Shown here: one piece after another, positions 1-64,000 of the stretch
How the letters are laid out: each line of letters begins with the position of its first letter
Position numbering within the stretch: the stretch's first letter is position 1
Assembly: GCA_963847625.1 (NCBI GenBank)
Contig: CAWKAR010000039.1
Location: 128,001 to 192,000, forward strand
Direction of reading: 5' to 3'
Origin: a candidate division FCPU426 bacterium
Lineage (GTDB): Bacteria > Oederibacteriota > Muellerivitia > Muellerivitales > Muellerivitaceae
DNA length: 64,000 nt
The notes under the pieces: model-generated
What the model was told of the DNA's origin: nothing
What the model saw: the letters and a program-made list of their open reading frames with translations, nothing else
Database searches by the model: none
Made by a program: the position numbers and the translations under genes

Positions 1-97
1 TGATAGTGGACTTGTTCTTGTTTCGTTGATGGATACGGTCTAAAATCCTCATGAATCTAAGTCTTTCAAGAAGAATTTGTCTGAGCGGGTTGGACTC

Positions 98-120
98 TTC
101 GAATCCTACCGCCCCAGCCA
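98..120 (+). other. 3' fragment of a tRNA (probably tRNA-Gln), integration att site
   Basis: TTCGAATCCTACCGCCCCAGCCA = T-loop, 3' T-stem, acceptor strand, discriminator G and CCA. No matching 5' half (TGGGGC...) about 75 nt upstream. Overlaps the recombinase stop codon. Confidence 0.85.
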
Positions 121-1629
121 TTTCTCGTTTAAGCCGTTGGCACCCACGCTAACGGCTTCTTTATTGGAGTTCTCCGAGTTCGAAACCGCAATCAGCTCAA
201 AGGGTTGGCGGAAATTAACTGATAATTTCCCCCCTTTCCAGGAACTTTGCGCAAAGAAAGACGAAACCAACCGCCTTTTCTCGATAGGATTTTGCTCCAT
301 GAAGGTTTTATGGGACTTGGAGGCCATTTCCAAAAGCTTGATTCCTTCGTCCAGGTAGTTATGGTTTGCTTTTTGGTGGGCGTGGATGGTTTCCATGATC
401 TTTTCCATTTCCGCTTTCCAATCCTTCGATTTACGGTCAAAGAATTCCTGGGTTATCCTTCCATCCAGCTTGTCCTCATACATGGTATCTATACGGCCTT
501 GAATCTTGGTTAATTCGGCTTGCAGGCGGGTTATTGCCTCGTTATGGAATGTTTTCTCGTCCTTGTGGCTTGATTTCAGGGCATTAACGATTAGTTCCAA
601 TACCTTATCATCAATCTCCAAGGCTTTAAGGCTGGTTACGAATTCCTTTTCGAGGGTTTCTTCTCGTGTGTAGGGTTCAGGGCATTTACCTTTCCAGCCT
701 GTGCAATGGTAATAAACATATTTACCTTTCTTGAGTTCTCCCACCATTAAACAACCGCAATGACCGCAAGTAACAAGCCCGGCATAGCAAAAGTTATGCT
801 TGGATTTCTTGGACTTGCTTTGGTTTCGTTTATCCAAAATGTTTTGAACTTGGTTCCATAAATCCTTCGAAATAATTGGGGTATGGTTTCCTTTGTAGGT
901 AATCCCTTTCCAATCGAAATCCCCGCAATAGGTTCTAGTTCGAAGCATTCTATGAATGGAGGAAACGGGTAAAGGTTTCTTGCTTCTTCGAAATACCAAT
1001 CCCGAATTCTTGAATTCCTGGGTTATTTCCTTCAAGGAATAATCCCCGGTGGCGTATTCCTGGAATAGCTTGGCGATTATTGGGGCGTATTGGGGGTCTA
1101 TTTCGATGATCTTCTTCCCATTTGCTCCTGTTATGTTTTTAAACCCAATAGGGGCAACGGAAGGCCAAATTCCTTCTTCCGCTTTTTCCTTTAAGCCTTT
1201 CTTGGCTTCCTCCGAAAGGTTGTCTATGTAGTGCTTTGCCATTACCACCTTTATTCCATGAATAAGCTTTTCATTAGACCGGGAATTAGGGGAAATAAGG
1301 GTGTTTTCCTTCACTAGGTAAATTTCCAAGCCTAGTTCATCCAAAGTTACCCAATCTTTCAAATTCCGGTAAAGGCGGTCTGTCTTTTCTACTAAGAGGG
1401 TTTTATAAACGGGGTTTTTCTTGAAGAAGGTTATTAAGCTATCGAAACCTTCCCGGCCTGATACCTTGGCGGTTTCTACGTCTCCGAATTCCTGGATGAT
1501 TTCATAACCGTTATTAAAGGCGAAATCCCTTAATAGCTTGTATTGGGCTTGTATAGAGAAACCTTCCTTTTCCTGTTCCTTGGAAGAAACACGGACATAG
1601 AGGACGGCTTTTTTAACAATTTTATCCAT
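106..1629 (-). CDS. Large serine recombinase (integrase)
   Basis: YVRVSS catalytic motif, DRLYR, recombinase domain (APIGF...YCG), Zn ribbon (CGHCG...YYHC...C) and C-terminal coiled coil; 507 aa. Confidence 0.95.
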   Translation of the reverse strand: MDKIVKKAVLYVRVSSKEQEKEGFSIQAQYKLLRDFAFNNGYEIIQEFGDVETAKVSGREGFDSLITFFKKNPVYKTLLVEKTDRLYRNLKDWVTLDELGLEIYLVKENTLISPNSRSNEKLIHGIKVVMAKHYIDNLSEEAKKGLKEKAEEGIWPSVAPIGFKNITGANGKKIIEIDPQYAPIIAKLFQEYATGDYSLKEITQEFKNSGLVFRRSKKPLPVSSIHRMLRTRTYCGDFDWKGITYKGNHTPIISKDLWNQVQNILDKRNQSKSKKSKHNFCYAGLVTCGHCGCLMVGELKKGKYVYYHCTGWKGKCPEPYTREETLEKEFVTSLKALEIDDKVLELIVNALKSSHKDEKTFHNEAITRLQAELTKIQGRIDTMYEDKLDGRITQEFFDRKSKDWKAEMEKIMETIHAHQKANHNYLDEGIKLLEMASKSHKTFMEQNPIEKRRLVSSFFAQSSWKGGKLSVNFRQPFELIAVSNSENSNKEAVSVGANGLNEKWLGR

Positions 1630-1633
1630 TACT

Positions 1634-2767
1634 TTAACTTTCCGAATCGGAGTTTAACCAGCCTAATGTTTTGTAAATTTTGTCTGAATAAAATCGGCTT
1701 ACTATTTCTTTTTTGAATTCATGAAATTTTTCGGGAGATGCTTTTAGTTCACGTTCTAAATCCTCTCTCGAATAACTCCTGCCGGATAAATAATCTAGTA
1801 TTGATTCATTAGAAGTAATTAATTGCTCGACACATTCAAGGAATACTAAGTGTGAAATAAAGAGTTGATGTTCGTTTCTGCCGGATGGGGACAAATAATA
1901 AAGTTTGGTTCCATCATAAATTCCTTTATGGACTATTTTGCTCCGGATATCAAAAAAGTCCCAAGCCCAAGCGCCAAGCATCGAGTATAAATATTCTTTG
2001 ACATTGTTGTTATATCCGCTTTTTTTTACCACGGTTTTTAATTTTTTTATGTGACAGACTTTATCGATTTTTTTTGCCAAGCGATATTTGCGCCCGGAAG
2101 ATTTTAATAGCGTTTCAAAAGCGGTGCACATCATTACAATCTGAGCAAAAATTGAAATCTCGGGTATCCTTAGTTGAGCAAATTTGAACCATTCCAAGCT
2201 TTGAAAAATGTGTGCTTTTGCAGGAACATTAAATATTTCATTGAATCTATTGCAGAGCCATGGGCTGGGTTTTATTGTTGTTAAATCTTTCACAGATGGA
2301 GGAATTTTGAAGAAAAATTTTTCTTCTCCGGTTGGAATCCTTTTAAAATATCCAAACCATGATGCGTGGTTTAGCTTCTTTAGATTAAATCTTGACGTAA
2401 GGGCACTAAAAGCTTCAGTGCTAAACGGAGCAAAAGAAGAATTAAAAAAGTAATTTCTTAAGTCTGATGAAACTGATGAAAAAATAAATGCTTCAGCAGC
2501 TTTAAATAGAATATTTTTTTGATCGGGTTCAACAAGAGAAAAATTATTATATCGTTCAAAAGAGCAAATAGTCGGGGATTCAATGGGCTTCATTGAATGA
2601 TTTAAATAACATTCAAATAGTTCCTTAAGTTTTTTATAAACTTCGGAATCGAGCCCTTTAGAATTTACATTGCGATCAAAAGGCCAAAATATTATTGGCC
2701 CGATTCGAACATCTTCTTTGATTGTTATCCACGGCATAAAACTGCATTCATGGGTTGGAATTTCCAT
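1634..2767 (-). CDS. HEPN-domain protein (ApeA-like), putative defence RNase
   Basis: C-terminal AFETLL...RSKIVH (E...Rx4H) HEPN motif; 377 aa; island context. Confidence 0.65.
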   Translation of the reverse strand: MEIPTHECSFMPWITIKEDVRIGPIIFWPFDRNVNSKGLDSEVYKKLKELFECYLNHSMKPIESPTICSFERYNNFSLVEPDQKNILFKAAEAFIFSSVSSDLRNYFFNSSFAPFSTEAFSALTSRFNLKKLNHASWFGYFKRIPTGEEKFFFKIPPSVKDLTTIKPSPWLCNRFNEIFNVPAKAHIFQSLEWFKFAQLRIPEISIFAQIVMMCTAFETLLKSSGRKYRLAKKIDKVCHIKKLKTVVKKSGYNNNVKEYLYSMLGAWAWDFFDIRSKIVHKGIYDGTKLYYLSPSGRNEHQLFISHLVFLECVEQLITSNESILDYLSGRSYSREDLERELKASPEKFHEFKKEIVSRFYSDKIYKTLGWLNSDSES

Positions 2768-2957
2768 TTATCACTCTCTTTTTATGATTGATAACATTTA
2801 TTCTCACTCTTAAAGCGTTTCGAATAGTGGAAACCGTCCAGCTTTGAATGGTGGTTTGTAATTCAGCTACCCGGATTTTAAGCCGGGAATGGAGCTTAAG
2901 GGAAAGCCTAATGTGAATAAGCTTTCCTTTTTTTCTCCAAAAATTCACATTTCGCAT
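2748..2957 (-). CDS. Small ribbon-helix-helix-like DNA-binding protein
   Basis: IHIRLSLKLHSRLKIRVAELQTTIQSW pattern (beta strand plus two helices); overlaps the start of the HEPN gene. Confidence 0.55.
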   Translation of the reverse strand: MRNVNFWRKKGKLIHIRLSLKLHSRLKIRVAELQTTIQSWTVSTIRNALRVRINVINHKKRVINGNSNP

Positions 2958-3028
2958 ATTTAACCTTTACTAAGGCCAAAAACGGAAAGTCTTGGCTATA
3001 AATGTAGCCATTTCTTTCTTTTTTCGGC

Positions 3029-3208
3029 CTACTTGCAGGGGTTTTGGGGTGTTTTTGATTGTTCCCAATCCTGGAGGATGTGGAAAAAGTTCACGAGGTT
3101 GTCCACGATCTGCCGCCCGTCCTCCCTGGTTAATTTCCGGGAGGTACGGGGCTGGAAAACCCCTAAAGCTTGGTCAATGAGTTGTTCTTTCGTGAAAACT
3201 TTTTCCAT
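3029..3208 (-). CDS. 59-aa small protein of a type I recall upstream of serine recombinases (not in ORF track)
   Basis: Manual translation MEKVFTKEQLIDQALGVFQPRTSRKLTREDGRQIVDNLVNFFHILQDWEQSKTPQNPCK; co-oriented with the integrase. Confidence 0.65.
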   Translation of the reverse strand: MEKVFTKEQLIDQALGVFQPRTSRKLTREDGRQIVDNLVNFFHILQDWEQSKTPQNPCK

Positions 3209-3309
3209 GACGCACCAAGAATAAAAATTATTTCTTGGCGTAAGGATACGACAGGCAGGGGGGAACTACGGGGGGTAAAAAGGGGAAAGTTAGGGGAAAC
3301 TAGGGAAGC

Positions 3310-3951
3310 TTAGAACAGGTTAAGGCGGTAGAAACCTTTTCCAGCGGGAACAACTATGGTCTTCCATAGAGGGGACTTTTTGAATACATCTTTCATTTTT
3401 TTACTACAAACACCTAAATCCTCAAGAAGGGTATCCTGGTGGACTTGTTTCATTCCTTTTTTGAGGTATTCCCACATACGGTTAATGACACGGCCTTGAG
3501 TAGGGGAAACATGATATTCCAACTGCTTAACTTTAACCGTCCTGAAATCCTCGGTTAGATGGAAATCCGGTTCAGATTTCAATTCTGAGAATGGATTCTG
3601 AGAATCCATTCTCAGATTCGACTCAGAATGGGGAACCATTGCATTTGTAGGGGATATATCGGATTTTAGATTCGAATCTGCACATTCTGAATCTGAGGTT
3701 GATTCTTGGGTTATATCAATAACCGGTTTTTCCGGTTTCGGGTTGGGTTTTGAATTTAATCTTTCTGTAATGTCATCCAAGGTTTCTTGAAGATGGTAAA
3801 TTTTGTAAATTAGATAGGCAAAACTCCCAATAATGGCTAATACCCCAGCTATTATTCCTGCTAGTAACCATCCATTAATGTTTTTGCTTTGTATTGCAAT
3901 TGCTGGCATGGAAAACACCCCCCCAAATGTTATTAATCGTGCAGAGAACAA
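3310..3951 (-). CDS. Membrane-anchored hypothetical protein with possible C-terminal winged-helix domain
   Basis: One TM segment (WLLAGIIAGVLAIIGSFAYLIY), low-complexity linker, C-terminus SPTQGRVI...GKGFYRL. Start may be the ATG at 3909. Confidence 0.5.
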   Translation of the reverse strand: MFSARLITFGGVFSMPAIAIQSKNINGWLLAGIIAGVLAIIGSFAYLIYKIYHLQETLDDITERLNSKPNPKPEKPVIDITQESTSDSECADSNLKSDISPTNAMVPHSESNLRMDSQNPFSELKSEPDFHLTEDFRTVKVKQLEYHVSPTQGRVINRMWEYLKKGMKQVHQDTLLEDLGVCSKKMKDVFKKSPLWKTIVVPAGKGFYRLNLF

Positions 3952-4313
3952 GCGTATACCTTTGGGCGTTTTGTGTCAAGTTTTAGGGCCTTTAGTTTTT
4001 ATGGGACGGTCTTTAAACGAACTGTTAAACAATAACTCATGGGGGAGTTATTACTGTGTGGGGGATAAATAGCTTAGGGAGTTATTCATAGGTCGGGGAG
4101 AGTTATTTAATAACTCTAGTGGGAGTTATTAATAGGTATAGATGCCCATTTATCTAGGTTTAATAGATGCAAATGATATATCATTTGATGTAAGTTTCAG
4201 TTTTTGACTAACGAGATCAAACAGTAACTACCTTAGAAGCTATTGAATAACTCTCTTAGTTACTCAAAGAGTTAATAGATCGGGGATAAACCTATTTGGG
4301 ATGAGATAAACCC

Positions 4314-4612
4314 ATTCTAAGAATCCATTCTCAGAATCCAACCCATTCTTAGAATCTATTCTCAGAATCCATACCCATTAAACCATTTGATATGCCATAA
4401 AACTCATAACTCATAAAGCCATTCTCAGAATGCCATTCTCAGAATCCAACCCATTCTCAGAATGCCATTCTTAGAATCCCATTCTCAGAACCCATACCCT
4501 TTTATTCATTTGATATGCCATAAAACTCATAATTTTAGGGATATAACCCACCCAACCCATACCCGCAAACCCATTACCCATAAACCCATACCCTCTAAAC
4601 CCATAACCCATA
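4314..4612. repeat. Array of 9 palindromic ATTCTnAGAA(T/C) units in two blocks, followed by ACCCAT repeats
   Basis: Units at 4314, 4327, 4345, 4358, 4421, 4435, 4453, 4467 and 4481. Each block is followed by CATTTGATATGCCATAAAACTCATAA (4384, 4507). Confidence 0.9.
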
Positions 4613-4771
4613 CTTATTTGAATAGGTTAAAAATTGGTTAGGGAAGATTTGAGACCGGGAAGCCGTAAAGGAATTTTATAAATTAACGGTTGAATGGAGA
4701 AAAAAAGGGGAATAACGGGGGAATATTCGGGGAATTTCATCATGATATGGCCGTAATTTAACAATTCACTT

Positions 4772-4780
4772 TGTTATAAT
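4772..4780 (+). promoter_or_regulatory. Extended -10 promoter of the TA/RM operon
   Basis: TGTTATAAT 40 nt upstream of ATG 4821. Confidence 0.5.
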
Positions 4781-4820
4781 GATTAAAAGCTATCTAGTTA
4801 TCTTTCGATGGGATGAGGAA

Positions 4821-5123
4821 ATGCCTACTCAAATCGCAATTGACAAACAAAGAATCGCTGATTTTTGCCGCCGAAATCATATTCTTAAACTTTCCCTTTT
4901 TGGGTCGGTTTTGACCGGCCAGTTTAAACCGAAAAGCGATGTTGATGTATTGATGGTTTATGACCCCCAATATTCGGTTGGTTTTCGAATTTTCAGGATG
5001 GAAGAGGAACTTTCGAAACTGTTTGATGGTCATAAAGTGGATATTGTGAATGAAAAATACATTAATCCACGGATGAGGGAACAGGTTTTGACGGAGGCTG
5101 AAGTTCTCTATGCCCAAAAATGA
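4821..5123 (+). CDS. Minimal nucleotidyltransferase antitoxin (MntA-like)
   Basis: FGSVLTGQFKPKSDVD (GSx10DxD); RBS GAGGA immediately before ATG 4821. Confidence 0.9.
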   Translation: MPTQIAIDKQRIADFCRRNHILKLSLFGSVLTGQFKPKSDVDVLMVYDPQYSVGFRIFRMEEELSKLFDGHKVDIVNEKYINPRMREQVLTEAEVLYAQK

Positions 5124-5442
5124 AAAAATATATTTGGGTCATATGTTGGATATGGCGCAGAAAGCCATCGATGCTTTAAAAGACAAATCACGCTCACAAT
5201 TCGATCAAGACGAAATTTTAAAAACGGCTGTTTCACATTTCATTCAAACGATTGGGGAAGCGGCCTCAAAAGTGTCAAAAGAGTTCAAGGAACGAAACCC
5301 CGGTATTCCTTGGGATGATATTATTGGGATGCGCCAAAAGATTGTTCACGACTATATGGCAGTTGACTTTGATATTGTTTGGGATGCCGTAAAGACAGAA
5401 CTTCCTTCCCTTTTGGAAAAACTCAAGAAAATAGCTGTTTAA
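5110..5442 (+). CDS. HepT-like (DUF86) HEPN toxin
   Basis: IGEA...IPW..IIGMRQKIVHDY; overlaps the MNT gene. Confidence 0.9.
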   Translation: MPKNEKIYLGHMLDMAQKAIDALKDKSRSQFDQDEILKTAVSHFIQTIGEAASKVSKEFKERNPGIPWDDIIGMRQKIVHDYMAVDFDIVWDAVKTELPSLLEKLKKIAV

Positions 5443-5492
5443 TTATCCTGTGTTTTTCCCACCTCTCTTTCTTAAATGTTAGAATGTCGGTC

Positions 5493-8477
5493 ATGTCAGC
5501 CCCAAAAGAAATCCTTGACCTTGTTGAAAGGTTCAACCGCAACCGGGAAGAATATCAATCCGGGAAATACAACGAAACGCAGTTAAGGCAAGAATTCCTT
5601 AACCCGTTTTTTAAGGTTTTAGGGTGGGACGTAACCAACGAGAAGGGCTATTCCGAGGCATACAAGGAAGTTATTCACGAGGACGCTATCAAGATAGGGG
5701 CGGCCACCAAAGCCCCGGATTATTGTTTCCGTATCGGTGGAACCCGAAAGTTTTTTGTTGAAGCCAAGAAACCATCAATAAATATCAAGGATGATTTTAA
5801 CCCCGCTTTTCAACTTCGCCGTTACGCTTGGTCCGCAAAACTCCCCTTAAGCATTTTGACCGACTTTGAAGAATTTGCTGTTTACGATTGCCGTATCAAA
5901 CCCCATAAAACCGATAAGCCAACTACAGGACGTAATCTCTATTTCACCTTCGATCAATATTCCGAAAAATGGGATGAAATCGCCAATATCTTTTCCCAAG
6001 ATGCCGTTCTTAAAGGTTCATTTGATAAGTTTGCCGATTCCGGCAAGGGCAAAAAAGGAACCACGACGGTTGATGAGGCTTTCCTGGAAGAAATTGAAAA
6101 ATGGCGAAAAGAATTAGCTAAAAATATAGCCGTTAGAAATTCAAAGCTTACCGTACAGGAACTTAATTATTCCGTTCAAAAAATCATAGACCGGATTATT
6201 TTCCTTCGTATTTGTGAAGACCGAAGAATTGAACAATATGGAAGGCTTTTATCCCTGATTAACGGGGTAAAGGTTTATGACCGCCTAACTCAAATTTTCC
6301 AAAGAGCGGATGAAAGATATAATTCCGGCCTTTTCCATTTCCAAAAGGAAAAAGACAGGCCGGAACAACCGGATGAACTGACTTTAGACCTTAAGATTAA
6401 TGACAAGGTTTTCCAAGACATGATTGGAGGGCTTTACTATCCCGAAAGCCCATATGAATTTTCAGCCCTTCCCGCTGATATTTTAGGGCAGGTTTACGAG
6501 CAATTTTTAGGGAAGGTTATCCGCCTAACAGAAGGCCACCAAGCCAAGGTCGAAGACAAACCGGAAGTTAAAAAGGCGGGCGGCGTTTTCTATACGCCCA
6601 CCTATATCGTTGAATACATCGTAAAAAATACCGTTGGAAAACTTTGCGAAAATAAAATCCCCAAACAAGTTTCAAAGCTTCGAATTTTAGATCCTGCTTG
6701 CGGTTCAGGTTCTTTTCTTATTGGGGCTTATCAATATCTTTTGGATTGGCATAGGGATTGGTATGTAAATGATAGCCCGCAAAATCACACAAAAGAACTT
6801 TATCAAGGTCCTGGTAGTGATTGGAAATTAACCACCGATACGAGAAAGAGAATCCTTTTAAACAATATTTACGGGGTTGATATTGACCCGCAAGCGGTAG
6901 AAGTAACAAAGCTTTCACTTCTCTTAAAGGTTTTGGAAGGTGAATCAGATCAAACTTTAAAGAAACAGTTGGAAATTTTCCATCAAAGGGCTTTACCGGA
7001 TTTGGGAAGCAATATTAAATGCGGAAATAGTTTAATTGGAGCGGATTATTTTTCCGGACAGCTTTTAGCAGATATGAACGAAATACGAAAAGTAAATCCC
7101 TTTAATTGGGAAAAAGAATTTCCTGTGGTTTTAGAAAATGGTGGTTTCGATGCCGTTATTGGGAATCCGCCATATGTGCGGCAAGAGGAACTGAAAGACA
7201 TCAAAAAATATTTGAGTTCTAATTACATAACTTATCAATCAACTGCGGATTTGTACGTCAACTTTGTGGAAAAAGGTCACAAGCTTTTAAAAACATCTGG
7301 CTTGTTTGGAATGATTATTTCTAATAAATGGCTTCGTGCTGCTTATGGTAAACCGCTTAGGGAATTTTTACAGGCAAAAGTTTCTTTATTGCAAATAGTA
7401 GATTTAGCAGGGCTCCCCGTATTCCAAAACGCTACAGTGCGAACAATTGTTTTGATAAGCGATAAAAAAGAAAAATCGGGTAATTTTTTATACCTTGCTC
7501 CCTTATCCGACGAAGAGTTTAAAAAAGTTCAATCGGGTGATGATTTACAGAAGTTTTTTGATAAAAAAACTATTCAATTATTGACTTCTAATCTCACCCC
7601 TGACAGTTGGTCGTTTTCGGGTAATCAATCGAATAAGTTGATTGAAAATATTAAAGGGAAGTCGGTTACGCTTGATAGATATTTAAATGGTAAAGCTTAT
7701 CGAGGAATTTTAACCGGATTTAATAAAGCTTTTGTCATTGATGTTAAAACGAAAAATAACTTGGTTTCGAAAAATAAAAACTCAAAAGAAATCATAAAAC
7801 CACTTTTAGGCGGGAGGGACATTCGAAGATATTTGGTTGAATATGACAACAAATTTTTGATTCTTACTCCTGTTGGAATCCTAATAGATAATTATCCTGC
7901 TGTGTTTGAGTATCTGAAACAGTTTAAAAATGAATTGGAAAACCGTTGGGACAAGGGAAATCATTGGTGGGAATTGAGACACTGTGATTACTATGAATTG
8001 TTTGAAAAACCCAAAATAATTTATCCCGATATTGCCACTTCGTGTCGATTTGCGCTTGATCTAGAAGGTTTCTTTAGTACAAATACGACTTATTTTATTC
8101 CAGGGAATGATTTATTTCTTTTGGGCTTGTTGAACTCAAAACTTGGTCAATATTATTTTTCAACGGTATGCGCTGGACTAGAAGGCAAAAATGAAACTTA
8201 CTTAAGATTTTTCGGTCAATATCTTGAAGGTTTTCCGGTTTTTAATCTTGAATCGCTGAAAAACGAAGAAAAAGAAATTCCTAAAAGCATTTCTGAATTT
8301 GTCAAAAAAATAAACGAGCTGAAGAAAAAGGGAAGTGTTTTAAAAGATTCGAATGACAAACAAATACTTCAACGTCAAATAAATCAAACCGATAAAGAAA
8401 TAGACGACTTGGTTTATAAGATTTATGGATTGTCCCCTCAAGAAATAAAAATCATCGAGTCTGAAACGAAGAATTGA
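5493..8477 (+). CDS. Type IIG fused restriction endonuclease / N6-adenine methyltransferase with TaqI-like C-terminal TRD
   Basis: PDY...VEAKK nuclease motif, GVFYTP, LDPACGSGSFL, IGNPPY, FEKPKIIY. Start taken at MSAPKE. Confidence 0.92.
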   Translation: MSAPKEILDLVERFNRNREEYQSGKYNETQLRQEFLNPFFKVLGWDVTNEKGYSEAYKEVIHEDAIKIGAATKAPDYCFRIGGTRKFFVEAKKPSINIKDDFNPAFQLRRYAWSAKLPLSILTDFEEFAVYDCRIKPHKTDKPTTGRNLYFTFDQYSEKWDEIANIFSQDAVLKGSFDKFADSGKGKKGTTTVDEAFLEEIEKWRKELAKNIAVRNSKLTVQELNYSVQKIIDRIIFLRICEDRRIEQYGRLLSLINGVKVYDRLTQIFQRADERYNSGLFHFQKEKDRPEQPDELTLDLKINDKVFQDMIGGLYYPESPYEFSALPADILGQVYEQFLGKVIRLTEGHQAKVEDKPEVKKAGGVFYTPTYIVEYIVKNTVGKLCENKIPKQVSKLRILDPACGSGSFLIGAYQYLLDWHRDWYVNDSPQNHTKELYQGPGSDWKLTTDTRKRILLNNIYGVDIDPQAVEVTKLSLLLKVLEGESDQTLKKQLEIFHQRALPDLGSNIKCGNSLIGADYFSGQLLADMNEIRKVNPFNWEKEFPVVLENGGFDAVIGNPPYVRQEELKDIKKYLSSNYITYQSTADLYVNFVEKGHKLLKTSGLFGMIISNKWLRAAYGKPLREFLQAKVSLLQIVDLAGLPVFQNATVRTIVLISDKKEKSGNFLYLAPLSDEEFKKVQSGDDLQKFFDKKTIQLLTSNLTPDSWSFSGNQSNKLIENIKGKSVTLDRYLNGKAYRGILTGFNKAFVIDVKTKNNLVSKNKNSKEIIKPLLGGRDIRRYLVEYDNKFLILTPVGILIDNYPAVFEYLKQFKNELENRWDKGNHWWELRHCDYYELFEKPKIIYPDIATSCRFALDLEGFFSTNTTYFIPGNDLFLLGLLNSKLGQYYFSTVCAGLEGKNETYLRFFGQYLEGFPVFNLESLKNEEKEIPKSISEFVKKINELKKKGSVLKDSNDKQILQRQINQTDKEIDDLVYKIYGLSPQEIKIIESETKN

Positions 8478-8559
8478 AAATGGGAATTCCACTTGTATAT
8501 TAAAAACTATTTGTGTTACTTGATCTCAAACCAAGACCTGGAAAACAGAGGTTGAAAAA

Positions 8560-9036
8560 ATGATTTTGGATGTTATTGGAAATTGGTATAGCCATCATGA
8601 AGCGTTTTGCCATTTTTCGGAATTTTCGGTAGTGGTTTTGGTGGCTGTTAGTTCTTTTTTCCGTTGGGGTTTGGATTGGACAATAAAAGTATTTAAAAAA
8701 CAGAAATTAGAAATAAATGCGTCGATAGCGACTTTCCATGACAACGGGCTCATGACGGGTTATTTTATGGAATTTGAAATAATAAACATGGATAAAAATC
8801 CAATCCTTTTAAAAAGGATTGACGTTGTTTTTAAAAGTAATCGAAGTAATTTTGAATTAGAAATGAACCATCTCCTATTGAAACATCTAGAAATAGCTAG
8901 ACCTTCTACAATCTCCTTTAATCATCTAGATCGCATTGATAATGTATGGGTTTATACGAATTCTAAAAAGTTTGTTATGAATAAAAAAAATATTAAAAGG
9001 CTAAATAATCAATTAGACAAAAAAACAAAGAAATGA
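8560..9036 (+). CDS. Hypothetical protein with N-terminal TM segment
   Basis: 158-aa ORF with GAGG RBS; hydrophobic FSVVVLVAVSSFF. Confidence 0.6.
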   Translation: MILDVIGNWYSHHEAFCHFSEFSVVVLVAVSSFFRWGLDWTIKVFKKQKLEINASIATFHDNGLMTGYFMEFEIINMDKNPILLKRIDVVFKSNRSNFELEMNHLLLKHLEIARPSTISFNHLDRIDNVWVYTNSKKFVMNKKNIKRLNNQLDKKTKK

Positions 9037-9245
9037 ATTGATTTTTGGAATTGGGTACAGTAGCCCTAGATGGAAAAATTTTACTGTTTCAAGAATAAAT
9101 GTTTTATTTCTAGAAATGGATTGAGTAGTTGATTTCTTAATTTATCCATGAAGGCCGTAAAAATCAATAAAATAGAGATTTAATAGAAAAGAGAAAAATT
9201 TAATAATGGCAAGAGATTAAACAAATATGAATTATTTAATTAAAA

Positions 9246-9518
9246 ATGTTTGAAGAACACCCTCATTTTTCTACCCCTTCCGCAGGAGAATGTATATGGC
9301 GTTTTATGAGTTACACCAAGTTTTTAGCGTGCCTTAATAAAAATTCATTATTTTTTTCAAGATATGACAAGTTGGGTGATCCATTTGAAGGCGCTTATGC
9401 GCAAAAACAAGAAGAATTACGCCAATTTTATGAAGCTCAACGATTATCTGAAGCTCAACGAGGCAATTTAATTGTTACACCTGGAACGACTAAAGAAATT
9501 ATAAAAAAGATGAATTAG
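9246..9518 (+). pseudogene. Truncated DUF2971-like protein
   Basis: IWRFMSYTKF...LFF...DPFEG N-terminal motif. Only 90 aa, with the stop codon abutting the IS30 terminal repeat. Confidence 0.6.
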
Positions 9519-10571
9519 CCGAATTCACGGAGTAAGTGCAACACTTCGCCGGAAGACTTCCGCCGGAGTTTTAAAGCCCAAACATTTCCTGGGCCTGTTA
9601 TTGAGCCATCTTTCTATGGTCCTGAATTCTTTGAAGGACACTTTAGCAAGATCAGTCTTTTTAGGCAAATGGCGGCGGACAAGACCGATAGTATTTTCCA
9701 CCGTACCTTTTTCCCAACTGTGGAAAGGGGCGCAGAAAAAGGATTTTGTACCAAGCACGTGGTTGGTTTCCAAGTGGTTGGTGTTTTCGGTTCCGTTGTC
9801 ATAGGTCAGACTCAGGCGGGCGTCTTGAGGGAAGCGGCATAAAGCGCGGTTGAGGCTATGACTCATTTGGCGAGCGGTCTTTCGTTTGAGCTTTCCCAAC
9901 TTGGAAAAACGGCTTTGACGCTCGACGAGAGCCCGCATAGCAACTTTACTCTGACGAGAGACCATGGTGTCGGTTTCCCAATGGCCGAATTGCTTGCGTT
10001 GATTGGCGATCTCGGAGCGCTTATCGATGGAAACACGGCCTGGGATATGGTTTTTGGCGTGCTTACGGCTATGGCCAAATGAGAATCGTCGCCGGTGGTG
10101 TCGAACTAGGCAAGGAATCAGCTCAGTGGCTTCAGCATAAACCCACTGATAGATAGCTTCAGGACCAATGGTTTGCTTAGGCCGTAGGTGACCTAATCGA
10201 CCTGAAATGAGTTCTGGAGACCAGCCTCGTTTCAATTGACGACGGACGTAGGCACGAATTCGTTTTGTTTTCAGGCGTAAACGGCGTGCTCGTTGTTGGT
10301 TGCGGTCAACATACCGTTGATGGGCTCGATGAGAAAGATAATAACCAGAACGGATAGGGGGAGCATTGCGCTTGAGTTCCCTGGAGAGGGTGGAAGGAGA
10401 CCTCTTCAAGGCGCGTGAAATTGCTCGAAGGCTAAGACCCTTTCCTTTCAAGACGGATAAATGATCTCTTTCTTCAACGCTTAAATGCTTGTATTTCTTT
10501 TTCATAGCCGCATATCCTATTCATGCGGCCTTCTTCAGACACTAAGTGTTGCACTTACTTATGGAACTCGG
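9519..10571 (-). mobile_element. IS30-family insertion sequence (1053 bp)
   Basis: 28-bp imperfect TIRs: CCGAATTCACGGAGTAAGTGCAACACTT (9519-9546) and the reverse complement of 10544-10571. No target duplication visible. Confidence 0.93.
9525..10505 (-). CDS. IS30 transposase
   Basis: HTH (RSPSTLSRELKRN), WSPELISG, GHWETD, TYDNGTE, WEKGTVEN, LNNRPRKCLG. Confidence 0.97.
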   Translation of the reverse strand: MKKKYKHLSVEERDHLSVLKGKGLSLRAISRALKRSPSTLSRELKRNAPPIRSGYYLSHRAHQRYVDRNQQRARRLRLKTKRIRAYVRRQLKRGWSPELISGRLGHLRPKQTIGPEAIYQWVYAEATELIPCLVRHHRRRFSFGHSRKHAKNHIPGRVSIDKRSEIANQRKQFGHWETDTMVSRQSKVAMRALVERQSRFSKLGKLKRKTARQMSHSLNRALCRFPQDARLSLTYDNGTENTNHLETNHVLGTKSFFCAPFHSWEKGTVENTIGLVRRHLPKKTDLAKVSFKEFRTIERWLNNRPRKCLGFKTPAEVFRRSVALTP

Positions 10572-10594
10572 GGTTCTTATAAAGATAATCGGCA
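10572..10594 (-). repeat. Truncated copy (D) of the double-hairpin element, cut by IS30
   Basis: Reverse complement CTGTCATTGTGCCGATTATCTTTATA matches copy A (TTGTCATTGTGCCGATTGTCTTCATA). Confidence 0.75.
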
Positions 10595-10634
10595 CAATGA
10601 CAGTTATTAAATTTGTGCTTAAAGGTGGGGTGAC

Positions 10635-13600
10635 ATGACACGAACGAACAAGGTGTTAAATCTTTGCGTGGGAATTTTACTGGCCTGTTCTGTATTAGGA
10701 ACGGCTTCGGCCCATACCCATGGCGTGGTCACGGCGGTGGAGGTGGCTGAGGCGCCGGTTATTGACGCGAGCCTGACCGGATGGAAGGCCCCCTTCGTCC
10801 ATGTCTCGTCCCAAACGCCCGCATGGTTCATGGGCAAATCCCGGATTTACGGAAAAGCCGCCAAGTCCCCGGAGGACATCGAAGCCTGGTATTCGCTGGC
10901 TTGGAAAGGCGACAAGTTATTCTTTGCGGCCATCGTTTTGGACGATGTCATCGTCAAGAACACCAGTCCGGACCTGGGCCAGGCCTGGAACTCGGACTCC
11001 GTGGAGGTTTATTTTTCCTTCAACCATGACTCCCCCTTCTTCACCGAGAGCCGCACGCCCCCCTACCGGGCGGGCGATTTCCAATTGCGCTTCATCCCTT
11101 TCGAGGGGCAGGACGGCGTTTATGGCGGGGCCTACCTGGGGAACAACGCGTCGGGCATCGATAACGACAAGTTCCAGGCGGGGGTGAAATCCGTTTCCAA
11201 ACCCTACACCTTCGGGAAGCGATCCGGCTACGTGATCGAGGCGTCCATCGACACGGCGGCCCTGGGTTTTTCGAACCTCCTTCAAGCGGGAAAGGTCCTG
11301 GGATTCGAGTTCGCGGTCAATGACGCCGATTCGAAAGAGGGGCGGGACCGGATGCTCACCTGGTCCTCCTTTGAAAACCGCGCGTACAAGGACCCCTCCT
11401 GCTTCGGGGACCTGGTGCTGGCCGGCCCGACCGGGGCCTTTGTCCCGGCCGCGGGCAGTGAATCCACCGACAAGGAAGGCTATTATCTGGTTCCGGGGGA
11501 TGTTGTTTCCCAAACCCCCGAAGAAGCCCTGCAAAACCCGCCTGGGGACGAGTCGCCGGGACGGGTGGTTTACACCAACAATCCCCCCGCGGGAGCCAAG
11601 AATATTTCCGGAATGTTCGACCCAAGCCCCTTCCGGCCGATCAGCGGGCCCGAGATCCGTTACTGCCAGGTGGGTTACCTGCCTAACGGAAAAAAGACGG
11701 CTTACCTGGAGGTGCCTTGCGGGGACAAGCCCCCGGCCTGGACTTTCTCCCTTTCCCAAGGCGGCAAGGAGGTTTACTCGGGACCCCTCCGGAAGTGGGG
11801 AACCCTCTGGCGCAGGGATTATTACCTTTTGTATTTCAACGATTTCACTGGAACGGGCAAGGGTTTCACCCTGAGCGTGGGCGATGTCAAAACGGACTCG
11901 TTCCCCATCACGACCGGCGTTTACGACGCCACGGTGACGATGGCCCTCAATGGCGTGTTCGTGGCGGAAAAGTGCGGGATGGACGCGGCGACTTTCCACG
12001 GACCCTGCCACCTGGACGACGCGGTCCAGGCCGGGCCGGATGATGTCCGGTCGGGCCAGACGATCCTGCAGTTCCCGCCGGTCTTCAAGCCCGGCACCCG
12101 GGTGGACGTCTCGGGCGGCTGGCACGACGCGGGCGATTTCGGGAAATACATGGGTAACGCCCCGCTGGGCCTGGCGGGATTCCTTTTGGTGGAGGACCAG
12201 TTCCATTCGCGGATGGAGCCGGACCTGGACGGGAAGGACGCCATGGTGCACGAGGCCGAGTACACCGCGGATTGGTGCATGAAGATGCAGGACAAGGACG
12301 GGGGCGTCTTCGAGAGGGTCTGGAACGGTTTCGATTACAAGGGCACGGTGGAGTCGGAGAAGGACAGGCTCCTGGACTCGGACAAGTGGGCCAACGTGAC
12401 GGCCCGGTGGGCGGCGGCGGCCGCCCTGGGGGCACAGGTTTTGAAAGGCCCGGACCCGGACTACGCGTCCAAACTCGCGGAGAGCGCCCAGAAGGCCTGG
12501 GAGTACGTCGAGAAATGCCCCGCCCAGCCGGAACAGCCCTGGGCCTTCGGGGTTTATCCCGGCAACGATTCCTGCTTCTTTTGGGCGGCGGTGGAGCTCT
12601 ACCGCCTGACCCTGGTGGACAAGTACCTCCAGGAGGCCCTCAAGCGCCTGCCCGCCATGCTGCAGATGAAGCCCGCTTTTATGGCTTGGAGCGGGAACAA
12701 CACCATCGCCCTGATCCGGTTTTACCCGGTGATGCCCGACGGCCCGGACAAGGACAGCGTCCGGGACTGGCTGGTGAACCGGATGAAACAATTGGACAAG
12801 GGAGAGACGAAAACCCCCTTCGGCGTGGATTACTTCTCGCAGACCGGCTGGGGCGACAGCGGCGACCTGGTATCCAGGGCCATGGAGCGCTACCTCATCA
12901 AGAAGATCCTGCCCGATAGCGGGGGCGCGGACTCGGTGGAGTGCTACCGGCAATGGATCTACGGGGCCAACCCCTCGGGCTATTGTTTCGTGGTGGGGCG
13001 GGGTTCCAAGCAGGTCCAACACCAGGCCACGGGCCTGAAGAAGAACATGCCTGGGGCCATGGTGCCTGGCATCATCGACGACGGCGCGGGACTGCCTTTC
13101 TACATCGACCTGGATTCATCCTATCTCACCAACGAGGCCGGGCCGGACCCCTCGGTGGTTTTCCTTTCCTATATGGACACCCCCTGGAACAAGGCCCTGA
13201 CCCTCCAGGACGCGGCCGAGATGAAAAAAGAAGCCGCCCTGGCCCTGGCCAAGCCGTCCCGTCCCGACACTTCGCTGATAGCTGATTTCAGCAACGTTTC
13301 GGCTGATTCCATCTGGTCCGGCGGCGGCGGCGCCGGAAAGCTGGACAAGTCCATCGTGGAGACCGCCCCCGGCGGGGGCAAGGCTTTCCGCGGGGACTTC
13401 ACCGTCGGGGAATGGTGCACCTCGGTCGTGCCGGCGGGTGGGGACCTGTCCTCCTTCACCGGGATGACTTTCCAGCTCCGGGGCAACGGCTGCCGCCTGC
13501 GGGTGGCCATCGACGACGCCAACGCCGAGGACTGGGGCACGGAAGTGACCGCCACTACCGATTGGAAGCCCGTCACCATCTATTTCACCGACCTGGTCCA

Positions 13601-14183
13601 GCCGCCTTGGACGGTCGCGAAGGATAAATTGCCCCTCGACTTGAAGGGCACCCAGAAATTCAAGGTCCAGCCGCTCAGCCCGAACGAGGGGTGGTTTGAG
13701 GTCTCCAATGTCCGCAAGGTTTCTATGCCCCCCCCGGCGGGAAAGGCCGCGGGGTTGCTGAAATTGTCCGCGGGGGACTCCCTTTGGAGCACCGGGGACG
13801 GCGGGTTCAAGCTGGATAAGTCGATCGACTCGAACCAGCTTCTCCACGTCAATTTCACCCTGGGCAAGTGGTGCATGACGGGAGCCTCGGGGAACTACGC
13901 GTCGGCGCATTTGCAGGGCTTCAAGTTCAAGGCCAAGGGGGCGGGGGTGAACCTGAGGGTCGCGGTGCAAGACTACAAGAGCCACGACTTCGGGAAATCC
14001 ATCACCCTCACGGGCAACCTGGCGGAGTACACGGTGCTTTTCACCGAGTTGCAACGGGCTTCCTGGGAGACCGCGGACAAGGACGCCGCCCTGGATACCA
14101 CGGCCCTGACCCAATTCAAGATCCAGCCCATGGCTCCTGCCGAAGGGGAGTTTTGGATTTCGGACTTCGAGTGGGTGAAGTAA
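10635..14183 (+). CDS. Secreted multimodular GH9 endoglucanase (CBM9-like, Ig, GH9, two CBM11/CIA30-like modules)
   Basis: Signal peptide; DSVEVY/GYVIEA/VNDAD CBM9-like motifs; QVGY; GGWHDAGD; YLTNE; two similar C-terminal modules. Confidence 0.9.
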   Translation: MTRTNKVLNLCVGILLACSVLGTASAHTHGVVTAVEVAEAPVIDASLTGWKAPFVHVSSQTPAWFMGKSRIYGKAAKSPEDIEAWYSLAWKGDKLFFAAIVLDDVIVKNTSPDLGQAWNSDSVEVYFSFNHDSPFFTESRTPPYRAGDFQLRFIPFEGQDGVYGGAYLGNNASGIDNDKFQAGVKSVSKPYTFGKRSGYVIEASIDTAALGFSNLLQAGKVLGFEFAVNDADSKEGRDRMLTWSSFENRAYKDPSCFGDLVLAGPTGAFVPAAGSESTDKEGYYLVPGDVVSQTPEEALQNPPGDESPGRVVYTNNPPAGAKNISGMFDPSPFRPISGPEIRYCQVGYLPNGKKTAYLEVPCGDKPPAWTFSLSQGGKEVYSGPLRKWGTLWRRDYYLLYFNDFTGTGKGFTLSVGDVKTDSFPITTGVYDATVTMALNGVFVAEKCGMDAATFHGPCHLDDAVQAGPDDVRSGQTILQFPPVFKPGTRVDVSGGWHDAGDFGKYMGNAPLGLAGFLLVEDQFHSRMEPDLDGKDAMVHEAEYTADWCMKMQDKDGGVFERVWNGFDYKGTVESEKDRLLDSDKWANVTARWAAAAALGAQVLKGPDPDYASKLAESAQKAWEYVEKCPAQPEQPWAFGVYPGNDSCFFWAAVELYRLTLVDKYLQEALKRLPAMLQMKPAFMAWSGNNTIALIRFYPVMPDGPDKDSVRDWLVNRMKQLDKGETKTPFGVDYFSQTGWGDSGDLVSRAMERYLIKKILPDSGGADSVECYRQWIYGANPSGYCFVVGRGSKQVQHQATGLKKNMPGAMVPGIIDDGAGLPFYIDLDSSYLTNEAGPDPSVVFLSYMDTPWNKALTLQDAAEMKKEAALALAKPSRPDTSLIADFSNVSADSIWSGGGGAGKLDKSIVETAPGGGKAFRGDFTVGEWCTSVVPAGGDLSSFTGMTFQLRGNGCRLRVAIDDANAEDWGTEVTATTDWKPVTIYFTDLVQPPWTVAKDKLPLDLKGTQKFKVQPLSPNEGWFEVSNVRKVSMPPPAGKAAGLLKLSAGDSLWSTGDGGFKLDKSIDSNQLLHVNFTLGKWCMTGASGNYASAHLQGFKFKAKGAGVNLRVAVQDYKSHDFGKSITLTGNLAEYTVLFTELQRASWETADKDAALDTTALTQFKIQPMAPAEGEFWISDFEWVK

Positions 14184-14205
14184 CATCGAATAAAATATTT
14201 TATGT

Positions 14206-14493
14206 TGTCATTGTGCCGATTGTCTTCATAGACCGTATTTGGAAATCGGTACCATACCGACCTCTTTAAATGCTTTATGGAAGGTCGGCATGCGACAAAT
14301 GACCGCCGAATAGGCGGTCGATAATGAGAGGCTTGAAGTAGTTGACCTGAAATTCAGGCCAACCATACTTGGCCCAAAGGGCCAATGTACAACCCAAGTT
14401 TAAATAAGCTTTTTAAGAGATTTAATTCGAACGACGAACTTAGGTCGCCACGTCGGCAACCGCCCCGATTGGGGCGCCTCCTCGCGATGACAG
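14206..14493. repeat. GTCATTGCGA...TCGCGATGAC palindromic intergenic repeat (RPE-like), interrupted by copy A
   Basis: Right arm reads CTGTCATCGCGAGGAG...CGACGTGGCGACCT on the minus strand. The left arm TGTCATTGCGA appears only after removing copy A. Confidence 0.7.
14214..14290 (+). repeat. Double-hairpin miniature element, copy A
   Basis: TGCCGAT..ATCGGTA hairpin followed by TACCGACC..GGTCGGCA hairpin. Confidence 0.85.
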
Positions 14494-14519
14494 CTTTATT
14501 TCTGTTCTTGGGAGTTATT

Positions 14520-15689
14520 TTGAAAAAATCCATGGAACTCATTTACGCCCGGGCCTTCCAGGGCGCCCCGGAGGTATTTTCCTGGGCGCCGGGGCGGGTG
14601 AACCTCATCGGGGAACACACCGACTATAACGACGGTTTCGTCCTGCCCATGGCGGTGGATAAGGGGGTCGCCCTCCTGGGAGCGGCGCGGCAGGACCGGA
14701 ACGTCCGCCTGCATTCCGCCGATTACAACCACGTGGTGGAATTTTCACTCGACCATTTGGCAACCGACCCGCAGAACCCCTGGGTCAACTATTTCAAGGG
14801 CGTGGCGGACCAGTTCCAGAAGAAGGGCCTGAAACTCAAGGGCTGCCAGGCGGTCCTGAAGGGAGACCTCCCCCAGGGGGCGGGCTTGAGCTCCTCGGCC
14901 GCCTTGGAAATCGCCTCCGCGGTGTTTTTACAAAAGACCTCCGGTTTCGAACTGCCGGACCTGGACCTGGTCAAGGCCGCCCAGTCGGCGGAAAACCAGT
15001 TCGTCGAGGTCAACTGCGGCATCATGGACCAGTACGCTTCCTACCTGTCCAAGGCGGGACATGCGCTGTTGATCGACTGCAAGAGCCTGAAATGCGGGTG
15101 GGTTCCCATGAAAGGGCCGGTGAAGGTGGTGGTTTGCGACACTCGGGTCAAGCGCACCCTGGCCAACTCGGCCTATAACGACCGGAGGAAGGAATGCGAA
15201 AGGGGATTGCGCGCGCTGAACGCCAGGCTCCCGGCGGTGCAATCCCTGAGGCACCTTACCCTGGAGGACCTGAAGAAACACCAGGGCCTCCTGGACCCGG
15301 TGGCCCTCAAGCGCGTCCGGCACGTGGTGACGGAGAACCAAAGGGTCCTGGACGCGGTGGCCGCACTGGAGAAAGGGGATTACCAGGCCATGGGCCGGCT
15401 GATGGTCGAGTCGCACGAATCCCTCAAGAACGATTACGAGGTGAGCTGCCGGGAACTGGATGTGATGGTGCGGATCGCCAGGAACAACCCGCAGGTGTAC
15501 GGGGGCCGCATGACCGGGGCCGGGTTCGGGGGCTGCACCGTGAACCTGGTGCGGGAGGAAGCCGTGGCGGGGTTCCGCCGCGAGATCCTGGACGGCTACA
15601 AGCGGGAAACGGGCCGGGACGCGGAAGTCTACGTGTTCACTCCCGCCGACGGGGCGAAAAACGCGGTGGAAGAACGCAAGGAAGTTTGA
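14520..15689 (+). CDS. galK: Galactokinase
   Basis: PGRVNLIGEHTDYNDG, GAGLSSSAA, CGIMDQ, RMTGAGFGG. TTG start after GGAG (alternative ATG 14532). Confidence 0.95.
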   Translation: MKKSMELIYARAFQGAPEVFSWAPGRVNLIGEHTDYNDGFVLPMAVDKGVALLGAARQDRNVRLHSADYNHVVEFSLDHLATDPQNPWVNYFKGVADQFQKKGLKLKGCQAVLKGDLPQGAGLSSSAALEIASAVFLQKTSGFELPDLDLVKAAQSAENQFVEVNCGIMDQYASYLSKAGHALLIDCKSLKCGWVPMKGPVKVVVCDTRVKRTLANSAYNDRRKECERGLRALNARLPAVQSLRHLTLEDLKKHQGLLDPVALKRVRHVVTENQRVLDAVAALEKGDYQAMGRLMVESHESLKNDYEVSCRELDVMVRIARNNPQVYGGRMTGAGFGGCTVNLVREEAVAGFRREILDGYKRETGRDAEVYVFTPADGAKNAVEERKEV

Positions 15690-15755
15690 GGGAATGTTAG
15701 GTAGGTGTTCTAAACATAGTCTACTTGGCTATAATGGGACAAAATATGACCAGTT

Positions 15756-16058
15756 ATGGAGTTTCAAGTGGGAACGGATGAAATCCTTAAATCAAAGCGA
15801 AACGAGATTTTAAGCTTGGCCGCCCGTTACGGGGTCAAGAACCTGCGGGTATTCGGTTCAGTGGCTCGTGGGGAGGCTGGGCCGGACAGTGACGTGGACT
15901 TCCTTGTGGATATGGAATCGGGCCGAAGCTACTTGGATATTGGCGGATTTTTAATGGATATGCAATCACTGTTAGGCCGTAAAGTGGATATTGTCACGGA
16001 ACGGGGTTTGCACCCTTATTTGCGCGAGAGGGTTTTGAAAGAATGCCAAACGGTATGA
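15756..16058 (+). CDS. Minimal nucleotidyltransferase antitoxin (MntA-like)
   Basis: FGSVARGEAGPDSDVD motif. Confidence 0.92.
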   Translation: MEFQVGTDEILKSKRNEILSLAARYGVKNLRVFGSVARGEAGPDSDVDFLVDMESGRSYLDIGGFLMDMQSLLGRKVDIVTERGLHPYLRERVLKECQTV

Positions 16059-16363
16059 AAGATGACACGATTTATTTAATCCATATCCGGGAATGCATCG
16101 CGAAGATTGAGGGATATATTAAGGGCGGCCATCAAGAGTTCCTATCAAACCAAATGGTTCAAGACGCGGTTCTTCGCAATCTTCAAGTCATGGCTGAATC
16201 CTGCCAACATTTATCCGAGAAATTAAAATCCGATCATCCTAAAATTGACTGGAATGGGTTGTCGGGTTTTAGGAACGTATTAGTCCATGACTATTTGGGA
16301 GTTGACCTTGAACGCGTATGGCTTCTCCTGGAAAAACACCTTTCGGGATTAAAAAAAATATGA
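16055..16363 (+). CDS. HepT-like (DUF86) HEPN toxin
   Basis: QDAVLRNL...IDW...FRNVLVHDY; ATGA overlaps at both ends. Confidence 0.9.
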   Translation: MKDDTIYLIHIRECIAKIEGYIKGGHQEFLSNQMVQDAVLRNLQVMAESCQHLSEKLKSDHPKIDWNGLSGFRNVLVHDYLGVDLERVWLLLEKHLSGLKKI

Positions 16364-17265
16364 AACCCAGCTTGTTGGTCATGGCCGCGGGTATGGGAAG
16401 CCGCTACGGCGGCTTGAAGCAACTGGAGTCCGTGGGCCCCAACGGGGCCACGCTCCTGGATTACTCCATCCATGACGCGCTCAAGGCCGGCTTCGGCCGG
16501 GTGGTTTACATCATCCGCAAGGACCTGGAGAAGGACTTCCGCAAGATCGTGGGTTCCAAGTGGGAAAAAACCGTCCCGGTGGACTACGTATTCCAGGAAC
16601 TCTCCCTCCTTCCACCGGGCTTCAAGGTCCCTCCCGGGCGTTCCAAGCCCTGGGGCACGGGCCACGCCATCTGGACCGCCAAGGACGCCCTGAAGGAGCC
16701 CTTCGCCGCACTGAACGCCGACGATTATTACGGCCCCAAATCCTTAAAGATGCTAGCGGATTTCCTATCCACCCTATCCGATTCCCGCGAAAATCAATTT
16801 GCCATGGTAGGTTTCCGGCTGAACCAGACCCTCTCGGAATTCGGACCGGTGGCGAGGGGGGTCTGCGAAGTGAGTCCCGACGGCTATTTGAAACGGGTGG
16901 TGGAGCGCCTCAAGATCCAAAGGGAAGGGCAGGGCATCCGATACCTGGAGGAAAACGGGACACCGGGCCCGCTTCAGGGAACGGAAACCGTCTCGATGAA
17001 CCTCTGGGGATTCACCCCGGCTTTGTTCCTCTCCCTGGAAAAAGGCCTGACCGCCTTTCTATTGGTAAGGGGCGGGGAGGAAAAATCCGAGTACCTCATC
17101 CCCCGGGAGGTGGACTCCCTCCTGCAATCGGGCCAGGCCCGAGTGAAGGTGCTTCCCACGGAGGATCCCTGGTTCGGCATGACTTATCCCGAGGACCTTT
17201 CCGCAGTCAAGAACAGGATCAAGAACATGGTGGCCCAAGGGGTCTATCCGGAAAAACTTTGGTAA
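16360..17265 (+). CDS. Sugar-phosphate nucleotidyltransferase
   Basis: MAAGMGSRYGGLKQ, KPWGTGHA, NADDYYG. Confidence 0.9.
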   Translation: MKPSLLVMAAGMGSRYGGLKQLESVGPNGATLLDYSIHDALKAGFGRVVYIIRKDLEKDFRKIVGSKWEKTVPVDYVFQELSLLPPGFKVPPGRSKPWGTGHAIWTAKDALKEPFAALNADDYYGPKSLKMLADFLSTLSDSRENQFAMVGFRLNQTLSEFGPVARGVCEVSPDGYLKRVVERLKIQREGQGIRYLEENGTPGPLQGTETVSMNLWGFTPALFLSLEKGLTAFLLVRGGEEKSEYLIPREVDSLLQSGQARVKVLPTEDPWFGMTYPEDLSAVKNRIKNMVAQGVYPEKLW

Positions 17266-17342
17266 AGCGCGGCCCCATCCCTCAAAATTTCCTGGCCGCT
17301 TTCAAAACTTCTATCTAGACACATCCCTACAAAAATAATACC

Positions 17343-17514
17343 TAGCCACGGATGTGCCGATCATCTAAAAAAATATAAGAGAGATCGGTACGATACCAGC
17401 CTCCATATCAGCTTTATGGAAGGCTGGCATGCATGGGATATATGGGATGTAAAAACACAAGTTTAAGGTTTTTTTCTATAGTCTATCCAAGTGCATCCCC
17501 TGAATCCGTGGCTA
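17343..17514. repeat. TAGCCACGGAT...ATCCGTGGCTA inverted-repeat element, interrupted by copy B
   Basis: Perfect 11-bp terminal IR, extending to 18/20 once copy B is removed. Confidence 0.8.
17355..17429 (+). repeat. Double-hairpin miniature element, copy B
   Basis: TGCCGATC..GATCGGTA plus TACCAGCC..GGCTGGCA. Confidence 0.85.
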
Positions 17515-17799
17515 AGAACTTGGTTTTGCTTAACGTCTAATAGACTTAGGATTTTCTGATTTTATTTATCTTTGTTTCTTGGTTTTGTTTTATTTGGACA
17601 ACTATGATCTAAGCATGAAAGCCCTACCAATCCCGAGAATGGTCGGAAAAGCGGTTTCAGTTTTTTGAAACAAACTGGAAACTTTCTTGGAGGTTTCAAA
17701 AATTCATCACGTAAAATAAAAATTTCATGTGCTTGGAATTGCGCGAGGCTGTAAAGTATGGGGCAGTTTCGCCATTTAAACACTTTGGAAAAGGTCATC

Positions 17800-19254
17800 A
17801 TGCCCCGCTGGACTACGATAAAATCCCCCGCCTTCAAGGTCTCCCTCGGACCCGCCTCCTGCTCCTTGGACTTGGGGGACGGAAGCGAGCGCGGCGAGTA
17901 CGTGGACCAGGACCATATCCTCACCGTCCTGGGCCGTCCCCACCGCTGCGTCAACCTCATGTACTGTTATTACCCCTACGACAAAGGCTGGCCCAAGCGC
18001 GCTTCGGAGGCCCATCCGCGGAAAACGGACCATGCCTGGTCTTTCCCTTACGACGATTATTTTCCCTTCACAGGCGGGCCGAAGGGGGACACTCACGGGA
18101 AAGTCTTCAGCCAAATGCGGGATATCCGGCGGCACGGCCAGGACGTGACCCTGACCCTCACCATGGATTGCGCCGTGACCGACGACCATATCCGCGTCAT
18201 CGCCAGGCAGTTAAGGCCCTTCGGCCGCCTGCGTCTTCGCCTCAACCACGAGTGCGACGGATTCTGGTTTTCCTTCAACCGCCGCTATTCCTACGAGGAA
18301 GTGGGGAAGTTTTTCGTTCGCTTCGCGAAGGCCTTCAAGAAGGAGGCTCCCGAGACCCTTCTCATGTGCTGTTGGGGACACGTGGAGGACCTTAAAAAGG
18401 GCCTGTTAAAGTGCGAGAAGGAACTCTCGCCGCTCCTTTACGCCGCCGACGTCTGGAGCGCGGACCAGTACGCCACCCTGGATTACGGTTACCCCTGCAA
18501 GCCCTGCGACCCGGAGAATATGGACAAGACCTACCGGCTCAACGGGGTGGATAACGTTTGGCGGCAGATCACGGGCATCCACCGGCGTTTTGTCGAATTG
18601 ACGGGCCTGGACAAGGGATTGGAGATCGGGGAATTCAACGCCGATGGAAACGTGGGGGGAGAGGCCCTCCAAGTGAGGCTCACCGAGGCTTTTTACCGGC
18701 GCGTGCTCAGGGAAAAACCCGACTTCCTCAAGGCCATCACTTATTACCAGTTCCGGGACCGGGCCCGGTTGGGCCTGGAACGGCAGGACCCGAACAATCC
18801 AGCCAATGCCTTACCGGCCATGTTCCTGCCTGTTTACCAGAAACTGCTCCGGGAACCCTATTTCCAACCGGGAGAAACTTGGACCCGGGTGCGGGGACCG
18901 CTCAAGATGGAATGGCGCGCCTCGGACGACTCGGACGGATTGGGTTGGAAAATCCCCCTGAAGGCCAAGCCCATCTTCCTGGAATTGTTGTTGGATCAGG
19001 AAGCCAACCTCATGGTGCGGGCCGGGAACAGGTGGGTTTACAAGAAGCCCGGCGTGGAAAGCGTAGACTTGACGGCCGCCGCGGCTGAGTGGGGAAGATT
19101 GAAACCCTTCCCGGTGGTCGTCTTCGCGCCGCCCGCCGACGGCACAAACCCCGGCGGGGCTTCTTCTGTCAAGGCCAAACTCAAAAAGCCCCCCCAACTG
19201 AGACTTCTATACCAGTGGAAATTACCGGGCGGAAAGAAATCATCGCCGACGTAA
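17800..19254 (+). CDS. Divergent clan GH-A (GH26-like) glycoside hydrolase without signal peptide
   Basis: LRLNHECDGFWF resembles GH26 R..HE..G.W; IGEFN is the candidate nucleophile. Confidence 0.6.
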   Translation: MPRWTTIKSPAFKVSLGPASCSLDLGDGSERGEYVDQDHILTVLGRPHRCVNLMYCYYPYDKGWPKRASEAHPRKTDHAWSFPYDDYFPFTGGPKGDTHGKVFSQMRDIRRHGQDVTLTLTMDCAVTDDHIRVIARQLRPFGRLRLRLNHECDGFWFSFNRRYSYEEVGKFFVRFAKAFKKEAPETLLMCCWGHVEDLKKGLLKCEKELSPLLYAADVWSADQYATLDYGYPCKPCDPENMDKTYRLNGVDNVWRQITGIHRRFVELTGLDKGLEIGEFNADGNVGGEALQVRLTEAFYRRVLREKPDFLKAITYYQFRDRARLGLERQDPNNPANALPAMFLPVYQKLLREPYFQPGETWTRVRGPLKMEWRASDDSDGLGWKIPLKAKPIFLELLLDQEANLMVRAGNRWVYKKPGVESVDLTAAAAEWGRLKPFPVVVFAPPADGTNPGGASSVKAKLKKPPQLRLLYQWKLPGGKKSSPT

Positions 19255-19260
19255 CACTTT

Positions 19261-20598
19261 TTAACCCCACCTTGCGCCATCGGAACTGCCGAGCGCGAGG
19301 AAGCCACCACCCTGGACTACGCTGGCCGCGATGCGGCGCGCGGCATCCAACCCTTTCTTTCCCTCCGCCAGCAGGCATACGGTCCCGCCCGATCCGCCGC
19401 CGGTGATCTTGGCCCCGTAAATTCCCTGGCCGGGCCCGGCTTTCCGGGCCGCCTCCACGATGGCGTCAGTGACGGGTTCCCCCAATCCGCAAGTCCCATA
19501 GCTGGAATGGGACCGGTACATGAGTTCCCCCATCCGGGTCAAAATATTCCGCCGTTTGCCCCTGTCCTTGGTCCGGGAAAGGGATAAAAGAAGTTCTTTG
19601 AATTGTTCAACCCGGAAATTCTCATGGACCGGGTGCCTGGAACAGGCCAGGACCCGGTAATCCGTTCCCGCCTTCACCTGGGTGGACTGGTCGATCGAGA
19701 CGGCTTTGCCCAGGAAATTCCGGCCCCTCATCTTTTCCGGAAGAATTCGGGCGAAGCGGCTTTCGAATTGGGAGGGCGTCACCGCGGCCAGGTAGCCGTT
19801 AAAAGGCAGGCGCGAAGCGTCACCCGTCTCTTGGGCCCGCCTCAAGCTGGACAGCGTTGCCCCTTCCCGCAGGGCGATGAGGCTGTAGCCCATGAAAGCC
19901 GCCGCTCTCACGTCCGAGTAGGACGCCCCTCCCACCCAATGGCGTATGCCCGAATCCACACCGACGAAATGGATTCCCTTCGGGACAGGCACGGGCCTTA
20001 AAACCTGGTCCGGGCGGCAGAGGATGGGAAGAAGCCCGCCTTTTTTTCCCAGATAGCAGGTCAACTGGTCCATGAGCCCGCAAGGCGCGCCCACCACTTC
20101 GTTCTCCACCCTCTGGCAGAGGCGGGGAAGCTCGGTGTCACCCAGCTTCAAGCTGAAAAGTTTTCCCAGGACGGCCATGACGGCTACTTCCACCGCGGCG
20201 GATGAGGAAAGCCCCTTGGCCCAGGGTACGCCGGATTGGAGGAAGAGGTTCGCCCCGCAAGGGGGTATTTTCTTTTCCGATAAGAGCAGGGTGACGCAGC
20301 CCAGGACATAAGCGGCCCAGGAAGCCTTGGGGTTTTGGGGGAAAAAGCGGCGGGCCCGGGAGATGTCCGAGAGATCCGGGGTCTGGACCTCCACGAGGGG
20401 TTGCAAGAGGGTCCTTTCGGCCTCCTGGCTGTAGGCGCGCCAAAGGCCGTCCTGGCGGGCGGTAGCCCGAACCACGGCCCTTTCCCGGATAGGCATTTCC
20501 AACACGAGGGAACCGGAATAATCGGCGATGCCTCCCATCACGTCCAATCGTCCAGGGGCGGAGGCCCGTACGATCCGGGTATCCTGCTTTTTTTTCAT
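19261..20598 (-). CDS. GHMP sugar kinase, L-arabinokinase-like
   Basis: APGRLDVMGGIADYSGSLVL (as in the plant ARA1 kinase domain), GLSSSAA, GAPCGLMDQ, AKITGGGSGG. Confidence 0.85.
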   Translation of the reverse strand: MKKKQDTRIVRASAPGRLDVMGGIADYSGSLVLEMPIRERAVVRATARQDGLWRAYSQEAERTLLQPLVEVQTPDLSDISRARRFFPQNPKASWAAYVLGCVTLLLSEKKIPPCGANLFLQSGVPWAKGLSSSAAVEVAVMAVLGKLFSLKLGDTELPRLCQRVENEVVGAPCGLMDQLTCYLGKKGGLLPILCRPDQVLRPVPVPKGIHFVGVDSGIRHWVGGASYSDVRAAAFMGYSLIALREGATLSSLRRAQETGDASRLPFNGYLAAVTPSQFESRFARILPEKMRGRNFLGKAVSIDQSTQVKAGTDYRVLACSRHPVHENFRVEQFKELLLSLSRTKDRGKRRNILTRMGELMYRSHSSYGTCGLGEPVTDAIVEAARKAGPGQGIYGAKITGGGSGGTVCLLAEGKKGLDAARRIAASVVQGGGFLALGSSDGARWG

Positions 20599-21641
20599 GG
20601 GATTTCCCGGAAGGCGGAAAGATCCAACGCCCTCAGTTGCGCGGCTTTTTCCTCCGGCAGGGTATCCACCATGAAGTTTCCCCCGCCGATTTCAGGCCCC
20701 GCCGGGAACTTCTGGATTCCCGGCTGGCGCAGGGGCGGCAGGAGCACGAGGTGGAGGTGGTAATCGGGGACAGGCTCCCGCAGGGGCGCCTGGTACAGGC
20801 TCATCACGTAGGGGAAGGGCATATTGTAAAGAAGGTCGAAACGGCGGGTGACCTGCTGGAAAACGCCGCACAAGTCCCCCAGTTCCCGGTCGGAAAGTGA
20901 GGAAAGGACGGCGTGGCGTTTCTTGGGAAAAATCCAGGTCTCGAAGGGCCAGCGCGCGAAAAAGGGGATGAAGGCCACAGCGCCGCCGTTCTCGGCCACA
21001 ACGCGGCTGCCGCCGGAGCTTTCGGCTTCCAGCACCCGCTCGAAAAGGTTTTGGCCCTTCTCCTTTTTAAACTCCGAAAGGGCCTCCAATTCCTGCTCGA
21101 CGTGCTTGAAGGTGAAGGAAGTGGCGTAAAGCTGGCAGTGGGGATGGGGGTTGGAGGTGCCAACGATGGCGCCCTTGTTCTCGAAGAATAGCGCGAACCA
21201 AATCCGGGGATTTTGGGCCAGTCCCTTGGTTTGTTCCCTCCAGGCCTGGAAGACTTTCACGGCCTTTTGGGGCGGGATGTCGGTCAAGCTCACGTTGTGG
21301 CGGGGATCGTAGCAAATCACCCGGGCCAGGCCTTCCGCCCTGGATTTTTTATAAAGGCCCTGGATGAGTTCCCGGGGAACCTCCGGGGCGTCCGGCCCCA
21401 CCACCGGAAGGTCGTTGTCGAAAATGAAAATGTCTTTGTAGCCGGGGTTGGTATCGCCGTGGACGCGCTTATTGCCGGGACAAAGGTAGCATTGGGGGTC
21501 ATAGGCGGGAGAGGGAGCCGTGTGAGGTTCCCGCTTGCCGTCCCAGGGCCGGTCGCTTCGGTGGGCGGAGTAAACCACCCATTCCCGGCGGAAGGGGTGC
21601 CAGCGTTGTTCCCATTTTCCTTGAAAGCCGGGTCCGGCCAT
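20595..21641 (-). CDS. galT: Galactose-1-phosphate uridylyltransferase
   Basis: RPW.G, CYLCPGN, FENKG...SNPHPHCQ. Confidence 0.92.
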   Translation of the reverse strand: MAGPGFQGKWEQRWHPFRREWVVYSAHRSDRPWDGKREPHTAPSPAYDPQCYLCPGNKRVHGDTNPGYKDIFIFDNDLPVVGPDAPEVPRELIQGLYKKSRAEGLARVICYDPRHNVSLTDIPPQKAVKVFQAWREQTKGLAQNPRIWFALFFENKGAIVGTSNPHPHCQLYATSFTFKHVEQELEALSEFKKEKGQNLFERVLEAESSGGSRVVAENGGAVAFIPFFARWPFETWIFPKKRHAVLSSLSDRELGDLCGVFQQVTRRFDLLYNMPFPYVMSLYQAPLREPVPDYHLHLVLLPPLRQPGIQKFPAGPEIGGGNFMVDTLPEEKAAQLRALDLSAFREIP

Positions 21642-21650
21642 GGTCTCCCT

Positions 21651-23969
21651 TTAAGTTCCTTTAATCGTCCATTTCACCTTGGGCAGGCGGGAGGGGTCCA
21701 GGATTTTCCAGGAGGAACCCACCTTCTCCAGGACCAGTTCCCTCAGGACCTTGTCCTTGGGGAGGCACAACAGGCCCGCGGCGCGGGGGGTGTTTCCATA
21801 CACGCCCAGCTCGATGCGGGACCAGTCCATCTTCGCGGTGGTCTGGGCCAGTTTCAAGCGGGGCAGGACCGAGCCCTCTCTCACCAGGATGACGCAGGGG
21901 ATGGGGGATGGCTTGATGCGGTGCCATTGCCCGCCACGGTAGGATTTCCGGGTCTGGTAATCCACCCAGTTTCCAGGCGGCAGGTACACTTCGCGCTCGG
22001 AAACTTCCTCGAAAAGCGGCGCCACCAGGATTTGGGAACCAAACAAGTACTCGTCTTCGATGAGCCAGGACGCGGGGTCCGCCGGGAATTCGAAAAAGAG
22101 GGGCCGCAGCATGGGGAAACCCTTCCGGGAGCAGTCGTGCGCCTGGGCGTAAACGTAGGGCATGAGGCGGTATTTCATCTCCACGGAAAGCCGGAACTCA
22201 TCCTCGAAATTCTTGCCGTAAACCCAGGGCTCCCGGGGCGGAACGCCGTGGCACCGGCTGTGGGAAGTCAAGAGGCCGAAAGGAGTCCAGCGCCGGTAAA
22301 GCTCCCTGGGCGCCTTATGCACGAACCCGCCGATGTCGTGGCTCCAGAAGGAAAAACCGCATAGGCCAAAGGACAGCCCGCCCCTCAGGGTCGCGGCCAT
22401 GCCGCCGTAGGAATCCTCCGCGTCGCCGCCCCAGTGAAGGGGGTAGCGCTGGCTCCCGGCCCAGGCGCTCCGCGCCCAGATGATGTTCCCGCCCGTCACG
22501 TCCTTCGTGATATCGGCTGCGGCCTTGTTGTACCGCAGGGGATAGAGATTGTGCTCCATGAAGCCGGTCTTGCCCGAGTGGTACACCCCCTTGAGGGGGG
22601 CCGCCTCGCCGAAGTCCACCTTGATGGCGCCCACGCCCATGCGCAGGAGCACGGCCAGGTTTTTTTGGTACCACTTCACGGCCCGGGGATTGCTGAAATC
22701 CAGCGTGGCGTCGTCGGTGGGCAGGCCGCTCCGGCCGTCGGTGACGGCCAGGCGGTTTTGGATGATCTCGTTGAACAGCCGGTTGTTGGGGGTGAAGTAG
22801 GGAAGCTGCCAAAGGCTGACCTTGAATCCCTGCTTTTCCAGGTCCTTGAGCATCCTGAGCGGGTCCTTGAAGCGGCTGGTGGAAAAGCGGTAGTCGCATC
22901 GCCAGTCCTCCTCGAACCAGCCCGTGTCCAGGTGGATGACGTCGGAGGGGATCCTGTGCTTCCGGAGGTTCTTCGCCACCTCGCGGGTTTCCCGCTCGGA
23001 CTTGTAGGTGCAGCGGCTCATCCACAACCCGAAGCTCCAGAGGGGCGGCACGGGACTGCGGCCGGTCAAGGCGGTGTATTCGGACAGGACCTCCTTGGGG
23101 CCGCCCAGGAAAAAGAAGAGGTCCAACTCCTCGTCCCCGGTGAAGAGCGTGGTGGCCTCGCCGTAGGAATGGCCGAAATCGAAGGTGGAGGGCGCGGTGG
23201 TGTGCAGGAACATGCCGTAGCCCCGGTCGCTCAGGAAGAAAGGCACCGGTTTGTACATGCCGTCGTGCTGGACACCATGGCAGTCGTAGGCCCAGAGTAC
23301 CACCTTCTGGCCGCGCTTGTTGAGGCGCGTGAAGGATTCCCCGCAGCCGTAGATTTTCTCGCCGTTCGCCAGGGAAAAGGAGGCCGCGAACTGGCGGGAA
23401 TATTCCGGCGTGGGCCGCATGAAGCAAAAGGGTAGGGGATCGGTGTTGCGCAGGCTGCGGCAATCTTTCAAGTGAAGGGTCTTGGTGAGCAGTTTCCCGG
23501 AAGCGTCGCGGAATTCCAGGGCCCAGGGGTCCTGAACCACGGTGACGGACCCGGCGGGGCCGATGTAGGTCACGCGACCCTGGGACTTTTCCACCTTCCA
23601 GGGTTTCAGGGCCCGGGGCTCCTGGGCCAGCATCAGGGAGGTTTCCTTGCGGCGGGGGTATTTGCGGGGCCTGAATCTCAGGCGGAGGGTTCTGTCCCCG
23701 TAAAAGGAGATGGAGAAGGGATAGGGTTCCTGTTCGTCCCCGTACTCGGCGGGAAACTCCCAGGGCGGGTTGGAAATCAAATTGAGGCCTTCCTGGTTGA
23801 AGGCCACCCGGACCTTGTAGGCGTAACGCCCCCAGAGGATGTCGCCTTTCGCCTTGGCCGCGTCGAAGGAACCCAGCTTCACCGGCAGGAACATGGTGTT
23901 TTCCAGGTTCGAGAAGGAACGGCTCACATCCACGGGGTGGTTCAAAAGGGTGTAAGGATGCTCTTTCAT
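21651..23969 (-). CDS. GH31 alpha-xylosidase (YicI-like), no signal peptide
   Basis: YKPVPF, FGLWMS, KVDFGE, HWGGD, WSHDIGGF, HSRCHG. Confidence 0.9.
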   Translation of the reverse strand: MKEHPYTLLNHPVDVSRSFSNLENTMFLPVKLGSFDAAKAKGDILWGRYAYKVRVAFNQEGLNLISNPPWEFPAEYGDEQEPYPFSISFYGDRTLRLRFRPRKYPRRKETSLMLAQEPRALKPWKVEKSQGRVTYIGPAGSVTVVQDPWALEFRDASGKLLTKTLHLKDCRSLRNTDPLPFCFMRPTPEYSRQFAASFSLANGEKIYGCGESFTRLNKRGQKVVLWAYDCHGVQHDGMYKPVPFFLSDRGYGMFLHTTAPSTFDFGHSYGEATTLFTGDEELDLFFFLGGPKEVLSEYTALTGRSPVPPLWSFGLWMSRCTYKSERETREVAKNLRKHRIPSDVIHLDTGWFEEDWRCDYRFSTSRFKDPLRMLKDLEKQGFKVSLWQLPYFTPNNRLFNEIIQNRLAVTDGRSGLPTDDATLDFSNPRAVKWYQKNLAVLLRMGVGAIKVDFGEAAPLKGVYHSGKTGFMEHNLYPLRYNKAAADITKDVTGGNIIWARSAWAGSQRYPLHWGGDAEDSYGGMAATLRGGLSFGLCGFSFWSHDIGGFVHKAPRELYRRWTPFGLLTSHSRCHGVPPREPWVYGKNFEDEFRLSVEMKYRLMPYVYAQAHDCSRKGFPMLRPLFFEFPADPASWLIEDEYLFGSQILVAPLFEEVSEREVYLPPGNWVDYQTRKSYRGGQWHRIKPSPIPCVILVREGSVLPRLKLAQTTAKMDWSRIELGVYGNTPRAAGLLCLPKDKVLRELVLEKVGSSWKILDPSRLPKVKWTIKGT

Positions 23970-24104
23970 TCCGAGACCTCCAGGGGGTAAATGAATTAGG
24001 TAAAGAATCTACAACCTGGGGGCCGGACCTGCCAGGGAAAATTAGCGCCTTTTTGGGAATCAGGGGACGGAAACAAGGAAATTAAGCGACAACCAATCAG
24101 GACC

Positions 24105-24533
24105 TTATGGAAAAGTTTGGGAGACGGTGAAGACATAGGGAGGACTCAGGTTGGTCAGGGCAGCGCTGGTGACGGCTCTCGCCCCGATCGTGTAGTTGAA
24201 GGTGAGCGGTCCGCCGGCGGGATCGAATGTGGCTGACATACTTCCGATGGAACCGGGATAAACGGACATTCCGGTGGAGGTCACGCTGGCCACGCTCGCG
24301 CCCGAGAAAGTAACGGACATCGTGGCGCCGTTGTAGGTATTGGTGGCTACGCCGGTGACCGAGCCGGCGCCAGGGAGGGTGAAGGTGATAATGACCTGTT
24401 CAGCACGCTGCTGAATGGGGGACCCGGGCCCGTTGCCGCAACCGTTCAGGAAAAGGAAGGGGATCAGGCCGATGGAGGCCCCCAGCACGACGACGAATGT
24501 AGACACCAACAAACGGCCGAACCGGTTCCCCAT
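24105..24533 (-). CDS. Small lipoprotein of unknown function
   Basis: AGGAG RBS; MGNRFGR, hydrophobic stretch and LNGC lipobox. Confidence 0.65.
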   Translation of the reverse strand: MGNRFGRLLVSTFVVVLGASIGLIPFLFLNGCGNGPGSPIQQRAEQVIITFTLPGAGSVTGVATNTYNGATMSVTFSGASVASVTSTGMSVYPGSIGSMSATFDPAGGPLTFNYTIGARAVTSAALTNLSPPYVFTVSQTFP

Positions 24534-24711
24534 GATATTCCTCCTGAAATTCGCCGGCCCCAGGAAGGAGAGGGTCTCACCGATCCGCGGGTTCCTGGAG
24601 GGGCCGAAACGATTCATGTATTTTACCCGAAGCCTTACCCTAATTCCACCCCGGGAAAACCAGCAGGTTGTGACCCCCAACCACCGTCAGGAATTGCCGG
24701 AATAAAGGAAA

Positions 24712-27483
24712 TTACCGGCTGGCGGCGGTTGAGGAATGGAGGGTGACGGCGGCCCCTTTCAGGTCCTTGGACTCGGCCGTCAAGACCACGTCCCCAGGCT
24801 CATCACCCGCCTTGACTATCGCCATGCAAAGGCCGTTGAAAGCCCGCCTTTGATCCGCCTTGTCCGGCTCGTGGCTGGAGGGGTCCCCGTTGGCCACACC
24901 CGCGATGGAGCCAGGTCCCGTGACGTGGAAGACCACCTCATTGTCGGCCGTGGGAACCACCCGGCCTTTCACGTCCAGGATCGAGACTTTGACCGGAATC
25001 TCATCCTCGCCGTCGGAGAGCATTTCAGTACCGAAAGGCTCCAGCTTGACCGAGGCGGGCGCGTCCGTGGTTTCCACACGGTCCTCCGCGGCCTTTTTCC
25101 CCGCGTTGGAACCCACCGCGCTCAAAACGCCCGCGTGGTAGGGGACTTTCCATTCCAGGTGGCCCCACTGGGGCATGTCCTTCTCCCCCAGGCTTTTCCC
25201 ATTCAGGAACAGCTCCACCTTCTCGCAATTGCCGTAGCACCACACGTCGACCGGCTCCCCTTCCTTGTCCGGCCAGTTCCAATGGGGTAGAAGATGAACC
25301 AGGGGGTTGCCGCCCCACCAGGCCTGGTAATAAAAGAAGTTGTCCTTGGGGAAACCGCACATGTCCATGACGCCGAAGTGGGAGTTCACGCAGGGCCACC
25401 AGTAGGGCGTGGGCTCGCCCCGGTAGTCGAATCCCGTCCAGACGAACCCTCCTGCCATGAAGGGATTCTTCGCCAGGGGCGTCCAGGCGTCCTCGGCGGT
25501 CTGGGCCCAATCCGGAAAATTCTCGTCATAGGCGCTCACGTAGCCCTGGTCCTTGTTGTTCTGGTAGATGCCCCGGTCGGAAACCGTGCTGGCGGTCTCG
25601 CTCCCGAAAAGTGGGATGCCGGGATGGCTTTTATGGTAGCTGCCGTATTCGGAGGGGTGGTAGTTGAATCCCTGGAGGTCCACCACGTCCGAAAGGCCGG
25701 AACCCCAGCCGTAGTTCATGGCGCAGGTGATGAGCCGGGTCTTGTCGAGCCTCAGGATGTCCTTCTTCATGGCCTCGCCCCGGTGTTTCCCGGTTTCGGT
25801 GCCCTGGAGGGATTCCTCGTTGCAAAGAGACCAAAGGATGACGCTGGGGTGGTTGCGGTCGCGGAGCACCATGCTTTCCAGCTGGGAAAGGATTTCGGGG
25901 TCGTCGCCCAGGCGGCGGTTCTCGTCCATGACCAGCATGCCCTGCCGGTCGCATTCGTCGAGCAGTTCGGAGGCCGGGGGGTTGTGGGAGCAGCGGTAGG
26001 CGTTGGAACCCATGTCCTTGAGCCTTTGGATCCGGTAGGTGAAAACCCGGTCCGGGATGGCGATGCCGATGCCGGCGAAATCCTGGTGGTTGCAGGTACC
26101 CTTCAATTTAAGCGGTTTGCCGTTGAGGAAAAACCCGAGGTCCTTGTCGAAGCGGGCGGTGCGCACCCCGAACCGGGTCGTGGCCTGGTCCACCACTTTC
26201 CCATCCTTTTCCAAGCTTGTGACGAGGGTGTAAAGGGAAGGGCTGTCCGGGGACCAAAGGGCAGGGTGGGGGATTTCTCCCTTTTGGGTGACGGCCCCGG
26301 TCTCGCCCGGGGGAACCGTGACGCCTTCAGTGAGGCTAAGAACGGTTTTCCCATCCTTATCCAGGACTTCTGATACCACTTGGCAGGATTTTAGAGATTT
26401 CGAGCGGTTGTCCACGCTGGTCTGGATTTCAAGGGAGGCCTGGTTAGGGTCCACCTCTTGGTCGGGGTTGGAAACCACATAAACTCCCCAGGGTTCCACG
26501 TGGAGGGGATCGGCCTTGTTGAGCCAGATGTGGCGGTAGATTCCCCCGCCCTCATACCACCAGCCCTCGGTATCGCGGGCATCCACGTAAACGGCCAGCG
26601 TGTTCACGCCGCCGTACTTGATCGCCCCAGTGATGTCGTAACGGAAACTCGTGTAACCGCTGGGGTGTTTTCCCAGGAGCTTGCCATTGAGCCAAACCCG
26701 GCTGTCCCGGTAGACGCCGTCGAAGTCAATCCAAAGGCTCCGGCCCTTGTCGGAAAGGGGGACCTTGAAAGATTTCCGGTACCAGCCGGGGTCCTTGGGC
26801 AGGAAGCCGTGGTTCCCGTCGGCGGAGGGGCTGAAGGGGCCCTCCACCACGAAATCGTGGGGAAGGTGGACCTCTTTCCAATCCTGGTCGTCGAAAGCTT
26901 CCAGGGCCGCGGGGGGAACCGGCTCCTCCGGGCCCAGGGACATCAGGCCGGCTTCCTTAATGTTACCCTCGCCATAGGTATTTTCCACCAGCACCGTCAC
27001 CTCGTTGGGGCCTCCTTCCTTCCATACGGCATCCAGGTTGATGTCGAAGGGGTCGTTCCAACCCTCGTGGTAGGTCATTTTCGTCCCGTTTACCCAGACC
27101 GTGGCGTTGTCGTCCACGCCCGCGAAGTGAAGCACGCGGTGGGGGCCGGGCGCGTCCGGCAGGGGGGCCTTTACCCAGGCGAAACCGGGCTGGTGATTGA
27201 AGAGGTCCTGGCCGTTTTGGGCGTCCTGCCAGTCCGCTCCGCCGGTGGAAACCCCGAGGGAGGCGGGTTTCTCGTCTGTGGGTTTGGCTTTGCCGGCGGG
27301 TTTATAGCGCCAGGAGGGAATCTTCACGCCGGTGTAAATATCCGAGCCTGCCACGGCGCCCAGGTGGAATTTCCACCCCGCGTCGAGCCGGATGCGTTCC
27401 CGGCCCCGGGGTTCCGCCGCCCAACAGGCGAAGGGGAGCATCCAGGCGAGTAAAAGGCAATAAAGGGATTTATGGGGGGACAT
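24712..27483 (-). CDS. Secreted GH2 beta-galactosidase-like hydrolase
   Basis: Signal peptide (ACWA), GYTSF, GGGIYR, AYRCSHNP, RDRNHPSVILWSLCNEE, FGSET, WTGFDYRGEP. Confidence 0.92.
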   Translation of the reverse strand: MSPHKSLYCLLLAWMLPFACWAAEPRGRERIRLDAGWKFHLGAVAGSDIYTGVKIPSWRYKPAGKAKPTDEKPASLGVSTGGADWQDAQNGQDLFNHQPGFAWVKAPLPDAPGPHRVLHFAGVDDNATVWVNGTKMTYHEGWNDPFDINLDAVWKEGGPNEVTVLVENTYGEGNIKEAGLMSLGPEEPVPPAALEAFDDQDWKEVHLPHDFVVEGPFSPSADGNHGFLPKDPGWYRKSFKVPLSDKGRSLWIDFDGVYRDSRVWLNGKLLGKHPSGYTSFRYDITGAIKYGGVNTLAVYVDARDTEGWWYEGGGIYRHIWLNKADPLHVEPWGVYVVSNPDQEVDPNQASLEIQTSVDNRSKSLKSCQVVSEVLDKDGKTVLSLTEGVTVPPGETGAVTQKGEIPHPALWSPDSPSLYTLVTSLEKDGKVVDQATTRFGVRTARFDKDLGFFLNGKPLKLKGTCNHQDFAGIGIAIPDRVFTYRIQRLKDMGSNAYRCSHNPPASELLDECDRQGMLVMDENRRLGDDPEILSQLESMVLRDRNHPSVILWSLCNEESLQGTETGKHRGEAMKKDILRLDKTRLITCAMNYGWGSGLSDVVDLQGFNYHPSEYGSYHKSHPGIPLFGSETASTVSDRGIYQNNKDQGYVSAYDENFPDWAQTAEDAWTPLAKNPFMAGGFVWTGFDYRGEPTPYWWPCVNSHFGVMDMCGFPKDNFFYYQAWWGGNPLVHLLPHWNWPDKEGEPVDVWCYGNCEKVELFLNGKSLGEKDMPQWGHLEWKVPYHAGVLSAVGSNAGKKAAEDRVETTDAPASVKLEPFGTEMLSDGEDEIPVKVSILDVKGRVVPTADNEVVFHVTGPGSIAGVANGDPSSHEPDKADQRRAFNGLCMAIVKAGDEPGDVVLTAESKDLKGAAVTLHSSTAASR

Positions 27484-27770
27484 AGGGGGCCTTTCGCGGC
27501 TTTTTAAAGCCGTACAGGGGAAAAATATCACGCCGGTCTGGAATTTAATTTGACAGGGAATGATAACAGGAAGGTCCTTATCCGGAAACATCGGAGAATG
27601 GGAAATACCCGCGGCTTAAGCGATCTGTTCTATTAGGTTAATCGACACCTGGTCTAAAAGGCGGGGTTTGGCACTATGGCGCGTCATTTTGGCGCCATGG
27701 CGCGTCAAAAGAAAGGGTTTTCCTTTGACTCCCTTTGGGCTATGGGCGCCAGAATGTGAAAGTTGTATTT

Positions 27771-27784
27771 TTGTGGTATCATTT
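27771..27784 (+). promoter_or_regulatory. Extended -10-like motif TTGTGGTATCATTT
   Basis: Shared with 32098 and 36453, each upstream of a paralogous lipoprotein. Confidence 0.65.
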
Positions 27785-27838
27785 TTTTCTGGCTTTAAAA
27801 TAAACCATCATTCATCCAAATCCAGAGGTGATCATTTT

Positions 27839-30800
27839 ATGAAAAATCTTCAAAGGTGGATCGGTTGGACACTCTTGGCCGCGGGTTCGGCCGGAACCTT
27901 GTTCTTGGGTTGCACCAGAAGCATGAACGTCACCCCTTCCTTCCCCCTGATCTACGCGACTGAAACTTCCACCTTTGCTTTGTCATCCACAAATACTCCG
28001 ACCCCGACTAATACGCCCACCCCCACAGCCACTCCAACCATTACCGGCGGTACGATGACATCCACTAACACTCCGACCCCCCCATTCACTGTTACACCCA
28101 CGGCCACTCCCACCACAACGGATACACCCTCGAACACCACTACGGGAACTCAGTCTCCGACGAATACCGCGACTGTAACCTCTACTGCGACTAATACCCC
28201 TACCGCCACCTTGACCTCGACAAACACGCTTGCCATAACCCCAACGATGACGTCCACCCCTTGCGCCAACCCTCTTCTTCTTTCGTCCTTTAATTTCGAT
28301 ACGAATATCCAATGCTGGTCGGATTGGACAGGCGGCAACCCGATCCCAGGCGCGACAATCCAGGTGGACAATACGAACTTCCACAGCGGCGGCGGATCGT
28401 TGGAAATCATTCTTCCGTCAACGGCATCCGGGGGCATGATCGGTTTAAACTTCTCATCGGGTGTGACGATTGAACCCGGAAGCACCATGGTACTCTGGTA
28501 CATGTCTTCTTCCAGCTCTCCCACCGGCCAACTTTTCGACGCCAGCGGGACTGGTTATAATTGGGGCGGCACTCAATGGATCAGCAACCTGGCCACAACC
28601 TGGACCCCTGTTACCCTGACCTTCAATCCGATATACCCAAATGATGTTTTGCAATTAGGAATCCAGATCGGGGGTACTTTCCCCTCCTCGCCTGTAACCG
28701 TTTGGATCGACGACGTCACGATCACCCTTGCCACGACGTCCACCAACACCCCGACCCAGACCAACACCCCCACCCCCACGATTACTTTCACGCTTACGCC
28801 GACCCCTACCGTTACGCCCACTCCTACCATCACCTTAACTCCAACCATCACCGAAACGCCCACTCCAAGTCTGACCCCTATTCCCGGAATCACGGACATA
28901 ACCTCCAATATCAATGGATCCTGTGTGTCCGGTGACACGACCGGACTTACTGACAACTATAATGAAGTTGTCACCCAAGGCGGTCCTGCGCCGTACAGCC
29001 CGGTTACTTACGGATTGGGGGCGCCCGATATCGCCTACTCGTTCACGCTGTCTAATCCCACCAACCTCTTCATCAGCGTCTGCGGTGCCAGCTTTAATTC
29101 GGTGCTTTACTTGAGGACCAATCCGGCCGATCCAAGCACCACCCTGGCCCTGGACGACAATTCGGACTATTGCAATACTAATTTTTCCTCGCCTTCATCC
29201 TCTTCCTTGGTGACGGGAGTCCTCCAGCCCGGCGTCTATTTCGTTATCGTGGATGGGGTAGGCGCGACGGATTACGGGACCTACAGTCTGTGCGTATCCA
29301 TCTTCAGCCCTACCTGCTCCCTGACGCCCGTGGCAACGCCGGTGGCGCTCGTTCTCCCGACCACCACCCCCACCGATTTGGGGACTGTGTCCGTGGACGC
29401 GGTGGGTACCGGCCATATCGATTGGAATTTCGAGTACACCAACAGCTGGACCTTCACGGCTGGGGTGGCAGGTACCTACACGATCTCGCTGGATTGTTTC
29501 GACGATGGGACGGGCAAGGCCCGGGTGGCGTACGACCTTTACGATTCTGGCAACAATCTGCTTGCGAGTTCGAACGGGAACACGCCCCTGGATCAACTGA
29601 TGGGGCCCTTGTCGGTCCAACAATACACGGTAGTGGTCTACGCCTACTCGGAAGGGGCGCCAAGCGCGGATTACCGACTGGTCATCCAGGGGCCTCCGCC
29701 CACCTACACCCCCACTTTCACGATTACGCCTTGCGGGTATCCGGGAGACACCTGTACCCCTACATCCACCAATACCCCCACTGACACTATTACGCCCTGC
29801 GGGTATCCGGGAGACACCTGTACCCCAACTCCCAACAAACCCCCGATTCTCACGGTGACACCCCCCGTGCCCTTTACGCCGACGGTTCCGGCAGGCGCAT
29901 GCACTCAACTGGCAAACAGCTTCGAAACTTTCACAGGTACGAATCCTTATACCACTGAAAATGGGAGCTTAGCCCCGGATTCAAACAATCCAACCCTCTC
30001 TCAAACCACTACTGGTGCTACCGACGGCAGTAATGCCCTTGATATTGATATCACTAATAATGGTGGTTGGAACCAATTAGTGGACTGGAGTGGATTTGCC
30101 CAGAGCGATTTCACCAACGTGACCCAAATATTGATGGACGTGACGGTGGATTCGAGTTTGATTCAAACGGGTGCAGGGGCCTATAACCAACTCGCACTTG
30201 TCGCGAATCCCAGCACGTGGACGCCAATCACGGGAAATATAGATATCACAACGGGTTTACAAACCGTGGTCTTTACGGTAAGCGGTGCCCCGGCCCAGGT
30301 CAACGATCTCCTTTTGATTTTCAACACCGGTGGTTCCGGAACAGGGAACATCTACGTTGATAACGTGAGGTTTGTTTATAGCGTCTGCCCCCCGACTCCC
30401 ACCCCGACGCCCAATATCCCCGCCAATGGGCTATGGACATTCGGCCAGTTCGGCCAAGACGGAATCAACGGGGATTTCTTTGGCGCCAATGGGATTGCCG
30501 TGGATAACAGCGGAAAAATTTATGTTTCCGACATGTATATGGGAAACATCCAGGTTTTCAATTCCAACGGGAACTACCTTTACAACATCCAACCGCCCAA
30601 TCCCGATCCCTGGGGAAACGCCCCCTCTCCCTGGGGCTTGGCCGTGGACAACAACGGCAACCTTTTCGCGGCTTGTTACGACAACGGCAATGGATTGGTG
30701 GAGGAATTCAACACGTCCACCGGTGCCTTGGAAAATATGTTCTGGGGTTCCAACGATAATTCCGTCACTTATATCTATGCGCCCATGGACGTCAAACTGG

Positions 30801-31303
30801 ATAGTTCCGGGAACTTGTGGGTCGCGGACTTTCAGGGAGGTTATGTCGCCGAAATCGACCCGGCCACCGATACCGTCTTAAAAACTTCCACGAACTCTAT
30901 TACGCCCGTGGGCTTGGCGATCGACACGAGCAATACCTATGTCTACGCGACTAATCCCAATACCGGTTATGTGACCCAATACGATACCGCCACCTTGACG
31001 GCCCAAAACACCTTCAATGGGTCGGGTTGGACCACGCCATTAAGCGCCCCGGTCGGAATTGTCGTGACGCCTCTGGGCAATCTCATCATCGCTGATATTA
31101 ATAAAGGAGTTGTTGTCAATACGGATACATCCGGGAACTTGCTTGCGACGTTGCCGGTTGCCGGCAACATTCCATATAGGTTCCCCGCTTTTGACTCCGC
31201 GGGTAATTTGTATGTCACGACTAGCTATGTCAACTTCCAGTACTATTATTATATTGGCGATTATGTACAGGTGATCGACACCGGTTTCGGGTATTATCAG
31301 TAA
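27839..31303 (+). CDS. Thr/Pro-rich modular lipoprotein (two CBM-like domains, PPC-like domains, C-terminal NHL propeller)
   Basis: MKNLQRW...LFLGC lipobox; TP linkers; WIDDV and IYVDNV domain ends; GIAVD/GLAVD NHL repeats. Confidence 0.85.
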   Translation: MKNLQRWIGWTLLAAGSAGTLFLGCTRSMNVTPSFPLIYATETSTFALSSTNTPTPTNTPTPTATPTITGGTMTSTNTPTPPFTVTPTATPTTTDTPSNTTTGTQSPTNTATVTSTATNTPTATLTSTNTLAITPTMTSTPCANPLLLSSFNFDTNIQCWSDWTGGNPIPGATIQVDNTNFHSGGGSLEIILPSTASGGMIGLNFSSGVTIEPGSTMVLWYMSSSSSPTGQLFDASGTGYNWGGTQWISNLATTWTPVTLTFNPIYPNDVLQLGIQIGGTFPSSPVTVWIDDVTITLATTSTNTPTQTNTPTPTITFTLTPTPTVTPTPTITLTPTITETPTPSLTPIPGITDITSNINGSCVSGDTTGLTDNYNEVVTQGGPAPYSPVTYGLGAPDIAYSFTLSNPTNLFISVCGASFNSVLYLRTNPADPSTTLALDDNSDYCNTNFSSPSSSSLVTGVLQPGVYFVIVDGVGATDYGTYSLCVSIFSPTCSLTPVATPVALVLPTTTPTDLGTVSVDAVGTGHIDWNFEYTNSWTFTAGVAGTYTISLDCFDDGTGKARVAYDLYDSGNNLLASSNGNTPLDQLMGPLSVQQYTVVVYAYSEGAPSADYRLVIQGPPPTYTPTFTITPCGYPGDTCTPTSTNTPTDTITPCGYPGDTCTPTPNKPPILTVTPPVPFTPTVPAGACTQLANSFETFTGTNPYTTENGSLAPDSNNPTLSQTTTGATDGSNALDIDITNNGGWNQLVDWSGFAQSDFTNVTQILMDVTVDSSLIQTGAGAYNQLALVANPSTWTPITGNIDITTGLQTVVFTVSGAPAQVNDLLLIFNTGGSGTGNIYVDNVRFVYSVCPPTPTPTPNIPANGLWTFGQFGQDGINGDFFGANGIAVDNSGKIYVSDMYMGNIQVFNSNGNYLYNIQPPNPDPWGNAPSPWGLAVDNNGNLFAACYDNGNGLVEEFNTSTGALENMFWGSNDNSVTYIYAPMDVKLDSSGNLWVADFQGGYVAEIDPATDTVLKTSTNSITPVGLAIDTSNTYVYATNPNTGYVTQYDTATLTAQNTFNGSGWTTPLSAPVGIVVTPLGNLIIADINKGVVVNTDTSGNLLATLPVAGNIPYRFPAFDSAGNLYVTTSYVNFQYYYYIGDYVQVIDTGFGYYQ

Positions 31304-31390
31304 TCCAGCTAAACCCACCGGCCAGAGGAGTAACAGCCGGGTAGGAAATAAAATTTGAAAAAATCAATTAATGTTTTGAGGGAGGTTTCA

Positions 31391-31606
31391 ATGAAAAAAT
31401 CCATGGTTTTGATCTCGCTTTGTTTTTTCTTAGCCGCTTCTTCCACCCTGGCTTTCCCCGAACCCAAGGGAACGAAGTTCACCGAGGCAAAGCGCCAGGG
31501 AAAACTGGTCCGGCCCCATCCCAAATTCATGAGCCAAGGCAAACCGGCCACGGTAAAAGCCAAATTTATAAAGAAAAAGAAATTGCCTATCACTGAAAAT
31601 AAATAG
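31391..31606 (+). CDS. Small secreted basic protein
   Basis: GGAGG RBS, MKK signal peptide, Lys-rich mature part; followed by a terminator. Confidence 0.65.
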   Translation: MKKSMVLISLCFFLAASSTLAFPEPKGTKFTEAKRQGKLVRPHPKFMSQGKPATVKAKFIKKKKLPITENK

Positions 31607-31657
31607 CACTAAAGACTTAGATTCGCGCATTTGGGGTTTGAATTTATGGTTTTCGAG

Positions 31658-31687
31658 GGCCCGGTTTCACGCCGGGCCGTTTTTTTT
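31658..31687 (+). terminator. Intrinsic terminator
   Basis: GGCCCGG-7nt-CCGGGCC followed by a T tract. Confidence 0.8.
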
Positions 31688-32097
31688 ATTCCAAATCCTT
31701 ATGTATTTAACCTCTGTAAAATCAAAAAAGACTGATTTTATCGATTCCTCGTGGCCCCTTTTAAAAAAAGGACAATTGCGAGAGGGTTTAATTACACATT
31801 TTTTAATGGAATAAAATGCCACTTCCTCCATCTATAGATAGAAGTGAAAAGAAACTGAATGGGGGGGATTAAACAATTTCACAGGTCCTTATTTACCGGT
31901 AGGAAATGGAAATTCGGGACTATTTCACTTTATAAAAAGGCTTATGAAGGGCGAAACACCGCCCGGCTGGGATCGAGCTGATGTTTTTATTCGAATTTAC
32001 CATGAATTTTCAGCTTAAACTCGAGGTCCAAAAGTCCTTTCAGGGTATATGATTTCAATCATCCGGGGCCCTTTTCTATTTCAAGAGTTTCCCGGCA

Positions 32098-32111
32098 TTG
32101 TGGTATGATTT
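32098..32111 (+). promoter_or_regulatory. Extended -10-like motif TTGTGGTATGATTT
   Basis: About 60 nt upstream of ATG 32159; conserved among paralogues. Confidence 0.65.
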
Positions 32112-32158
32112 CAAGGTTTCGCGGTCATCTGGAATTTATTCAAACTCCCGAGGGAAAA

Positions 32159-35100
32159 ATGAAAAACCTACAAAGATGGATCGGTTTGACTCTATTGGCC
32201 GCGGCTTCGGCCGGCGTAGTATTCATCGGATGCACGAGGAACATGAGCGTTTCCCCCTCCGCTCCGATCACCTTAATGACGGCTACCTCCACATCGAACA
32301 CTACCACGCTTCCCACCGAGACTTTCACCAACACCCTGACGGTGACACCGACGAACACCCTGCCAGGCGTGCCGACGGACACCCCGACCGTTACGCTGAC
32401 GGAAACTCCGACGCTTACATCGACGAATACCCTTCCGGGCGTCCCGACGAACACCGCGACCAATTCGCCGACCTGCACCCTTACTTCGACAGCCACGTTA
32501 ACCCCCACGCCGACGAACACCACTACCGGGACTCAGCCCCCGACGAATACCGCAACCAATACTTCCACCGCCACCCCAACCCGGACTTATACGGTCGCCC
32601 TCACCCCAACGATGACGTCCACGCCTTGCACTGCACCTCTTCTTCTTGCATCCTATAATTTCGATACGAGTATCCAGTGCTGGACAGATTGGTCGGGAGC
32701 CTCCTCAATCCCAGGCGCGACGATTCAGGTGGACAATACGAATTTCCACAGCGGGGGTGGAGCGTTGGAAATCATCCTTCCGTCAACGGCGTCCGGTGGC
32801 AATATCGGCCTGGACTTTTCAAACGCGCCTGTGACGGTTCTACCAGGAAGTACGCTCGTCCTCTATTATATGGCTACTTATGCGACTTCCACCAACGTGC
32901 CCAACGGCCAGCTTTTCGATTCCAGTGGCGGCTACCATTGGGGAGGTACAAAATGGCTCGGCAATTTGGCCACTACTTGGACCCCGGTCACCCTGACGTT
33001 CAACCCGAATAATCCAGACGACATACAACAAGTTGGCATGCAGGTCGGGGGTACATTCCCTTCGGCAGTCACCATTTGGATCGACGACGTCACGATTACC
33101 CTCGCTCCGACGCCCACCAGCACCTCGACCCCGACCTCCACCTCCACGCTGACCGCTACCCTTACACCTACCATCACCGATTCACCCACTCCGACTCTCA
33201 CCGCCGTACCTGGAATCACGGATATCACCTCTAGTATCGACGGGACTTGCGTCTCGGGCGATACGACCGGACTCGGCGACACCTACAGCGAAACAACCAG
33301 CACCGGCACTTACGGGCAGGGTGCGCCCGACGTCGCCTATTTGATCAATGTGAGCCAACCCACCAACCTCTATATCAGCCTTTGCGGCGCCAGCTTTAAT
33401 TCCGTGCTTTACTTGAGGACCAATCCCTCTGATCCTAGCACTACCCTGGCCCTGGACGACGATTCGGATTCCTGTGGCGATACATCCTCTTCCCTAGTGA
33501 CAGGACTTCTCACACCTGGCATCTATTACGTGATCGTGGACGGAGCGACGGCTACGGATTTCGGAACCTATAGCCTTTGCCTGAGCACCTTCAATCCTAC
33601 CTGCTCGCTGACTCCTGTGGCAGTGCCGATACCGCTGGGAAGCCCGAGCGGCACGACCGACTTGGGGACTGTGTCAACGGACGCAGTGGGGACTGGCCAT
33701 GTCGATTGGGATTTCGAGTTCGCCAATAGCTGGACCTTCACGCCCTCGGTGACTGGTGACTACACAATCTCGCTGGATTGCTTCGACGATGGAAACGGCA
33801 AGGCCCGCGTGGCGTATGAACTTTTCGATTCGGGCGCGGTTTCAATCGCGAATTCGGCCGGAAATACCCCCTTGGATCAACTGACGGTTTCATTGACCCA
33901 ACAACAATATACGGTGGTGGTATACTCCGCTTCGCAAGGAGCGCCGAGCGGGGATTACCGCCTGGTCGTCACCGCGCCGATTATTCCCACGAGCACCCCC
34001 ACTCTTACAGCAACGATGACGCCGACGGTTTGTACCGGGGCACCTGTCTTCCAGACTTCCTATACTTATGATAATTGCCTCCAGGGATGGGGTCTGGATG
34101 GATCAGTCCCTGGCGAAACTCTTTTTAATTCCACTGACGTTTACCACAACTCCGCCGACGCTTGGGGCGCCTATATACCTTTCACCGCCGGCAGTAACGC
34201 CGAGGAAATTTGCATTTACCCCGCCTATGACGCGACGACCTTGACCGGTGCGACGATCACAGCGTGGATTTATTCCACGGCCGCGGGGAACGCCCAAATA
34301 TTCATAAACAGCAATAGTTATGGTGGTTATGAAAATGGCGGTTCCGTGAACGGCGCCCTTTATTATTACACTCTTGCTCCCAATACCTGGATGCCGATCA
34401 CATTGGTGACTAATTTCAGCGGCAATGAGAATGGAAACAAGGTCGATAAGTTCGGGGTCAATGTCCTGAACATGGCCGGACCCGCCACCGTCTACCTGGA
34501 TGACGTCCAGATTACCTATATGTCGACCCCGACACCCACCTTGACGCCGACCATCACCAACACTCCATTGCTAGGCACCAGCACGCCCACGAGTACCCCC
34601 ATGCCCACGTCCACTTCTTGCACCGCACCTCTGCTTCTTCCATCCTATACTTTCGATACGGATATCCAATGCTGGTCGGATTGGTCGGGTGCCTCCTCGA
34701 TCCCAGGCGCGACGATTCAGGTGGACAATACGAACTTCCACAGCGGTGGTGGAGCGTTGGAAGTCATCCTCCCCACTGTCGCCAGCGGTGCTATGATCGG
34801 CCTGGACTTTTCAAACGCGCCCGTGACTGCTTTGGCGGGAAGCACGCTCGTTCTATGGTATATGTCATCCTCCAGTTCCCCCACCGGCCAGCTTTTCGAG
34901 TCGAGCGGTGGTTATCATTATGGCGGTACGACCTGGATCCCCTCCCTGTCTACGACATGGACTCCAGTCACCCTGACGTTCAATCCGAATAATCCCAACG
35001 ACATTCAACAATTTGGCATTCAAATCGGGAGCACCTCTACACCCGTGACCATCTGGTTCGACGATGTGACGTTCACCCAGGGGAATACCCCCACGCCCAC

Positions 35101-36289
35101 GAATACATTGCCTCCGGGTGTGCCGACCAACACGCCCACAGCAACACCTTGCAACGCGTCCAGTGTCCAAACAAGTTATCCCTTCGACACCAGCCTGGAT
35201 TGCTGGCATGTGGACACCTCAAGCCAAGCGGTTGTGAGCTCGTTTATGATTTCCAACACCCAAGTCCATTCTGGAAGCGGCGCTCTCCAAGTCGCTGTCA
35301 CCGAGCCGGCTACTGCCGCCAATGTCCAGTTTGAGTTGCAATATACACCTGCTCAGGTATTGACCGGTGTCACCATCAGCGCTTGGTTATGGGTTGATCC
35401 CAGCTTTATCGGAGGCCAGGTACAAGCGTTCGAACAAAGCGGCGGCAGCTGGAAGTGGGACAGCGGGGGATGGATTACCTTCGACGCCACCAACACTGGC
35501 CAATGGATATCAATCACATACACCCCGAATTGGACTGGCGGCGATTCCACCCAAGTCCAGCTATTCGGGTTCCAGTTTTATAACATGCCCACGAATACCA
35601 CGGGTAACATCTATGTGGACGATGTGACGCTGACTTTTGCTAACACCCCCACGTTAACTTCCACGCCGACGATAACCAACACACCAGTAGCCGGAGTGCC
35701 CACCGCCACTCCTACTAATACTCCTATCGCGCTTACGGGTGAGGTGTGGACATTTGAGGATAATGGGACTGATGGCTGGTACGTCGCTTATCCCGGGGAT
35801 GATTCCGTTGCGGTAACAAATATAACCAGTTTCGGCGGAACAACCGATACCAGCACCTATGGTTTGGATATAGTAATGGCGGGCAATGAAAATGATGTCC
35901 AAGCCGAAGTAAACAGCGGTCCTCCTGGGGCCACGGCCACTTTGCCGATTAATTTCCAGCAATATAATCTTACAGGCGTCAGTTGTCAGGCTTGGTTTAA
36001 TTCCAACCTTTGGACAGGAAACACGAATGTGTTCACAGGCTTATACGTAAAAGCCAACGGCAATGCCTACGGGGGGACCTATGGTTTGGGTGCGACCGGC
36101 CCGCAAAATACATGGATTAACAACCCTGCGGGAACCTACCCTTATGATGGTTGGAACGCGTTGACTTTTGCGCCCTCCGGCGGTACCTGGACGACGGATA
36201 ATACGAACGTGACGACGGTTGGCATTGAGGTGAATTTAGGAGCCTCGGTGCCTGGGGACTTTGTGATTGACAACGTACAGCTTTATTAA
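32159..36289 (+). CDS. Thr/Pro-rich modular lipoprotein (five CBM-like domains plus PPC-like domains)
   Basis: MKNLQRW...VFIGC lipobox; domains end in WIDDV, YLDDV, WFDDV, YVDDV and VIDNV. Confidence 0.85.
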   Translation: MKNLQRWIGLTLLAAASAGVVFIGCTRNMSVSPSAPITLMTATSTSNTTTLPTETFTNTLTVTPTNTLPGVPTDTPTVTLTETPTLTSTNTLPGVPTNTATNSPTCTLTSTATLTPTPTNTTTGTQPPTNTATNTSTATPTRTYTVALTPTMTSTPCTAPLLLASYNFDTSIQCWTDWSGASSIPGATIQVDNTNFHSGGGALEIILPSTASGGNIGLDFSNAPVTVLPGSTLVLYYMATYATSTNVPNGQLFDSSGGYHWGGTKWLGNLATTWTPVTLTFNPNNPDDIQQVGMQVGGTFPSAVTIWIDDVTITLAPTPTSTSTPTSTSTLTATLTPTITDSPTPTLTAVPGITDITSSIDGTCVSGDTTGLGDTYSETTSTGTYGQGAPDVAYLINVSQPTNLYISLCGASFNSVLYLRTNPSDPSTTLALDDDSDSCGDTSSSLVTGLLTPGIYYVIVDGATATDFGTYSLCLSTFNPTCSLTPVAVPIPLGSPSGTTDLGTVSTDAVGTGHVDWDFEFANSWTFTPSVTGDYTISLDCFDDGNGKARVAYELFDSGAVSIANSAGNTPLDQLTVSLTQQQYTVVVYSASQGAPSGDYRLVVTAPIIPTSTPTLTATMTPTVCTGAPVFQTSYTYDNCLQGWGLDGSVPGETLFNSTDVYHNSADAWGAYIPFTAGSNAEEICIYPAYDATTLTGATITAWIYSTAAGNAQIFINSNSYGGYENGGSVNGALYYYTLAPNTWMPITLVTNFSGNENGNKVDKFGVNVLNMAGPATVYLDDVQITYMSTPTPTLTPTITNTPLLGTSTPTSTPMPTSTSCTAPLLLPSYTFDTDIQCWSDWSGASSIPGATIQVDNTNFHSGGGALEVILPTVASGAMIGLDFSNAPVTALAGSTLVLWYMSSSSSPTGQLFESSGGYHYGGTTWIPSLSTTWTPVTLTFNPNNPNDIQQFGIQIGSTSTPVTIWFDDVTFTQGNTPTPTNTLPPGVPTNTPTATPCNASSVQTSYPFDTSLDCWHVDTSSQAVVSSFMISNTQVHSGSGALQVAVTEPATAANVQFELQYTPAQVLTGVTISAWLWVDPSFIGGQVQAFEQSGGSWKWDSGGWITFDATNTGQWISITYTPNWTGGDSTQVQLFGFQFYNMPTNTTGNIYVDDVTLTFANTPTLTSTPTITNTPVAGVPTATPTNTPIALTGEVWTFEDNGTDGWYVAYPGDDSVAVTNITSFGGTTDTSTYGLDIVMAGNENDVQAEVNSGPPGATATLPINFQQYNLTGVSCQAWFNSNLWTGNTNVFTGLYVKANGNAYGGTYGLGATGPQNTWINNPAGTYPYDGWNALTFAPSGGTWTTDNTNVTTVGIEVNLGASVPGDFVIDNVQLY

Positions 36290-36307
36290 GAAGTAGTCCT
36301 GTTTGAC

Positions 36308-36343
36308 AAAGGCGGTCCGCTATTGGCGGACCGCCTTTTTTTT
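36308..36343 (+). terminator. Intrinsic terminator
   Basis: AAAGGCGGTCCGC-loop-GCGGACCGCCTTT plus T tract. Confidence 0.9.
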
Positions 36344-36452
36344 AGCGTACCGGGCGTAATGGACGGCCCGGGGTAAAAGACCCCTAGGTTGGCCGAAATC
36401 CCATCGAAAGTCCCACCCGGAGTTGGTTTTCTTCCTAAAACGAATAACGGCC

Positions 36453-36466
36453 TTGTGGTATCATTT
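36453..36466 (+). promoter_or_regulatory. Extended -10-like motif TTGTGGTATCATTT
   Basis: Third copy, upstream of lipoprotein 36559. Confidence 0.65.
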
Positions 36467-36558
36467 AAAGGTTCTCATAATTAAAGCTTGATTTTATCAA
36501 TGGCGGCCGGCTGTGGATTCACGGCTTAGACCTTCCTGAATAAATGGACGAGGGGAAA

Positions 36559-38259
36559 ATGAAAAACAAACAAAGTTGGATGGTTTGGACATTGCTCACT
36601 GCGGCTGCGGCCGGGGCCCTGTTCGTGGGTTGCACGAGAACCATATCCGTTCCGGCGTTGCCACCCTCCGCGAATACGTCTCCCACCAATACCCAAACGC
36701 TGACAAATACACCCACCCCGACGCCTACCCTAACCCCAACATCAACCCAAACACTAACAAATACACCCACCCCATCGCCTACTTCAACCCTAACCCCGAC
36801 ATCCACGCTCACGTCGACGTACACGCTTATCCCCACGATTGACCCAAGCATCACCCCAACCTTAACCTTCACTATTACTCTCACCCCTACGCCCACGGCT
36901 ACTTTCACTTTCACTTCCACGCCCTCCCTCACCCTGACTTCAACGGTCTCTACCACCTCCACGAATAGCTCCACCCCAACCTTTACCAGTACCCCCACCT
37001 CAACGCCGACGTTAGCTCTGTGTGCCGATCCGGCCATGATCGCCGACATGGATTGTACGCAGGGTGGGGGGGTCCCGGTCAGCCAAATCATCCTCATGGT
37101 GGACGCCAACGGGAATACCAGGAACGGGACTTGGTTCGTTTATGATAACGCAAAAACCCGGGCAGGTTGCCCTGATACGCAAAATCCCCTCAACCTGACC
37201 ACCGGTTATATAGGCAATGGCATGGAATGCACGGGGCAAGTCAATGGTTGTCCTCCAACCATGGCAGGGAATGCCCCTGCGAGTTTCGGCTTCTTTTTCG
37301 TCGCCCAGCCGGGTTATGGATTCCCCCCCGTTTATGACGCGGGCTCCCTGGGTTACACGGGCATCAGTTTCTGGGCCATGGCGAAACCCACATCCTTAAC
37401 CTACCTTAGTCCTCCCCTTTGCGGGAACGCCTTGCCTTGCCAGTTCGTGGTTCAATGGCTAAGTGGAATGACCACGCCGACCGGGAACTTGATGATTCCC
37501 CTGACGAAAAGTTGGAAGCAATATACGATTTATTTCGACCAGTTTAATACCGGAGGCACCCCTGTGGATCCTACCGCTTTATTGTTGTTAAGTTGGGGGC
37601 CTTGGACCGAAGGCAATTATCCATTCACCTACGATATCGTGGTAGACGAGGTCAAATTTGTTTCGGGCTCCGATCCCGCCCCGCCCACCCCCGTTCCGGC
37701 CGGGATGATCGATAGCAGTTCTGTTTTCTCACCAGGAAACCCGAATGCCATTAACGAAGTCTCCGGCCCCTTGGGAGTTCCGCCTAACTATTGGTTCACC
37801 TACGGCGCAGCGAGCTGTCCTTCCACCGTGACGACTTTCAACCCATGGGGGGCGTCTTTTTTCAGGTCCATGAACACGGATACCTCCGGCAATCCGGATC
37901 TTTGGTGCGTAGATTATGCCGGTACTGGTGGCGGAAATATCGGGTTTGGTGTCTCCGCGGGAGGCAACGGGACCACACCTTTAGACATTAGTCAGGGAGG
38001 CCTGTATTCAAACATTGAGTTCCTTTGCAAAGAGGGGCCCACGGGCGGTGCCGGCGCCACGAATTGGAATTTAGTAACCACAAATTCAAGCGGTACCGCT
38101 GGTTCTTGGCCCGTGACTTTGACCACGAGCTGGCAGAATTTCTCACAACCTTTTACGGCCTCAGCTGGGTTTTCACCCCAGTATGTATTGCAATTCATCT
38201 GGCAGTTTCAGGGAACGGGAGCATTCGACCTGATGCTGGACAACATCCAGGTCTATTAA
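36559..38259 (+). CDS. Thr/Pro-rich lipoprotein with two CBM11/CIA30-like domains
   Basis: LFVGC lipobox; long TP stalk; YTGISFWA, LTKSWKQYTIYF, VDEVKF, LDNIQVY. Confidence 0.8.
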   Translation: MKNKQSWMVWTLLTAAAAGALFVGCTRTISVPALPPSANTSPTNTQTLTNTPTPTPTLTPTSTQTLTNTPTPSPTSTLTPTSTLTSTYTLIPTIDPSITPTLTFTITLTPTPTATFTFTSTPSLTLTSTVSTTSTNSSTPTFTSTPTSTPTLALCADPAMIADMDCTQGGGVPVSQIILMVDANGNTRNGTWFVYDNAKTRAGCPDTQNPLNLTTGYIGNGMECTGQVNGCPPTMAGNAPASFGFFFVAQPGYGFPPVYDAGSLGYTGISFWAMAKPTSLTYLSPPLCGNALPCQFVVQWLSGMTTPTGNLMIPLTKSWKQYTIYFDQFNTGGTPVDPTALLLLSWGPWTEGNYPFTYDIVVDEVKFVSGSDPAPPTPVPAGMIDSSSVFSPGNPNAINEVSGPLGVPPNYWFTYGAASCPSTVTTFNPWGASFFRSMNTDTSGNPDLWCVDYAGTGGGNIGFGVSAGGNGTTPLDISQGGLYSNIEFLCKEGPTGGAGATNWNLVTTNSSGTAGSWPVTLTTSWQNFSQPFTASAGFSPQYVLQFIWQFQGTGAFDLMLDNIQVY

Positions 38260-38273
38260 CACTTTCGACAACT

Positions 38274-38309
38274 AAAAGCCCAAGGCCGGTTCCAGCCTTG
38301 GACTTTTTT
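38274..38309 (+). terminator. Intrinsic terminator
   Basis: CCAAGGC-loop-GCCTTGG flanked by A and T tracts. Confidence 0.75.
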
Positions 38310-38499
38310 ATTGTATTTCAACCCTTTTCTGCGATCTTCTTCAATGATTTCGAAGCGGTTCCCATGGCAGGGTTGTTTCAAGATTTTCATTGTTCTTTCA
38401 GAAACTGTTTAGGAATTTTAAAATTTTTTAGGGAAAAGGTTCCTTTTCTCCGTTATGCTTTCCTCCTGTCAACCAAGTCCTGAACCATGGGAGGAAAAT

Positions 38500-39795
38500 A
38501 TGAGGCGTATCATCCAAATCGCGGCGGCGTGCCTGGCGTTGGCGCTGTTATTCCAGGCGGGTTGTTTCCCGAAACCCGGGGAGAAAGCCGTCCGGGTGGC
38601 GGTTTTCACCACCGACCCCATCCTGATCAAGATCCTGAACGACACCATCAAGGGAATCGAGTCCCGCCACCCGGGCCTCAAGATCCAAATGGAAAACATC
38701 CCCTACAACCAGTACATGGACAAGATCACCATGGAAATGGGCGCCAACGACGCGCCGGACGTGATCAGCGTGGAGGCCAGCAACTTCGCGGACATGTACA
38801 CCCGGGGCGCCTTCGAGAACCTGATGCCCTATTTCCAAGCCGACAAGATGGACCCCAAGGACTATTACGCCTCGGCCCTGAGGCGCTACAGCCCCGACGG
38901 CGGGCTTTACGCCATCCCCACCGACATCGCCCCCACGGGTCTGCTTTACTACAATAAGAAGCTTTTCGACGAGGCCGGGGTGCCCTATCCCGACCTCAAA
39001 TGGAAATGGCCGGAGCCTTTCCTCACCTACTGCAAGAAGCTCTCGAAGAGGGACGCCAAGGGAAAGACCACCCAGTGGGCCTTCGCCGACCCCTACGGCA
39101 CCAACGCGGATGACTTCATGTTCAGCAACGGGGGATACTTCATGGACAGCGAGGACCACCCCACGCGCCTGGCGATGGACACGCCCCGGGTGCTGGAGGC
39201 CTACCGCTTCCGCTGGGACATGAGCTACACCTACCACGTGTCGCCCACCTACAGCGAGATCCAGAACTTCAACTTCGGAAACGGCGCGGAGCACATGTTC
39301 ATGAACGGCCTGGTGGCCATGATGTGCTCGGGCGTATGGCACACGGTGGGCTTCCTCCAGAAGAAGGATTTGGAGTTCGACGTGACGGAATTCCCCATGG
39401 GACCCCACGGGGACCGGGGCTGGGGCACCGGGGGGACGGGCTGCGCCATGTGGAAGGGCTCCAAGAACAAGGCTCGGGCCTGGGAAGTGATCAAGGAACT
39501 GGCGGGCGCGGACCTGGTGACCCAATTGACCCAAACGGGCATGCTCCAGCCGGCGCTCCTCAAAGTGGCCAATTCGGACGCCTTCCTGAAGAGCCCCGGG
39601 GCGGCCAACAAGAAGATCCTCCTGCAGATGCCGCAATATTCCCATTACTCGCCCTTCCTCAAGGGCTGGAGCGAGATCTGGAACGGCCAGGTGGGCCCGG
39701 GCATGGACCCGGCCTGGATGGGGAACAAGACGCCCGAGGAGGTCGTACCCCAACTGAACGCGGCGATCAACAAGAAGTATTTCGGGAAACCGTAA
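38500..39795 (+). CDS. Sugar ABC transporter substrate-binding lipoprotein (family 1)
   Basis: QAGC lipobox, APDVI, LYAIP, LYYNKKLFDEAG, FMNGLVAM. Confidence 0.9.
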   Translation: MRRIIQIAAACLALALLFQAGCFPKPGEKAVRVAVFTTDPILIKILNDTIKGIESRHPGLKIQMENIPYNQYMDKITMEMGANDAPDVISVEASNFADMYTRGAFENLMPYFQADKMDPKDYYASALRRYSPDGGLYAIPTDIAPTGLLYYNKKLFDEAGVPYPDLKWKWPEPFLTYCKKLSKRDAKGKTTQWAFADPYGTNADDFMFSNGGYFMDSEDHPTRLAMDTPRVLEAYRFRWDMSYTYHVSPTYSEIQNFNFGNGAEHMFMNGLVAMMCSGVWHTVGFLQKKDLEFDVTEFPMGPHGDRGWGTGGTGCAMWKGSKNKARAWEVIKELAGADLVTQLTQTGMLQPALLKVANSDAFLKSPGAANKKILLQMPQYSHYSPFLKGWSEIWNGQVGPGMDPAWMGNKTPEEVVPQLNAAINKKYFGKP

Positions 39796-39827
39796 AAGAA
39801 AAAAGCTAAACCGAATCATTCGCCACA

Positions 39828-39901
39828 TGCCAATCTTCCATGAAGCTTAAAAAGAGATTGGTATCGTACCGATCTCCAATAATTTTTATGGATGATCGGC
39901 A
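39828..39901 (-). repeat. Double-hairpin miniature element, copy C, inside a GCCAC^GGATTCAGGGGATG repeat
   Basis: Reverse complement reads TGCCGATC..GATCGGTA plus TACCAATC..GATTGGCA. Flanks rejoin to the same arm as the reverse complement of 17495-17512. Confidence 0.85.
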
Positions 39902-40012
39902 CGGATTCAGGGGATGACTTTAAATAAATTTGTGGTAGTTTTTCGATCTATGAAAATCCACAATCATTCATAATTCAAAATTGAGAATTCATAATTTTAG
40001 TTAAAGGTTCCC

Positions 40013-42205
40013 ATGATCACGTTTGATCCCGATAAAAAACTGTTCCGGCTGGACGCCAAGGGCTTTTCCTGCCTCTTGGGCGTCCCGCCCCAGGGCGGCC
40101 TGCACCACCTCTATTGGGGCCCGCCATTGGAGAAATGGGTCACCGAAAAGCTTTTCCTGGATTGGCAGGTTAAGACGGCGAATAACAGCCCCAACGCCGC
40201 TTACGAGGCTTACAACCGGGAATTCGCCGACTTCGGCCACAACGACCTTCGAACCCCGGCCTTCCTGCTGGAGCAGTCGGACGGGTCGCGCGTGAGTTTT
40301 TTCACCTACCTTCGCCATGAGATCCTAGCCGGCAAACCGGCCTTTCCGGGCCTGCCCTCCTCCACGGTGGAGAAAGAAGACGAGGCCCGAACGCTCGTCA
40401 TCACCCTGGCCGATGAGGCGGCGCAGCAGGAACTCACCCTTTATTACACCCTCTATCCCGAATGGGACATCCTCATCCGGCGGACCCGCCTCCTCAACCA
40501 GGGAACCGGGCCTTGCCGAATCCTGAAGCTCATGAGCCTGGGATTAGACCTTCCGGCGGCGGACTACAAACTCATCAGCTTCGGAGGCGCCTGGGCGCGC
40601 GAACGCCATTTCCAGGAAAGGCCCCTCCTGCAGGGGATCGTCCGGCTGGAAAGCCGCCGGGGCATTTCCTCCCACGACCTGAACCCCTTCGTCATGGTCG
40701 CCAAAGCGGGGGCCGGGGAGGAGGAAGGCAGGGTTTACGGCCTGTCCCTGGCCTACAGCGGCAATTGGCTCCTGGAGGCCGAGGTTTATCACGACCACCG
40801 GCTGCGCTTGAACAACGGGATCAACGACTTTGGTTTCAAATGGACCCTGGATCCGGGGCAGAGTTTCACGACGCCCGAGTGCGTGACAAGCTATTCCGAA
40901 AAGGGCTATGACGGCCTCAGCCAGGCGTTCCATAGGTTCGTCCGGCAAAGAGTGGCGAGAGGCACCTGGCGCGACAAACCCCGGCCCATTCTCATCAACA
41001 ACTGGGAGGCCACTTATTTTAATTTCAAACATGAAGATATTGTCCGAATTGGAAAATCCGCCAAGGAATTGGGCGTCGAACTGCTGGTGTTGGACGACGG
41101 CTGGTTCGGGGAACGGGACAAGGACGATTCCTCACTAGGGGACTGGTTCGAGGACCCCAAGAAGATTCCAAAGGGATTGAAGGGTCTCGGGGAGGAACTT
41201 CACGGCCTGGGACTCCTGTTCGGGATTTGGGTCGAGCCGGAAATGGTCAGCCCGAGGAGCCGCCTGTACGAGAAACACCCGGACTGGTGCCTGCATGTGC
41301 CGGGACGGGAGCGCAAGACCGCCCGCGACCAGTTGGTGCTGGACATGGGGCAGAAGGAGATCCGGGACTTCCTCTTCGAGACCCTGTCCCGGGTGTTCGA
41401 GGAGGGAAAGGCCGATTACGTGAAATGGGACATGAACCGCCCCCTCAGCGAGGTGGGGAGCCTTGCCCTGCCGCCCCACCGGCAATCCGAGGTGTCCCAC
41501 CGTTACGTGCTGGGGCTTTACGAGTTGATGGAGAGGCTCAATAAAAGGTTTCCCGGGGTCCTCTTCGAGGGCTGCGCGGGCGGCGGCGGCCGTTTCGACC
41601 TGGGCATCCTGAGCTACCACCCCCAAATCTGGTCCTCGGACAACATGGATGGCTTGGACCGGATGTTGATCCAGTACGGGACCACCTTCGGCTACCCGCC
41701 CATCGCCCAGGGCTCCCACGTTTCCTCCTCGCCAAACCACATCACCAAGAGGGAATCGCCCCTCAAGTGGCGGGCCCACCTGGCCATGTCGGCCAATTTC
41801 GGCCTGGAACTTGACGTTTCCGAATGGAGCAAGGCCGAACGGAAGGAAATGGCCGGGTATATCGCCCTCTATAAGGAAATCCGGGAAACCGTGCAGTTCG
41901 GGAATTTCCACCGGTTGGAAAGCCCCTACGGCACTGAAAGGTGCTCCTGGATGTTCACTAGTCCCGGCTTGAGGGAAGCACTGCTGTTCGTGTTCCAGGT
42001 GAAGCCTCCCCAGGAGCCTTCCGCGGTAAAACCCATCCGCTTGAGGGGTTTGGATCCAAACCAGTATTATGAAATACTTGGAAAAAAATTGTTTTTTACG
42101 GGGAAGAAACTCATGGAGAAAGGCTGGCTGCCGGAGACCTTCCGGGCCGGGAACATTCCCGGTCCGCTGCATTGCGGTTTATTCCGGATTCAGGCGAAAG
42201 GCTGA
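40013..42205 (+). CDS. GH36 alpha-galactosidase
   Basis: NNWEATYF, VLDDGWFG, WVEPEM, YVKWDMNR, GGGGRFD, WSSDN. Confidence 0.95.
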   Translation: MITFDPDKKLFRLDAKGFSCLLGVPPQGGLHHLYWGPPLEKWVTEKLFLDWQVKTANNSPNAAYEAYNREFADFGHNDLRTPAFLLEQSDGSRVSFFTYLRHEILAGKPAFPGLPSSTVEKEDEARTLVITLADEAAQQELTLYYTLYPEWDILIRRTRLLNQGTGPCRILKLMSLGLDLPAADYKLISFGGAWARERHFQERPLLQGIVRLESRRGISSHDLNPFVMVAKAGAGEEEGRVYGLSLAYSGNWLLEAEVYHDHRLRLNNGINDFGFKWTLDPGQSFTTPECVTSYSEKGYDGLSQAFHRFVRQRVARGTWRDKPRPILINNWEATYFNFKHEDIVRIGKSAKELGVELLVLDDGWFGERDKDDSSLGDWFEDPKKIPKGLKGLGEELHGLGLLFGIWVEPEMVSPRSRLYEKHPDWCLHVPGRERKTARDQLVLDMGQKEIRDFLFETLSRVFEEGKADYVKWDMNRPLSEVGSLALPPHRQSEVSHRYVLGLYELMERLNKRFPGVLFEGCAGGGGRFDLGILSYHPQIWSSDNMDGLDRMLIQYGTTFGYPPIAQGSHVSSSPNHITKRESPLKWRAHLAMSANFGLELDVSEWSKAERKEMAGYIALYKEIRETVQFGNFHRLESPYGTERCSWMFTSPGLREALLFVFQVKPPQEPSAVKPIRLRGLDPNQYYEILGKKLFFTGKKLMEKGWLPETFRAGNIPGPLHCGLFRIQAKG

Positions 42206-42288
42206 TGACAGTTAAGGATGAGTGGCAAACCATCGGCCGGGAAAGACCAGCGGTTCTTCTAAAATAGTAATAGTGAAGGGAATTGAAA

Positions 42289-43635
42289 ATGAAACGGATT
42301 TTAACCTTTGGTCTGGCAGTTGCTTTACTTCAATGTTGGACGGTTTACGCCCAAATCGATAGAAAAGACGAATTTAATAAACCTAGTAATGAAAAGAACA
42401 ACAACCAGCCAGCGGAAGCGACAGTAGAAAAGCCGGCCAGGCCCGCTCCGGCTGTGGCGGCGCCAAGCAAACCGGTAAGAATTGATATCAGCAAACCTGC
42501 TTTCCGGAATAATAGCGGTCCGTCCCGCCCGAGCCAGCCAGCCCCCCAAGTTTCCCAACCCGCGCCCCAGGATTCCAATCCAGCCCCCCAAGCCCCCCAG
42601 CCCGCGCCCCAAGCCGCCAAGCCGGCCCCACAGGTTGTTTACCAGCATAAGGTCGGTGTCGCCGGCACGTTCGACAGCGCGGCCATCCGGCAGCAGCCCA
42701 ATATCCACTGGAACACCCGGCCCGCCATGGCTGTCAATGCCACCCAATTCGTGACTGTGGCCCCCACCAACAACGTGGCCCACCACCACCATCCCTTCAC
42801 GGCGGGGTACGTCCGCAAGAAGCTCCAGAAACTGGGGGTGACCAGCCTGGCCCATTTCATCACCGACCGCCAACAAATAATGGTCGCGGACAAGGGCCAT
42901 TCGGCCATCCGTTTCCCTCAAAAGGGACCCGACCGCCAGCCCCTGACGGCCACGGTCATCCCGGCGAAAAGCTTTAACGATCCGGACGTGCTCAATCACA
43001 TGAACCTGATCCATGGCGATGAAATGACGCGGCAAATGAACCAGCTGACCCAGACTGAACTCCGGGCGAAACATTATTACTGGCACAGCGGTGACGGGTT
43101 CAATTACTGCCATTATGTGGACAACTGGGGCTACCACTGGTACGGATGGTACCTGGGCGACAGGTGTTTTTGGACCCGCTATTACCAGGACCGCTCGTGG
43201 TTCTACGACTCGGATAACGACCGCTGGTGTTTCTGGGACAACGGTTACTGGTGGTGGCAGGATCCCTACCACGTGGCGGACCTGTATTTTTACTCCAACG
43301 GGCAGTACATTCCCTGCGATTCCGCCAAGGACACCTTGGTGACCGCGACCCAGGCGGTCAACGAATCCGTTTATACCAGCCCCGACGGGACCCGGATGGT
43401 GAAGGTGATCACGGATACCAGCGACGCGTTCCTGTTTGACGCGGCCATCCCGCCTACCTTCAGCCCCATTTACCTGGCTTCCCAGGTGACGGGGGTGAAA
43501 TTTTCAAACCCTTCCGACAACCAGCCCCTGGAGATCATGGTCACCCTGAACGACGGGAGCTTCGACCTGTACGACAGCCAGGGAAATCCCCTGAACTTCG
43601 GCGACGCCGACGCCCAGCCCGCCGGGGGGAATTAA
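42289..43635 (+). CDS. Secreted hypothetical protein with PAPQ repeats and a Trp/Tyr-rich domain
   Basis: Signal peptide, 7-aa xxQPAPQ-type repeats, aromatic-rich segment. Confidence 0.75.
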   Translation: MKRILTFGLAVALLQCWTVYAQIDRKDEFNKPSNEKNNNQPAEATVEKPARPAPAVAAPSKPVRIDISKPAFRNNSGPSRPSQPAPQVSQPAPQDSNPAPQAPQPAPQAAKPAPQVVYQHKVGVAGTFDSAAIRQQPNIHWNTRPAMAVNATQFVTVAPTNNVAHHHHPFTAGYVRKKLQKLGVTSLAHFITDRQQIMVADKGHSAIRFPQKGPDRQPLTATVIPAKSFNDPDVLNHMNLIHGDEMTRQMNQLTQTELRAKHYYWHSGDGFNYCHYVDNWGYHWYGWYLGDRCFWTRYYQDRSWFYDSDNDRWCFWDNGYWWWQDPYHVADLYFYSNGQYIPCDSAKDTLVTATQAVNESVYTSPDGTRMVKVITDTSDAFLFDAAIPPTFSPIYLASQVTGVKFSNPSDNQPLEIMVTLNDGSFDLYDSQGNPLNFGDADAQPAGGN

Positions 43636-43655
43636 AGGCTTCCTGCGCCGATTTT

Positions 43656-44837
43656 CTATCCCTTCACCACCAGGATCTGCCTGAGCTCGAACACCGGTTC
43701 CACCAAATCCTGCTGGTTACGCATGACCTCGTCGATGTCCTTGTAGGCCCCCGGAATCTCATCCAGAACGCCCTCGTCCTTGCGGCACTCGACGTCCCTG
43801 GTCTGCTCCAAGAGGTCCTTGACACTAAACTTGCGGCGGGCCTCGCCCCGCGACATGCGGCGGCCCGCACCGTGTGAACAGGAGCAGAAGGATTCCGGGT
43901 TTCCCTTGCCCCGCACAATGAAGGACTTCGTGCCCATGGAACCTGGAATGATGCCCCATTCACCCTCACCGGCACGCACCGCGCCTTTGCGGGTCACCCA
44001 GACTTCCCCTCCAAAATGTTTCTCCCGCGCCACGTAATTGTGGTGGCAGTTGACTTCCTTGAAGCGCTGGAGGGGGACCCCTTCGTTGAACAATCGGGAG
44101 AGGATTTCCAGGATCCGGTCCATCATCTCCACGCGGTTCTGGAGGGCATAATCCTGGCACCAGCGCAGGTCCTCCAGGTACTCGGCGAAGGCATCACTAT
44201 CCTCCGTTAGGTAGGCCAGGTCCGTGTCCGGAAGCTGGATTTTACCGGCGATCATGAGGGATTTAGCCTCCTGGATGTGCCGCTCGGCCAGGCGGTTGCC
44301 CACGTGGCGGGAACCACTATGAAGCATGATCCAGACGTTCTTTTCAGCGTCCAGGCAAACTTCGATGAAATGGTTGCCGCCGCCGAGGGAACCCAACTGA
44401 CGCAGGGCGGTTTTTTCCAAGGTGGCGTCCAGGTGGCGGCTGTGCCTCTTTTTCCAGCCTCCCCAGCGGCCCACCGAGGATGTGACGTTCCGGTTGCCCT
44501 CGAAACCCACGGGCACGGCGTTCTCGATGTGGGAGCGGATATCCCGCGCCCGGTCCGCGACTTTTTCGGGATCCAGGCCCGTCTGGACCGCCATCATTCC
44601 GCAGCCAATATCCACCCCCACGCAGGCGGGAACAATGGCGCCCCGGGTGGCCACCACCGAGCCCACAGTGGCGCCCTTGCCCAGGTGAACGTCGGGCATG
44701 ACGGCCACGTGCTTGAAGACGAAGGGAAGGGAAGCGGTGTTTTCCAACTGCCTTAAGGTGTCCGGATCCACCTGGGATTCCGGGACCCACATCTTGATGG
44801 GAAAGGGAGCGCGGTGGATCTCGGCTTGAATGGGCAT
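43656..44837 (-). CDS. rtcB: RNA 2',3'-cyclic phosphate / 5'-OH ligase
   Basis: MPDVHLG, VGVDIGCG, GGGNHF, HSGSR, HHNY, PGSMG, SHGAGR. Confidence 0.95.
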   Translation of the reverse strand: MPIQAEIHRAPFPIKMWVPESQVDPDTLRQLENTASLPFVFKHVAVMPDVHLGKGATVGSVVATRGAIVPACVGVDIGCGMMAVQTGLDPEKVADRARDIRSHIENAVPVGFEGNRNVTSSVGRWGGWKKRHSRHLDATLEKTALRQLGSLGGGNHFIEVCLDAEKNVWIMLHSGSRHVGNRLAERHIQEAKSLMIAGKIQLPDTDLAYLTEDSDAFAEYLEDLRWCQDYALQNRVEMMDRILEILSRLFNEGVPLQRFKEVNCHHNYVAREKHFGGEVWVTRKGAVRAGEGEWGIIPGSMGTKSFIVRGKGNPESFCSCSHGAGRRMSRGEARRKFSVKDLLEQTRDVECRKDEGVLDEIPGAYKDIDEVMRNQQDLVEPVFELRQILVVKG

Positions 44838-44890
44838 GATCGGGCCTCGGAAACCTTACGCCGGTTTTTACATTGTTTCTTAGGGTCTGA

Positions 44891-47479
44891 TTACTTCGCG
44901 ACGATCAACAGCGCCGAGAAAGCCGGCACGTCGATCTTTAGTTCCGCGCCCGTGGCGGTCTTAGGGCCCGAGTCGTACAACCTCTTGCCCATGCTTTCGG
45001 CCAGCGTGTAAACATGGTAGCCGGAAACCGCTTCCGGCATAGTCACGACGGTTTCCAGGTCCGTATCGTGGTTCTTGTTAACCAGGATGACGTAGGTTTT
45101 CGCCGTGTCCTTGGCCGCGAAGGAATAGAGGTCCGGGTTGGAACTGGTGCAGTCCACGTAGTTCCCGCCCACCTTGGAGCCCTTGTCATCGTAGTTGCTG
45201 TAGAGTTTTTGGCCGAGGAAAACGTAGTTGCCATCCCAGGCGTTGCCCCAGTCGCAGGCCAGGTCCATGCCTTCCCGCATGAAGATGCCGAGGTTCACGG
45301 TCTCCAGCAGGCCGCCGTGGTAGTAATGGGAGCTGGAGGGGTAGTACTCGGTCATGGCCAGCTTGGTCCCGGGGTAGGTTTTCTCGATGATTTTCTTCAG
45401 CTTGGGGATGAGCCCAGCCCAAGGGTCCCATAAGTACGGCTTCAACTCCGGCAAGGCGCACCAGCTGTCCGGACTCTCGAAAGTCGGGTCGTAGAAAATC
45501 CTCAAGGCGTCGAACTGCTTGGGGGTCAACACCGGATCATAGGGAAAATCCCCCAATACGTTGATTTTCTCACCCTTCCCGTTCTTGCCCCAGACCTCGG
45601 GGAAGCCGTGGTCGTCCACGTAGTCAATCAGCCTTTTACCGGCTTTTTTGGAGCGCTTGGCCATCTCGCTGAGGAAATACTCGAACTGGGAGACGTTTCC
45701 ATGGGCTTTCCGGTCGGTCCAGCGCAGGTCCTCGGTCTTGAGGCCGCTCTCCCCTATCTGGTATCCCTTCTCGCCGCCGGGCATGTAGTCCCATGCGGAG
45801 CCCGCCAGCTCCTTTGCACCCCAGGCCACCATGCCGATGACCTTCGAGTCGGGGTCGGCGGATTTCACCGCCTCCGCGTATTGGGCGTTCAGGTTCACCA
45901 TGTCGTCATAGCCGATGCCCTTGGGGTTCACGTCCCGGTGGGTCCAGCACCACAGCCCCGGCTCGTTGTCCATCTGGTAGAATTTGACGCCGCCCTTGGA
46001 GGCGGAGCCGAAACTCTTGACGCAGGCCTCCACCCATTCCTTCATGAAAGCCGGGTCCGACTTGACGTAGTTGTAGTTGGGGTCGTTGTCCCAGACGAAC
46101 TTGTTGCCGGGCAATTGGCCGTTGCCGGCGCCCTGTCCGTCGCTTCCAGCCTGGCCGGGATACTTGGAGGTCGGGAAGGAACAGAGTTCCGGCCCGCCCT
46201 TCGGGGGGGCCTTGGCCACCCAGCCGATGATGGGGATGGTCAGGATGGGCTCGGCTCCGCCCTTGAAGGTGTCCTCGATGAACTGGTAATACTGCTTGTC
46301 CTTCTCGGGAGCGCCGGGGCCCGCCTTGGACGTGTTGAGGAAATACCAGTCGGAGCCGCGGTTGTCCGCGTCCTCCTTCCAATTGTAGTTGGTGGTGGCG
46401 TTGCCGCCCCAGCGGTTCAGGGTCCCGCCGGCTTTCTTGAGGCTCCCGGAGGACATGTAATTGAAACCGAATATATAGGGTGAAATGGCATGGCCCAGCT
46501 TGCCGGAAAGCGTCACTTGAGCCTTCGCCGAGGCCGCAGGGGCCGCCGTGACGGTCACGGATTGGTAGGAAGAAGTCTGTTTGCCGCTCGCCGCCGCCAC
46601 TCCCACTATGTGGGAACCGGTACCCGGAAGGACGGATAGGGGGAGCTTCACCTTCCTTTTAGCGGCGCCTTCCACCCGTCCTGCCGCCTTCCCGTCCACC
46701 GTCACCAGATACTTTTCGACGTCCTCGTCGTTGGACTTGTCCCAAACCACTTCCACGCCGCCCGACACCCTCAGCCAGCCCAGGTTTTCCACCGGAGTGA
46801 GGAGTTGGGCGTTCGTAAAGTAGATTTTATCCAGGTGAACGTAAACGGGCTTGTTGTTGGGGTAACTTCCGGCCAGGTCGAGGCGGATGGTCTTGACTTG
46901 GGACGCGTCCAGCTTGGCGAGGTCCGGGACCGAGGCGAAGGGAACGACCACCCGAGTCCAAGTTTCCCCGATTTTGTGGCCCTCCGCGAAATCTGAAAGT
47001 TTCACCGTGCCGGAGGCGGAGGAATCCGTGGTACCGATGATCGCCAGGTTCATGTCGATGTCCGGGTCGTTGGACCTGGCGTAAAGCACCACGTACTTGG
47101 CTTGGGAGAGGTCCAGAGCGCTCCAGGAGTTGTTGAAAGCGATGCCGCCGCCCGCCCAGCGTTTGCCCCAGAACTGGTCGGTGGCGCTGGTGACGGAGAC
47201 GAACTCGAAAGACAGGCAGTTGCCGGAATCCTCACCATCGTAAATCACCCATTCGGGATGGTCGCCGAGGGTTTTGGGGTCGATTTTTTCCTTGCCGACG
47301 TCCGGCCGCAGGACGAACTTGTGCTGGTCACCCACGCAAAGGATGCTGACTCCTCCCTTTCCGTCCTTGCCGGAGGCGTCGGCCCAGCAGGGCCCGAAGA
47401 AGGAGATGTCTTCATCCGCCCGGACCAGGCTGGGCAGGATCATGAGGAAGGCTATGAAAGAAAAAAGGATTTTACGCAT
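44891..47479 (-). CDS. Secreted GH44 endoglucanase/xyloglucanase with N-terminal CBM-like and FN3-like modules
   Basis: ISPYIFG, RWGGN..TNYNW, MDNEP.LW..THRDV, AMTEY. Confidence 0.88.
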   Translation of the reverse strand: MRKILFSFIAFLMILPSLVRADEDISFFGPCWADASGKDGKGGVSILCVGDQHKFVLRPDVGKEKIDPKTLGDHPEWVIYDGEDSGNCLSFEFVSVTSATDQFWGKRWAGGGIAFNNSWSALDLSQAKYVVLYARSNDPDIDMNLAIIGTTDSSASGTVKLSDFAEGHKIGETWTRVVVPFASVPDLAKLDASQVKTIRLDLAGSYPNNKPVYVHLDKIYFTNAQLLTPVENLGWLRVSGGVEVVWDKSNDEDVEKYLVTVDGKAAGRVEGAAKRKVKLPLSVLPGTGSHIVGVAAASGKQTSSYQSVTVTAAPAASAKAQVTLSGKLGHAISPYIFGFNYMSSGSLKKAGGTLNRWGGNATTNYNWKEDADNRGSDWYFLNTSKAGPGAPEKDKQYYQFIEDTFKGGAEPILTIPIIGWVAKAPPKGGPELCSFPTSKYPGQAGSDGQGAGNGQLPGNKFVWDNDPNYNYVKSDPAFMKEWVEACVKSFGSASKGGVKFYQMDNEPGLWCWTHRDVNPKGIGYDDMVNLNAQYAEAVKSADPDSKVIGMVAWGAKELAGSAWDYMPGGEKGYQIGESGLKTEDLRWTDRKAHGNVSQFEYFLSEMAKRSKKAGKRLIDYVDDHGFPEVWGKNGKGEKINVLGDFPYDPVLTPKQFDALRIFYDPTFESPDSWCALPELKPYLWDPWAGLIPKLKKIIEKTYPGTKLAMTEYYPSSSHYYHGGLLETVNLGIFMREGMDLACDWGNAWDGNYVFLGQKLYSNYDDKGSKVGGNYVDCTSSNPDLYSFAAKDTAKTYVILVNKNHDTDLETVVTMPEAVSGYHVYTLAESMGKRLYDSGPKTATGAELKIDVPAFSALLIVAK

Positions 47480-47794
47480 GTCAGGGACTCCTTGGAGTGG
47501 AATGAAGCGGCATTATAGCAGGCAATAGGACGGCCAAACTATAAATGGAAATGCGGGGATTGAAGCGGGAAAAAGGATGCTTTTCCAGGGAAGCGCTTTT
47601 GAATAATATGAAACTTATTTCAATTTGTTTCATTGCTTGAAACAAACACTTCCAGTAAAACTCGACAGGCGTTTGGGAATGGATTAGCCGTTATTCCGGA
47701 ATATTTTTTATCCGGGTAAAACCCCGGCCTTTTATATAAACTACCACACTAATTACAGCTTACTTTATTGATTTTAATGAGCTTTAGGGGCTTT

Positions 47795-50491
47795 ATGACG
47801 GAGAAAAAATCAATCGCAAAATCCATGGTTCGGGAACGGTTGAGGTTCGATTCCGACTGGCGGTTCCACCTGGGGGACGTGCCGGGTCACTCCTACGCCA
47901 TTCCCATCAAGAATTGGCGCTTTCAGGTGGTCGGCAAGGAAAAACCAAAAAACTTCAAAATGGCGGCCCCGAATTTTCCCGACCGGAATTGGAAAACTAT
48001 CCAACCCTGGAAGAACGCCTTCGGCCCGAAACCGGGCTTTGGCTGGTTCCGGACCCTGTTACCGGACGCACCCGGCCCCGGCCGGATTCTTCATTTCGTC
48101 TCCATTTGCAACGACGGAACCATCTTTCTCAACGGCCGGAAGCTTTTGCATCACGAGATTTGGACCGACCCCTTTGACGTTTCCCTGGATCCAGCCTGGA
48201 ACCAGGGCGGCCCCAACCATTTGGCGGTCCTGGTGAAAAGCCACTGGGGGGGTGGATTTATCGGAAACACGGACCTGGAACTTCCGGTGCCGCCGGTCAC
48301 ATGGGAAGGCCCGGCCTCCCTTCCTTTCAACAACCGGAGCTGGAGAAAAATTCACCTGCCCCACGATTTCGTGGTGGAGGGAAGGTCCGGCCAGAAAACC
48401 AACGACCCGGCCCACGGTTTCCTTCCCAAGGGCGTGGGTTGGTACCGGAAGGAATTCGAGATTCCCGCGAAGGACCGGGGGAAAACCCTCTGGATCGATT
48501 TCGACGGGGTTTTCCGCAACTGCCGGGTTTGGCTGAACGGCCGCCTTCTGGGGCGGCACCGCAGCGGATACACTAGCTTCCGGTTCGACATTACCGACGC
48601 GGTGATGTATGGCGGAAGAAACGTCCTGGCGGTTCGGGTGGATGCGCGGGGTCATGAGGGATGGTGGTACGAGGGCGGAGGCATCTACCGGCACGTCTGG
48701 CTCAACAAGGCCAACCCTCTGCACGTGGAACCCTGGGGTGTTTACGTAGTTTCCACTCTCAAGGACAACAAGGCGGATCTTTCCATCCAAACAACTGTCA
48801 CCAACAAGTCCCAAACCGGCACTTTCTATAAATTGACCTCGGAGATCTTGGACCCCAAGGGAGAAAAAGTTCTCAAGATTTCAAGCCGGGGAAAACTGTC
48901 CCAAGATAGCCGAAAGGAAATCCTTCACAAAGTAATCCTGAGCAGGCCCCTTCTTTGGTCTTTGGAGAATCCCCGTTTGTACAAGATGGTAACAAAAATA
49001 GAAAAGGACGGCCGTTGGGTGGACCGGGTGGAGACATCTTTCGGCGTGCGCTCCATCCGTTTCGACAAGGACAAGGGTTTCTTCCTGAATGGAAAGCACG
49101 TCCTGCTCAAGGGGACCTGTAACCACCAGGACCACGCCGGCGTGGGTGTCGCACTGCCCGACCGGCTATTCACCTACCGGCTGGAAAAACTCAAGGAAAT
49201 GGGATCCAACTCCTACCGCTGTTCCCACAATCCGCCGGCTTCGGAACTGCTGGAGGAATGCGACCGGCTGGGCATGCTGGTCCTGGACGAGAACCGCCAC
49301 CTGGGCGATTCCCGGGAAGTTCTTTCACAACTCACGAGCATGGTCCTGCGGGACCGGAACCATCCAAGTATCATCGCCTGGTCCCTTTGCAACGAGGAGG
49401 GCAAGCAGGGTACGGAAGAAGGGCGGAGAATGGGGATGGCCATGAAGAAAACCCTGCTCAAGCTCGACAAGACCCGGCCCATCACCTGCGCCATGAACGG
49501 CGGGTGGGGGGAAGGCCTGACCCATGTGGTTGACCTGCAAGGATTCAACTACAACATCGTGCAGTACGACCCCTTCCGGGCCCAACACCCCCGGATGCCC
49601 ATGTTTGGAAGCGAGACAGGCAGCACGGTTTCGACCCGGGGCATTTACCAGACCGACCGGAAAAAAGGATATGTAAGCGCCTACGACGTGAACCACACCG
49701 AATGGTCCACGACCGCCGAGAATGCCTGGCGGCCCGTGGTGGAGAGGCCCCACATGGCCGGGGTTTACGTTTGGACCGGGTTTGACTACAAGGGTGAGCC
49801 CACACCTTACGGCTGGCCCTGCGTTAATTCCCATTTCGGCATCCTAGATCTATGCGGTTTTCCCAAGGACAACTTCCACTATTACCGGGCCTGGTGGGGG
49901 GACAAACCCGTCCTCCACCTTTTCCCCCATTGGAATTGGAAGGGAATGGAAGGGAAGCAAATCGACGTCTGGTGCCACACGAACCACGACCAGGTGGAAC
50001 TATTCCTCAACGGGAAGTCCCGGGGAATCAAGGAAATGCCGAGAAACGGGCACCTGGAATGGAAGGTCTGGTACGTGCCCGGGGTGTTGAGGGCCAGGGC
50101 CTACCGGAAAGGGGTTTTCACGGAAGAAACCTTGGTGGAAACAACCGGTTCGGCGGCCGCTATCCGGTTGACCCCCTATTGCAAGGAACTCCAGGCGGAC
50201 GGGGAGGACCTGGCGCCGGTAACGGTTGAAATCCTGGACGAAAAGGGAAGGTTGGTCCCGACCGCCGACAATGAAGTTAAATTCCAGGTCCGGGGGGCGG
50301 GCCAGATCGCGGGGGTCGGCAACGGGGACCCCTCTAGCCACGAGCCTGATAAATCTGACAAACGAAAAGCCTTCAATGGCCTCTGCGCGGTTTACGTACA
50401 GGCCGGGGAAAAACCGGGGAGGATCACCCTGACCGCGAGGTCGAAAGGTTTGAAGCCGGCCGCGGTAGTCCTAGTGACCAAAAAGAATTAA
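47795..50491 (+). CDS. GH2 beta-galactosidase-like hydrolase, no signal peptide (paralogue of 24712-27483)
   Basis: Same GH2 motifs (RDRNHPSIIAWSLCNEE, FGSET); N-terminus MTEKKS lacks a hydrophobic core. Confidence 0.92.
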   Translation: MTEKKSIAKSMVRERLRFDSDWRFHLGDVPGHSYAIPIKNWRFQVVGKEKPKNFKMAAPNFPDRNWKTIQPWKNAFGPKPGFGWFRTLLPDAPGPGRILHFVSICNDGTIFLNGRKLLHHEIWTDPFDVSLDPAWNQGGPNHLAVLVKSHWGGGFIGNTDLELPVPPVTWEGPASLPFNNRSWRKIHLPHDFVVEGRSGQKTNDPAHGFLPKGVGWYRKEFEIPAKDRGKTLWIDFDGVFRNCRVWLNGRLLGRHRSGYTSFRFDITDAVMYGGRNVLAVRVDARGHEGWWYEGGGIYRHVWLNKANPLHVEPWGVYVVSTLKDNKADLSIQTTVTNKSQTGTFYKLTSEILDPKGEKVLKISSRGKLSQDSRKEILHKVILSRPLLWSLENPRLYKMVTKIEKDGRWVDRVETSFGVRSIRFDKDKGFFLNGKHVLLKGTCNHQDHAGVGVALPDRLFTYRLEKLKEMGSNSYRCSHNPPASELLEECDRLGMLVLDENRHLGDSREVLSQLTSMVLRDRNHPSIIAWSLCNEEGKQGTEEGRRMGMAMKKTLLKLDKTRPITCAMNGGWGEGLTHVVDLQGFNYNIVQYDPFRAQHPRMPMFGSETGSTVSTRGIYQTDRKKGYVSAYDVNHTEWSTTAENAWRPVVERPHMAGVYVWTGFDYKGEPTPYGWPCVNSHFGILDLCGFPKDNFHYYRAWWGDKPVLHLFPHWNWKGMEGKQIDVWCHTNHDQVELFLNGKSRGIKEMPRNGHLEWKVWYVPGVLRARAYRKGVFTEETLVETTGSAAAIRLTPYCKELQADGEDLAPVTVEILDEKGRLVPTADNEVKFQVRGAGQIAGVGNGDPSSHEPDKSDKRKAFNGLCAVYVQAGEKPGRITLTARSKGLKPAAVVLVTKKN

Positions 50492-50517
50492 TAATTTGTT
50501 TGGAAATGTCCTGAAAT

Positions 50518-50553
50518 AAAAAAGGCGGCCTTATTACAAGGGCCGCCTTTTTT
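50518..50553. terminator. Bidirectional intrinsic terminator
   Basis: A6-GGCGGCC-loop-GGCCGCC-T6 between convergent genes. Confidence 0.9.
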
Positions 50554-50565
50554 ACTTATAGCAGA

Positions 50566-51966
50566 TTAATAAAGTTCCACGTTGTCCAGGTACAAGGTAC
50601 TGGTGTTCCAGGTCGAGGAGCCGCCCCCTGATTGAAATTGAACCCCGAATTGTTGAACACCCGTGGCGACATAAGTCACGGGAAGGGTCAAGTCCAATTG
50701 AACCCAGGTACCCGCAGTCGATATGTTCGTATAAGCACTTTGTGTCCAGCCACCGCTCCCATTCACGAAAAGAACGCCACCCGCGTTATTCGAGAGGAGC
50801 GGATTGCAACTCACCTGTGCCCTGAAACCTGATAACCCCAGGCTTGTCCAATCGGTATTGGTGGTATAGGTATATAACAATTCCTCGACCTGGTTGATTC
50901 CGCTGTAGGTCACAGTCACGCCCAGGCAGCTAACGGAGCCGCCGTAACCAGGGGATTCCAAAACCAAATCGGAAGTTGTTACCGCTCCGTTACTTGGGAC
51001 TGAGGACCATCCAGAAGGAATACCCCCGATATCGAAATACATCGAGTTGGCGGTGGAGGGTGTGGCGGACGAAGTGAAGGTCGGGGTTGGTCCCGCAGGA
51101 ATAGTGATCGTAATGTCATCCACGTAGAAATTACCGGAGGCGCCCACGGGGATGCTGTATAACTGCAGATATAGCCCCATGACCGAGGCCGGAATGGACG
51201 CGCCGGTGCAACCGGCGGTCGAGGGCAATAGGGTAACCGGGAACCAGGAACCCGTTCCCGGGCTGCCTTTCCAAGCGTTATCCCATCCGCAACCGGGATT
51301 GGTTTCGGCCGGTTGGATGGCCCCGCAACCCGCCAAAGTGGTATCCAAGTAACAATTAAAGACGATGGTGGCCCCGCCGAAATTCTGCGCCGCCGCGTAA
51401 TTTAGAACCAAGTTGATGCTTTGGGTCGAGGTGGTGGTGTTGTGAATAGACACGGCAAATGAACTGCTCCCATTATGGTGTTGTGTCGTGGAGAGGCCGT
51501 AATTGATGATGATGCTTGCCGGGCCGCCGTTGGCCGGAACAACCGACCAACAATCCGTCGAAGTTTCGAAGGTATAGGTGGCCTGGAAGTTGACCCCGGC
51601 ACAGGAGGGGGTATTCGTGATGGTAGGAGTCAGGGTGATCGTCGGCGAGAGTGTGAACGTCGGGGTATCGGTGAGTGTTGGGGTATCGGTGACCGTTGGC
51701 GTGTCGGTGAAAGTTAATGAGGGAGTGGCAGGATTCCAGGTATTGGTTAAAGTGTTGGTAATCGTCGGCGTGGGTGAATTCGTCGGCGTCCCGGTCAGCG
51801 TCGCTGTGTTGGTGGGAGTTCTAGTGAATGAAGTTGTTGCTGTGGGGGTAAGGGTTTTGGTAGGGGGGAAAGTCGGAGAAACCACCTGGTGGCAGCCTTC
51901 CGTGGAAATCCAAATCCCTTGCAAGAGCAGAAATATTACCGGAACCAACCATGTTAAGCGCTTCAT
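50566..51966 (-). CDS. Thr/Pro-rich putative lipoprotein with two CBM-like domains
   Basis: GGAGG RBS, signal peptide with TEGC, TP stalk, C...YTFETSTDCW, FYVDDI, LYLDNVELY. Confidence 0.8.
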   Translation of the reverse strand: MKRLTWLVPVIFLLLQGIWISTEGCHQVVSPTFPPTKTLTPTATTSFTRTPTNTATLTGTPTNSPTPTITNTLTNTWNPATPSLTFTDTPTVTDTPTLTDTPTFTLSPTITLTPTITNTPSCAGVNFQATYTFETSTDCWSVVPANGGPASIIINYGLSTTQHHNGSSSFAVSIHNTTTSTQSINLVLNYAAAQNFGGATIVFNCYLDTTLAGCGAIQPAETNPGCGWDNAWKGSPGTGSWFPVTLLPSTAGCTGASIPASVMGLYLQLYSIPVGASGNFYVDDITITIPAGPTPTFTSSATPSTANSMYFDIGGIPSGWSSVPSNGAVTTSDLVLESPGYGGSVSCLGVTVTYSGINQVEELLYTYTTNTDWTSLGLSGFRAQVSCNPLLSNNAGGVLFVNGSGGWTQSAYTNISTAGTWVQLDLTLPVTYVATGVQQFGVQFQSGGGSSTWNTSTLYLDNVELY

Positions 51967-52107
51967 CTTCACTCCTCCTTCGGAATCAATCCATTCAGAA
52001 CTTAAATTATACACCCACTCAAACTTATTTAAGACTATCCAAGACTTTTCAGCCTCAGTATTTCAACATTAATGACCGTACTCAGCCTTTGTTTCCTTCC
52101 TTAAGAT

Positions 52108-54096
52108 TCAAGGTTTCTCCGGGACGAATTGCAGTACCGTGATTGAATAAGCTGGAAAAACATGATCAAAACCTTGTGGCCCACCTTCCAGGGTGAAGGA
52201 CTTAGGGGGCTCATCCGGGTCTGCGTGGTACGGTGGGGTTTCAGTTTCCCAATTATAGTTGGTTTTGTCGAAACTCCAGCCTTTGGTTTTAGGCTTGGCT
52301 TTGAAGTCCTTCAGGTTGATGGCGGCCTTGTAGGCATTATCCGGGCTCTTATTCACCACTAAAAGGCCTAGTTTGCCATCGGGCCTGTAATCGGCGTAAA
52401 CGGCCAAAAAGGCCTCGGGGCTTTGCGCATCCACCATTTGATGGACTTGGTTATCCCCCGGCTTGGACCAATCATTCGTCATCATTTTCATAGTCCAATA
52501 ATCGGCGCGTTCCTGGTACTGGTAGGGGCCTCCCTCGGCCTGCATATAGCCGTGGTCCCCGCCAGTGGGATCATTGATGGCGCTCCCGCCGTTCAACACA
52601 TCCCACATCAGAGTGTAGCCCCGGTTACCAAAATGGCAGATGAACTCGGCCAGGTACTGGGCCAGCCATAAGCCATTTTCCAAGTGTACACTGATATCGT
52701 TGGGTTTGACGTGGTCCGAAGTGTTGAATTCCGTGATCCAGATGGGGATATTGGCCAAGGCCGGATAGGCGGCGAACTGGGTTTTGATGGAAGAATCCAT
52801 GTCGTCCATTCCGGATTTCGGGGAAGCCAACAAATCGGCCTTGGCCTGACCCCAGTTGGGGTATTGGTGGATGGAAATGGCATCCACGTATTTTTCCTTT
52901 TTATCTTGGGCCAGCCGGTCCACGAAATCCTTGAGGCAAAGCACGCCGTCGTACACGCCCGAAGGGTCGGAAAAACCAACCTGGGCCACCAGGGTTATGG
53001 TCGGATCCACGGCCTTCATGGCTTCGTAAAAGAGAATATACCTCCGGGCATAGTCCCTGACGTTGATGGGCCCGCCGGCTTCCCATTGGCCGCCGTTCTC
53101 GTTTCCTATCTCCCAATACTTGATGCCGTATTTCCTGGTGATGTTGGCGTACTTGACCCAAGCCGCCGCCAACTTGGGGGTGCCGCTTCCCATGTTGACG
53201 ATGATGAGGGGTATGCCCGGGGGATCAAGCGACTGCATGAAATCCATGTATTCCTCGAACCCGAAAATCTTCCGGTCGCCCAGTTCGCTGGCCGTGTTGG
53301 TGCTGGAAGCCACGATGCAATTGTTGCTCTTCAATGGAAGCGCTTCTTTTTCCATGAAAGCCTGGATCTCGGCAATCGAGTAAGTGCCGTTCTCACCCGC
53401 CGTACTCTCGGTCATCAGCACACGCAAGTACTGGGTAGTGACGGGCTGGAAAGACACTTCCTGGAAACCGCCCTTGCCGGTGACACTGACCGCTGAGGTA
53501 TCCAGCCAGGCGTTTCGTTCCGCACCATAGGGCATCCACTGCCGGCTTTCCTTGGCATCCCAGTATTGTATTGTGAATTTCTTGGCGAAGGGCCAGGCTT
53601 TGTTGGCCGCGTTGCCCCAGGTGATGGAGACCTTGTCCACGGGCTTTTGGCTTTGGAAGTCCATGTACATCCACTGGCCATGCGGGTAATCGGTTTCGAC
53701 ATTGGAACGCCAGGCCGTGGTTTTGTCCCCATCGATGGCTTTGGGTGCGTCGTAAAGTTGGCCGTTGTCCTTCATCATGCGGCTGTTGCCGTAATCGGTG
53801 TCACTGGGTACCCAGTCCCCGTTGGCGTCATAATCGCCGTTGCCGTTCCAATAGAAGGCGTCGCCCCAGGACCCGCCAGGGTAGCGCAGGAGGAAGTTGC
53901 CCGCACCCTGGATCTTATCTTTGACCGGTACCGGACTGGCCCAGCCGTTCGTGTTATTCCCGAAGATGCTGATGGGCCGGAAACTGTTCAGGGTGACGGA
54001 CGCGTCCACATCGATCGAGGTGGCCGGAGTTTCCGCGTTCAGGAATGGGGGAACGATGAAAAGGAAAAAAAAGAATGCGTAAAAACTCTTCGTCAA
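52108..54096 (-). CDS. Secreted clan GH-A glycoside hydrolase (GH44/51/79-like) with inserted F5/8 type C (CBM32) domain
   Basis: LRYPGGSWGD, WEIGNE, ITEFN; AIDGDKTTAW...TQYLRV...SIAEI discoidin insert; TTG start after AGGAG. Confidence 0.8.
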   Translation of the reverse strand: MTKSFYAFFFFLFIVPPFLNAETPATSIDVDASVTLNSFRPISIFGNNTNGWASPVPVKDKIQGAGNFLLRYPGGSWGDAFYWNGNGDYDANGDWVPSDTDYGNSRMMKDNGQLYDAPKAIDGDKTTAWRSNVETDYPHGQWMYMDFQSQKPVDKVSITWGNAANKAWPFAKKFTIQYWDAKESRQWMPYGAERNAWLDTSAVSVTGKGGFQEVSFQPVTTQYLRVLMTESTAGENGTYSIAEIQAFMEKEALPLKSNNCIVASSTNTASELGDRKIFGFEEYMDFMQSLDPPGIPLIIVNMGSGTPKLAAAWVKYANITRKYGIKYWEIGNENGGQWEAGGPINVRDYARRYILFYEAMKAVDPTITLVAQVGFSDPSGVYDGVLCLKDFVDRLAQDKKEKYVDAISIHQYPNWGQAKADLLASPKSGMDDMDSSIKTQFAAYPALANIPIWITEFNTSDHVKPNDISVHLENGLWLAQYLAEFICHFGNRGYTLMWDVLNGGSAINDPTGGDHGYMQAEGGPYQYQERADYWTMKMMTNDWSKPGDNQVHQMVDAQSPEAFLAVYADYRPDGKLGLLVVNKSPDNAYKAAINLKDFKAKPKTKGWSFDKTNYNWETETPPYHADPDEPPKSFTLEGGPQGFDHVFPAYSITVLQFVPEKP

Positions 54097-54459
54097 GGAC
54101 CTGCTCCTTACAATGGTATACGTACAAAAAACGATGATTAGTTTCGCGACGGGCATTAGTTTACCTTTCCCCGGGACGGCGTCCAATGTTTACTTCGAGC
54201 AAATTTCTTTTCTGTAAAAATTTATCCTGGTTCGTTTACCCTGAACTTATCCAATGGCCTTGTTCTTTCGGGGCAAAAACGGTTTAATGACTAAAATCAT
54301 CCACTCATCGTTGAAACTTTATTAAACTCATTTCATGATGTTTCAACAAATAAAAACATTTCGGATTGCCGTTTTTTTTTAGTAGAATAAGCCCGCTTCG
54401 CCCAAGGACGATTCCCTAGCCGTTGTCTCTGTGGCCTTTCGTCCAAAATAAAGGTGGCT

Positions 54460-55233
54460 ATGACCAAGGTAAAAATTTCCATCCTCTTTCCCGGTTTTCT
54501 CGCGGTTGGATTACTGACTGGCTGCGGGGCGATCTTGGTGAACGAGGGTTCGAAGAACGAACCCCTAACGGACGGGTTGAAAAATCCCGAGGCTGCCCAA
54601 GCCAAGGTTGTCGTGCCGACCGAGCAAAAGGTCATCGGCAATTTTGAGGACGGCTCCATCCACATGAATCCCAGCCTTTACGGTGCCAAGGGTGCGGGTC
54701 TTTGGAGCGACAATACCTACGGGGGGAACACCATAAACGAAGTCTTCGTGGTGGCGGGCGGGGCCAACGGCACCAAGATGGCCGCCCATGTTTTCGGCAA
54801 GCTGGTGAACAAGGGCGATAACACCTATCCCGCTTTCCTCCTGGACGGGAAATTCAAGCCGACCGGTTTTTACGACGCCAGTCCCTTTAACGGAATCCGC
54901 TTTTATTACAAATCCCCCTCGGGGGACCAGGCCCCTTCCAGGCGCTTCTCCATCCCCATCGCGCCCATCATGCCTTCCTCGGCCGGGGGGAATTGCACGG
55001 ACGGCTGTTACAACAACTTCGGGATGGATCTTTCTTCCAAGGGGGAATGGGCCCTCGTCACCCTTCCCTTCAGCAACCTCACCCGGCAATCGGGATGGGG
55101 CAACACGATCACGCCGCCTGAATTCGCCGAGCACTTGAAGGAAATCCTAGGCATCGAATGGACCCACAACGCGGGCAATACCGCGGGGAGTTACAACATC
55201 GATTACTGGGTGGATGAGGTCGTGTTTTTTTGA
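54460..55233 (+). CDS. Lipoprotein with CIA30/CBM11-like domain
   Basis: LLTGC lipobox, DASPFNGIRFYYK, W..VTLPFSNL, YWVDEV. Confidence 0.8.
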   Translation: MTKVKISILFPGFLAVGLLTGCGAILVNEGSKNEPLTDGLKNPEAAQAKVVVPTEQKVIGNFEDGSIHMNPSLYGAKGAGLWSDNTYGGNTINEVFVVAGGANGTKMAAHVFGKLVNKGDNTYPAFLLDGKFKPTGFYDASPFNGIRFYYKSPSGDQAPSRRFSIPIAPIMPSSAGGNCTDGCYNNFGMDLSSKGEWALVTLPFSNLTRQSGWGNTITPPEFAEHLKEILGIEWTHNAGNTAGSYNIDYWVDEVVFF

Positions 55234-55304
55234 TAAGAATTCCGGAAGAAAAGTTCCGGTATTGAAAAGTTGAAAGCGGTTTAAATTATTGATTCGAGGC
55301 TATT

Positions 55305-57911
55305 TTGATTCTGAGACTTAAGAAAACATCTAAAGGGTTTCTTTTCTTGGCCTTTCTATATATAGGTCCTCTGGTGACAGGCCTTTGGGCGAACCCTTCA
55401 GACAATGTGACCTCCGACCAACCCCTTTACCAGCGCGTGAAGGCGTTGGAAGCCTACGGTCTTTTGGATCCTCAAGACCAGGCCGTTCTCGACCAGGGCC
55501 GGGTGGTGACGAAACTGGAACTAGGTTTCTTCATGGAGAAGGCCAAGACCAACTATCAATCTTCCCAAGAGTTGCAAATCGTCCTGGCATCCCAAGCTGC
55601 ATCCACCCCAGCGGCTTCATCCCAGAAGGCCAAGTCCGCGGTGAAACCAATAGCCTCCCCCGCGCCAGCCAAGTCCACCTCTATAGCCACCCCGGCTCCC
55701 ACGGCGGTTTTACCAGCTACTGTGCCCACGGCCCAGGCGGCGCCAGCCGCGTCCATACCCCCGGCCGCCAACCCGGCGATCGAGAAGGAAATCAACGAAC
55801 TGCTCAAGCTGCTGGATGAGGAGTCGGACTATCTCCGGACACGGATGGCTTTGACGGACTACCGCCTCCAAGAACAGGAAAAAGAGCTGGAGGCCCTCCA
55901 ATCCACGCAGGACGACGTTAATTCAGCTTTCCGTAAAGCCAACAAATCGTCCACTTCCACCCATTTCACGTATGAAGCGGACGTCAAGGCGGAAAATTTA
56001 CACTTGTCGGGAATTACCGTTGTCAGTGCCACCCAAGCGGTGGATGAATTCAACCTGGGCATGTGGAGCGACTTGGGCGGGAAGGGGTCTTTCAGCGTCT
56101 ATATGTCCAGTTACCTTCAATCCTCGAACGCGTCGGCGGCCCCGGCTTCCCTTTACCTCAACGCCCCCACCCTTAATTACAACCTGGACGGGATGCTTGG
56201 CCATTGGAGCAATACTATCGAGGTGGAGTCCTACACTTGGGAAACGGATTACGGGGATTTTACGAGGGGCGCGGCGCCTGGAGCCCTCCGTTTCGAAGAC
56301 CCCTTCGATGTGAAGAGATATTCAGGAGATAAAAACCAGAAGAACTGGGACGACTATATGACCAACCTGGGATACGTTCCGAGTTCCACTTCCTGGATCA
56401 CCCAAAACCAAACCACCAAGGTTTTCGACGGGCTTTCCATGGTAGGAACAAGCCTTCCCTTGGTCAGCAAGGACGCGAAAATAAATTTCCTTGTCGGCCG
56501 AGTGGATGGCGATGCCCACCAATGGGAGGAGAGCCTCAGATACACCCAGCCCTGGGCAAACGGATTTTTAAATTCCTCTTTCTCGGCGATCTGGGTGAAT
56601 GACAATGGCTTATCCGCACCCTTAACGCAAGGGAACATGGACATGAAGTCCTACGCTGCGGATTTGGGTTTTGACTTGAAATCCGTGTTTCTGGACGTGG
56701 AAGGAGGGTTTACCCAACTTCATACGGGTGTGGTCAATACTAGCCCGGTCAGTTTCTCACAGGTCAACAATGCCGTGGCTCCGACCCTGCAGGCCCCGGC
56801 GGGACAGGCGTCCCTCAATCTATACCCCTTGACGCTCTATTACACGGCCATCAGCGAGGAATACTCGAATTTCCAGAGCAAGGTCCTCCTGACGGGTATC
56901 CAATTCTGGAAATTCGGATTTCCCGCCAATCCCAATGCCAACAATCCCGTCATGAACGACCAGTTCGGGTTCGTCGGGATGTCGGACGACTTGATCAGCG
57001 ACCGGCATGGGTGGCGGGCCAACCTGGGATGGAAAGGCCGTCAGGAAAGCTGGACAAAATCCCTGCCGGGTTTCCTGGATGATATGGTCATCAATATGGA
57101 CGTGGCCCGGAAGACCGAGTACCAGGCCGTGAGCGATGAATTAGGATATAAATCCATCGAGGCCTACGACCTGATCTCGGTTTTTTATCCAGAGAGCACG
57201 GGAATTTTCGGGAGCAACATTTGGGACGGGTACAGCGGAATGCATCCCGCTGGACAGTCTTATGTGGACCATATTGAAAGTATCCGTAACGACGGGAATC
57301 CTTTCAGGCCCGATGTCATTGAATTTATGGGCCCCCCCCTTACGGAACGCGTTCCCATGATTCTTGCTTATAATCCTAAATATCCAAAAGCTAATCCCGT
57401 CGCATTTTCCAACGGGGTGACTTACATTTCCCTGGACCACCTCAAGACATTCAATTACGTCACCTTAACCGCGAAATTACAGCTCAATAAAATGCTTGGC
57501 TTGAATACCCCTTTTTACGGCGGTCTTTTCTTCACAGACAATGAAGTCTCAGGCGACACCACTAATCCCACTCTGGTGAACGTACCAGACAAATACCAGC
57601 CAGGTCAGACTCTGGCCCATATCCCGAGCCTTTTCGACCAGACCGTTTACGACGCGGCTTTCATGTACGGAATTTTCAAGTACGTCAATCTCCTGGCTGA
57701 CTACGGGCTGGAACTATGGAAATCGGATTACACCATTCCCCAAGTCGATTACCGGACGGATTCCATCGGGGCCGGCTTAGCCTATGATTTTCCCTGGGGC
57801 GGTGGCAAGTTCGAGTTACGGTACAAACACGTGGCATTCCAGGACGTTTATGTGCCTGCCAACCGCTATCAGGCGGACCAGCTTTATTCATTTTTCATGT
57901 TCCAGTTTTAA
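55305..57911 (+). CDS. SLH-like / coiled-coil / predicted beta-barrel outer-membrane protein 1
   Basis: Signal peptide, VTSDQPLYQRVKALEAYGLL, Ala/Pro linker, heptad region, terminal YSFFMFQF. Confidence 0.7.
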   Translation: MILRLKKTSKGFLFLAFLYIGPLVTGLWANPSDNVTSDQPLYQRVKALEAYGLLDPQDQAVLDQGRVVTKLELGFFMEKAKTNYQSSQELQIVLASQAASTPAASSQKAKSAVKPIASPAPAKSTSIATPAPTAVLPATVPTAQAAPAASIPPAANPAIEKEINELLKLLDEESDYLRTRMALTDYRLQEQEKELEALQSTQDDVNSAFRKANKSSTSTHFTYEADVKAENLHLSGITVVSATQAVDEFNLGMWSDLGGKGSFSVYMSSYLQSSNASAAPASLYLNAPTLNYNLDGMLGHWSNTIEVESYTWETDYGDFTRGAAPGALRFEDPFDVKRYSGDKNQKNWDDYMTNLGYVPSSTSWITQNQTTKVFDGLSMVGTSLPLVSKDAKINFLVGRVDGDAHQWEESLRYTQPWANGFLNSSFSAIWVNDNGLSAPLTQGNMDMKSYAADLGFDLKSVFLDVEGGFTQLHTGVVNTSPVSFSQVNNAVAPTLQAPAGQASLNLYPLTLYYTAISEEYSNFQSKVLLTGIQFWKFGFPANPNANNPVMNDQFGFVGMSDDLISDRHGWRANLGWKGRQESWTKSLPGFLDDMVINMDVARKTEYQAVSDELGYKSIEAYDLISVFYPESTGIFGSNIWDGYSGMHPAGQSYVDHIESIRNDGNPFRPDVIEFMGPPLTERVPMILAYNPKYPKANPVAFSNGVTYISLDHLKTFNYVTLTAKLQLNKMLGLNTPFYGGLFFTDNEVSGDTTNPTLVNVPDKYQPGQTLAHIPSLFDQTVYDAAFMYGIFKYVNLLADYGLELWKSDYTIPQVDYRTDSIGAGLAYDFPWGGGKFELRYKHVAFQDVYVPANRYQADQLYSFFMFQF

Positions 57912-57989
57912 AAAAGTTTTTAAGTGCTTTTTACTCGAGGAATTGAAGCAAGGGGCTGAGATAAAGTGTTAAAACAAACAATAAATAGC

Positions 57990-60224
57990 ATGAGGGCAAA
58001 CACAGGCGTGATATGTTTTATAGCTATCCTGGTTTTGCCGGTATTGCCGGCGTTTGCTGACCATGGGGCGCTGACAAGCACGGATCGGGATGGATGGGTT
58101 GATTCCGCCATCCAGGACGTGGTGGATGCCGGGCTGGCTTCCCAACCTGTTAAACCCGTGAACCAGTTGACTAACCTGGAAGTGGCCCAGATGACCTGTT
58201 TGGCGGCCCAATCCTGGATGGCCCAGGACCGCGAAACGCTGACTTCCGGGGGCTCAGATACCAAGACTCAAACCGGGACGGCGGACCGGAGCCTCCAAAA
58301 ACTCGTAGATGAATTCAAAATCGAATTAGAGGCCATGGATTTAGACGTGTCCCACTTGGTGGATAGGTATTACGACATCCTGCACCGCAACGAAAAATTT
58401 GAAACGCTCCAGAAGGAATACCTGAAACAGACCGGAACCAACTTGGCGGGCTATTCCCGGGCCTATTTCAATACGTACCGGGGTTTCGGCCCTAACGCCA
58501 TTTACGGCCCCATGGATTACAACGATATTCTGTTCGGGGATATCCGCTTGAAAAGCGTGCCGGTCCCTTTCGTGCTTTTCAACACGGACCTGCGTCTCAC
58601 GCGCACCATCGGCCTGCTTTACGCCGAACCCGTCAATCCCAACCTAACCTTGCGGTGGATATCCCTCACCAACACCAACGAAGTGGCCAACCTCACGGTG
58701 GGCGATTTTTACCGGAGCTATACGCCCCTGACCTTTTGGAACAACGAAATACCGGTTTACACCATGATCGAACCGGCCTCCTATAACCGCGCCCGAAAAG
58801 ACCTTGAGGAACTGGTTTACATGGACCATGGGCCCGATTGGCGCATGAGGGGTTTCGAAGGGGCTTCCGACCAGGCGGTCATTAACAGCGACGTGTTCAG
58901 CTCCTTTCATCTCCAAGCCATGGGAGGGATCGTGACCCCGGAATCCCAATATGTTTTTGCCAACGATTACGCCGGAAGCGAGGCCGCCATCGACCTATTT
59001 GGGGATAAATTTGAACTGAAGGGAAGCGGGTTGATGCTTTGGGCGGACACCAACTCGGCGGATTATTACCCGGGCATTACTCCCCCCGACCGGCAATACC
59101 AGGTTGGAAGCCTTTCGGCCAAGACGAATATTCCCTTCGGTAAGGCCGTCAGTTTCTCGGCGTCCGGGGAATACGCTTACAGCTTTTACCAGAATGATTC
59201 AGTCAACCTCCAAGACACCCTCAAGGATTGGGCGTTGGAAGCTAAAGGCGCCCTAGCTGTTGAAGGCGTCCAATTGTCCGGCAAGTACCTCAGTAACGGC
59301 CCTTATTTCTACTCACCCGGGGCACAAACCAACCGGTTTTCTCCGGATTTGGCGGGCAGTAGTTTCAACGTCCTGGATGACGGACTCAACGATTACTTAT
59401 CGGGTTTTGCTTTCCAAGGGGTCAATCAACAGATTTTTGAGCCCTATGACCGCATGTCGGAAAACATCCTACCTTACGGCGACGCAACCCCGGATCGAGA
59501 GGGTTTGATCCTGGGTTTCACCGCCGATATCGGAAAGGGAGGCTGGCTAAAACCCCAGGCGTCCTATGTGGTGAAAATGAAGGAACTCCAGCCTAATTAC
59601 GTATTAACCGGGACCGGCAATGAGGTTCTACCGGTGGACTCGGCAGAACCTGTGACCTCCATCCGGAGTTTTGGCGGGTATGAAGGGGCCTTGACGGTGA
59701 ACCTGGCCAAGGCCCTGGAAGGAACGCCTAAAACCTGTGCTTTGTCAGGGGATTACAAACACCAAACCACCGATCTGGGAACAGGAGCAAGTTCCTTTAT
59801 CGTCAATACCTATATCATCTGTGCGGACATCGGACCCTTCCCACAAGTCCCGCTTTTTGAGGGTTTGATTCTCTCGGCAGCTTATGAGCAGGCTGCTTCC
59901 AGCGGTTACGAGTACACATTGAACACCCCGGCGTTCACCCAGGCGGCCGATATTCCAACCTTGGCCGAATACTATTTCTATTTCAACAACCTTCCAACTA
60001 ATGCTAACCCATATAACCAGTCATATGATCCGAAAAACGCATTATACAAACTTCAACTCCTGGATTTCACCAAGACCTCCTGGGCTTTCGGGCTTAAATG
60101 TCCGGTGAGCCGCACCATAGTGGTTCATGGGGACTGGTTCATCAATGGTTACACCTGGAGCAATGTGCCGGGTTATGACCGGCGTGAACAGATATGGAGA
60201 GCGACTTGTGAAGTTTCTTTCTAA
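57990..60224 (+). CDS. SLH-like / coiled-coil / predicted beta-barrel outer-membrane protein 2
   Basis: WVDSAIQDVVDAGL...TNLEVA, LQKLVDEFKIEL, terminal CEVSF. Confidence 0.72.
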   Translation: MRANTGVICFIAILVLPVLPAFADHGALTSTDRDGWVDSAIQDVVDAGLASQPVKPVNQLTNLEVAQMTCLAAQSWMAQDRETLTSGGSDTKTQTGTADRSLQKLVDEFKIELEAMDLDVSHLVDRYYDILHRNEKFETLQKEYLKQTGTNLAGYSRAYFNTYRGFGPNAIYGPMDYNDILFGDIRLKSVPVPFVLFNTDLRLTRTIGLLYAEPVNPNLTLRWISLTNTNEVANLTVGDFYRSYTPLTFWNNEIPVYTMIEPASYNRARKDLEELVYMDHGPDWRMRGFEGASDQAVINSDVFSSFHLQAMGGIVTPESQYVFANDYAGSEAAIDLFGDKFELKGSGLMLWADTNSADYYPGITPPDRQYQVGSLSAKTNIPFGKAVSFSASGEYAYSFYQNDSVNLQDTLKDWALEAKGALAVEGVQLSGKYLSNGPYFYSPGAQTNRFSPDLAGSSFNVLDDGLNDYLSGFAFQGVNQQIFEPYDRMSENILPYGDATPDREGLILGFTADIGKGGWLKPQASYVVKMKELQPNYVLTGTGNEVLPVDSAEPVTSIRSFGGYEGALTVNLAKALEGTPKTCALSGDYKHQTTDLGTGASSFIVNTYIICADIGPFPQVPLFEGLILSAAYEQAASSGYEYTLNTPAFTQAADIPTLAEYYFYFNNLPTNANPYNQSYDPKNALYKLQLLDFTKTSWAFGLKCPVSRTIVVHGDWFINGYTWSNVPGYDRREQIWRATCEVSF

Positions 60225-60258
60225 TGGAAAACTCTTTGAATGGGGGACCGAGCGGATC

Positions 60259-62571
60259 GTGAATAAAAGTAGAATTTCGTCCATATTCTCATTGATATTT
60301 CTTCTCCTGAGCCTGCCTTGGCTTGCGGAAGGGAATACTCCCGTTGATCTTTTCTCGATCGTATCGGCTGGCGATCCCGCTTATACGGAGTTGATAGAAT
60401 TGGCCGATGCGGGTTGGCTTTCCGCGAAAGATGTGACCCCTACCAGCTTGACGCGGTTTGACGTGGCCCAACTGATTCAAAAAGCGGAAAAAGCTTCCGG
60501 GGAACTCATCGTGGCCCAGGCGGCCGCGACCCCCGGCGTCTCCGATCAGGAAGACATGCTCCTGCCGGCGCAAGAGACAACGGCAGGCCCGGCCACCAGC
60601 GCGGGGCCCGCCACCCTGACCCCGGCCGATCGCGCACAAGCGCGTTTGAAGGCGGCCAAGGCCCTTCATAGTTTGGAAGAGGCTTACCGTTATGAGCTAC
60701 AGGAATTAAAAGATAAAGTGAAGGCTCTTCGGGCGAAAGCCTCCGACCTGGAATCCCAGCAGTACGACCTGAGGAAGAGACTGAAAGGTATTACCCAATA
60801 TCCCACGATCGCGGTGCACGGGTATGGGCTGGGGCTTGGCTATACCCAACAATATTCCGGGGATGAATCCGGATTGAAATTATTAAATCCAGGCACACGG
60901 TATACTTATGGTTTTTTAGATTTGCAACCAGAGGGAACTGTATCCAAGGAAGTGCGTTGGAGCGTTATTTTCAGGGTCGCATCCAACTTTCTACCTACTA
61001 CCACTGATTTTACTTTCAGCGTCTGCCGGATAACCCTGGAGTTCAATCCGTCCTGGCTTTCAGCCACTTTCGGCGATTTCGATGAAGCTTACACCCCTTT
61101 CACCTTATGGAACCGAAATACCCTGGATTTAAAATATGTCCCGGAAATGTGGGCCAGATGGGATTCCCGCGCGAAGTACGAAAACTTTTTCGACAACGAA
61201 CCTTATTGGCCTTTCCGGGGTTTGAGGTTGGGGGAGGCCCTGATGTGGCCCGATTCGGACTTGCTGGAATCGCTCAAGGTTTCCGGCTTTATTCATATGA
61301 TCCGCAATGGATTTAACGACAACGGAGGCTGGTATTACGGATCCGGTCAATATACGGATTGGATTTTCGGGGGAACCGCTGGTTTGAAATCCCCCCAATG
61401 GTACCTGGGTTCAAGGACCCTTCAGTTGAGTGTGGATACCTACGGACTCATCCTGGACGAATCCTTGGATACCGAACTACCGGGTGCTCCTTACGACCCG
61501 CTGAATCCCCTGACTTGGGCGCATCAATACCTGACCGGCAGCGTCAAACCCGACGTGAAGGTCGGACTAGGGGATGATTGCTACGCAGGAGGGACGGCCG
61601 AGTATGCTTATTCCCGCTACCAGGACGACAAGAGGGACCCCGACCGCATGATCGGGGATTACGCGGTCATGGCCGGACCTTACCTGCAGTTTTCGGATTC
61701 CAGGGTTTCGGTGAATTATCTGAATGTGGGGCCTTATTATTATTCACCTTTGGCCCAGACACGCCAGGACGCGGCAAATGCGGGTACCACCCTTTCCCCC
61801 GACCTTTATGAGCCCGTCCTGCGCAGCCAGTATTTCCTCACGAATGTTCCGAATCCCGGTGCCATATTCGGTTATTACGACCGGACCCAGGACAACACTT
61901 TTCCCTACGGTTTGGCCACCCCCAACCGGGAAGGATTCGGATTGGACGCGGACCTGAAGGTATTGAAAAAAGATTCCTTGAAGATAAAGGGGTCGGCCTA
62001 TTGGGTCAAAGAAATCACCGGCAACATGGTCATCAATACCCTCGGGACGGGGTATGTCCCGGTGGACAGCCCAGCCAACACCTATCTGGTGCCGGTCCGC
62101 AACTTCACCTACATCAACGTGGGGCCCTCCTTCAACCTAGGCCCTTACTTGGGCCTTGACCGGGATTTGGAACTTGGTACCAACCTGCGTTACGAGCGAA
62201 CCACCAGCGACTTGGGGACCCTTAACAGCGCCTGGATCATTGGAGGAATCCGGGTGGATCTTTTACCGGTGTGGGAAATCTCGGCGGCATTCAGTCAACA
62301 GAACGCCAAGGGAACCGAAGCCGGGTTAGGTGGCACTCTTTGGGCCCGATACCCCTACTTGTATGATTATTCGGACTTGGGTAATTATTCACCGGTCCAG
62401 GTGGACGGGAATATCCAAAGTCTGAGATTTTCCAACGTTTTCAAGGTCAACCGGAATTCCGACATCTTCATTGATTACGATTGGACCTCGGGAAACATGC
62501 TGCCGACAAAACCCGTCCAGGGAACGTTGGTGAACCAATTTATCGAGTTAAGCTATGAAGTCCGGTTTTAA
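60259..62571 (+). CDS. SLH-like / coiled-coil / predicted beta-barrel outer-membrane protein 3
   Basis: PAYTELIELADAGWL...LTRFDVA, coiled coil, terminal YEVRF; GTG start inferred. Confidence 0.75.
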   Translation: MNKSRISSIFSLIFLLLSLPWLAEGNTPVDLFSIVSAGDPAYTELIELADAGWLSAKDVTPTSLTRFDVAQLIQKAEKASGELIVAQAAATPGVSDQEDMLLPAQETTAGPATSAGPATLTPADRAQARLKAAKALHSLEEAYRYELQELKDKVKALRAKASDLESQQYDLRKRLKGITQYPTIAVHGYGLGLGYTQQYSGDESGLKLLNPGTRYTYGFLDLQPEGTVSKEVRWSVIFRVASNFLPTTTDFTFSVCRITLEFNPSWLSATFGDFDEAYTPFTLWNRNTLDLKYVPEMWARWDSRAKYENFFDNEPYWPFRGLRLGEALMWPDSDLLESLKVSGFIHMIRNGFNDNGGWYYGSGQYTDWIFGGTAGLKSPQWYLGSRTLQLSVDTYGLILDESLDTELPGAPYDPLNPLTWAHQYLTGSVKPDVKVGLGDDCYAGGTAEYAYSRYQDDKRDPDRMIGDYAVMAGPYLQFSDSRVSVNYLNVGPYYYSPLAQTRQDAANAGTTLSPDLYEPVLRSQYFLTNVPNPGAIFGYYDRTQDNTFPYGLATPNREGFGLDADLKVLKKDSLKIKGSAYWVKEITGNMVINTLGTGYVPVDSPANTYLVPVRNFTYINVGPSFNLGPYLGLDRDLELGTNLRYERTTSDLGTLNSAWIIGGIRVDLLPVWEISAAFSQQNAKGTEAGLGGTLWARYPYLYDYSDLGNYSPVQVDGNIQSLRFSNVFKVNRNSDIFIDYDWTSGNMLPTKPVQGTLVNQFIELSYEVRF

Positions 62572-62637
62572 ATGTTGTCAAAAACAGGTTAAAGTGTTAC
62601 GGGAAACATATCTGAACCCGAAGAAGGGGATAGAACC

Positions 62638-63312
62638 ATGAATGCAAAATTATTCAAGAATTTGGGCTTAGCCGCCTTGGGCCTATTGTCGTTATTATTT
62701 CTTTACCAGGGTTGTACTACGAAAATTCCAACCTTGTCAGCGATGAAATCCTATCCCTCTTCTTGTCAACCCCTCCTTTTGAACGCTTTTGAGAGTTTAG
62801 ATAATTTAAGTTCTTCCAATCCAAGTGGTTCCTCCACCATAACTGCCAATCTAACCCTTTCTCCCCTGCACGTGACACAAGGTGTATCTTCTTTGGATAT
62901 CGATATTTATAACCCTCCCCTAGCATCACCAGGTGTCGTCTATAATTGGAACGATCAAATCTTATACGATACTTTAACCCCGCCCCAACCAACAACTTGG
63001 GCAAATTTTACCCAAGCTATCGCAGATGTTTACATTGATCCCAGCGTGATTGCAGGAGCAACTTACCATTCACTTAATCTCTACGCCAAAGCGAGTAGTG
63101 GCAATTACCAATCCCTTTGCTCCAACCAACCCAGTATCACGTCAGGGCAACAATCAATCACTTGGGTAATTGACTCCATCCCATCCGGTGCGACACTTAC
63201 GGTTATTTTCTTAATTCTCAACGCCAATACCACCAACGGAAGTGGAAACATCTACCTGGACAATCTCCGGTTGGTTTATAAAGAATGCCCGACTCCCACA
63301 CCCATTCCTTGA
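62638..63312 (+). CDS. Lipoprotein with a single CBM-like domain
   Basis: YQGC lipobox; domain homologous to the second CBM-like domain of 27839 (LDIDI...GNIYLDN.R.VY..CPTPTP). Confidence 0.8.
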   Translation: MNAKLFKNLGLAALGLLSLLFLYQGCTTKIPTLSAMKSYPSSCQPLLLNAFESLDNLSSSNPSGSSTITANLTLSPLHVTQGVSSLDIDIYNPPLASPGVVYNWNDQILYDTLTPPQPTTWANFTQAIADVYIDPSVIAGATYHSLNLYAKASSGNYQSLCSNQPSITSGQQSITWVIDSIPSGATLTVIFLILNANTTNGSGNIYLDNLRLVYKECPTPTPIP

Positions 63313-63564
63313 CCCACATTTCTTATCAATAAATAGTTACAATCTTTCAAAGTTTAAATCCTTTCCGAATTTATTTTCTGGCATTGTTCTTAGTGCCTCC
63401 AAAGCTTATTCCTGAAAGCCTGAACCTATCAATTATGAATAGAAATGAGAAATGAAGCCCGGCAATCTTATAATGATCTTATTCAATGTCTTTGTGGTCC
63501 GTTTGTAAACCGAACGGTTGTTTTAATTTTAAAAACTTTCGGTGCCATGCCGTAGAATACCAGA

Positions 63565-64000
63565 ATGGTAAAAACGGAAAGCCTATCCACAAAGGAAAAA
63601 GGTTTCTTATGCTTGGGAGTGGTTTGGGCGGGATTGGTTTTCATCCATTATTATTCCTGGTCTTCCCTGGCTGATTTTGCCTTTCTCAAGACTCTCGCCG
63701 CAGACTTGAAGCGGGGCACTGATTTCCGGTTTCAATCAAACGGACTTTCTTTCCTGAAAAACCTTCTTTTAACGCTGAATATCTGGCTCACCCTCTGGAT
63801 GTGGGGCCGGCGGTTCAGGAAATGGCTGGGCCTTTCCCTGGGAAACAGAGCTATAAAGATTTCGGCGGAATTCGCCCTGGGCGTGGCGGGGGCCAACGCC
63901 CTTTGGCTCGGGACGGGGTTGTCCCATCTTTGGTTCCAAATCCTGCTTTTTCCACTGGCCCTTGCGGCTTGGGGAACGGCTCTTTTTGATTTTTTCTTCA
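63565..64000 (+). CDS. Polytopic membrane protein, partial (runs off the window)
   Basis: Manual translation MVKTESLSTKEKGFLCLGVVWAGLVFIHYY... is open to the end with several hydrophobic segments. Confidence 0.65.
   Translation, partial: MVKTESLSTKEKGFLCLGVVWAGLVFIHYYSWSSLADFAFLKTLAADLKRGTDFRFQSNGLSFLKNLLLTLNIWLTLWMWGRRFRKWLGLSLGNRAIKISAEFALGVAGANALWLGTGLSHLWFQILLFPLALAAWGTALFDFFF

Follow-up and report, generated by a model that had tools for sequence, protein, structure and literature searches.

The spread of REP-like repeats is still poorly understood, and whole groups, such as the CGTC repeats and the SMRs, have no known mover (PMC8266576, PMC3733652, PMC3119063). TnpA-REP cuts at C^T, which is chosen by two guide bases at the foot of the hairpin, and a bulge in the stem is required (PMC3479197, PMC8266576). 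In Marinomonas, the enzyme cuts CA as well, a choice made by positions 2 and 4 of the guide (PMC8266576); this pattern, T-N-G to CA, is shared by the bottom strand of the repeat described here. REP dimers in tail-to-tail arrangement, 1-2 bp apart, have also been described (PMC3116915, PMC3479197, PMC8266576, PMC3733652).

The double-hairpin repeat of the window, i.e., the whole stretch of 64,000 nucleotides that was analyzed, has much in common with the REP/BIME/REPIN-RAYT systems: it is an extragenic, lineage-restricted, high-copy doublet of inverted hairpin units (PMC3116915, PMC3479197, PMC8266576, PMC3733652). As far as these sources describe it, both also occur in tandem arrays and insert into other repeats, and both have a conserved mismatch or bulge in the stem and a dinucleotide site to which bases at the foot of the hairpin are complementary. 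The YR junctions are consistent with single-strand dinucleotide cleavage as in REP/REPIN-RAYT. However, the repeat contains no GTAG/GGAG or CGTC tag, its feet are formed by a Y-N-R centre with the host Y outside, and its loops comprise 21-24 bases. Its putative guide, a shared one, lies in the centre and differs according to the target, both ends would fold back onto it, and no RAYT (Y1) gene is flanked by the repeat (0 of 31 Y1-transposase loci, within about 1.5 kb).

SMR-A and SMR-B of Haloquadratum walsbyi are likewise small (80-110 bases), have inverted ends unrelated to known transposons, produce no target duplication, prefer other mobile elements, and are without a known mover (PMC3119063). 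They are archaeal, however, and neither a central guide nor two-hairpin covariation is mentioned in the relevant parts of their description, on which this comparison is based (PMC3119063). PATEs and the ends of IS200/IS605 are also gene-less, with two hairpins, a single-strand model, and sizes down to 52 bases, but PATEs have a 4-6-base target and resemble IS605 ends (PMC3119063), whereas only YR is fixed here, and no tested IS200/IS605 locus carries the repeat. The repeat works like REP/REPIN or Haloquadratum SMR elements, the latter compared by description only, but by defining features it does not belong to REP/REPIN and probably not to the SMRs either.

MITEs moved by DDE enzymes share with it the short inverted ends, the lack of a gene, and the YR repeated at both ends; in the present family, however, the identity of the repeated YR is dependent on the centre of the element itself, its polarity is fixed, and no transposase with such ends was found. 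IS110/IS1111 elements use a single RNA-programmed target at least about 11 bases long, and the 47 and 110 different contexts described below speak against a non-autonomous derivative of them. Integron attC sites carry RYYYAAC and GTTRRRY boxes at their ends, and the absence of both boxes from alignment A1 speaks against these as well. The small dispersed repeats (SDRs) of Nostoc described by Elhai in 2008 are said to be much shorter and to have a longer fixed target, compared by description only. Very small size and precise insertion are common to both, exemplified by SDR5, which inserts precisely inside HIP1 (PMC4390886).

The repeat family and its two stems

A covariance model, the scan proposed in the initial annotation, detected 150 loci in the genome (E<=0.01), 122 of them full length, while it had no match at E<=1 in the reversed genome. 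In the window it found exactly the copies A, B, and C (85.6-90.3 bits), the next match reaching 12.2 bits. The double-hairpin repeat is real, far beyond chance. Model searches revealed it in 28 of 30 other genomes of the family, and between relatives the hits range from 0 to at least 147 per genome. A strict pattern search found it in none of 68 other genomes of the phylum. Viral contigs and phages yielded no copies, and plasmids only a single 21-base chance hit; a pattern match in L007 (Gallionella) lacked the stems and was excluded from alignment A1. That the family had not been recognized initially agrees with the Rfam results, i.e., no family in the window and 19 bits for the best of 10 copies, compared to a gathering threshold of 70. 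A literature search, with most subscription papers outside its reach, retrieved no description of it. Even without its enzyme, the repeat constitutes a well-defined new family of one uncultured lineage.

The unit is gene-less, about 77 bases long (75-85), and has the layout Y^R-hairpin 1, Y-N-R centre, hairpin 2-Y^R. It is composed of two homologous hairpin units, inverted and fused head to head around the centre, as the likeness of hairpin 2 to an inverted hairpin 1 had suggested. The outer two centre letters are complementary to the YR present at both ends. The centre had been given as C(C/G)A, which is too narrow, because N is T in 74, G in 35, A in 15, and C in 6 of 130 parsed copies. Also the sequence GCTTYATGGAAG, taken to be kept, is not invariant and has 27 exact matches in the genome versus 150 loci. 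The proposed selection on the structure, in contrast, was borne out. Both stems covary, with 85 two-sided changes versus 25.9±4.7 after shuffling and no more than 6 in slid controls, and a minimum of 39 switches between Watson-Crick pair types, at 10 pairs, was counted on the tree.

One mismatch is kept per stem, on opposite strands, again in agreement with the initial annotation: G.T in 98/108 and A.C in 103/108 copies, position 3 of the stems being Watson-Crick paired in just 7/108 and 2/108. On the top strand, position 3 of stem 2 was unpaired in 56/56, and each strand combines one G.U-capable stem with one A.C mismatch. The mismatch kept in each stem gives the two strands a similar appearance, which is more in keeping with DNA than with RNA. 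The repeat was taken to be extragenic, with 12/150 loci overlapping mechanically called ORFs of at least 150 aa that are unverified as genes. No replication-strand bias was seen (62 vs. 56), and a search of this genome for extended versions of the repeat, with a gene inside one of the loops, found none.

Insertion sites and their match to the centre

When the flanks of 115 copies were joined, 62 matched elsewhere in the genome at offset 0, about nine of them tandem self-junctions, and none at the offsets from -3 to +3 around it; shuffled flank pairings matched 10.8 times on average and 16 times at most. These precise empty sites, together with orthologous spacers of G051 that are devoid of the element, support the earlier view of a mobile REPIN/MITE-like element. 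There are 47 insertion contexts in this genome, the four largest holding 52/115 copies, and elsewhere 110 distinct 14-base contexts were found among 151 copies, nearly all at YR. Only positions -1 and +1 of the target are fixed. Many of its insertions lie within other small repeats, and the repeat also builds up tandem arrays, eight identical copies being arranged in this way in G051. Since copies in one host often share a subtype, some spread has occurred together with the host, and near-identical copies in unrelated flanks are limited to two pairs. Possible cargo cassettes bounded by the element were looked for at the toxin-antitoxin and ATPase genes common to G000 and G051, whose homology stops at the element in 2/4 cases and short of it in the others.

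The target follows the centre. Counting each context once, A in the centre coincides with T in the left flank in 42/43 and G with C in 6/6 (Fisher p 5e-7), i.e., A-centre copies reside at T^G and G-centre copies at C^G. In other genomes 138/151 copies are T^G/CnA/T^G, and the G-centre copies are at C^G in 5/5. Within one host repeat the empty sites are C77:T13, but A-centre copies are T10:C2 and G-centre copies C3:T0, and the terminal Y follows the centre purine in 7/7 G-centre copies. Exceptions are A-centre copies in C^G (4/99) and T-centre copies, which are followed by A in only 4/7. A two-base core shared by element and target would give the same rule without guide pairing.

Candidate enzymes and competing explanations

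An HUH, GIY-YIG, GxxExxY, or DDE gene flanked by copies, as had been hoped for, was not found. A model search of the Y1 loci, IS200-type included, revealed no copy of the repeat. PF01797 and NF047646 were searched over 31 genomes and matched in 22 and 23, respectively; G064, G068, and G070, which are 98-99% complete and have 47, 10, and 32 model hits, contained a match to neither. Apart from the three TIRYT-like genes already known and one fragment, a home-made Y1 profile retrieved nothing in this genome. Three TIRYT-like genes of G051 have a copy 100-450 bp off, on one side only and, in the one inspected, outside the terminal repeat. The G051 Y1 gene about 150 bp from the eight-copy array was set aside, because the array lies in another repeat beyond the gene's terminal repeat. 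PF04986 matched in 0/31 genomes, but its control likewise matched nowhere. No partner emerged in this genome with PF13366, PF01541, PF00589, PF00239, PF05635, and PF04480, from an NCBIfam scan of 24 proteins, or from an analysis of paralogue-to-element proximity, and no recurring enzyme was seen in a Pfam scan of 150 of the 182 listed neighbouring ORFs or beside the repeat after clustering 312 ORFs from 129 metagenome loci. A protein family with 3/6 members adjoining a copy was also set aside; it has membrane/PDZ-like features and no family match.

We give an even chance to a non-autonomous single-strand DNA element with a central guide, which would be served in trans by an HUH-type enzyme. 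The folded single-stranded DNA would be cut and rejoined at a YR dinucleotide by this trans-acting, probably HUH-type enzyme. On folding, both ends would come to lie at the centre; a dumbbell-shaped circle would be set free by cuts at the two YR sites, and the donor would be resealed. The centre letters would then pair with the YR of a new target, directing C-N-A copies to T^G and C-N-G copies to C^G, and tandem arrays might arise from insertion at the element's own end or from rolling-circle copies. It is doubtful, and put forward only tentatively, that the repeat represents an undescribed class of minimal self-closing mobile DNA, with ends folding on a three-letter centre, a dumbbell circle leaving either strand, retargeting in nature by a one-letter change of the centre, and a non-Y1 enzyme that also serves related nested two-hairpin families.

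Possible, albeit rather unlikely, is the movement of the same element by a recombinase of the serine or tyrosine type or by a small nuclease such as a GIY-YIG / PD-(D/E)XK-type protein, for which element and target would have to match in a two-base core; the centre would then covary only by virtue of closing the stems. The target rule and the fixed TG polarity are accounted for equally well by a core at the joined ends, and in the genome there are 18 matches to tyrosine and 5 to serine recombinases. Host repeats flank the single GxxExxY and four-helix-bundle genes, so that non-HUH gene-plus-repeat pairs do exist in this genome. However, none of the five candidate loci with inspected flanks (GxxExxY, two GIY-YIG, four-helix bundle, one resolvase) is framed by the repeat itself. 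Furthermore, double-strand recognition needs no arm-to-arm covariation across 21-24 bases, attC-type boxes are lacking, and a double-stranded circle of 76 bp would be very strained. A largely passive passenger, i.e., a few old insertions spread in mobile host repeats and by gene conversion, with compensatory changes due to template switching between the inverted arms instead of selection, would account for the few large contexts, the subtypes common to copies in one host, and the scarcity of near-identical pairs in unrelated flanks. It is nevertheless improbable in view of the many contexts at YR here and elsewhere, of the position-3 mismatches, which persist although template switching should erase them, and of a G051 spacer with an independent insertion of another subtype.

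A structured RNA had been considered initially; it might have a regulatory role or be a mobile intermediate made of RNA, like that proposed for certain repeats of cyanobacteria. Two covarying hairpins in intergenic spacers and a mild orientation bias (49 antisense vs. 29 sense to genes) would be in line with it, but both orientations are common, the unpaired position 3 of stem 2 and the combination of a G.U-capable stem with an A.C mismatch on either strand fit it badly, copy numbers vary widely among relatives, the empty sites are precise, and Rfam has no match, which together make it very improbable. The family is a natural experiment, in which target choice follows one inner letter, empty sites are exact, and the structure is strand-symmetric. 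Its variants supply defined substrates for enzyme discovery and for distinguishing guide pairing from core homology. If no Y1 enzyme is involved, the single-strand element would point to an unrecognized single-strand DNA transferase.

Copies in the window

Copies A, B, and C and the left arm D are present in the sequence as initially written, and the three stem-2 variants CCGACC/GGTCGG, CCAGCC/GGCTGG, and CCAATC/GATTGG had been read correctly. Each stem is one pair longer than assumed, and the limits were revised (Table 1). What the initial annotation did not contain was the family's size, the insertion at YR within other repeats, and the correspondence of centre and target.

Table 1. Repeat copies and associated elements in the window.
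Feature	Position	Strand	Description
Copy A	14213..14291	+	Full unit, C-C-A centre, T^G site, within TGTC-type palindromic repeat
Copy B	17354..17430	+	Full unit, C-G-A centre, T^G site, in one arm of host inverted-repeat element
Host inverted-repeat element around copy B	17342..17516 (approximate limits)		
Copy C	39827..39902	-	Full unit, C-G-A centre, C^G allele of copy B's host repeat
Copy D	10573..10595	-	Reduced by IS30 to the left arm and part of loop 1
IS30-family element truncating copy D	9518..10572	-	NF033563, 236.7 bits; 41 BLAST rows in genome

Copy A is neighboured by a predicted cellulase-like gene (1182 aa) and galK, and it is missing from the orthologous spacer of G051. The host of copy B has 30 empty sites within one mismatch, and this host repeat also flanks the only GxxExxY (PF13366) gene of the genome; the corresponding spacer of G051 contains neither host repeat nor element. 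Copy C is an exception to the target rule, since its centre has A but its site is C^G. The DNA fold of lowest energy predicted for it is one long hairpin and not two, which counts against the folding model; its spacer in G051 is free of the element. Copy D is broken inside loop 1 by the left end of the IS30 element, and the remainder of the unit is absent on the far side of that IS30. IS30 was rejected as the mover of the repeat, copy D being a casualty of its insertion. The spacer of G051 that corresponds to copy D harbours a full copy, which belongs to another subtype and resides in another host repeat.

Structure and copies of the element

The gene-less double-hairpin repeat is a precise, lineage-restricted insertion element whose two-hairpin structure is under selection on both strands and whose dinucleotide target is self-encoded. 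All copies reported in the initial annotation, A, B, C and the partial copy D, were found in the window (G000:C39:128001-192000 in the source genome, G000), and A, B and C are its sole matches to a covariance model. In agreement with the candidate novelty noted initially, no Rfam family matched the window, and 10 copies reached a top score of 19 bits versus thresholds of ~70. An HMM trained on 79 pattern-selected copies gave 250 matches on both strands of the genome (E<=0.01), corresponding to 150 loci, 122 of them full length; the reversed genome gave none at E<=1. Parsing was successful for 130 of the 150 loci, 115 of which have ordinary loop lengths, and 108 are distinct.

The unit reads R-TGCCRAT, loop 1, ATYGGTA-Y, N, R-TACC-RNY, loop 2, RNY-GGCA-Y, with 21-23 bases in loop 1 and 22-24 in loop 2 of most copies. 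In each stem, 7/8 positions are Watson-Crick pairs in 100-107 of the 108 copies. The proposed single G.T pair per hairpin, on opposite strands, was recovered: stem 1 has G.T at position 3 in 98/108 copies, and stem 2 has A.C there in 103/108, i.e., G.T on the opposite strand. Hairpin 2 indeed resembles an inverted hairpin 1, loops included, and because unit 2 reversed resembles unit 1, the same shape is presented by both strands. A sibling subfamily shares the loops, the centre C-A-A, stem 2 and the T^G ends (base before ^ base after the unit) with the element; its stem 1 is different and fully paired, and therefore the stem-1 mismatch is not universal.

The suggested covariation was borne out by an alignment that combined 13 copies from other records with 43 of the source genome, 40 of which had been picked largely for their diversity. 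It contains 85 cells with two-sided changes, versus 25.9±4.7 after shuffling and no more than 6 in slid controls; the slid controls flatter the result because the structure was derived from those same sequences. In a tree built from the 108 copies, the Watson-Crick type switched at ten pairs, at least 1-6 times per pair and 39 times in total. A DNA folding model yielded two hairpins on either strand for A and B, and preferred one long hairpin for C.

Mobility and target choice

The element is very probably mobile. When the whole unit was exactly removed and the flanks (ten bases each) were joined, a match elsewhere in the genome was found for 62 of 115 copies, about nine of which are accounted for by tandem junctions. 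Six other offsets gave no matches and shuffled pairings gave 10.8; for comparison, of 3000 intergenic TG/CA sites sampled, 13.6% fall within repeated sequence. The element sits in other small repeats: one host is of the TGTC kind (excerpts of PMC3733652), one flanks the single GxxExxY gene of the genome, and another the four-helix-bundle gene. G051, a genome from the same genus, has conserved gene order; the element is missing from its spacers A, B and C, and its D spacer has an element of another subtype, inserted in another host. Tandem arrays of G051 comprise seven or eight copies, one array being identical throughout. Free movement is countered by the concentration of 52/115 copies in the four largest of 47 contexts (flank types), by the subtype common to copies within one host, and by the presence of only two near-identical pairs in unrelated flanks.

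The target is set by the element's own sequence. The unit is preceded by T in 114/130 and followed by G in 116/130 copies. T precedes 94 of the 99 copies with A directly after the central N (A-centre copies), and all 7 copies with G at this position (G-centre copies) end in C and have C before the unit. Counted once per context, the A-centre rule holds in 42/43 and the G-centre rule in 6/6 cases, the G-centre copies representing about three lineages on the tree. In a host with two alleles (empty sites C77:T13), A-centre copies fill T10:C2 and G-centre copies C3:T0, these fills being not fully independent. Outside the source genome, 151 distinct copies were collected from genomes and metagenomes, and 138 of them obey T^G/CnA/T^G; the pattern used for the metagenomes held the right end and the centre constant but left the left flank free. 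G-centre copies outside the source genome, deliberately fetched and with an equally free left flank, have C^G in 5/5 cases. The other centre letter gives a weaker signal: among 7 copies with T, A starts 5 and follows 4. Pairing of the target with the centre could account for the choice, as could a matching core at the joined ends.

Candidate mechanism, enzyme search and distribution

The element probably moves as a folded single strand. The intermediate would be single-stranded DNA in the form of a dumbbell circle: its ends, once joined, would lie opposite the centre and pair with it, leaving N bulged out. The mover may be an HUH-type enzyme. The reasoning is based on RAYT biochemistry: according to excerpts of the respective papers, RAYT cuts between C and T, picked by two guide bases (PMC3479197), a stem bulge is required, and a Marinomonas enzyme picks CA sites by guide positions 2 and 4 (both PMC8266576). 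The bottom strand of the element reads T-N-G, hairpin, C^A, a layout that fits the Marinomonas scheme but is also a plain continuation of the stem. The full HUH-plus-guide model has about an even chance of applying.

A cognate enzyme was not found in the genomes and loci searched. HUH-type transposase genes (Y1) were detected in 22/31 genomes, and the expectation of a flanking HUH gene was disappointed, as the element occurs within about 1.5 kb of 0/31 Y1 loci; three near-complete element-bearing genomes have no Y1 match. In hand-chosen wider regions around Y1 genes, three of these genes in G051 have an element copy on one side, at a distance of 100-450 bp, and these stretches also carry IS elements and toxin-antitoxin genes. 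In the source genome, the neighbours of the element comprise cargo genes of this sort, ordinary genes and members of several IS families. A long version with a gene inside a loop is absent from the source assembly (93.9% complete).

A strict pattern was positive in 17/30 other genomes of the family and 0/68 other genomes of the phylum; the model search was positive in 28/30 of the former, with highest per-genome counts of at least 147, and, among the latter, in 0/5 genomes of another class. Among 14 matches listed in a species-genome scan, 13 were true, and these were labelled uncultured bacterium, proteobacterium, or once Candidatus Firestonebacteria. Viral contigs and phages gave no matches, plasmids a single one, judged chance.

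The element functions in like manner to REP/REPIN sequences, but their GTAG tag and cognate RAYT are missing. It resembles the small mobile repeats of Haloquadratum and lacks the 4-6-base target of PATEs (excerpts of PMC3119063); the sequences of either could bear on relatedness. An element-independent target duplication is absent, as are the boxes of attC. The comparison is based on excerpts of PMC3116915, PMC3479197, PMC8266576, PMC4390886, PMC3119063 and PMC3733652; a literature search, which covered subscription papers little, found no description of the family.

Nested repeats and neighbouring loci

The element and a second two-hairpin family, in which the two central letters pair with GY at its ends, insert into each other in both directions. 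Nested within stem 2 or the loops of the element are also members of a third hairpin family, together with two short palindromes. At L058, toxin-antitoxin and AAA-DUF4143 genes lie in blocks of 1-4 kb with element copies between them, which gives the locus an integron-like look; 4/5 to 4/6 of the AAA-DUF4143 paralogues are near an element copy. The 510-615-aa paralogues appear to carry an in-frame four-helix-bundle-associated repeat. The near-identical copies of the IS30-family element mark a recent expansion in the genome. A cluster of tyrosine-recombinase genes (see table) resembles a RIT element. Two of the three large paralogues in the window are without NCBIfam match or unscanned.

Features in the window, the source genome (G000) and one further locus (L123)
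Feature	Location	Remarks
Island-like block (comprising the next three features)	window:106-9518	
Large serine recombinase	window:106-1629	
Short-period repeat array	window, about 3577-4501	
N6-adenine methyltransferase-like gene	window:5379-8477	
IS30-family element	window:9518-10572	41 BLAST rows in genome, 98.8-100% identity
Three large paralogous proteins	window:27668-38259	Pro/Thr-rich linkers, internal blocks in common
Sibling subfamily	G000:C19:3564-3646, C19:104632-104714, C25:177483, C26:125764, C33:33399, C45:3852	
Second two-hairpin family	G000:C13:123416-123817, C21:16298, 19678, 25037, C28:121233; L123:6370-7045	about 66 bases
Third hairpin family and two short palindromes	G000:C3:30431, C19:14979, C57:103321, C40:94790	
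Locus L058	G000:C3:24000-41100	10/12 element copies in the same orientation
510-615-aa paralogous proteins	G000:C3:26082-27833, C45:1537-3384, C37:144-1682	without family match
Tyrosine-recombinase genes	G000:C20:38873-41282	three, side by side
CRISPR array	G000:C14:16425-19209	period 61 bases

Follow-up and report, generated by a model that had tools for sequence, protein, structure and literature searches.

The window, a stretch of 64,000 nucleotides, is part of contig C39 of genome G000 (4.43 Mb, 63 contigs) and contains copies A, B and C and fragment D of a non-coding double hairpin, together with the repeats that host them:

9519..10571, reverse strand: insertion sequence (IS) cutting D, 1.05 kb, bounded by terminal repeats of 28 nt and encoding a transposase of 326 aa (HTH_38 plus rve)
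10572..10602, reverse strand: fragment D, a host arm followed by TG and 23 nt of hairpin 1, truncated by the IS
14206..14492, no strand assigned: host of A, a long inverted repeat of the GIY-YIG-flanking type, its left arm split by A and its partner arm at 14482-14492
14212..14292, forward strand: copy A, with TG at each end (14212-14213 and 14291-14292)
14214..14251, forward strand: hairpin 1 of A, with a 7-bp foot, a conserved G.T and an AT-rich loop; stem covariation across 121 copies
14252..14254, forward strand: central C-N-A triplet of A, candidate guide; bases 1 and 3 covary with the end dinucleotides, base 2 is free
14255..14290, forward strand: hairpin 2 of A, its foot with a conserved A.C mismatch and its 3' end giving an SD-like purine run before ATG
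17343..17514, no strand assigned: host of B, an inverted repeat of the family flanking the GxxExxY gene of G000, with its partner arm at 17495-17514
17353..17431, forward strand: copy B, with TG at both ends and CGA at the centre
39822..39917, forward strand: host arm of C, belonging to the host family of B, interrupted at a different position and on the opposite strand
39826..39903, reverse strand: copy C, with CG on the left, TG on the right and CGA at the centre

Removal of A or B with one dinucleotide kept restored the host repeat, with 10/11 matches to the partner arm at 14482-14492 and 18/20 matches to the arm at 17495-17514, respectively, and removal of C restored the host family of B at another position and orientation, with CG at the left and TG at the right junction. 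A TG duplication and a clean insertion beside a G yield identical sequence. The initial annotation, according to which every double-hairpin copy is inserted precisely into another palindromic repeat, thus holds for A, B and C. For D, the left junction was indeed shared with A, yet it cannot be counted as a double-hairpin copy, as 23 nt of the element are followed by a terminal repeat of the IS, whose transposase we take to be of the IS30 family. Other features were also observed in the window. A hairpin repeat at 14330-14400, between the arms of the host of A, recurs after a copy elsewhere in G000 (C9:10686); a two-gene module at 15756-16363, between galK and an NTP transferase gene, presumably resembles a nucleotidyltransferase-HEPN toxin-antitoxin pair and is missing from that place in the congeneric genome G001; and palindromic tandem repeats of 13-14 nt are clustered at 3577-4501.

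A hidden Markov model (HMM) of the element, built from 84 seed copies and used with a cut-off of E ≤ 0.001, gave 148 hits in G000, 121 of them full-length copies of about 75 nt (73-82 nt) with the layout TG - hairpin 1 - C-N-A - hairpin 2 - TG. The element is extragenic, high-copy and palindromic, with only one of the 148 hits inside a called gene; genes were called with a simple in-house model, so that 'intergenic' is approximate here and below. Stem changes across the 121 copies were compensatory inside each hairpin (Watson-Crick fractions of 0.77 and 0.71), while the alternative outer and inner pairings fitted less well (0.60 and 0.62, respectively). The second pair of hairpin 1 is G.T in 108 of the 121 copies and the corresponding mismatch of hairpin 2 is A.C in 111, and therefore each strand carries one of each. 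A DNA search detected the element in 15 of 18 genomes of the host's taxonomic family and in 0 of 12 outside it, and a strict pattern detected it in 22 of 30 other genomes of that family. At least 118 metagenomic stretches carried it, using a pattern in which TG/CNA/TG was fixed, and the viral contigs searched gave 0 matches. In the GTDB pattern search, 14 loci passed the HMM among the 53 matches listed, the remaining 39 being dropped as chance. An Rfam search over 14150-17650 returned nothing near gathering score, and no description of the element was found in the accessible literature.

Copies also occur in head-to-tail arrays: three arrays in G001 contain 7, 8 and 8 copies, with neighbours sharing one TG. 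The seven-copy array (L329:10810-11346) combines two variants in the order AABBABB. Some subfamilies have a rewritten, still paired hairpin 1, with hairpin 2, centre and TG ends unchanged (L345 from G011, and G000 C19:3573 plus six similar copies). At G000 C3:95363-95520 two decayed copies with CTG centres abut what appears by eye to be the 3' end of a tRNA gene, with an integrase nearby (C3:95956), and at C3:42561-42973 two half copies lie in opposite orientation with swapped host flanks, which suggests an inversion between copies.

The distribution of the 121 copies over host repeats was analyzed both per copy and per event. Merging of 5 tandem copies left 116 sites, of which 87 had, after in-silico excision, an unfilled paralogue across the junction, compared with 718 of 2500 random intergenic TGs; when long repeats were excluded, the values were 84/109 and 323/2060 (16%), respectively. 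Empty host alleles therefore exist in number, as the earlier reading implied, and they differ from the filled ones by one extra dinucleotide: filled sites hold it twice, and the best empty matches once. An unfilled twin of at least 95% identity over at least 36 nt was found for 28 of the 116 excised sites, and 107 of the 121 copies had a repeat on at least one side, against a background of 533/1498. Genome-wide, the claim that every copy is nested fails, since some copies lie in unique DNA, including at start codons. The hosts are unrelated families, as had been proposed, though about ten of them rather than two.

Counted per event, the 116 sites collapsed to 46 junction classes. Empty paralogues exist for 23 of these classes, and 44 copies sit at three positions within a single host family. 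A tree built from 75 columns of the inserts, with rough support, placed an 11-copy class at one host position in a single starred clade, while three other host positions needed at least six, at least four and at least three lineages. In G001 the whole composite of B and its host is absent from the orthologous place and present at other loci, and the place orthologous to site A holds an unrelated repeat instead. When the identity of inserts was compared with that of their flanks by Mantel tests, the four largest classes gave p values of 0.07, 0.86, 0.33 and 0.07, none significant, so that co-amplification is not proven everywhere. Host-plus-insert composites appear to spread as units, and part of the nesting excess looks like hitchhiking; movement of composites, insertion on several occasions and precise loss may each contribute.

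Rough motif matches, on which the host-family labels rest, sorted the 121 copies into 45 in GxxExxY-type hosts, 16 beside another copy, 10 in GIY-YIG-type hosts, 30 in five other groups and 20 unassigned. Nuclease genes of the GxxExxY, GIY-YIG and DUF559 types carry three of the host families as their terminal repeats. The family that hosts B and C borders the GxxExxY gene of G000 (C49:65153-65494, detected by profile search and missed by the motif scan) on both sides, and related arms flank most of 12 GxxExxY genes in relatives; another host family flanks 8 of 8 DUF559 genes, and the GIY-YIG gene of L080 (1900-2620) has arms of the type hosting A on its flanks, one of them filled. Each of these gene types (C49:65153-65494; L347-L366; L080) has its own inverted repeat family, of which gene-less forms are abundant. 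Two further double-hairpin families, X (22 hits) and Y (46 hits), were found inserted into hairpin 2 of the element; the G000 loci noted for each are:

C57:102984, C63:92947, C3:149004 and C21:16301: family X
C3:30367, C40:94711 and C19:14978: family Y

The element also inserts into family X, and family Y carries a module similar to hairpin 1.

The initial annotation had ascribed the nesting to structure-directed targeting, with a machinery that recognises the extruded hairpins of other repeats; as the main cause of nesting, we consider this rather unlikely. Local folds gave no pairing signal at or around the target: target TGs were no more paired than control TGs (p=0.22), and in 80 junction classes from all sources the pairing of the dinucleotide was 0.54 vs. 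0.55 (p=0.65; folding energy, p=0.076). Compared with random intergenic DNA, the folds of empty sites are more stable (p=0.006), which does not hold in comparison with other repeat TGs (p=0.86). An inverted partner arm within 400 nt, which would favour hairpin recognition, was found at 19 of 114 sites against 11 of 482 controls (4 of 45 classes), and the dinucleotide was fully paired in 3 of those 19 sites. Four single host positions were filled in 16/71, 10/41, 9/115 and 5/43 cases (8-24%), compared with 116 sites among about 90,000 intergenic TGs; such filling could come from a real preference or from amplification, and the several insert lineages per position noted above, which likewise speak for a preference, can also be supplied by one old composite acting as a reservoir. 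The occurrence of 23 of the 46 junction classes in repeats, against 16% of random TGs, is matched by the surroundings, as 49% of the intergenic TGs lying no more than 300 nt from a site are in repeats vs. 50% at the class level, in a control that includes the hosts themselves. A stem-loop requirement in the target has been reported for ISPpu10 (10.64898/2026.03.19.712850). Insertions of the element in unique DNA and at start codons speak against hairpin recognition as the main cause.

Six of the 121 copies passed a strict ATG start-codon test, in which an SD-like run lies upstream of the ATG (about 2.5% expected), four of them in unique DNA. In most start-codon copies the element end rebuilds the SD-like run and ATG (G000 C28:117784, C19:167448, C23:28680 and C3:35622; L075, L088, L308, L336 and L337 are copies on the TG of an ATG), and their centre presumably resembles a -10 box. 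One copy occurs at an identical junction in several genera (L013, L052, L128, L156, L228 and L254), its centre drifted in two, and is possibly domesticated. These copies raise the question of whether the family is itself immobile, a structured RNA or a promoter/ribosome-binding cassette under selection that spread passively with host repeats. Such a reading accommodates the SD-like run before a terminal ATG in 81 of the 121 copies, the provision of the start codon of real genes by some of them and the conservation of one copy upstream of the same gene across genera in spite of drifted centre bases; as a main account it is contradicted by the precise filled and empty twins, the 46 junction classes, the lack of strand bias relative to genes and the lack of an Rfam match near gathering score over 14150-17650. 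We regard it as most improbable for the family at large, and it may hold for a few domesticated copies.

The two ends and the centre of the element vary together, a pattern that is new here and absent from the earlier reading. The combination TG/CnA/TG was found in 90 of the 121 copies in G000, CG/CnG/CG in 8 of the 9 copies with CnG centres and TA/TnA/TA in 4 of the 7 with TnA centres. The same dinucleotide occurs on both sides in 109 of the 121 copies, and CA/CA ends are found in 0/121 in the oriented frame, so that orientation is fixed (TG, never CA). Near-copies were collapsed to 180 rows, related copies among them not being independent, and covariation was expressed as mutual-information z values. 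The third centre base was strongly associated with the first end base (z = 13 on the left and 18 on the right), the first centre base more weakly with the second end base (z = 4.9 and 3.8), and the other centre positions gave z ≤ 1.6 with the end dinucleotides. Loci L191-L308 were excluded from this test because the metagenome pattern fixed TG/CNA/TG. Among the collapsed rows with TnA centres 4 of 8 have TG/TG ends, and the second rule (TnA with TA) is therefore weaker; these exceptions could be explained by G.T wobble or drift. In a comparison bearing on the cut register, one-sided mismatches of the first end base numbered 6 on the left and 5 on the right, and those of the second end base 9 and 6, respectively.

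The rule was also followed out of sample, where ends were predicted beforehand from searches on the centre only: CnG copies of G001 had CG/CG ends in 7 of the 8 parsed. Moreover, copies with CG ends are spread over at least four host contexts and several places in the tree. In one loop subfamily at one DUF559-type host position, TAA/TTA centres accompany TA/TA ends in 6 of 7 copies (G031, G040 and G041), the seventh having AA/TA, while in G042 the same subfamily at that type of position has CAA with TG/TG in 4 of 4. At this position the dinucleotide, as read from L154, apparently faces an internal loop of the host, so that pairing within the host does not account for the change in the ends. 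Two exceptions, with centres GGA and CTT, belong to the copy upstream of one gene that is common to several genera, which is likely fixed.

Regarding the geometry, the bottom strand of the centre reads A-T-N-G, with N free (67/34/14/6). In a linear copy each hairpin is able to pair one end base with the centre, and in circular folding 83 of the 121 bottom strands and 56 of the 121 top strands form both guide pairs and leave the middle base bulged. The covariation of one central triplet with both ends, in other genomes as well, fits a single internal DNA guide and an intermediate in the form of a closed single-stranded dumbbell, as judged from sequence variation. Since both ends follow the centre, selection at the time of insertion would be needed, and pairing with the central triplet is likely what selects the target at that step.

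An ordinary double-stranded miniature element (MITE) that ends in short inverted repeats and is mobilised by a DDE transposase, duplicating a 2-bp TG, would share some of these features: the ends form inverted repeats of about 7 bp, the dinucleotide is equal on both sides in the 109 copies mentioned, and several DDE families lie near copies in relatives. Symmetric ends would, however, give TG and CA equally, and no CA/CA was seen among the 121 copies; a target duplication has no means of covarying with a triplet located 38 nt from it; the stems vary in agreement with the two hairpins (0.77 and 0.71) and not with the outer arms (0.60); and neither G000 nor the fetched loci yielded a longer element in which these ends enclose a gene. 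The MITE reading is thus largely refuted, and we hold it to be highly improbable.

Genes in the vicinity of the copies were searched for a candidate enzyme. No recurrent neighbour was found among 203 genes flanking copies in G000, among 643 ORFs near copies at 80 metagenomic loci, at the 14 HMM-confirmed GTDB loci (among the matches listed) or in the dense copy regions of G001 and G016. The Pfam searches covered 18 proteins, 9 of them ORFs of these dense regions, and the neighbours consisted of toxin-antitoxin genes, IS transposases and housekeeping genes. All three Y1 genes in G000 carry terminal repeats other than the element, and copies lay near only 2 of 30 Y1 loci of five relatives, whose assemblies are incomplete. 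The Y1_Tnp profile gave no match in the element carriers G031, G036, G040 and G042 and did give matches in genomes without a pattern match. The short TnpA genes of L014-L017 and L019 had no element HMM match around them, and a search in G000 and the fetched loci for element ends split around a gene returned only decayed or nested copies. An IS110 exactly abuts the terminal repeats of Y1 (RAYT-like) genes at L001:1-1409 and at L003:1-1410 and 2430-3327, on both sides in L003. Overall, no cognate mobilising enzyme emerged from the neighbour, Y1_Tnp or integron integrase searches, the last of which (TIGR02249) gave 0 of 31 genomes of the host's taxonomic family above cut-off.

A Y1-type enzyme is favoured by analogy only, with the Marinomonas TnpA-REP system, and we propose a Y1 HUH protein tentatively, as a candidate somewhat short of an even chance. 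The same folded circle and guide pairing could instead be processed by single strand exchange, performed on folded single-stranded DNA by a tyrosine recombinase or an enzyme of the host, in the manner of attC sites rather than by HUH chemistry. The predicted circle junction would suit this, being a pseudo-palindromic duplex in which one base is bulged and fixed mismatches lie on each side, two positions out, as would the 18 PF00589 matches in G000 and the failure of Y1 genes to track the element. No recombinase gene recurs beside copies, however, no integron integrase exceeded the TIGR02249 cut-off in the 31 genomes, and the element as seen in the sequence is without the AAC/GTT cores of attC. 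Strand exchange is, on this evidence, distinctly unlikely.

Taken together, the account towards which we lean, with slightly better than even confidence, is that of an element that would move in the form of a closed single-stranded DNA dumbbell. Its central C-N-A triplet would choose a target TG by pairing with it, and a candidate nuclease, probably of the HUH (Y1) type, would cut it in trans; nesting would be due mainly to hitchhiking and survival. Excision would probably close a circle in which the end dinucleotide is paired across the bulged centre, and insertion of circles at their own junctions would give the head-to-tail arrays, which can also arise by slippage. Where a copy lands in the mobile end-repeats of a GxxExxY, GIY-YIG, DUF559 or other cassette, it would then multiply with its host, and a copy landing in a gene would be lost, unless placed on an ATG that the element end rebuilds. 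In addition, the element may have a modest real preference for repeat DNA. Orientation relative to genes showed no bias (33 vs. 47, p=0.15), nor did orientation relative to local GC skew (37 vs. 41), although the skew is weak in this assembly. One public DNA run (0.04 share, contigs only) contained no joints and was kept out of the evidence. It is also conceivable, but doubtful, that the element represents a new class of minimal mobile DNA. It would then be a closed single-stranded dumbbell of about 75 nt, with one triplet guiding both ends and single base changes shifting its target, served by an enzyme that does not belong to the known Y1 transposases; as a hyperparasite it would exploit the end-repeats of several unrelated nuclease cassettes (GxxExxY, GIY-YIG, DUF559) amid hairpin elements that insert into one another.

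To our knowledge, how REP-like repeats spread is still open, and we know of guide-directed site choice shown in vitro for few enzymes. The natural variants described here record retargeting, in that, across several hosts and genomes, a different centre comes with different bases at both ends, and the 75-nt element can serve as substrate, with a prediction at the level of one base, in the search for the enzyme and in its testing. The counts also indicate that precise nesting can be inflated by hitchhiking, so that event-level counts are needed before it is read as structure targeting. In this lineage, GxxExxY, GIY-YIG and DUF559 genes can each be linked to a common repeat family. The weight of the finding lies in the guide covariation and the enzyme question, rather than in hairpin targeting.

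Among known systems, the closest likeness in geometry is found in Marinomonas, where TnpA (a group 3 RAYT, TnpA-REP) cuts at CA by means of guide bases T2 and G4 and can be retargeted by guide changes; this T2-G4 to CA rule has the same geometry as the bottom-strand T-N-G of the element (PMC8266576). The element resembles REP/REPIN-RAYT systems in being a short, extragenic, multi-copy inverted doublet that forms tandem arrays (PMC8266576, PMC3116915) and in having a dinucleotide site that, as in those systems (PMC8266576), may be set by a short guide beside a hairpin, a reading that the covariation fits; occasional insertion of REPINs into REPINs is likewise on record (PMC3116915). It differs from them in having one central triplet for both ends, whereas REPs each carry a GT(A/G)G tag, in a covariation that favours two hairpins (0.77, 0.71) over one long hairpin (0.60, 0.62), and in a dinucleotide placed directly at the hairpin feet; moreover, no RAYT gene flanked by the element was found among the three Y1 genes of G000 and the 30 Y1 loci of five relatives.

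With IS200/IS605 derivatives, as presented in PMC8266576 and PMC6006769, the element shares two hairpins, oriented insertion, target choice by a putative DNA guide and precise empty sites. In contrast to them, only a dinucleotide is conserved in its targets (46 and 80 classes) rather than a tetra- or pentanucleotide, its hairpins are terminal and not subterminal, its guide is shared instead of being separate on the left and right, it showed no replication-strand bias in a weak test (37 vs. 41 against a GC skew that is itself weak), and no parent IS with its ends was found at the TnpA loci L014-L017 and L019 or in the split-end search. Non-autonomous, palindrome-associated members of that group are, we assume, those labelled PATE.

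Repeated, precise insertion of a mobile element within another palindromic repeat has precedents, which include REPs nested in other palindromes (the GTAG-15, GTAG-23 and CGTC-1 cases; PMC3733652), ISs targeting REPs (PMC1525189) and ISPpu10, an IS110 with a stem-loop requirement in its target (10.64898/2026.03.19.712850). The accounts of those cases name one host repeat each, whereas the element occupies unique DNA as well as about ten unrelated host families, and related hairpin families in turn insert into it. It differs from the donors of IS110 bridge recombination in that its targets share a dinucleotide only, with no long programmed target, and the IS110 ends in L001 and L003 give no element HMM match. 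Integron attC sites are folded single-stranded substrates with extrahelical bases and AAC/GTT cores; the element is predicted by folding to share the substrate form with extrahelical bases, but it has neither attC cores nor cassette genes, and no integron integrase was found in the 31 genomes of the host's taxonomic family. A shared central guide and such a breadth of hosts were not found in the accessible literature. Because the tag, fold and cognate-gene tests failed, the element is not filed as a REPIN or as an IS200/IS605 derivative, though it is similar to both in its working.
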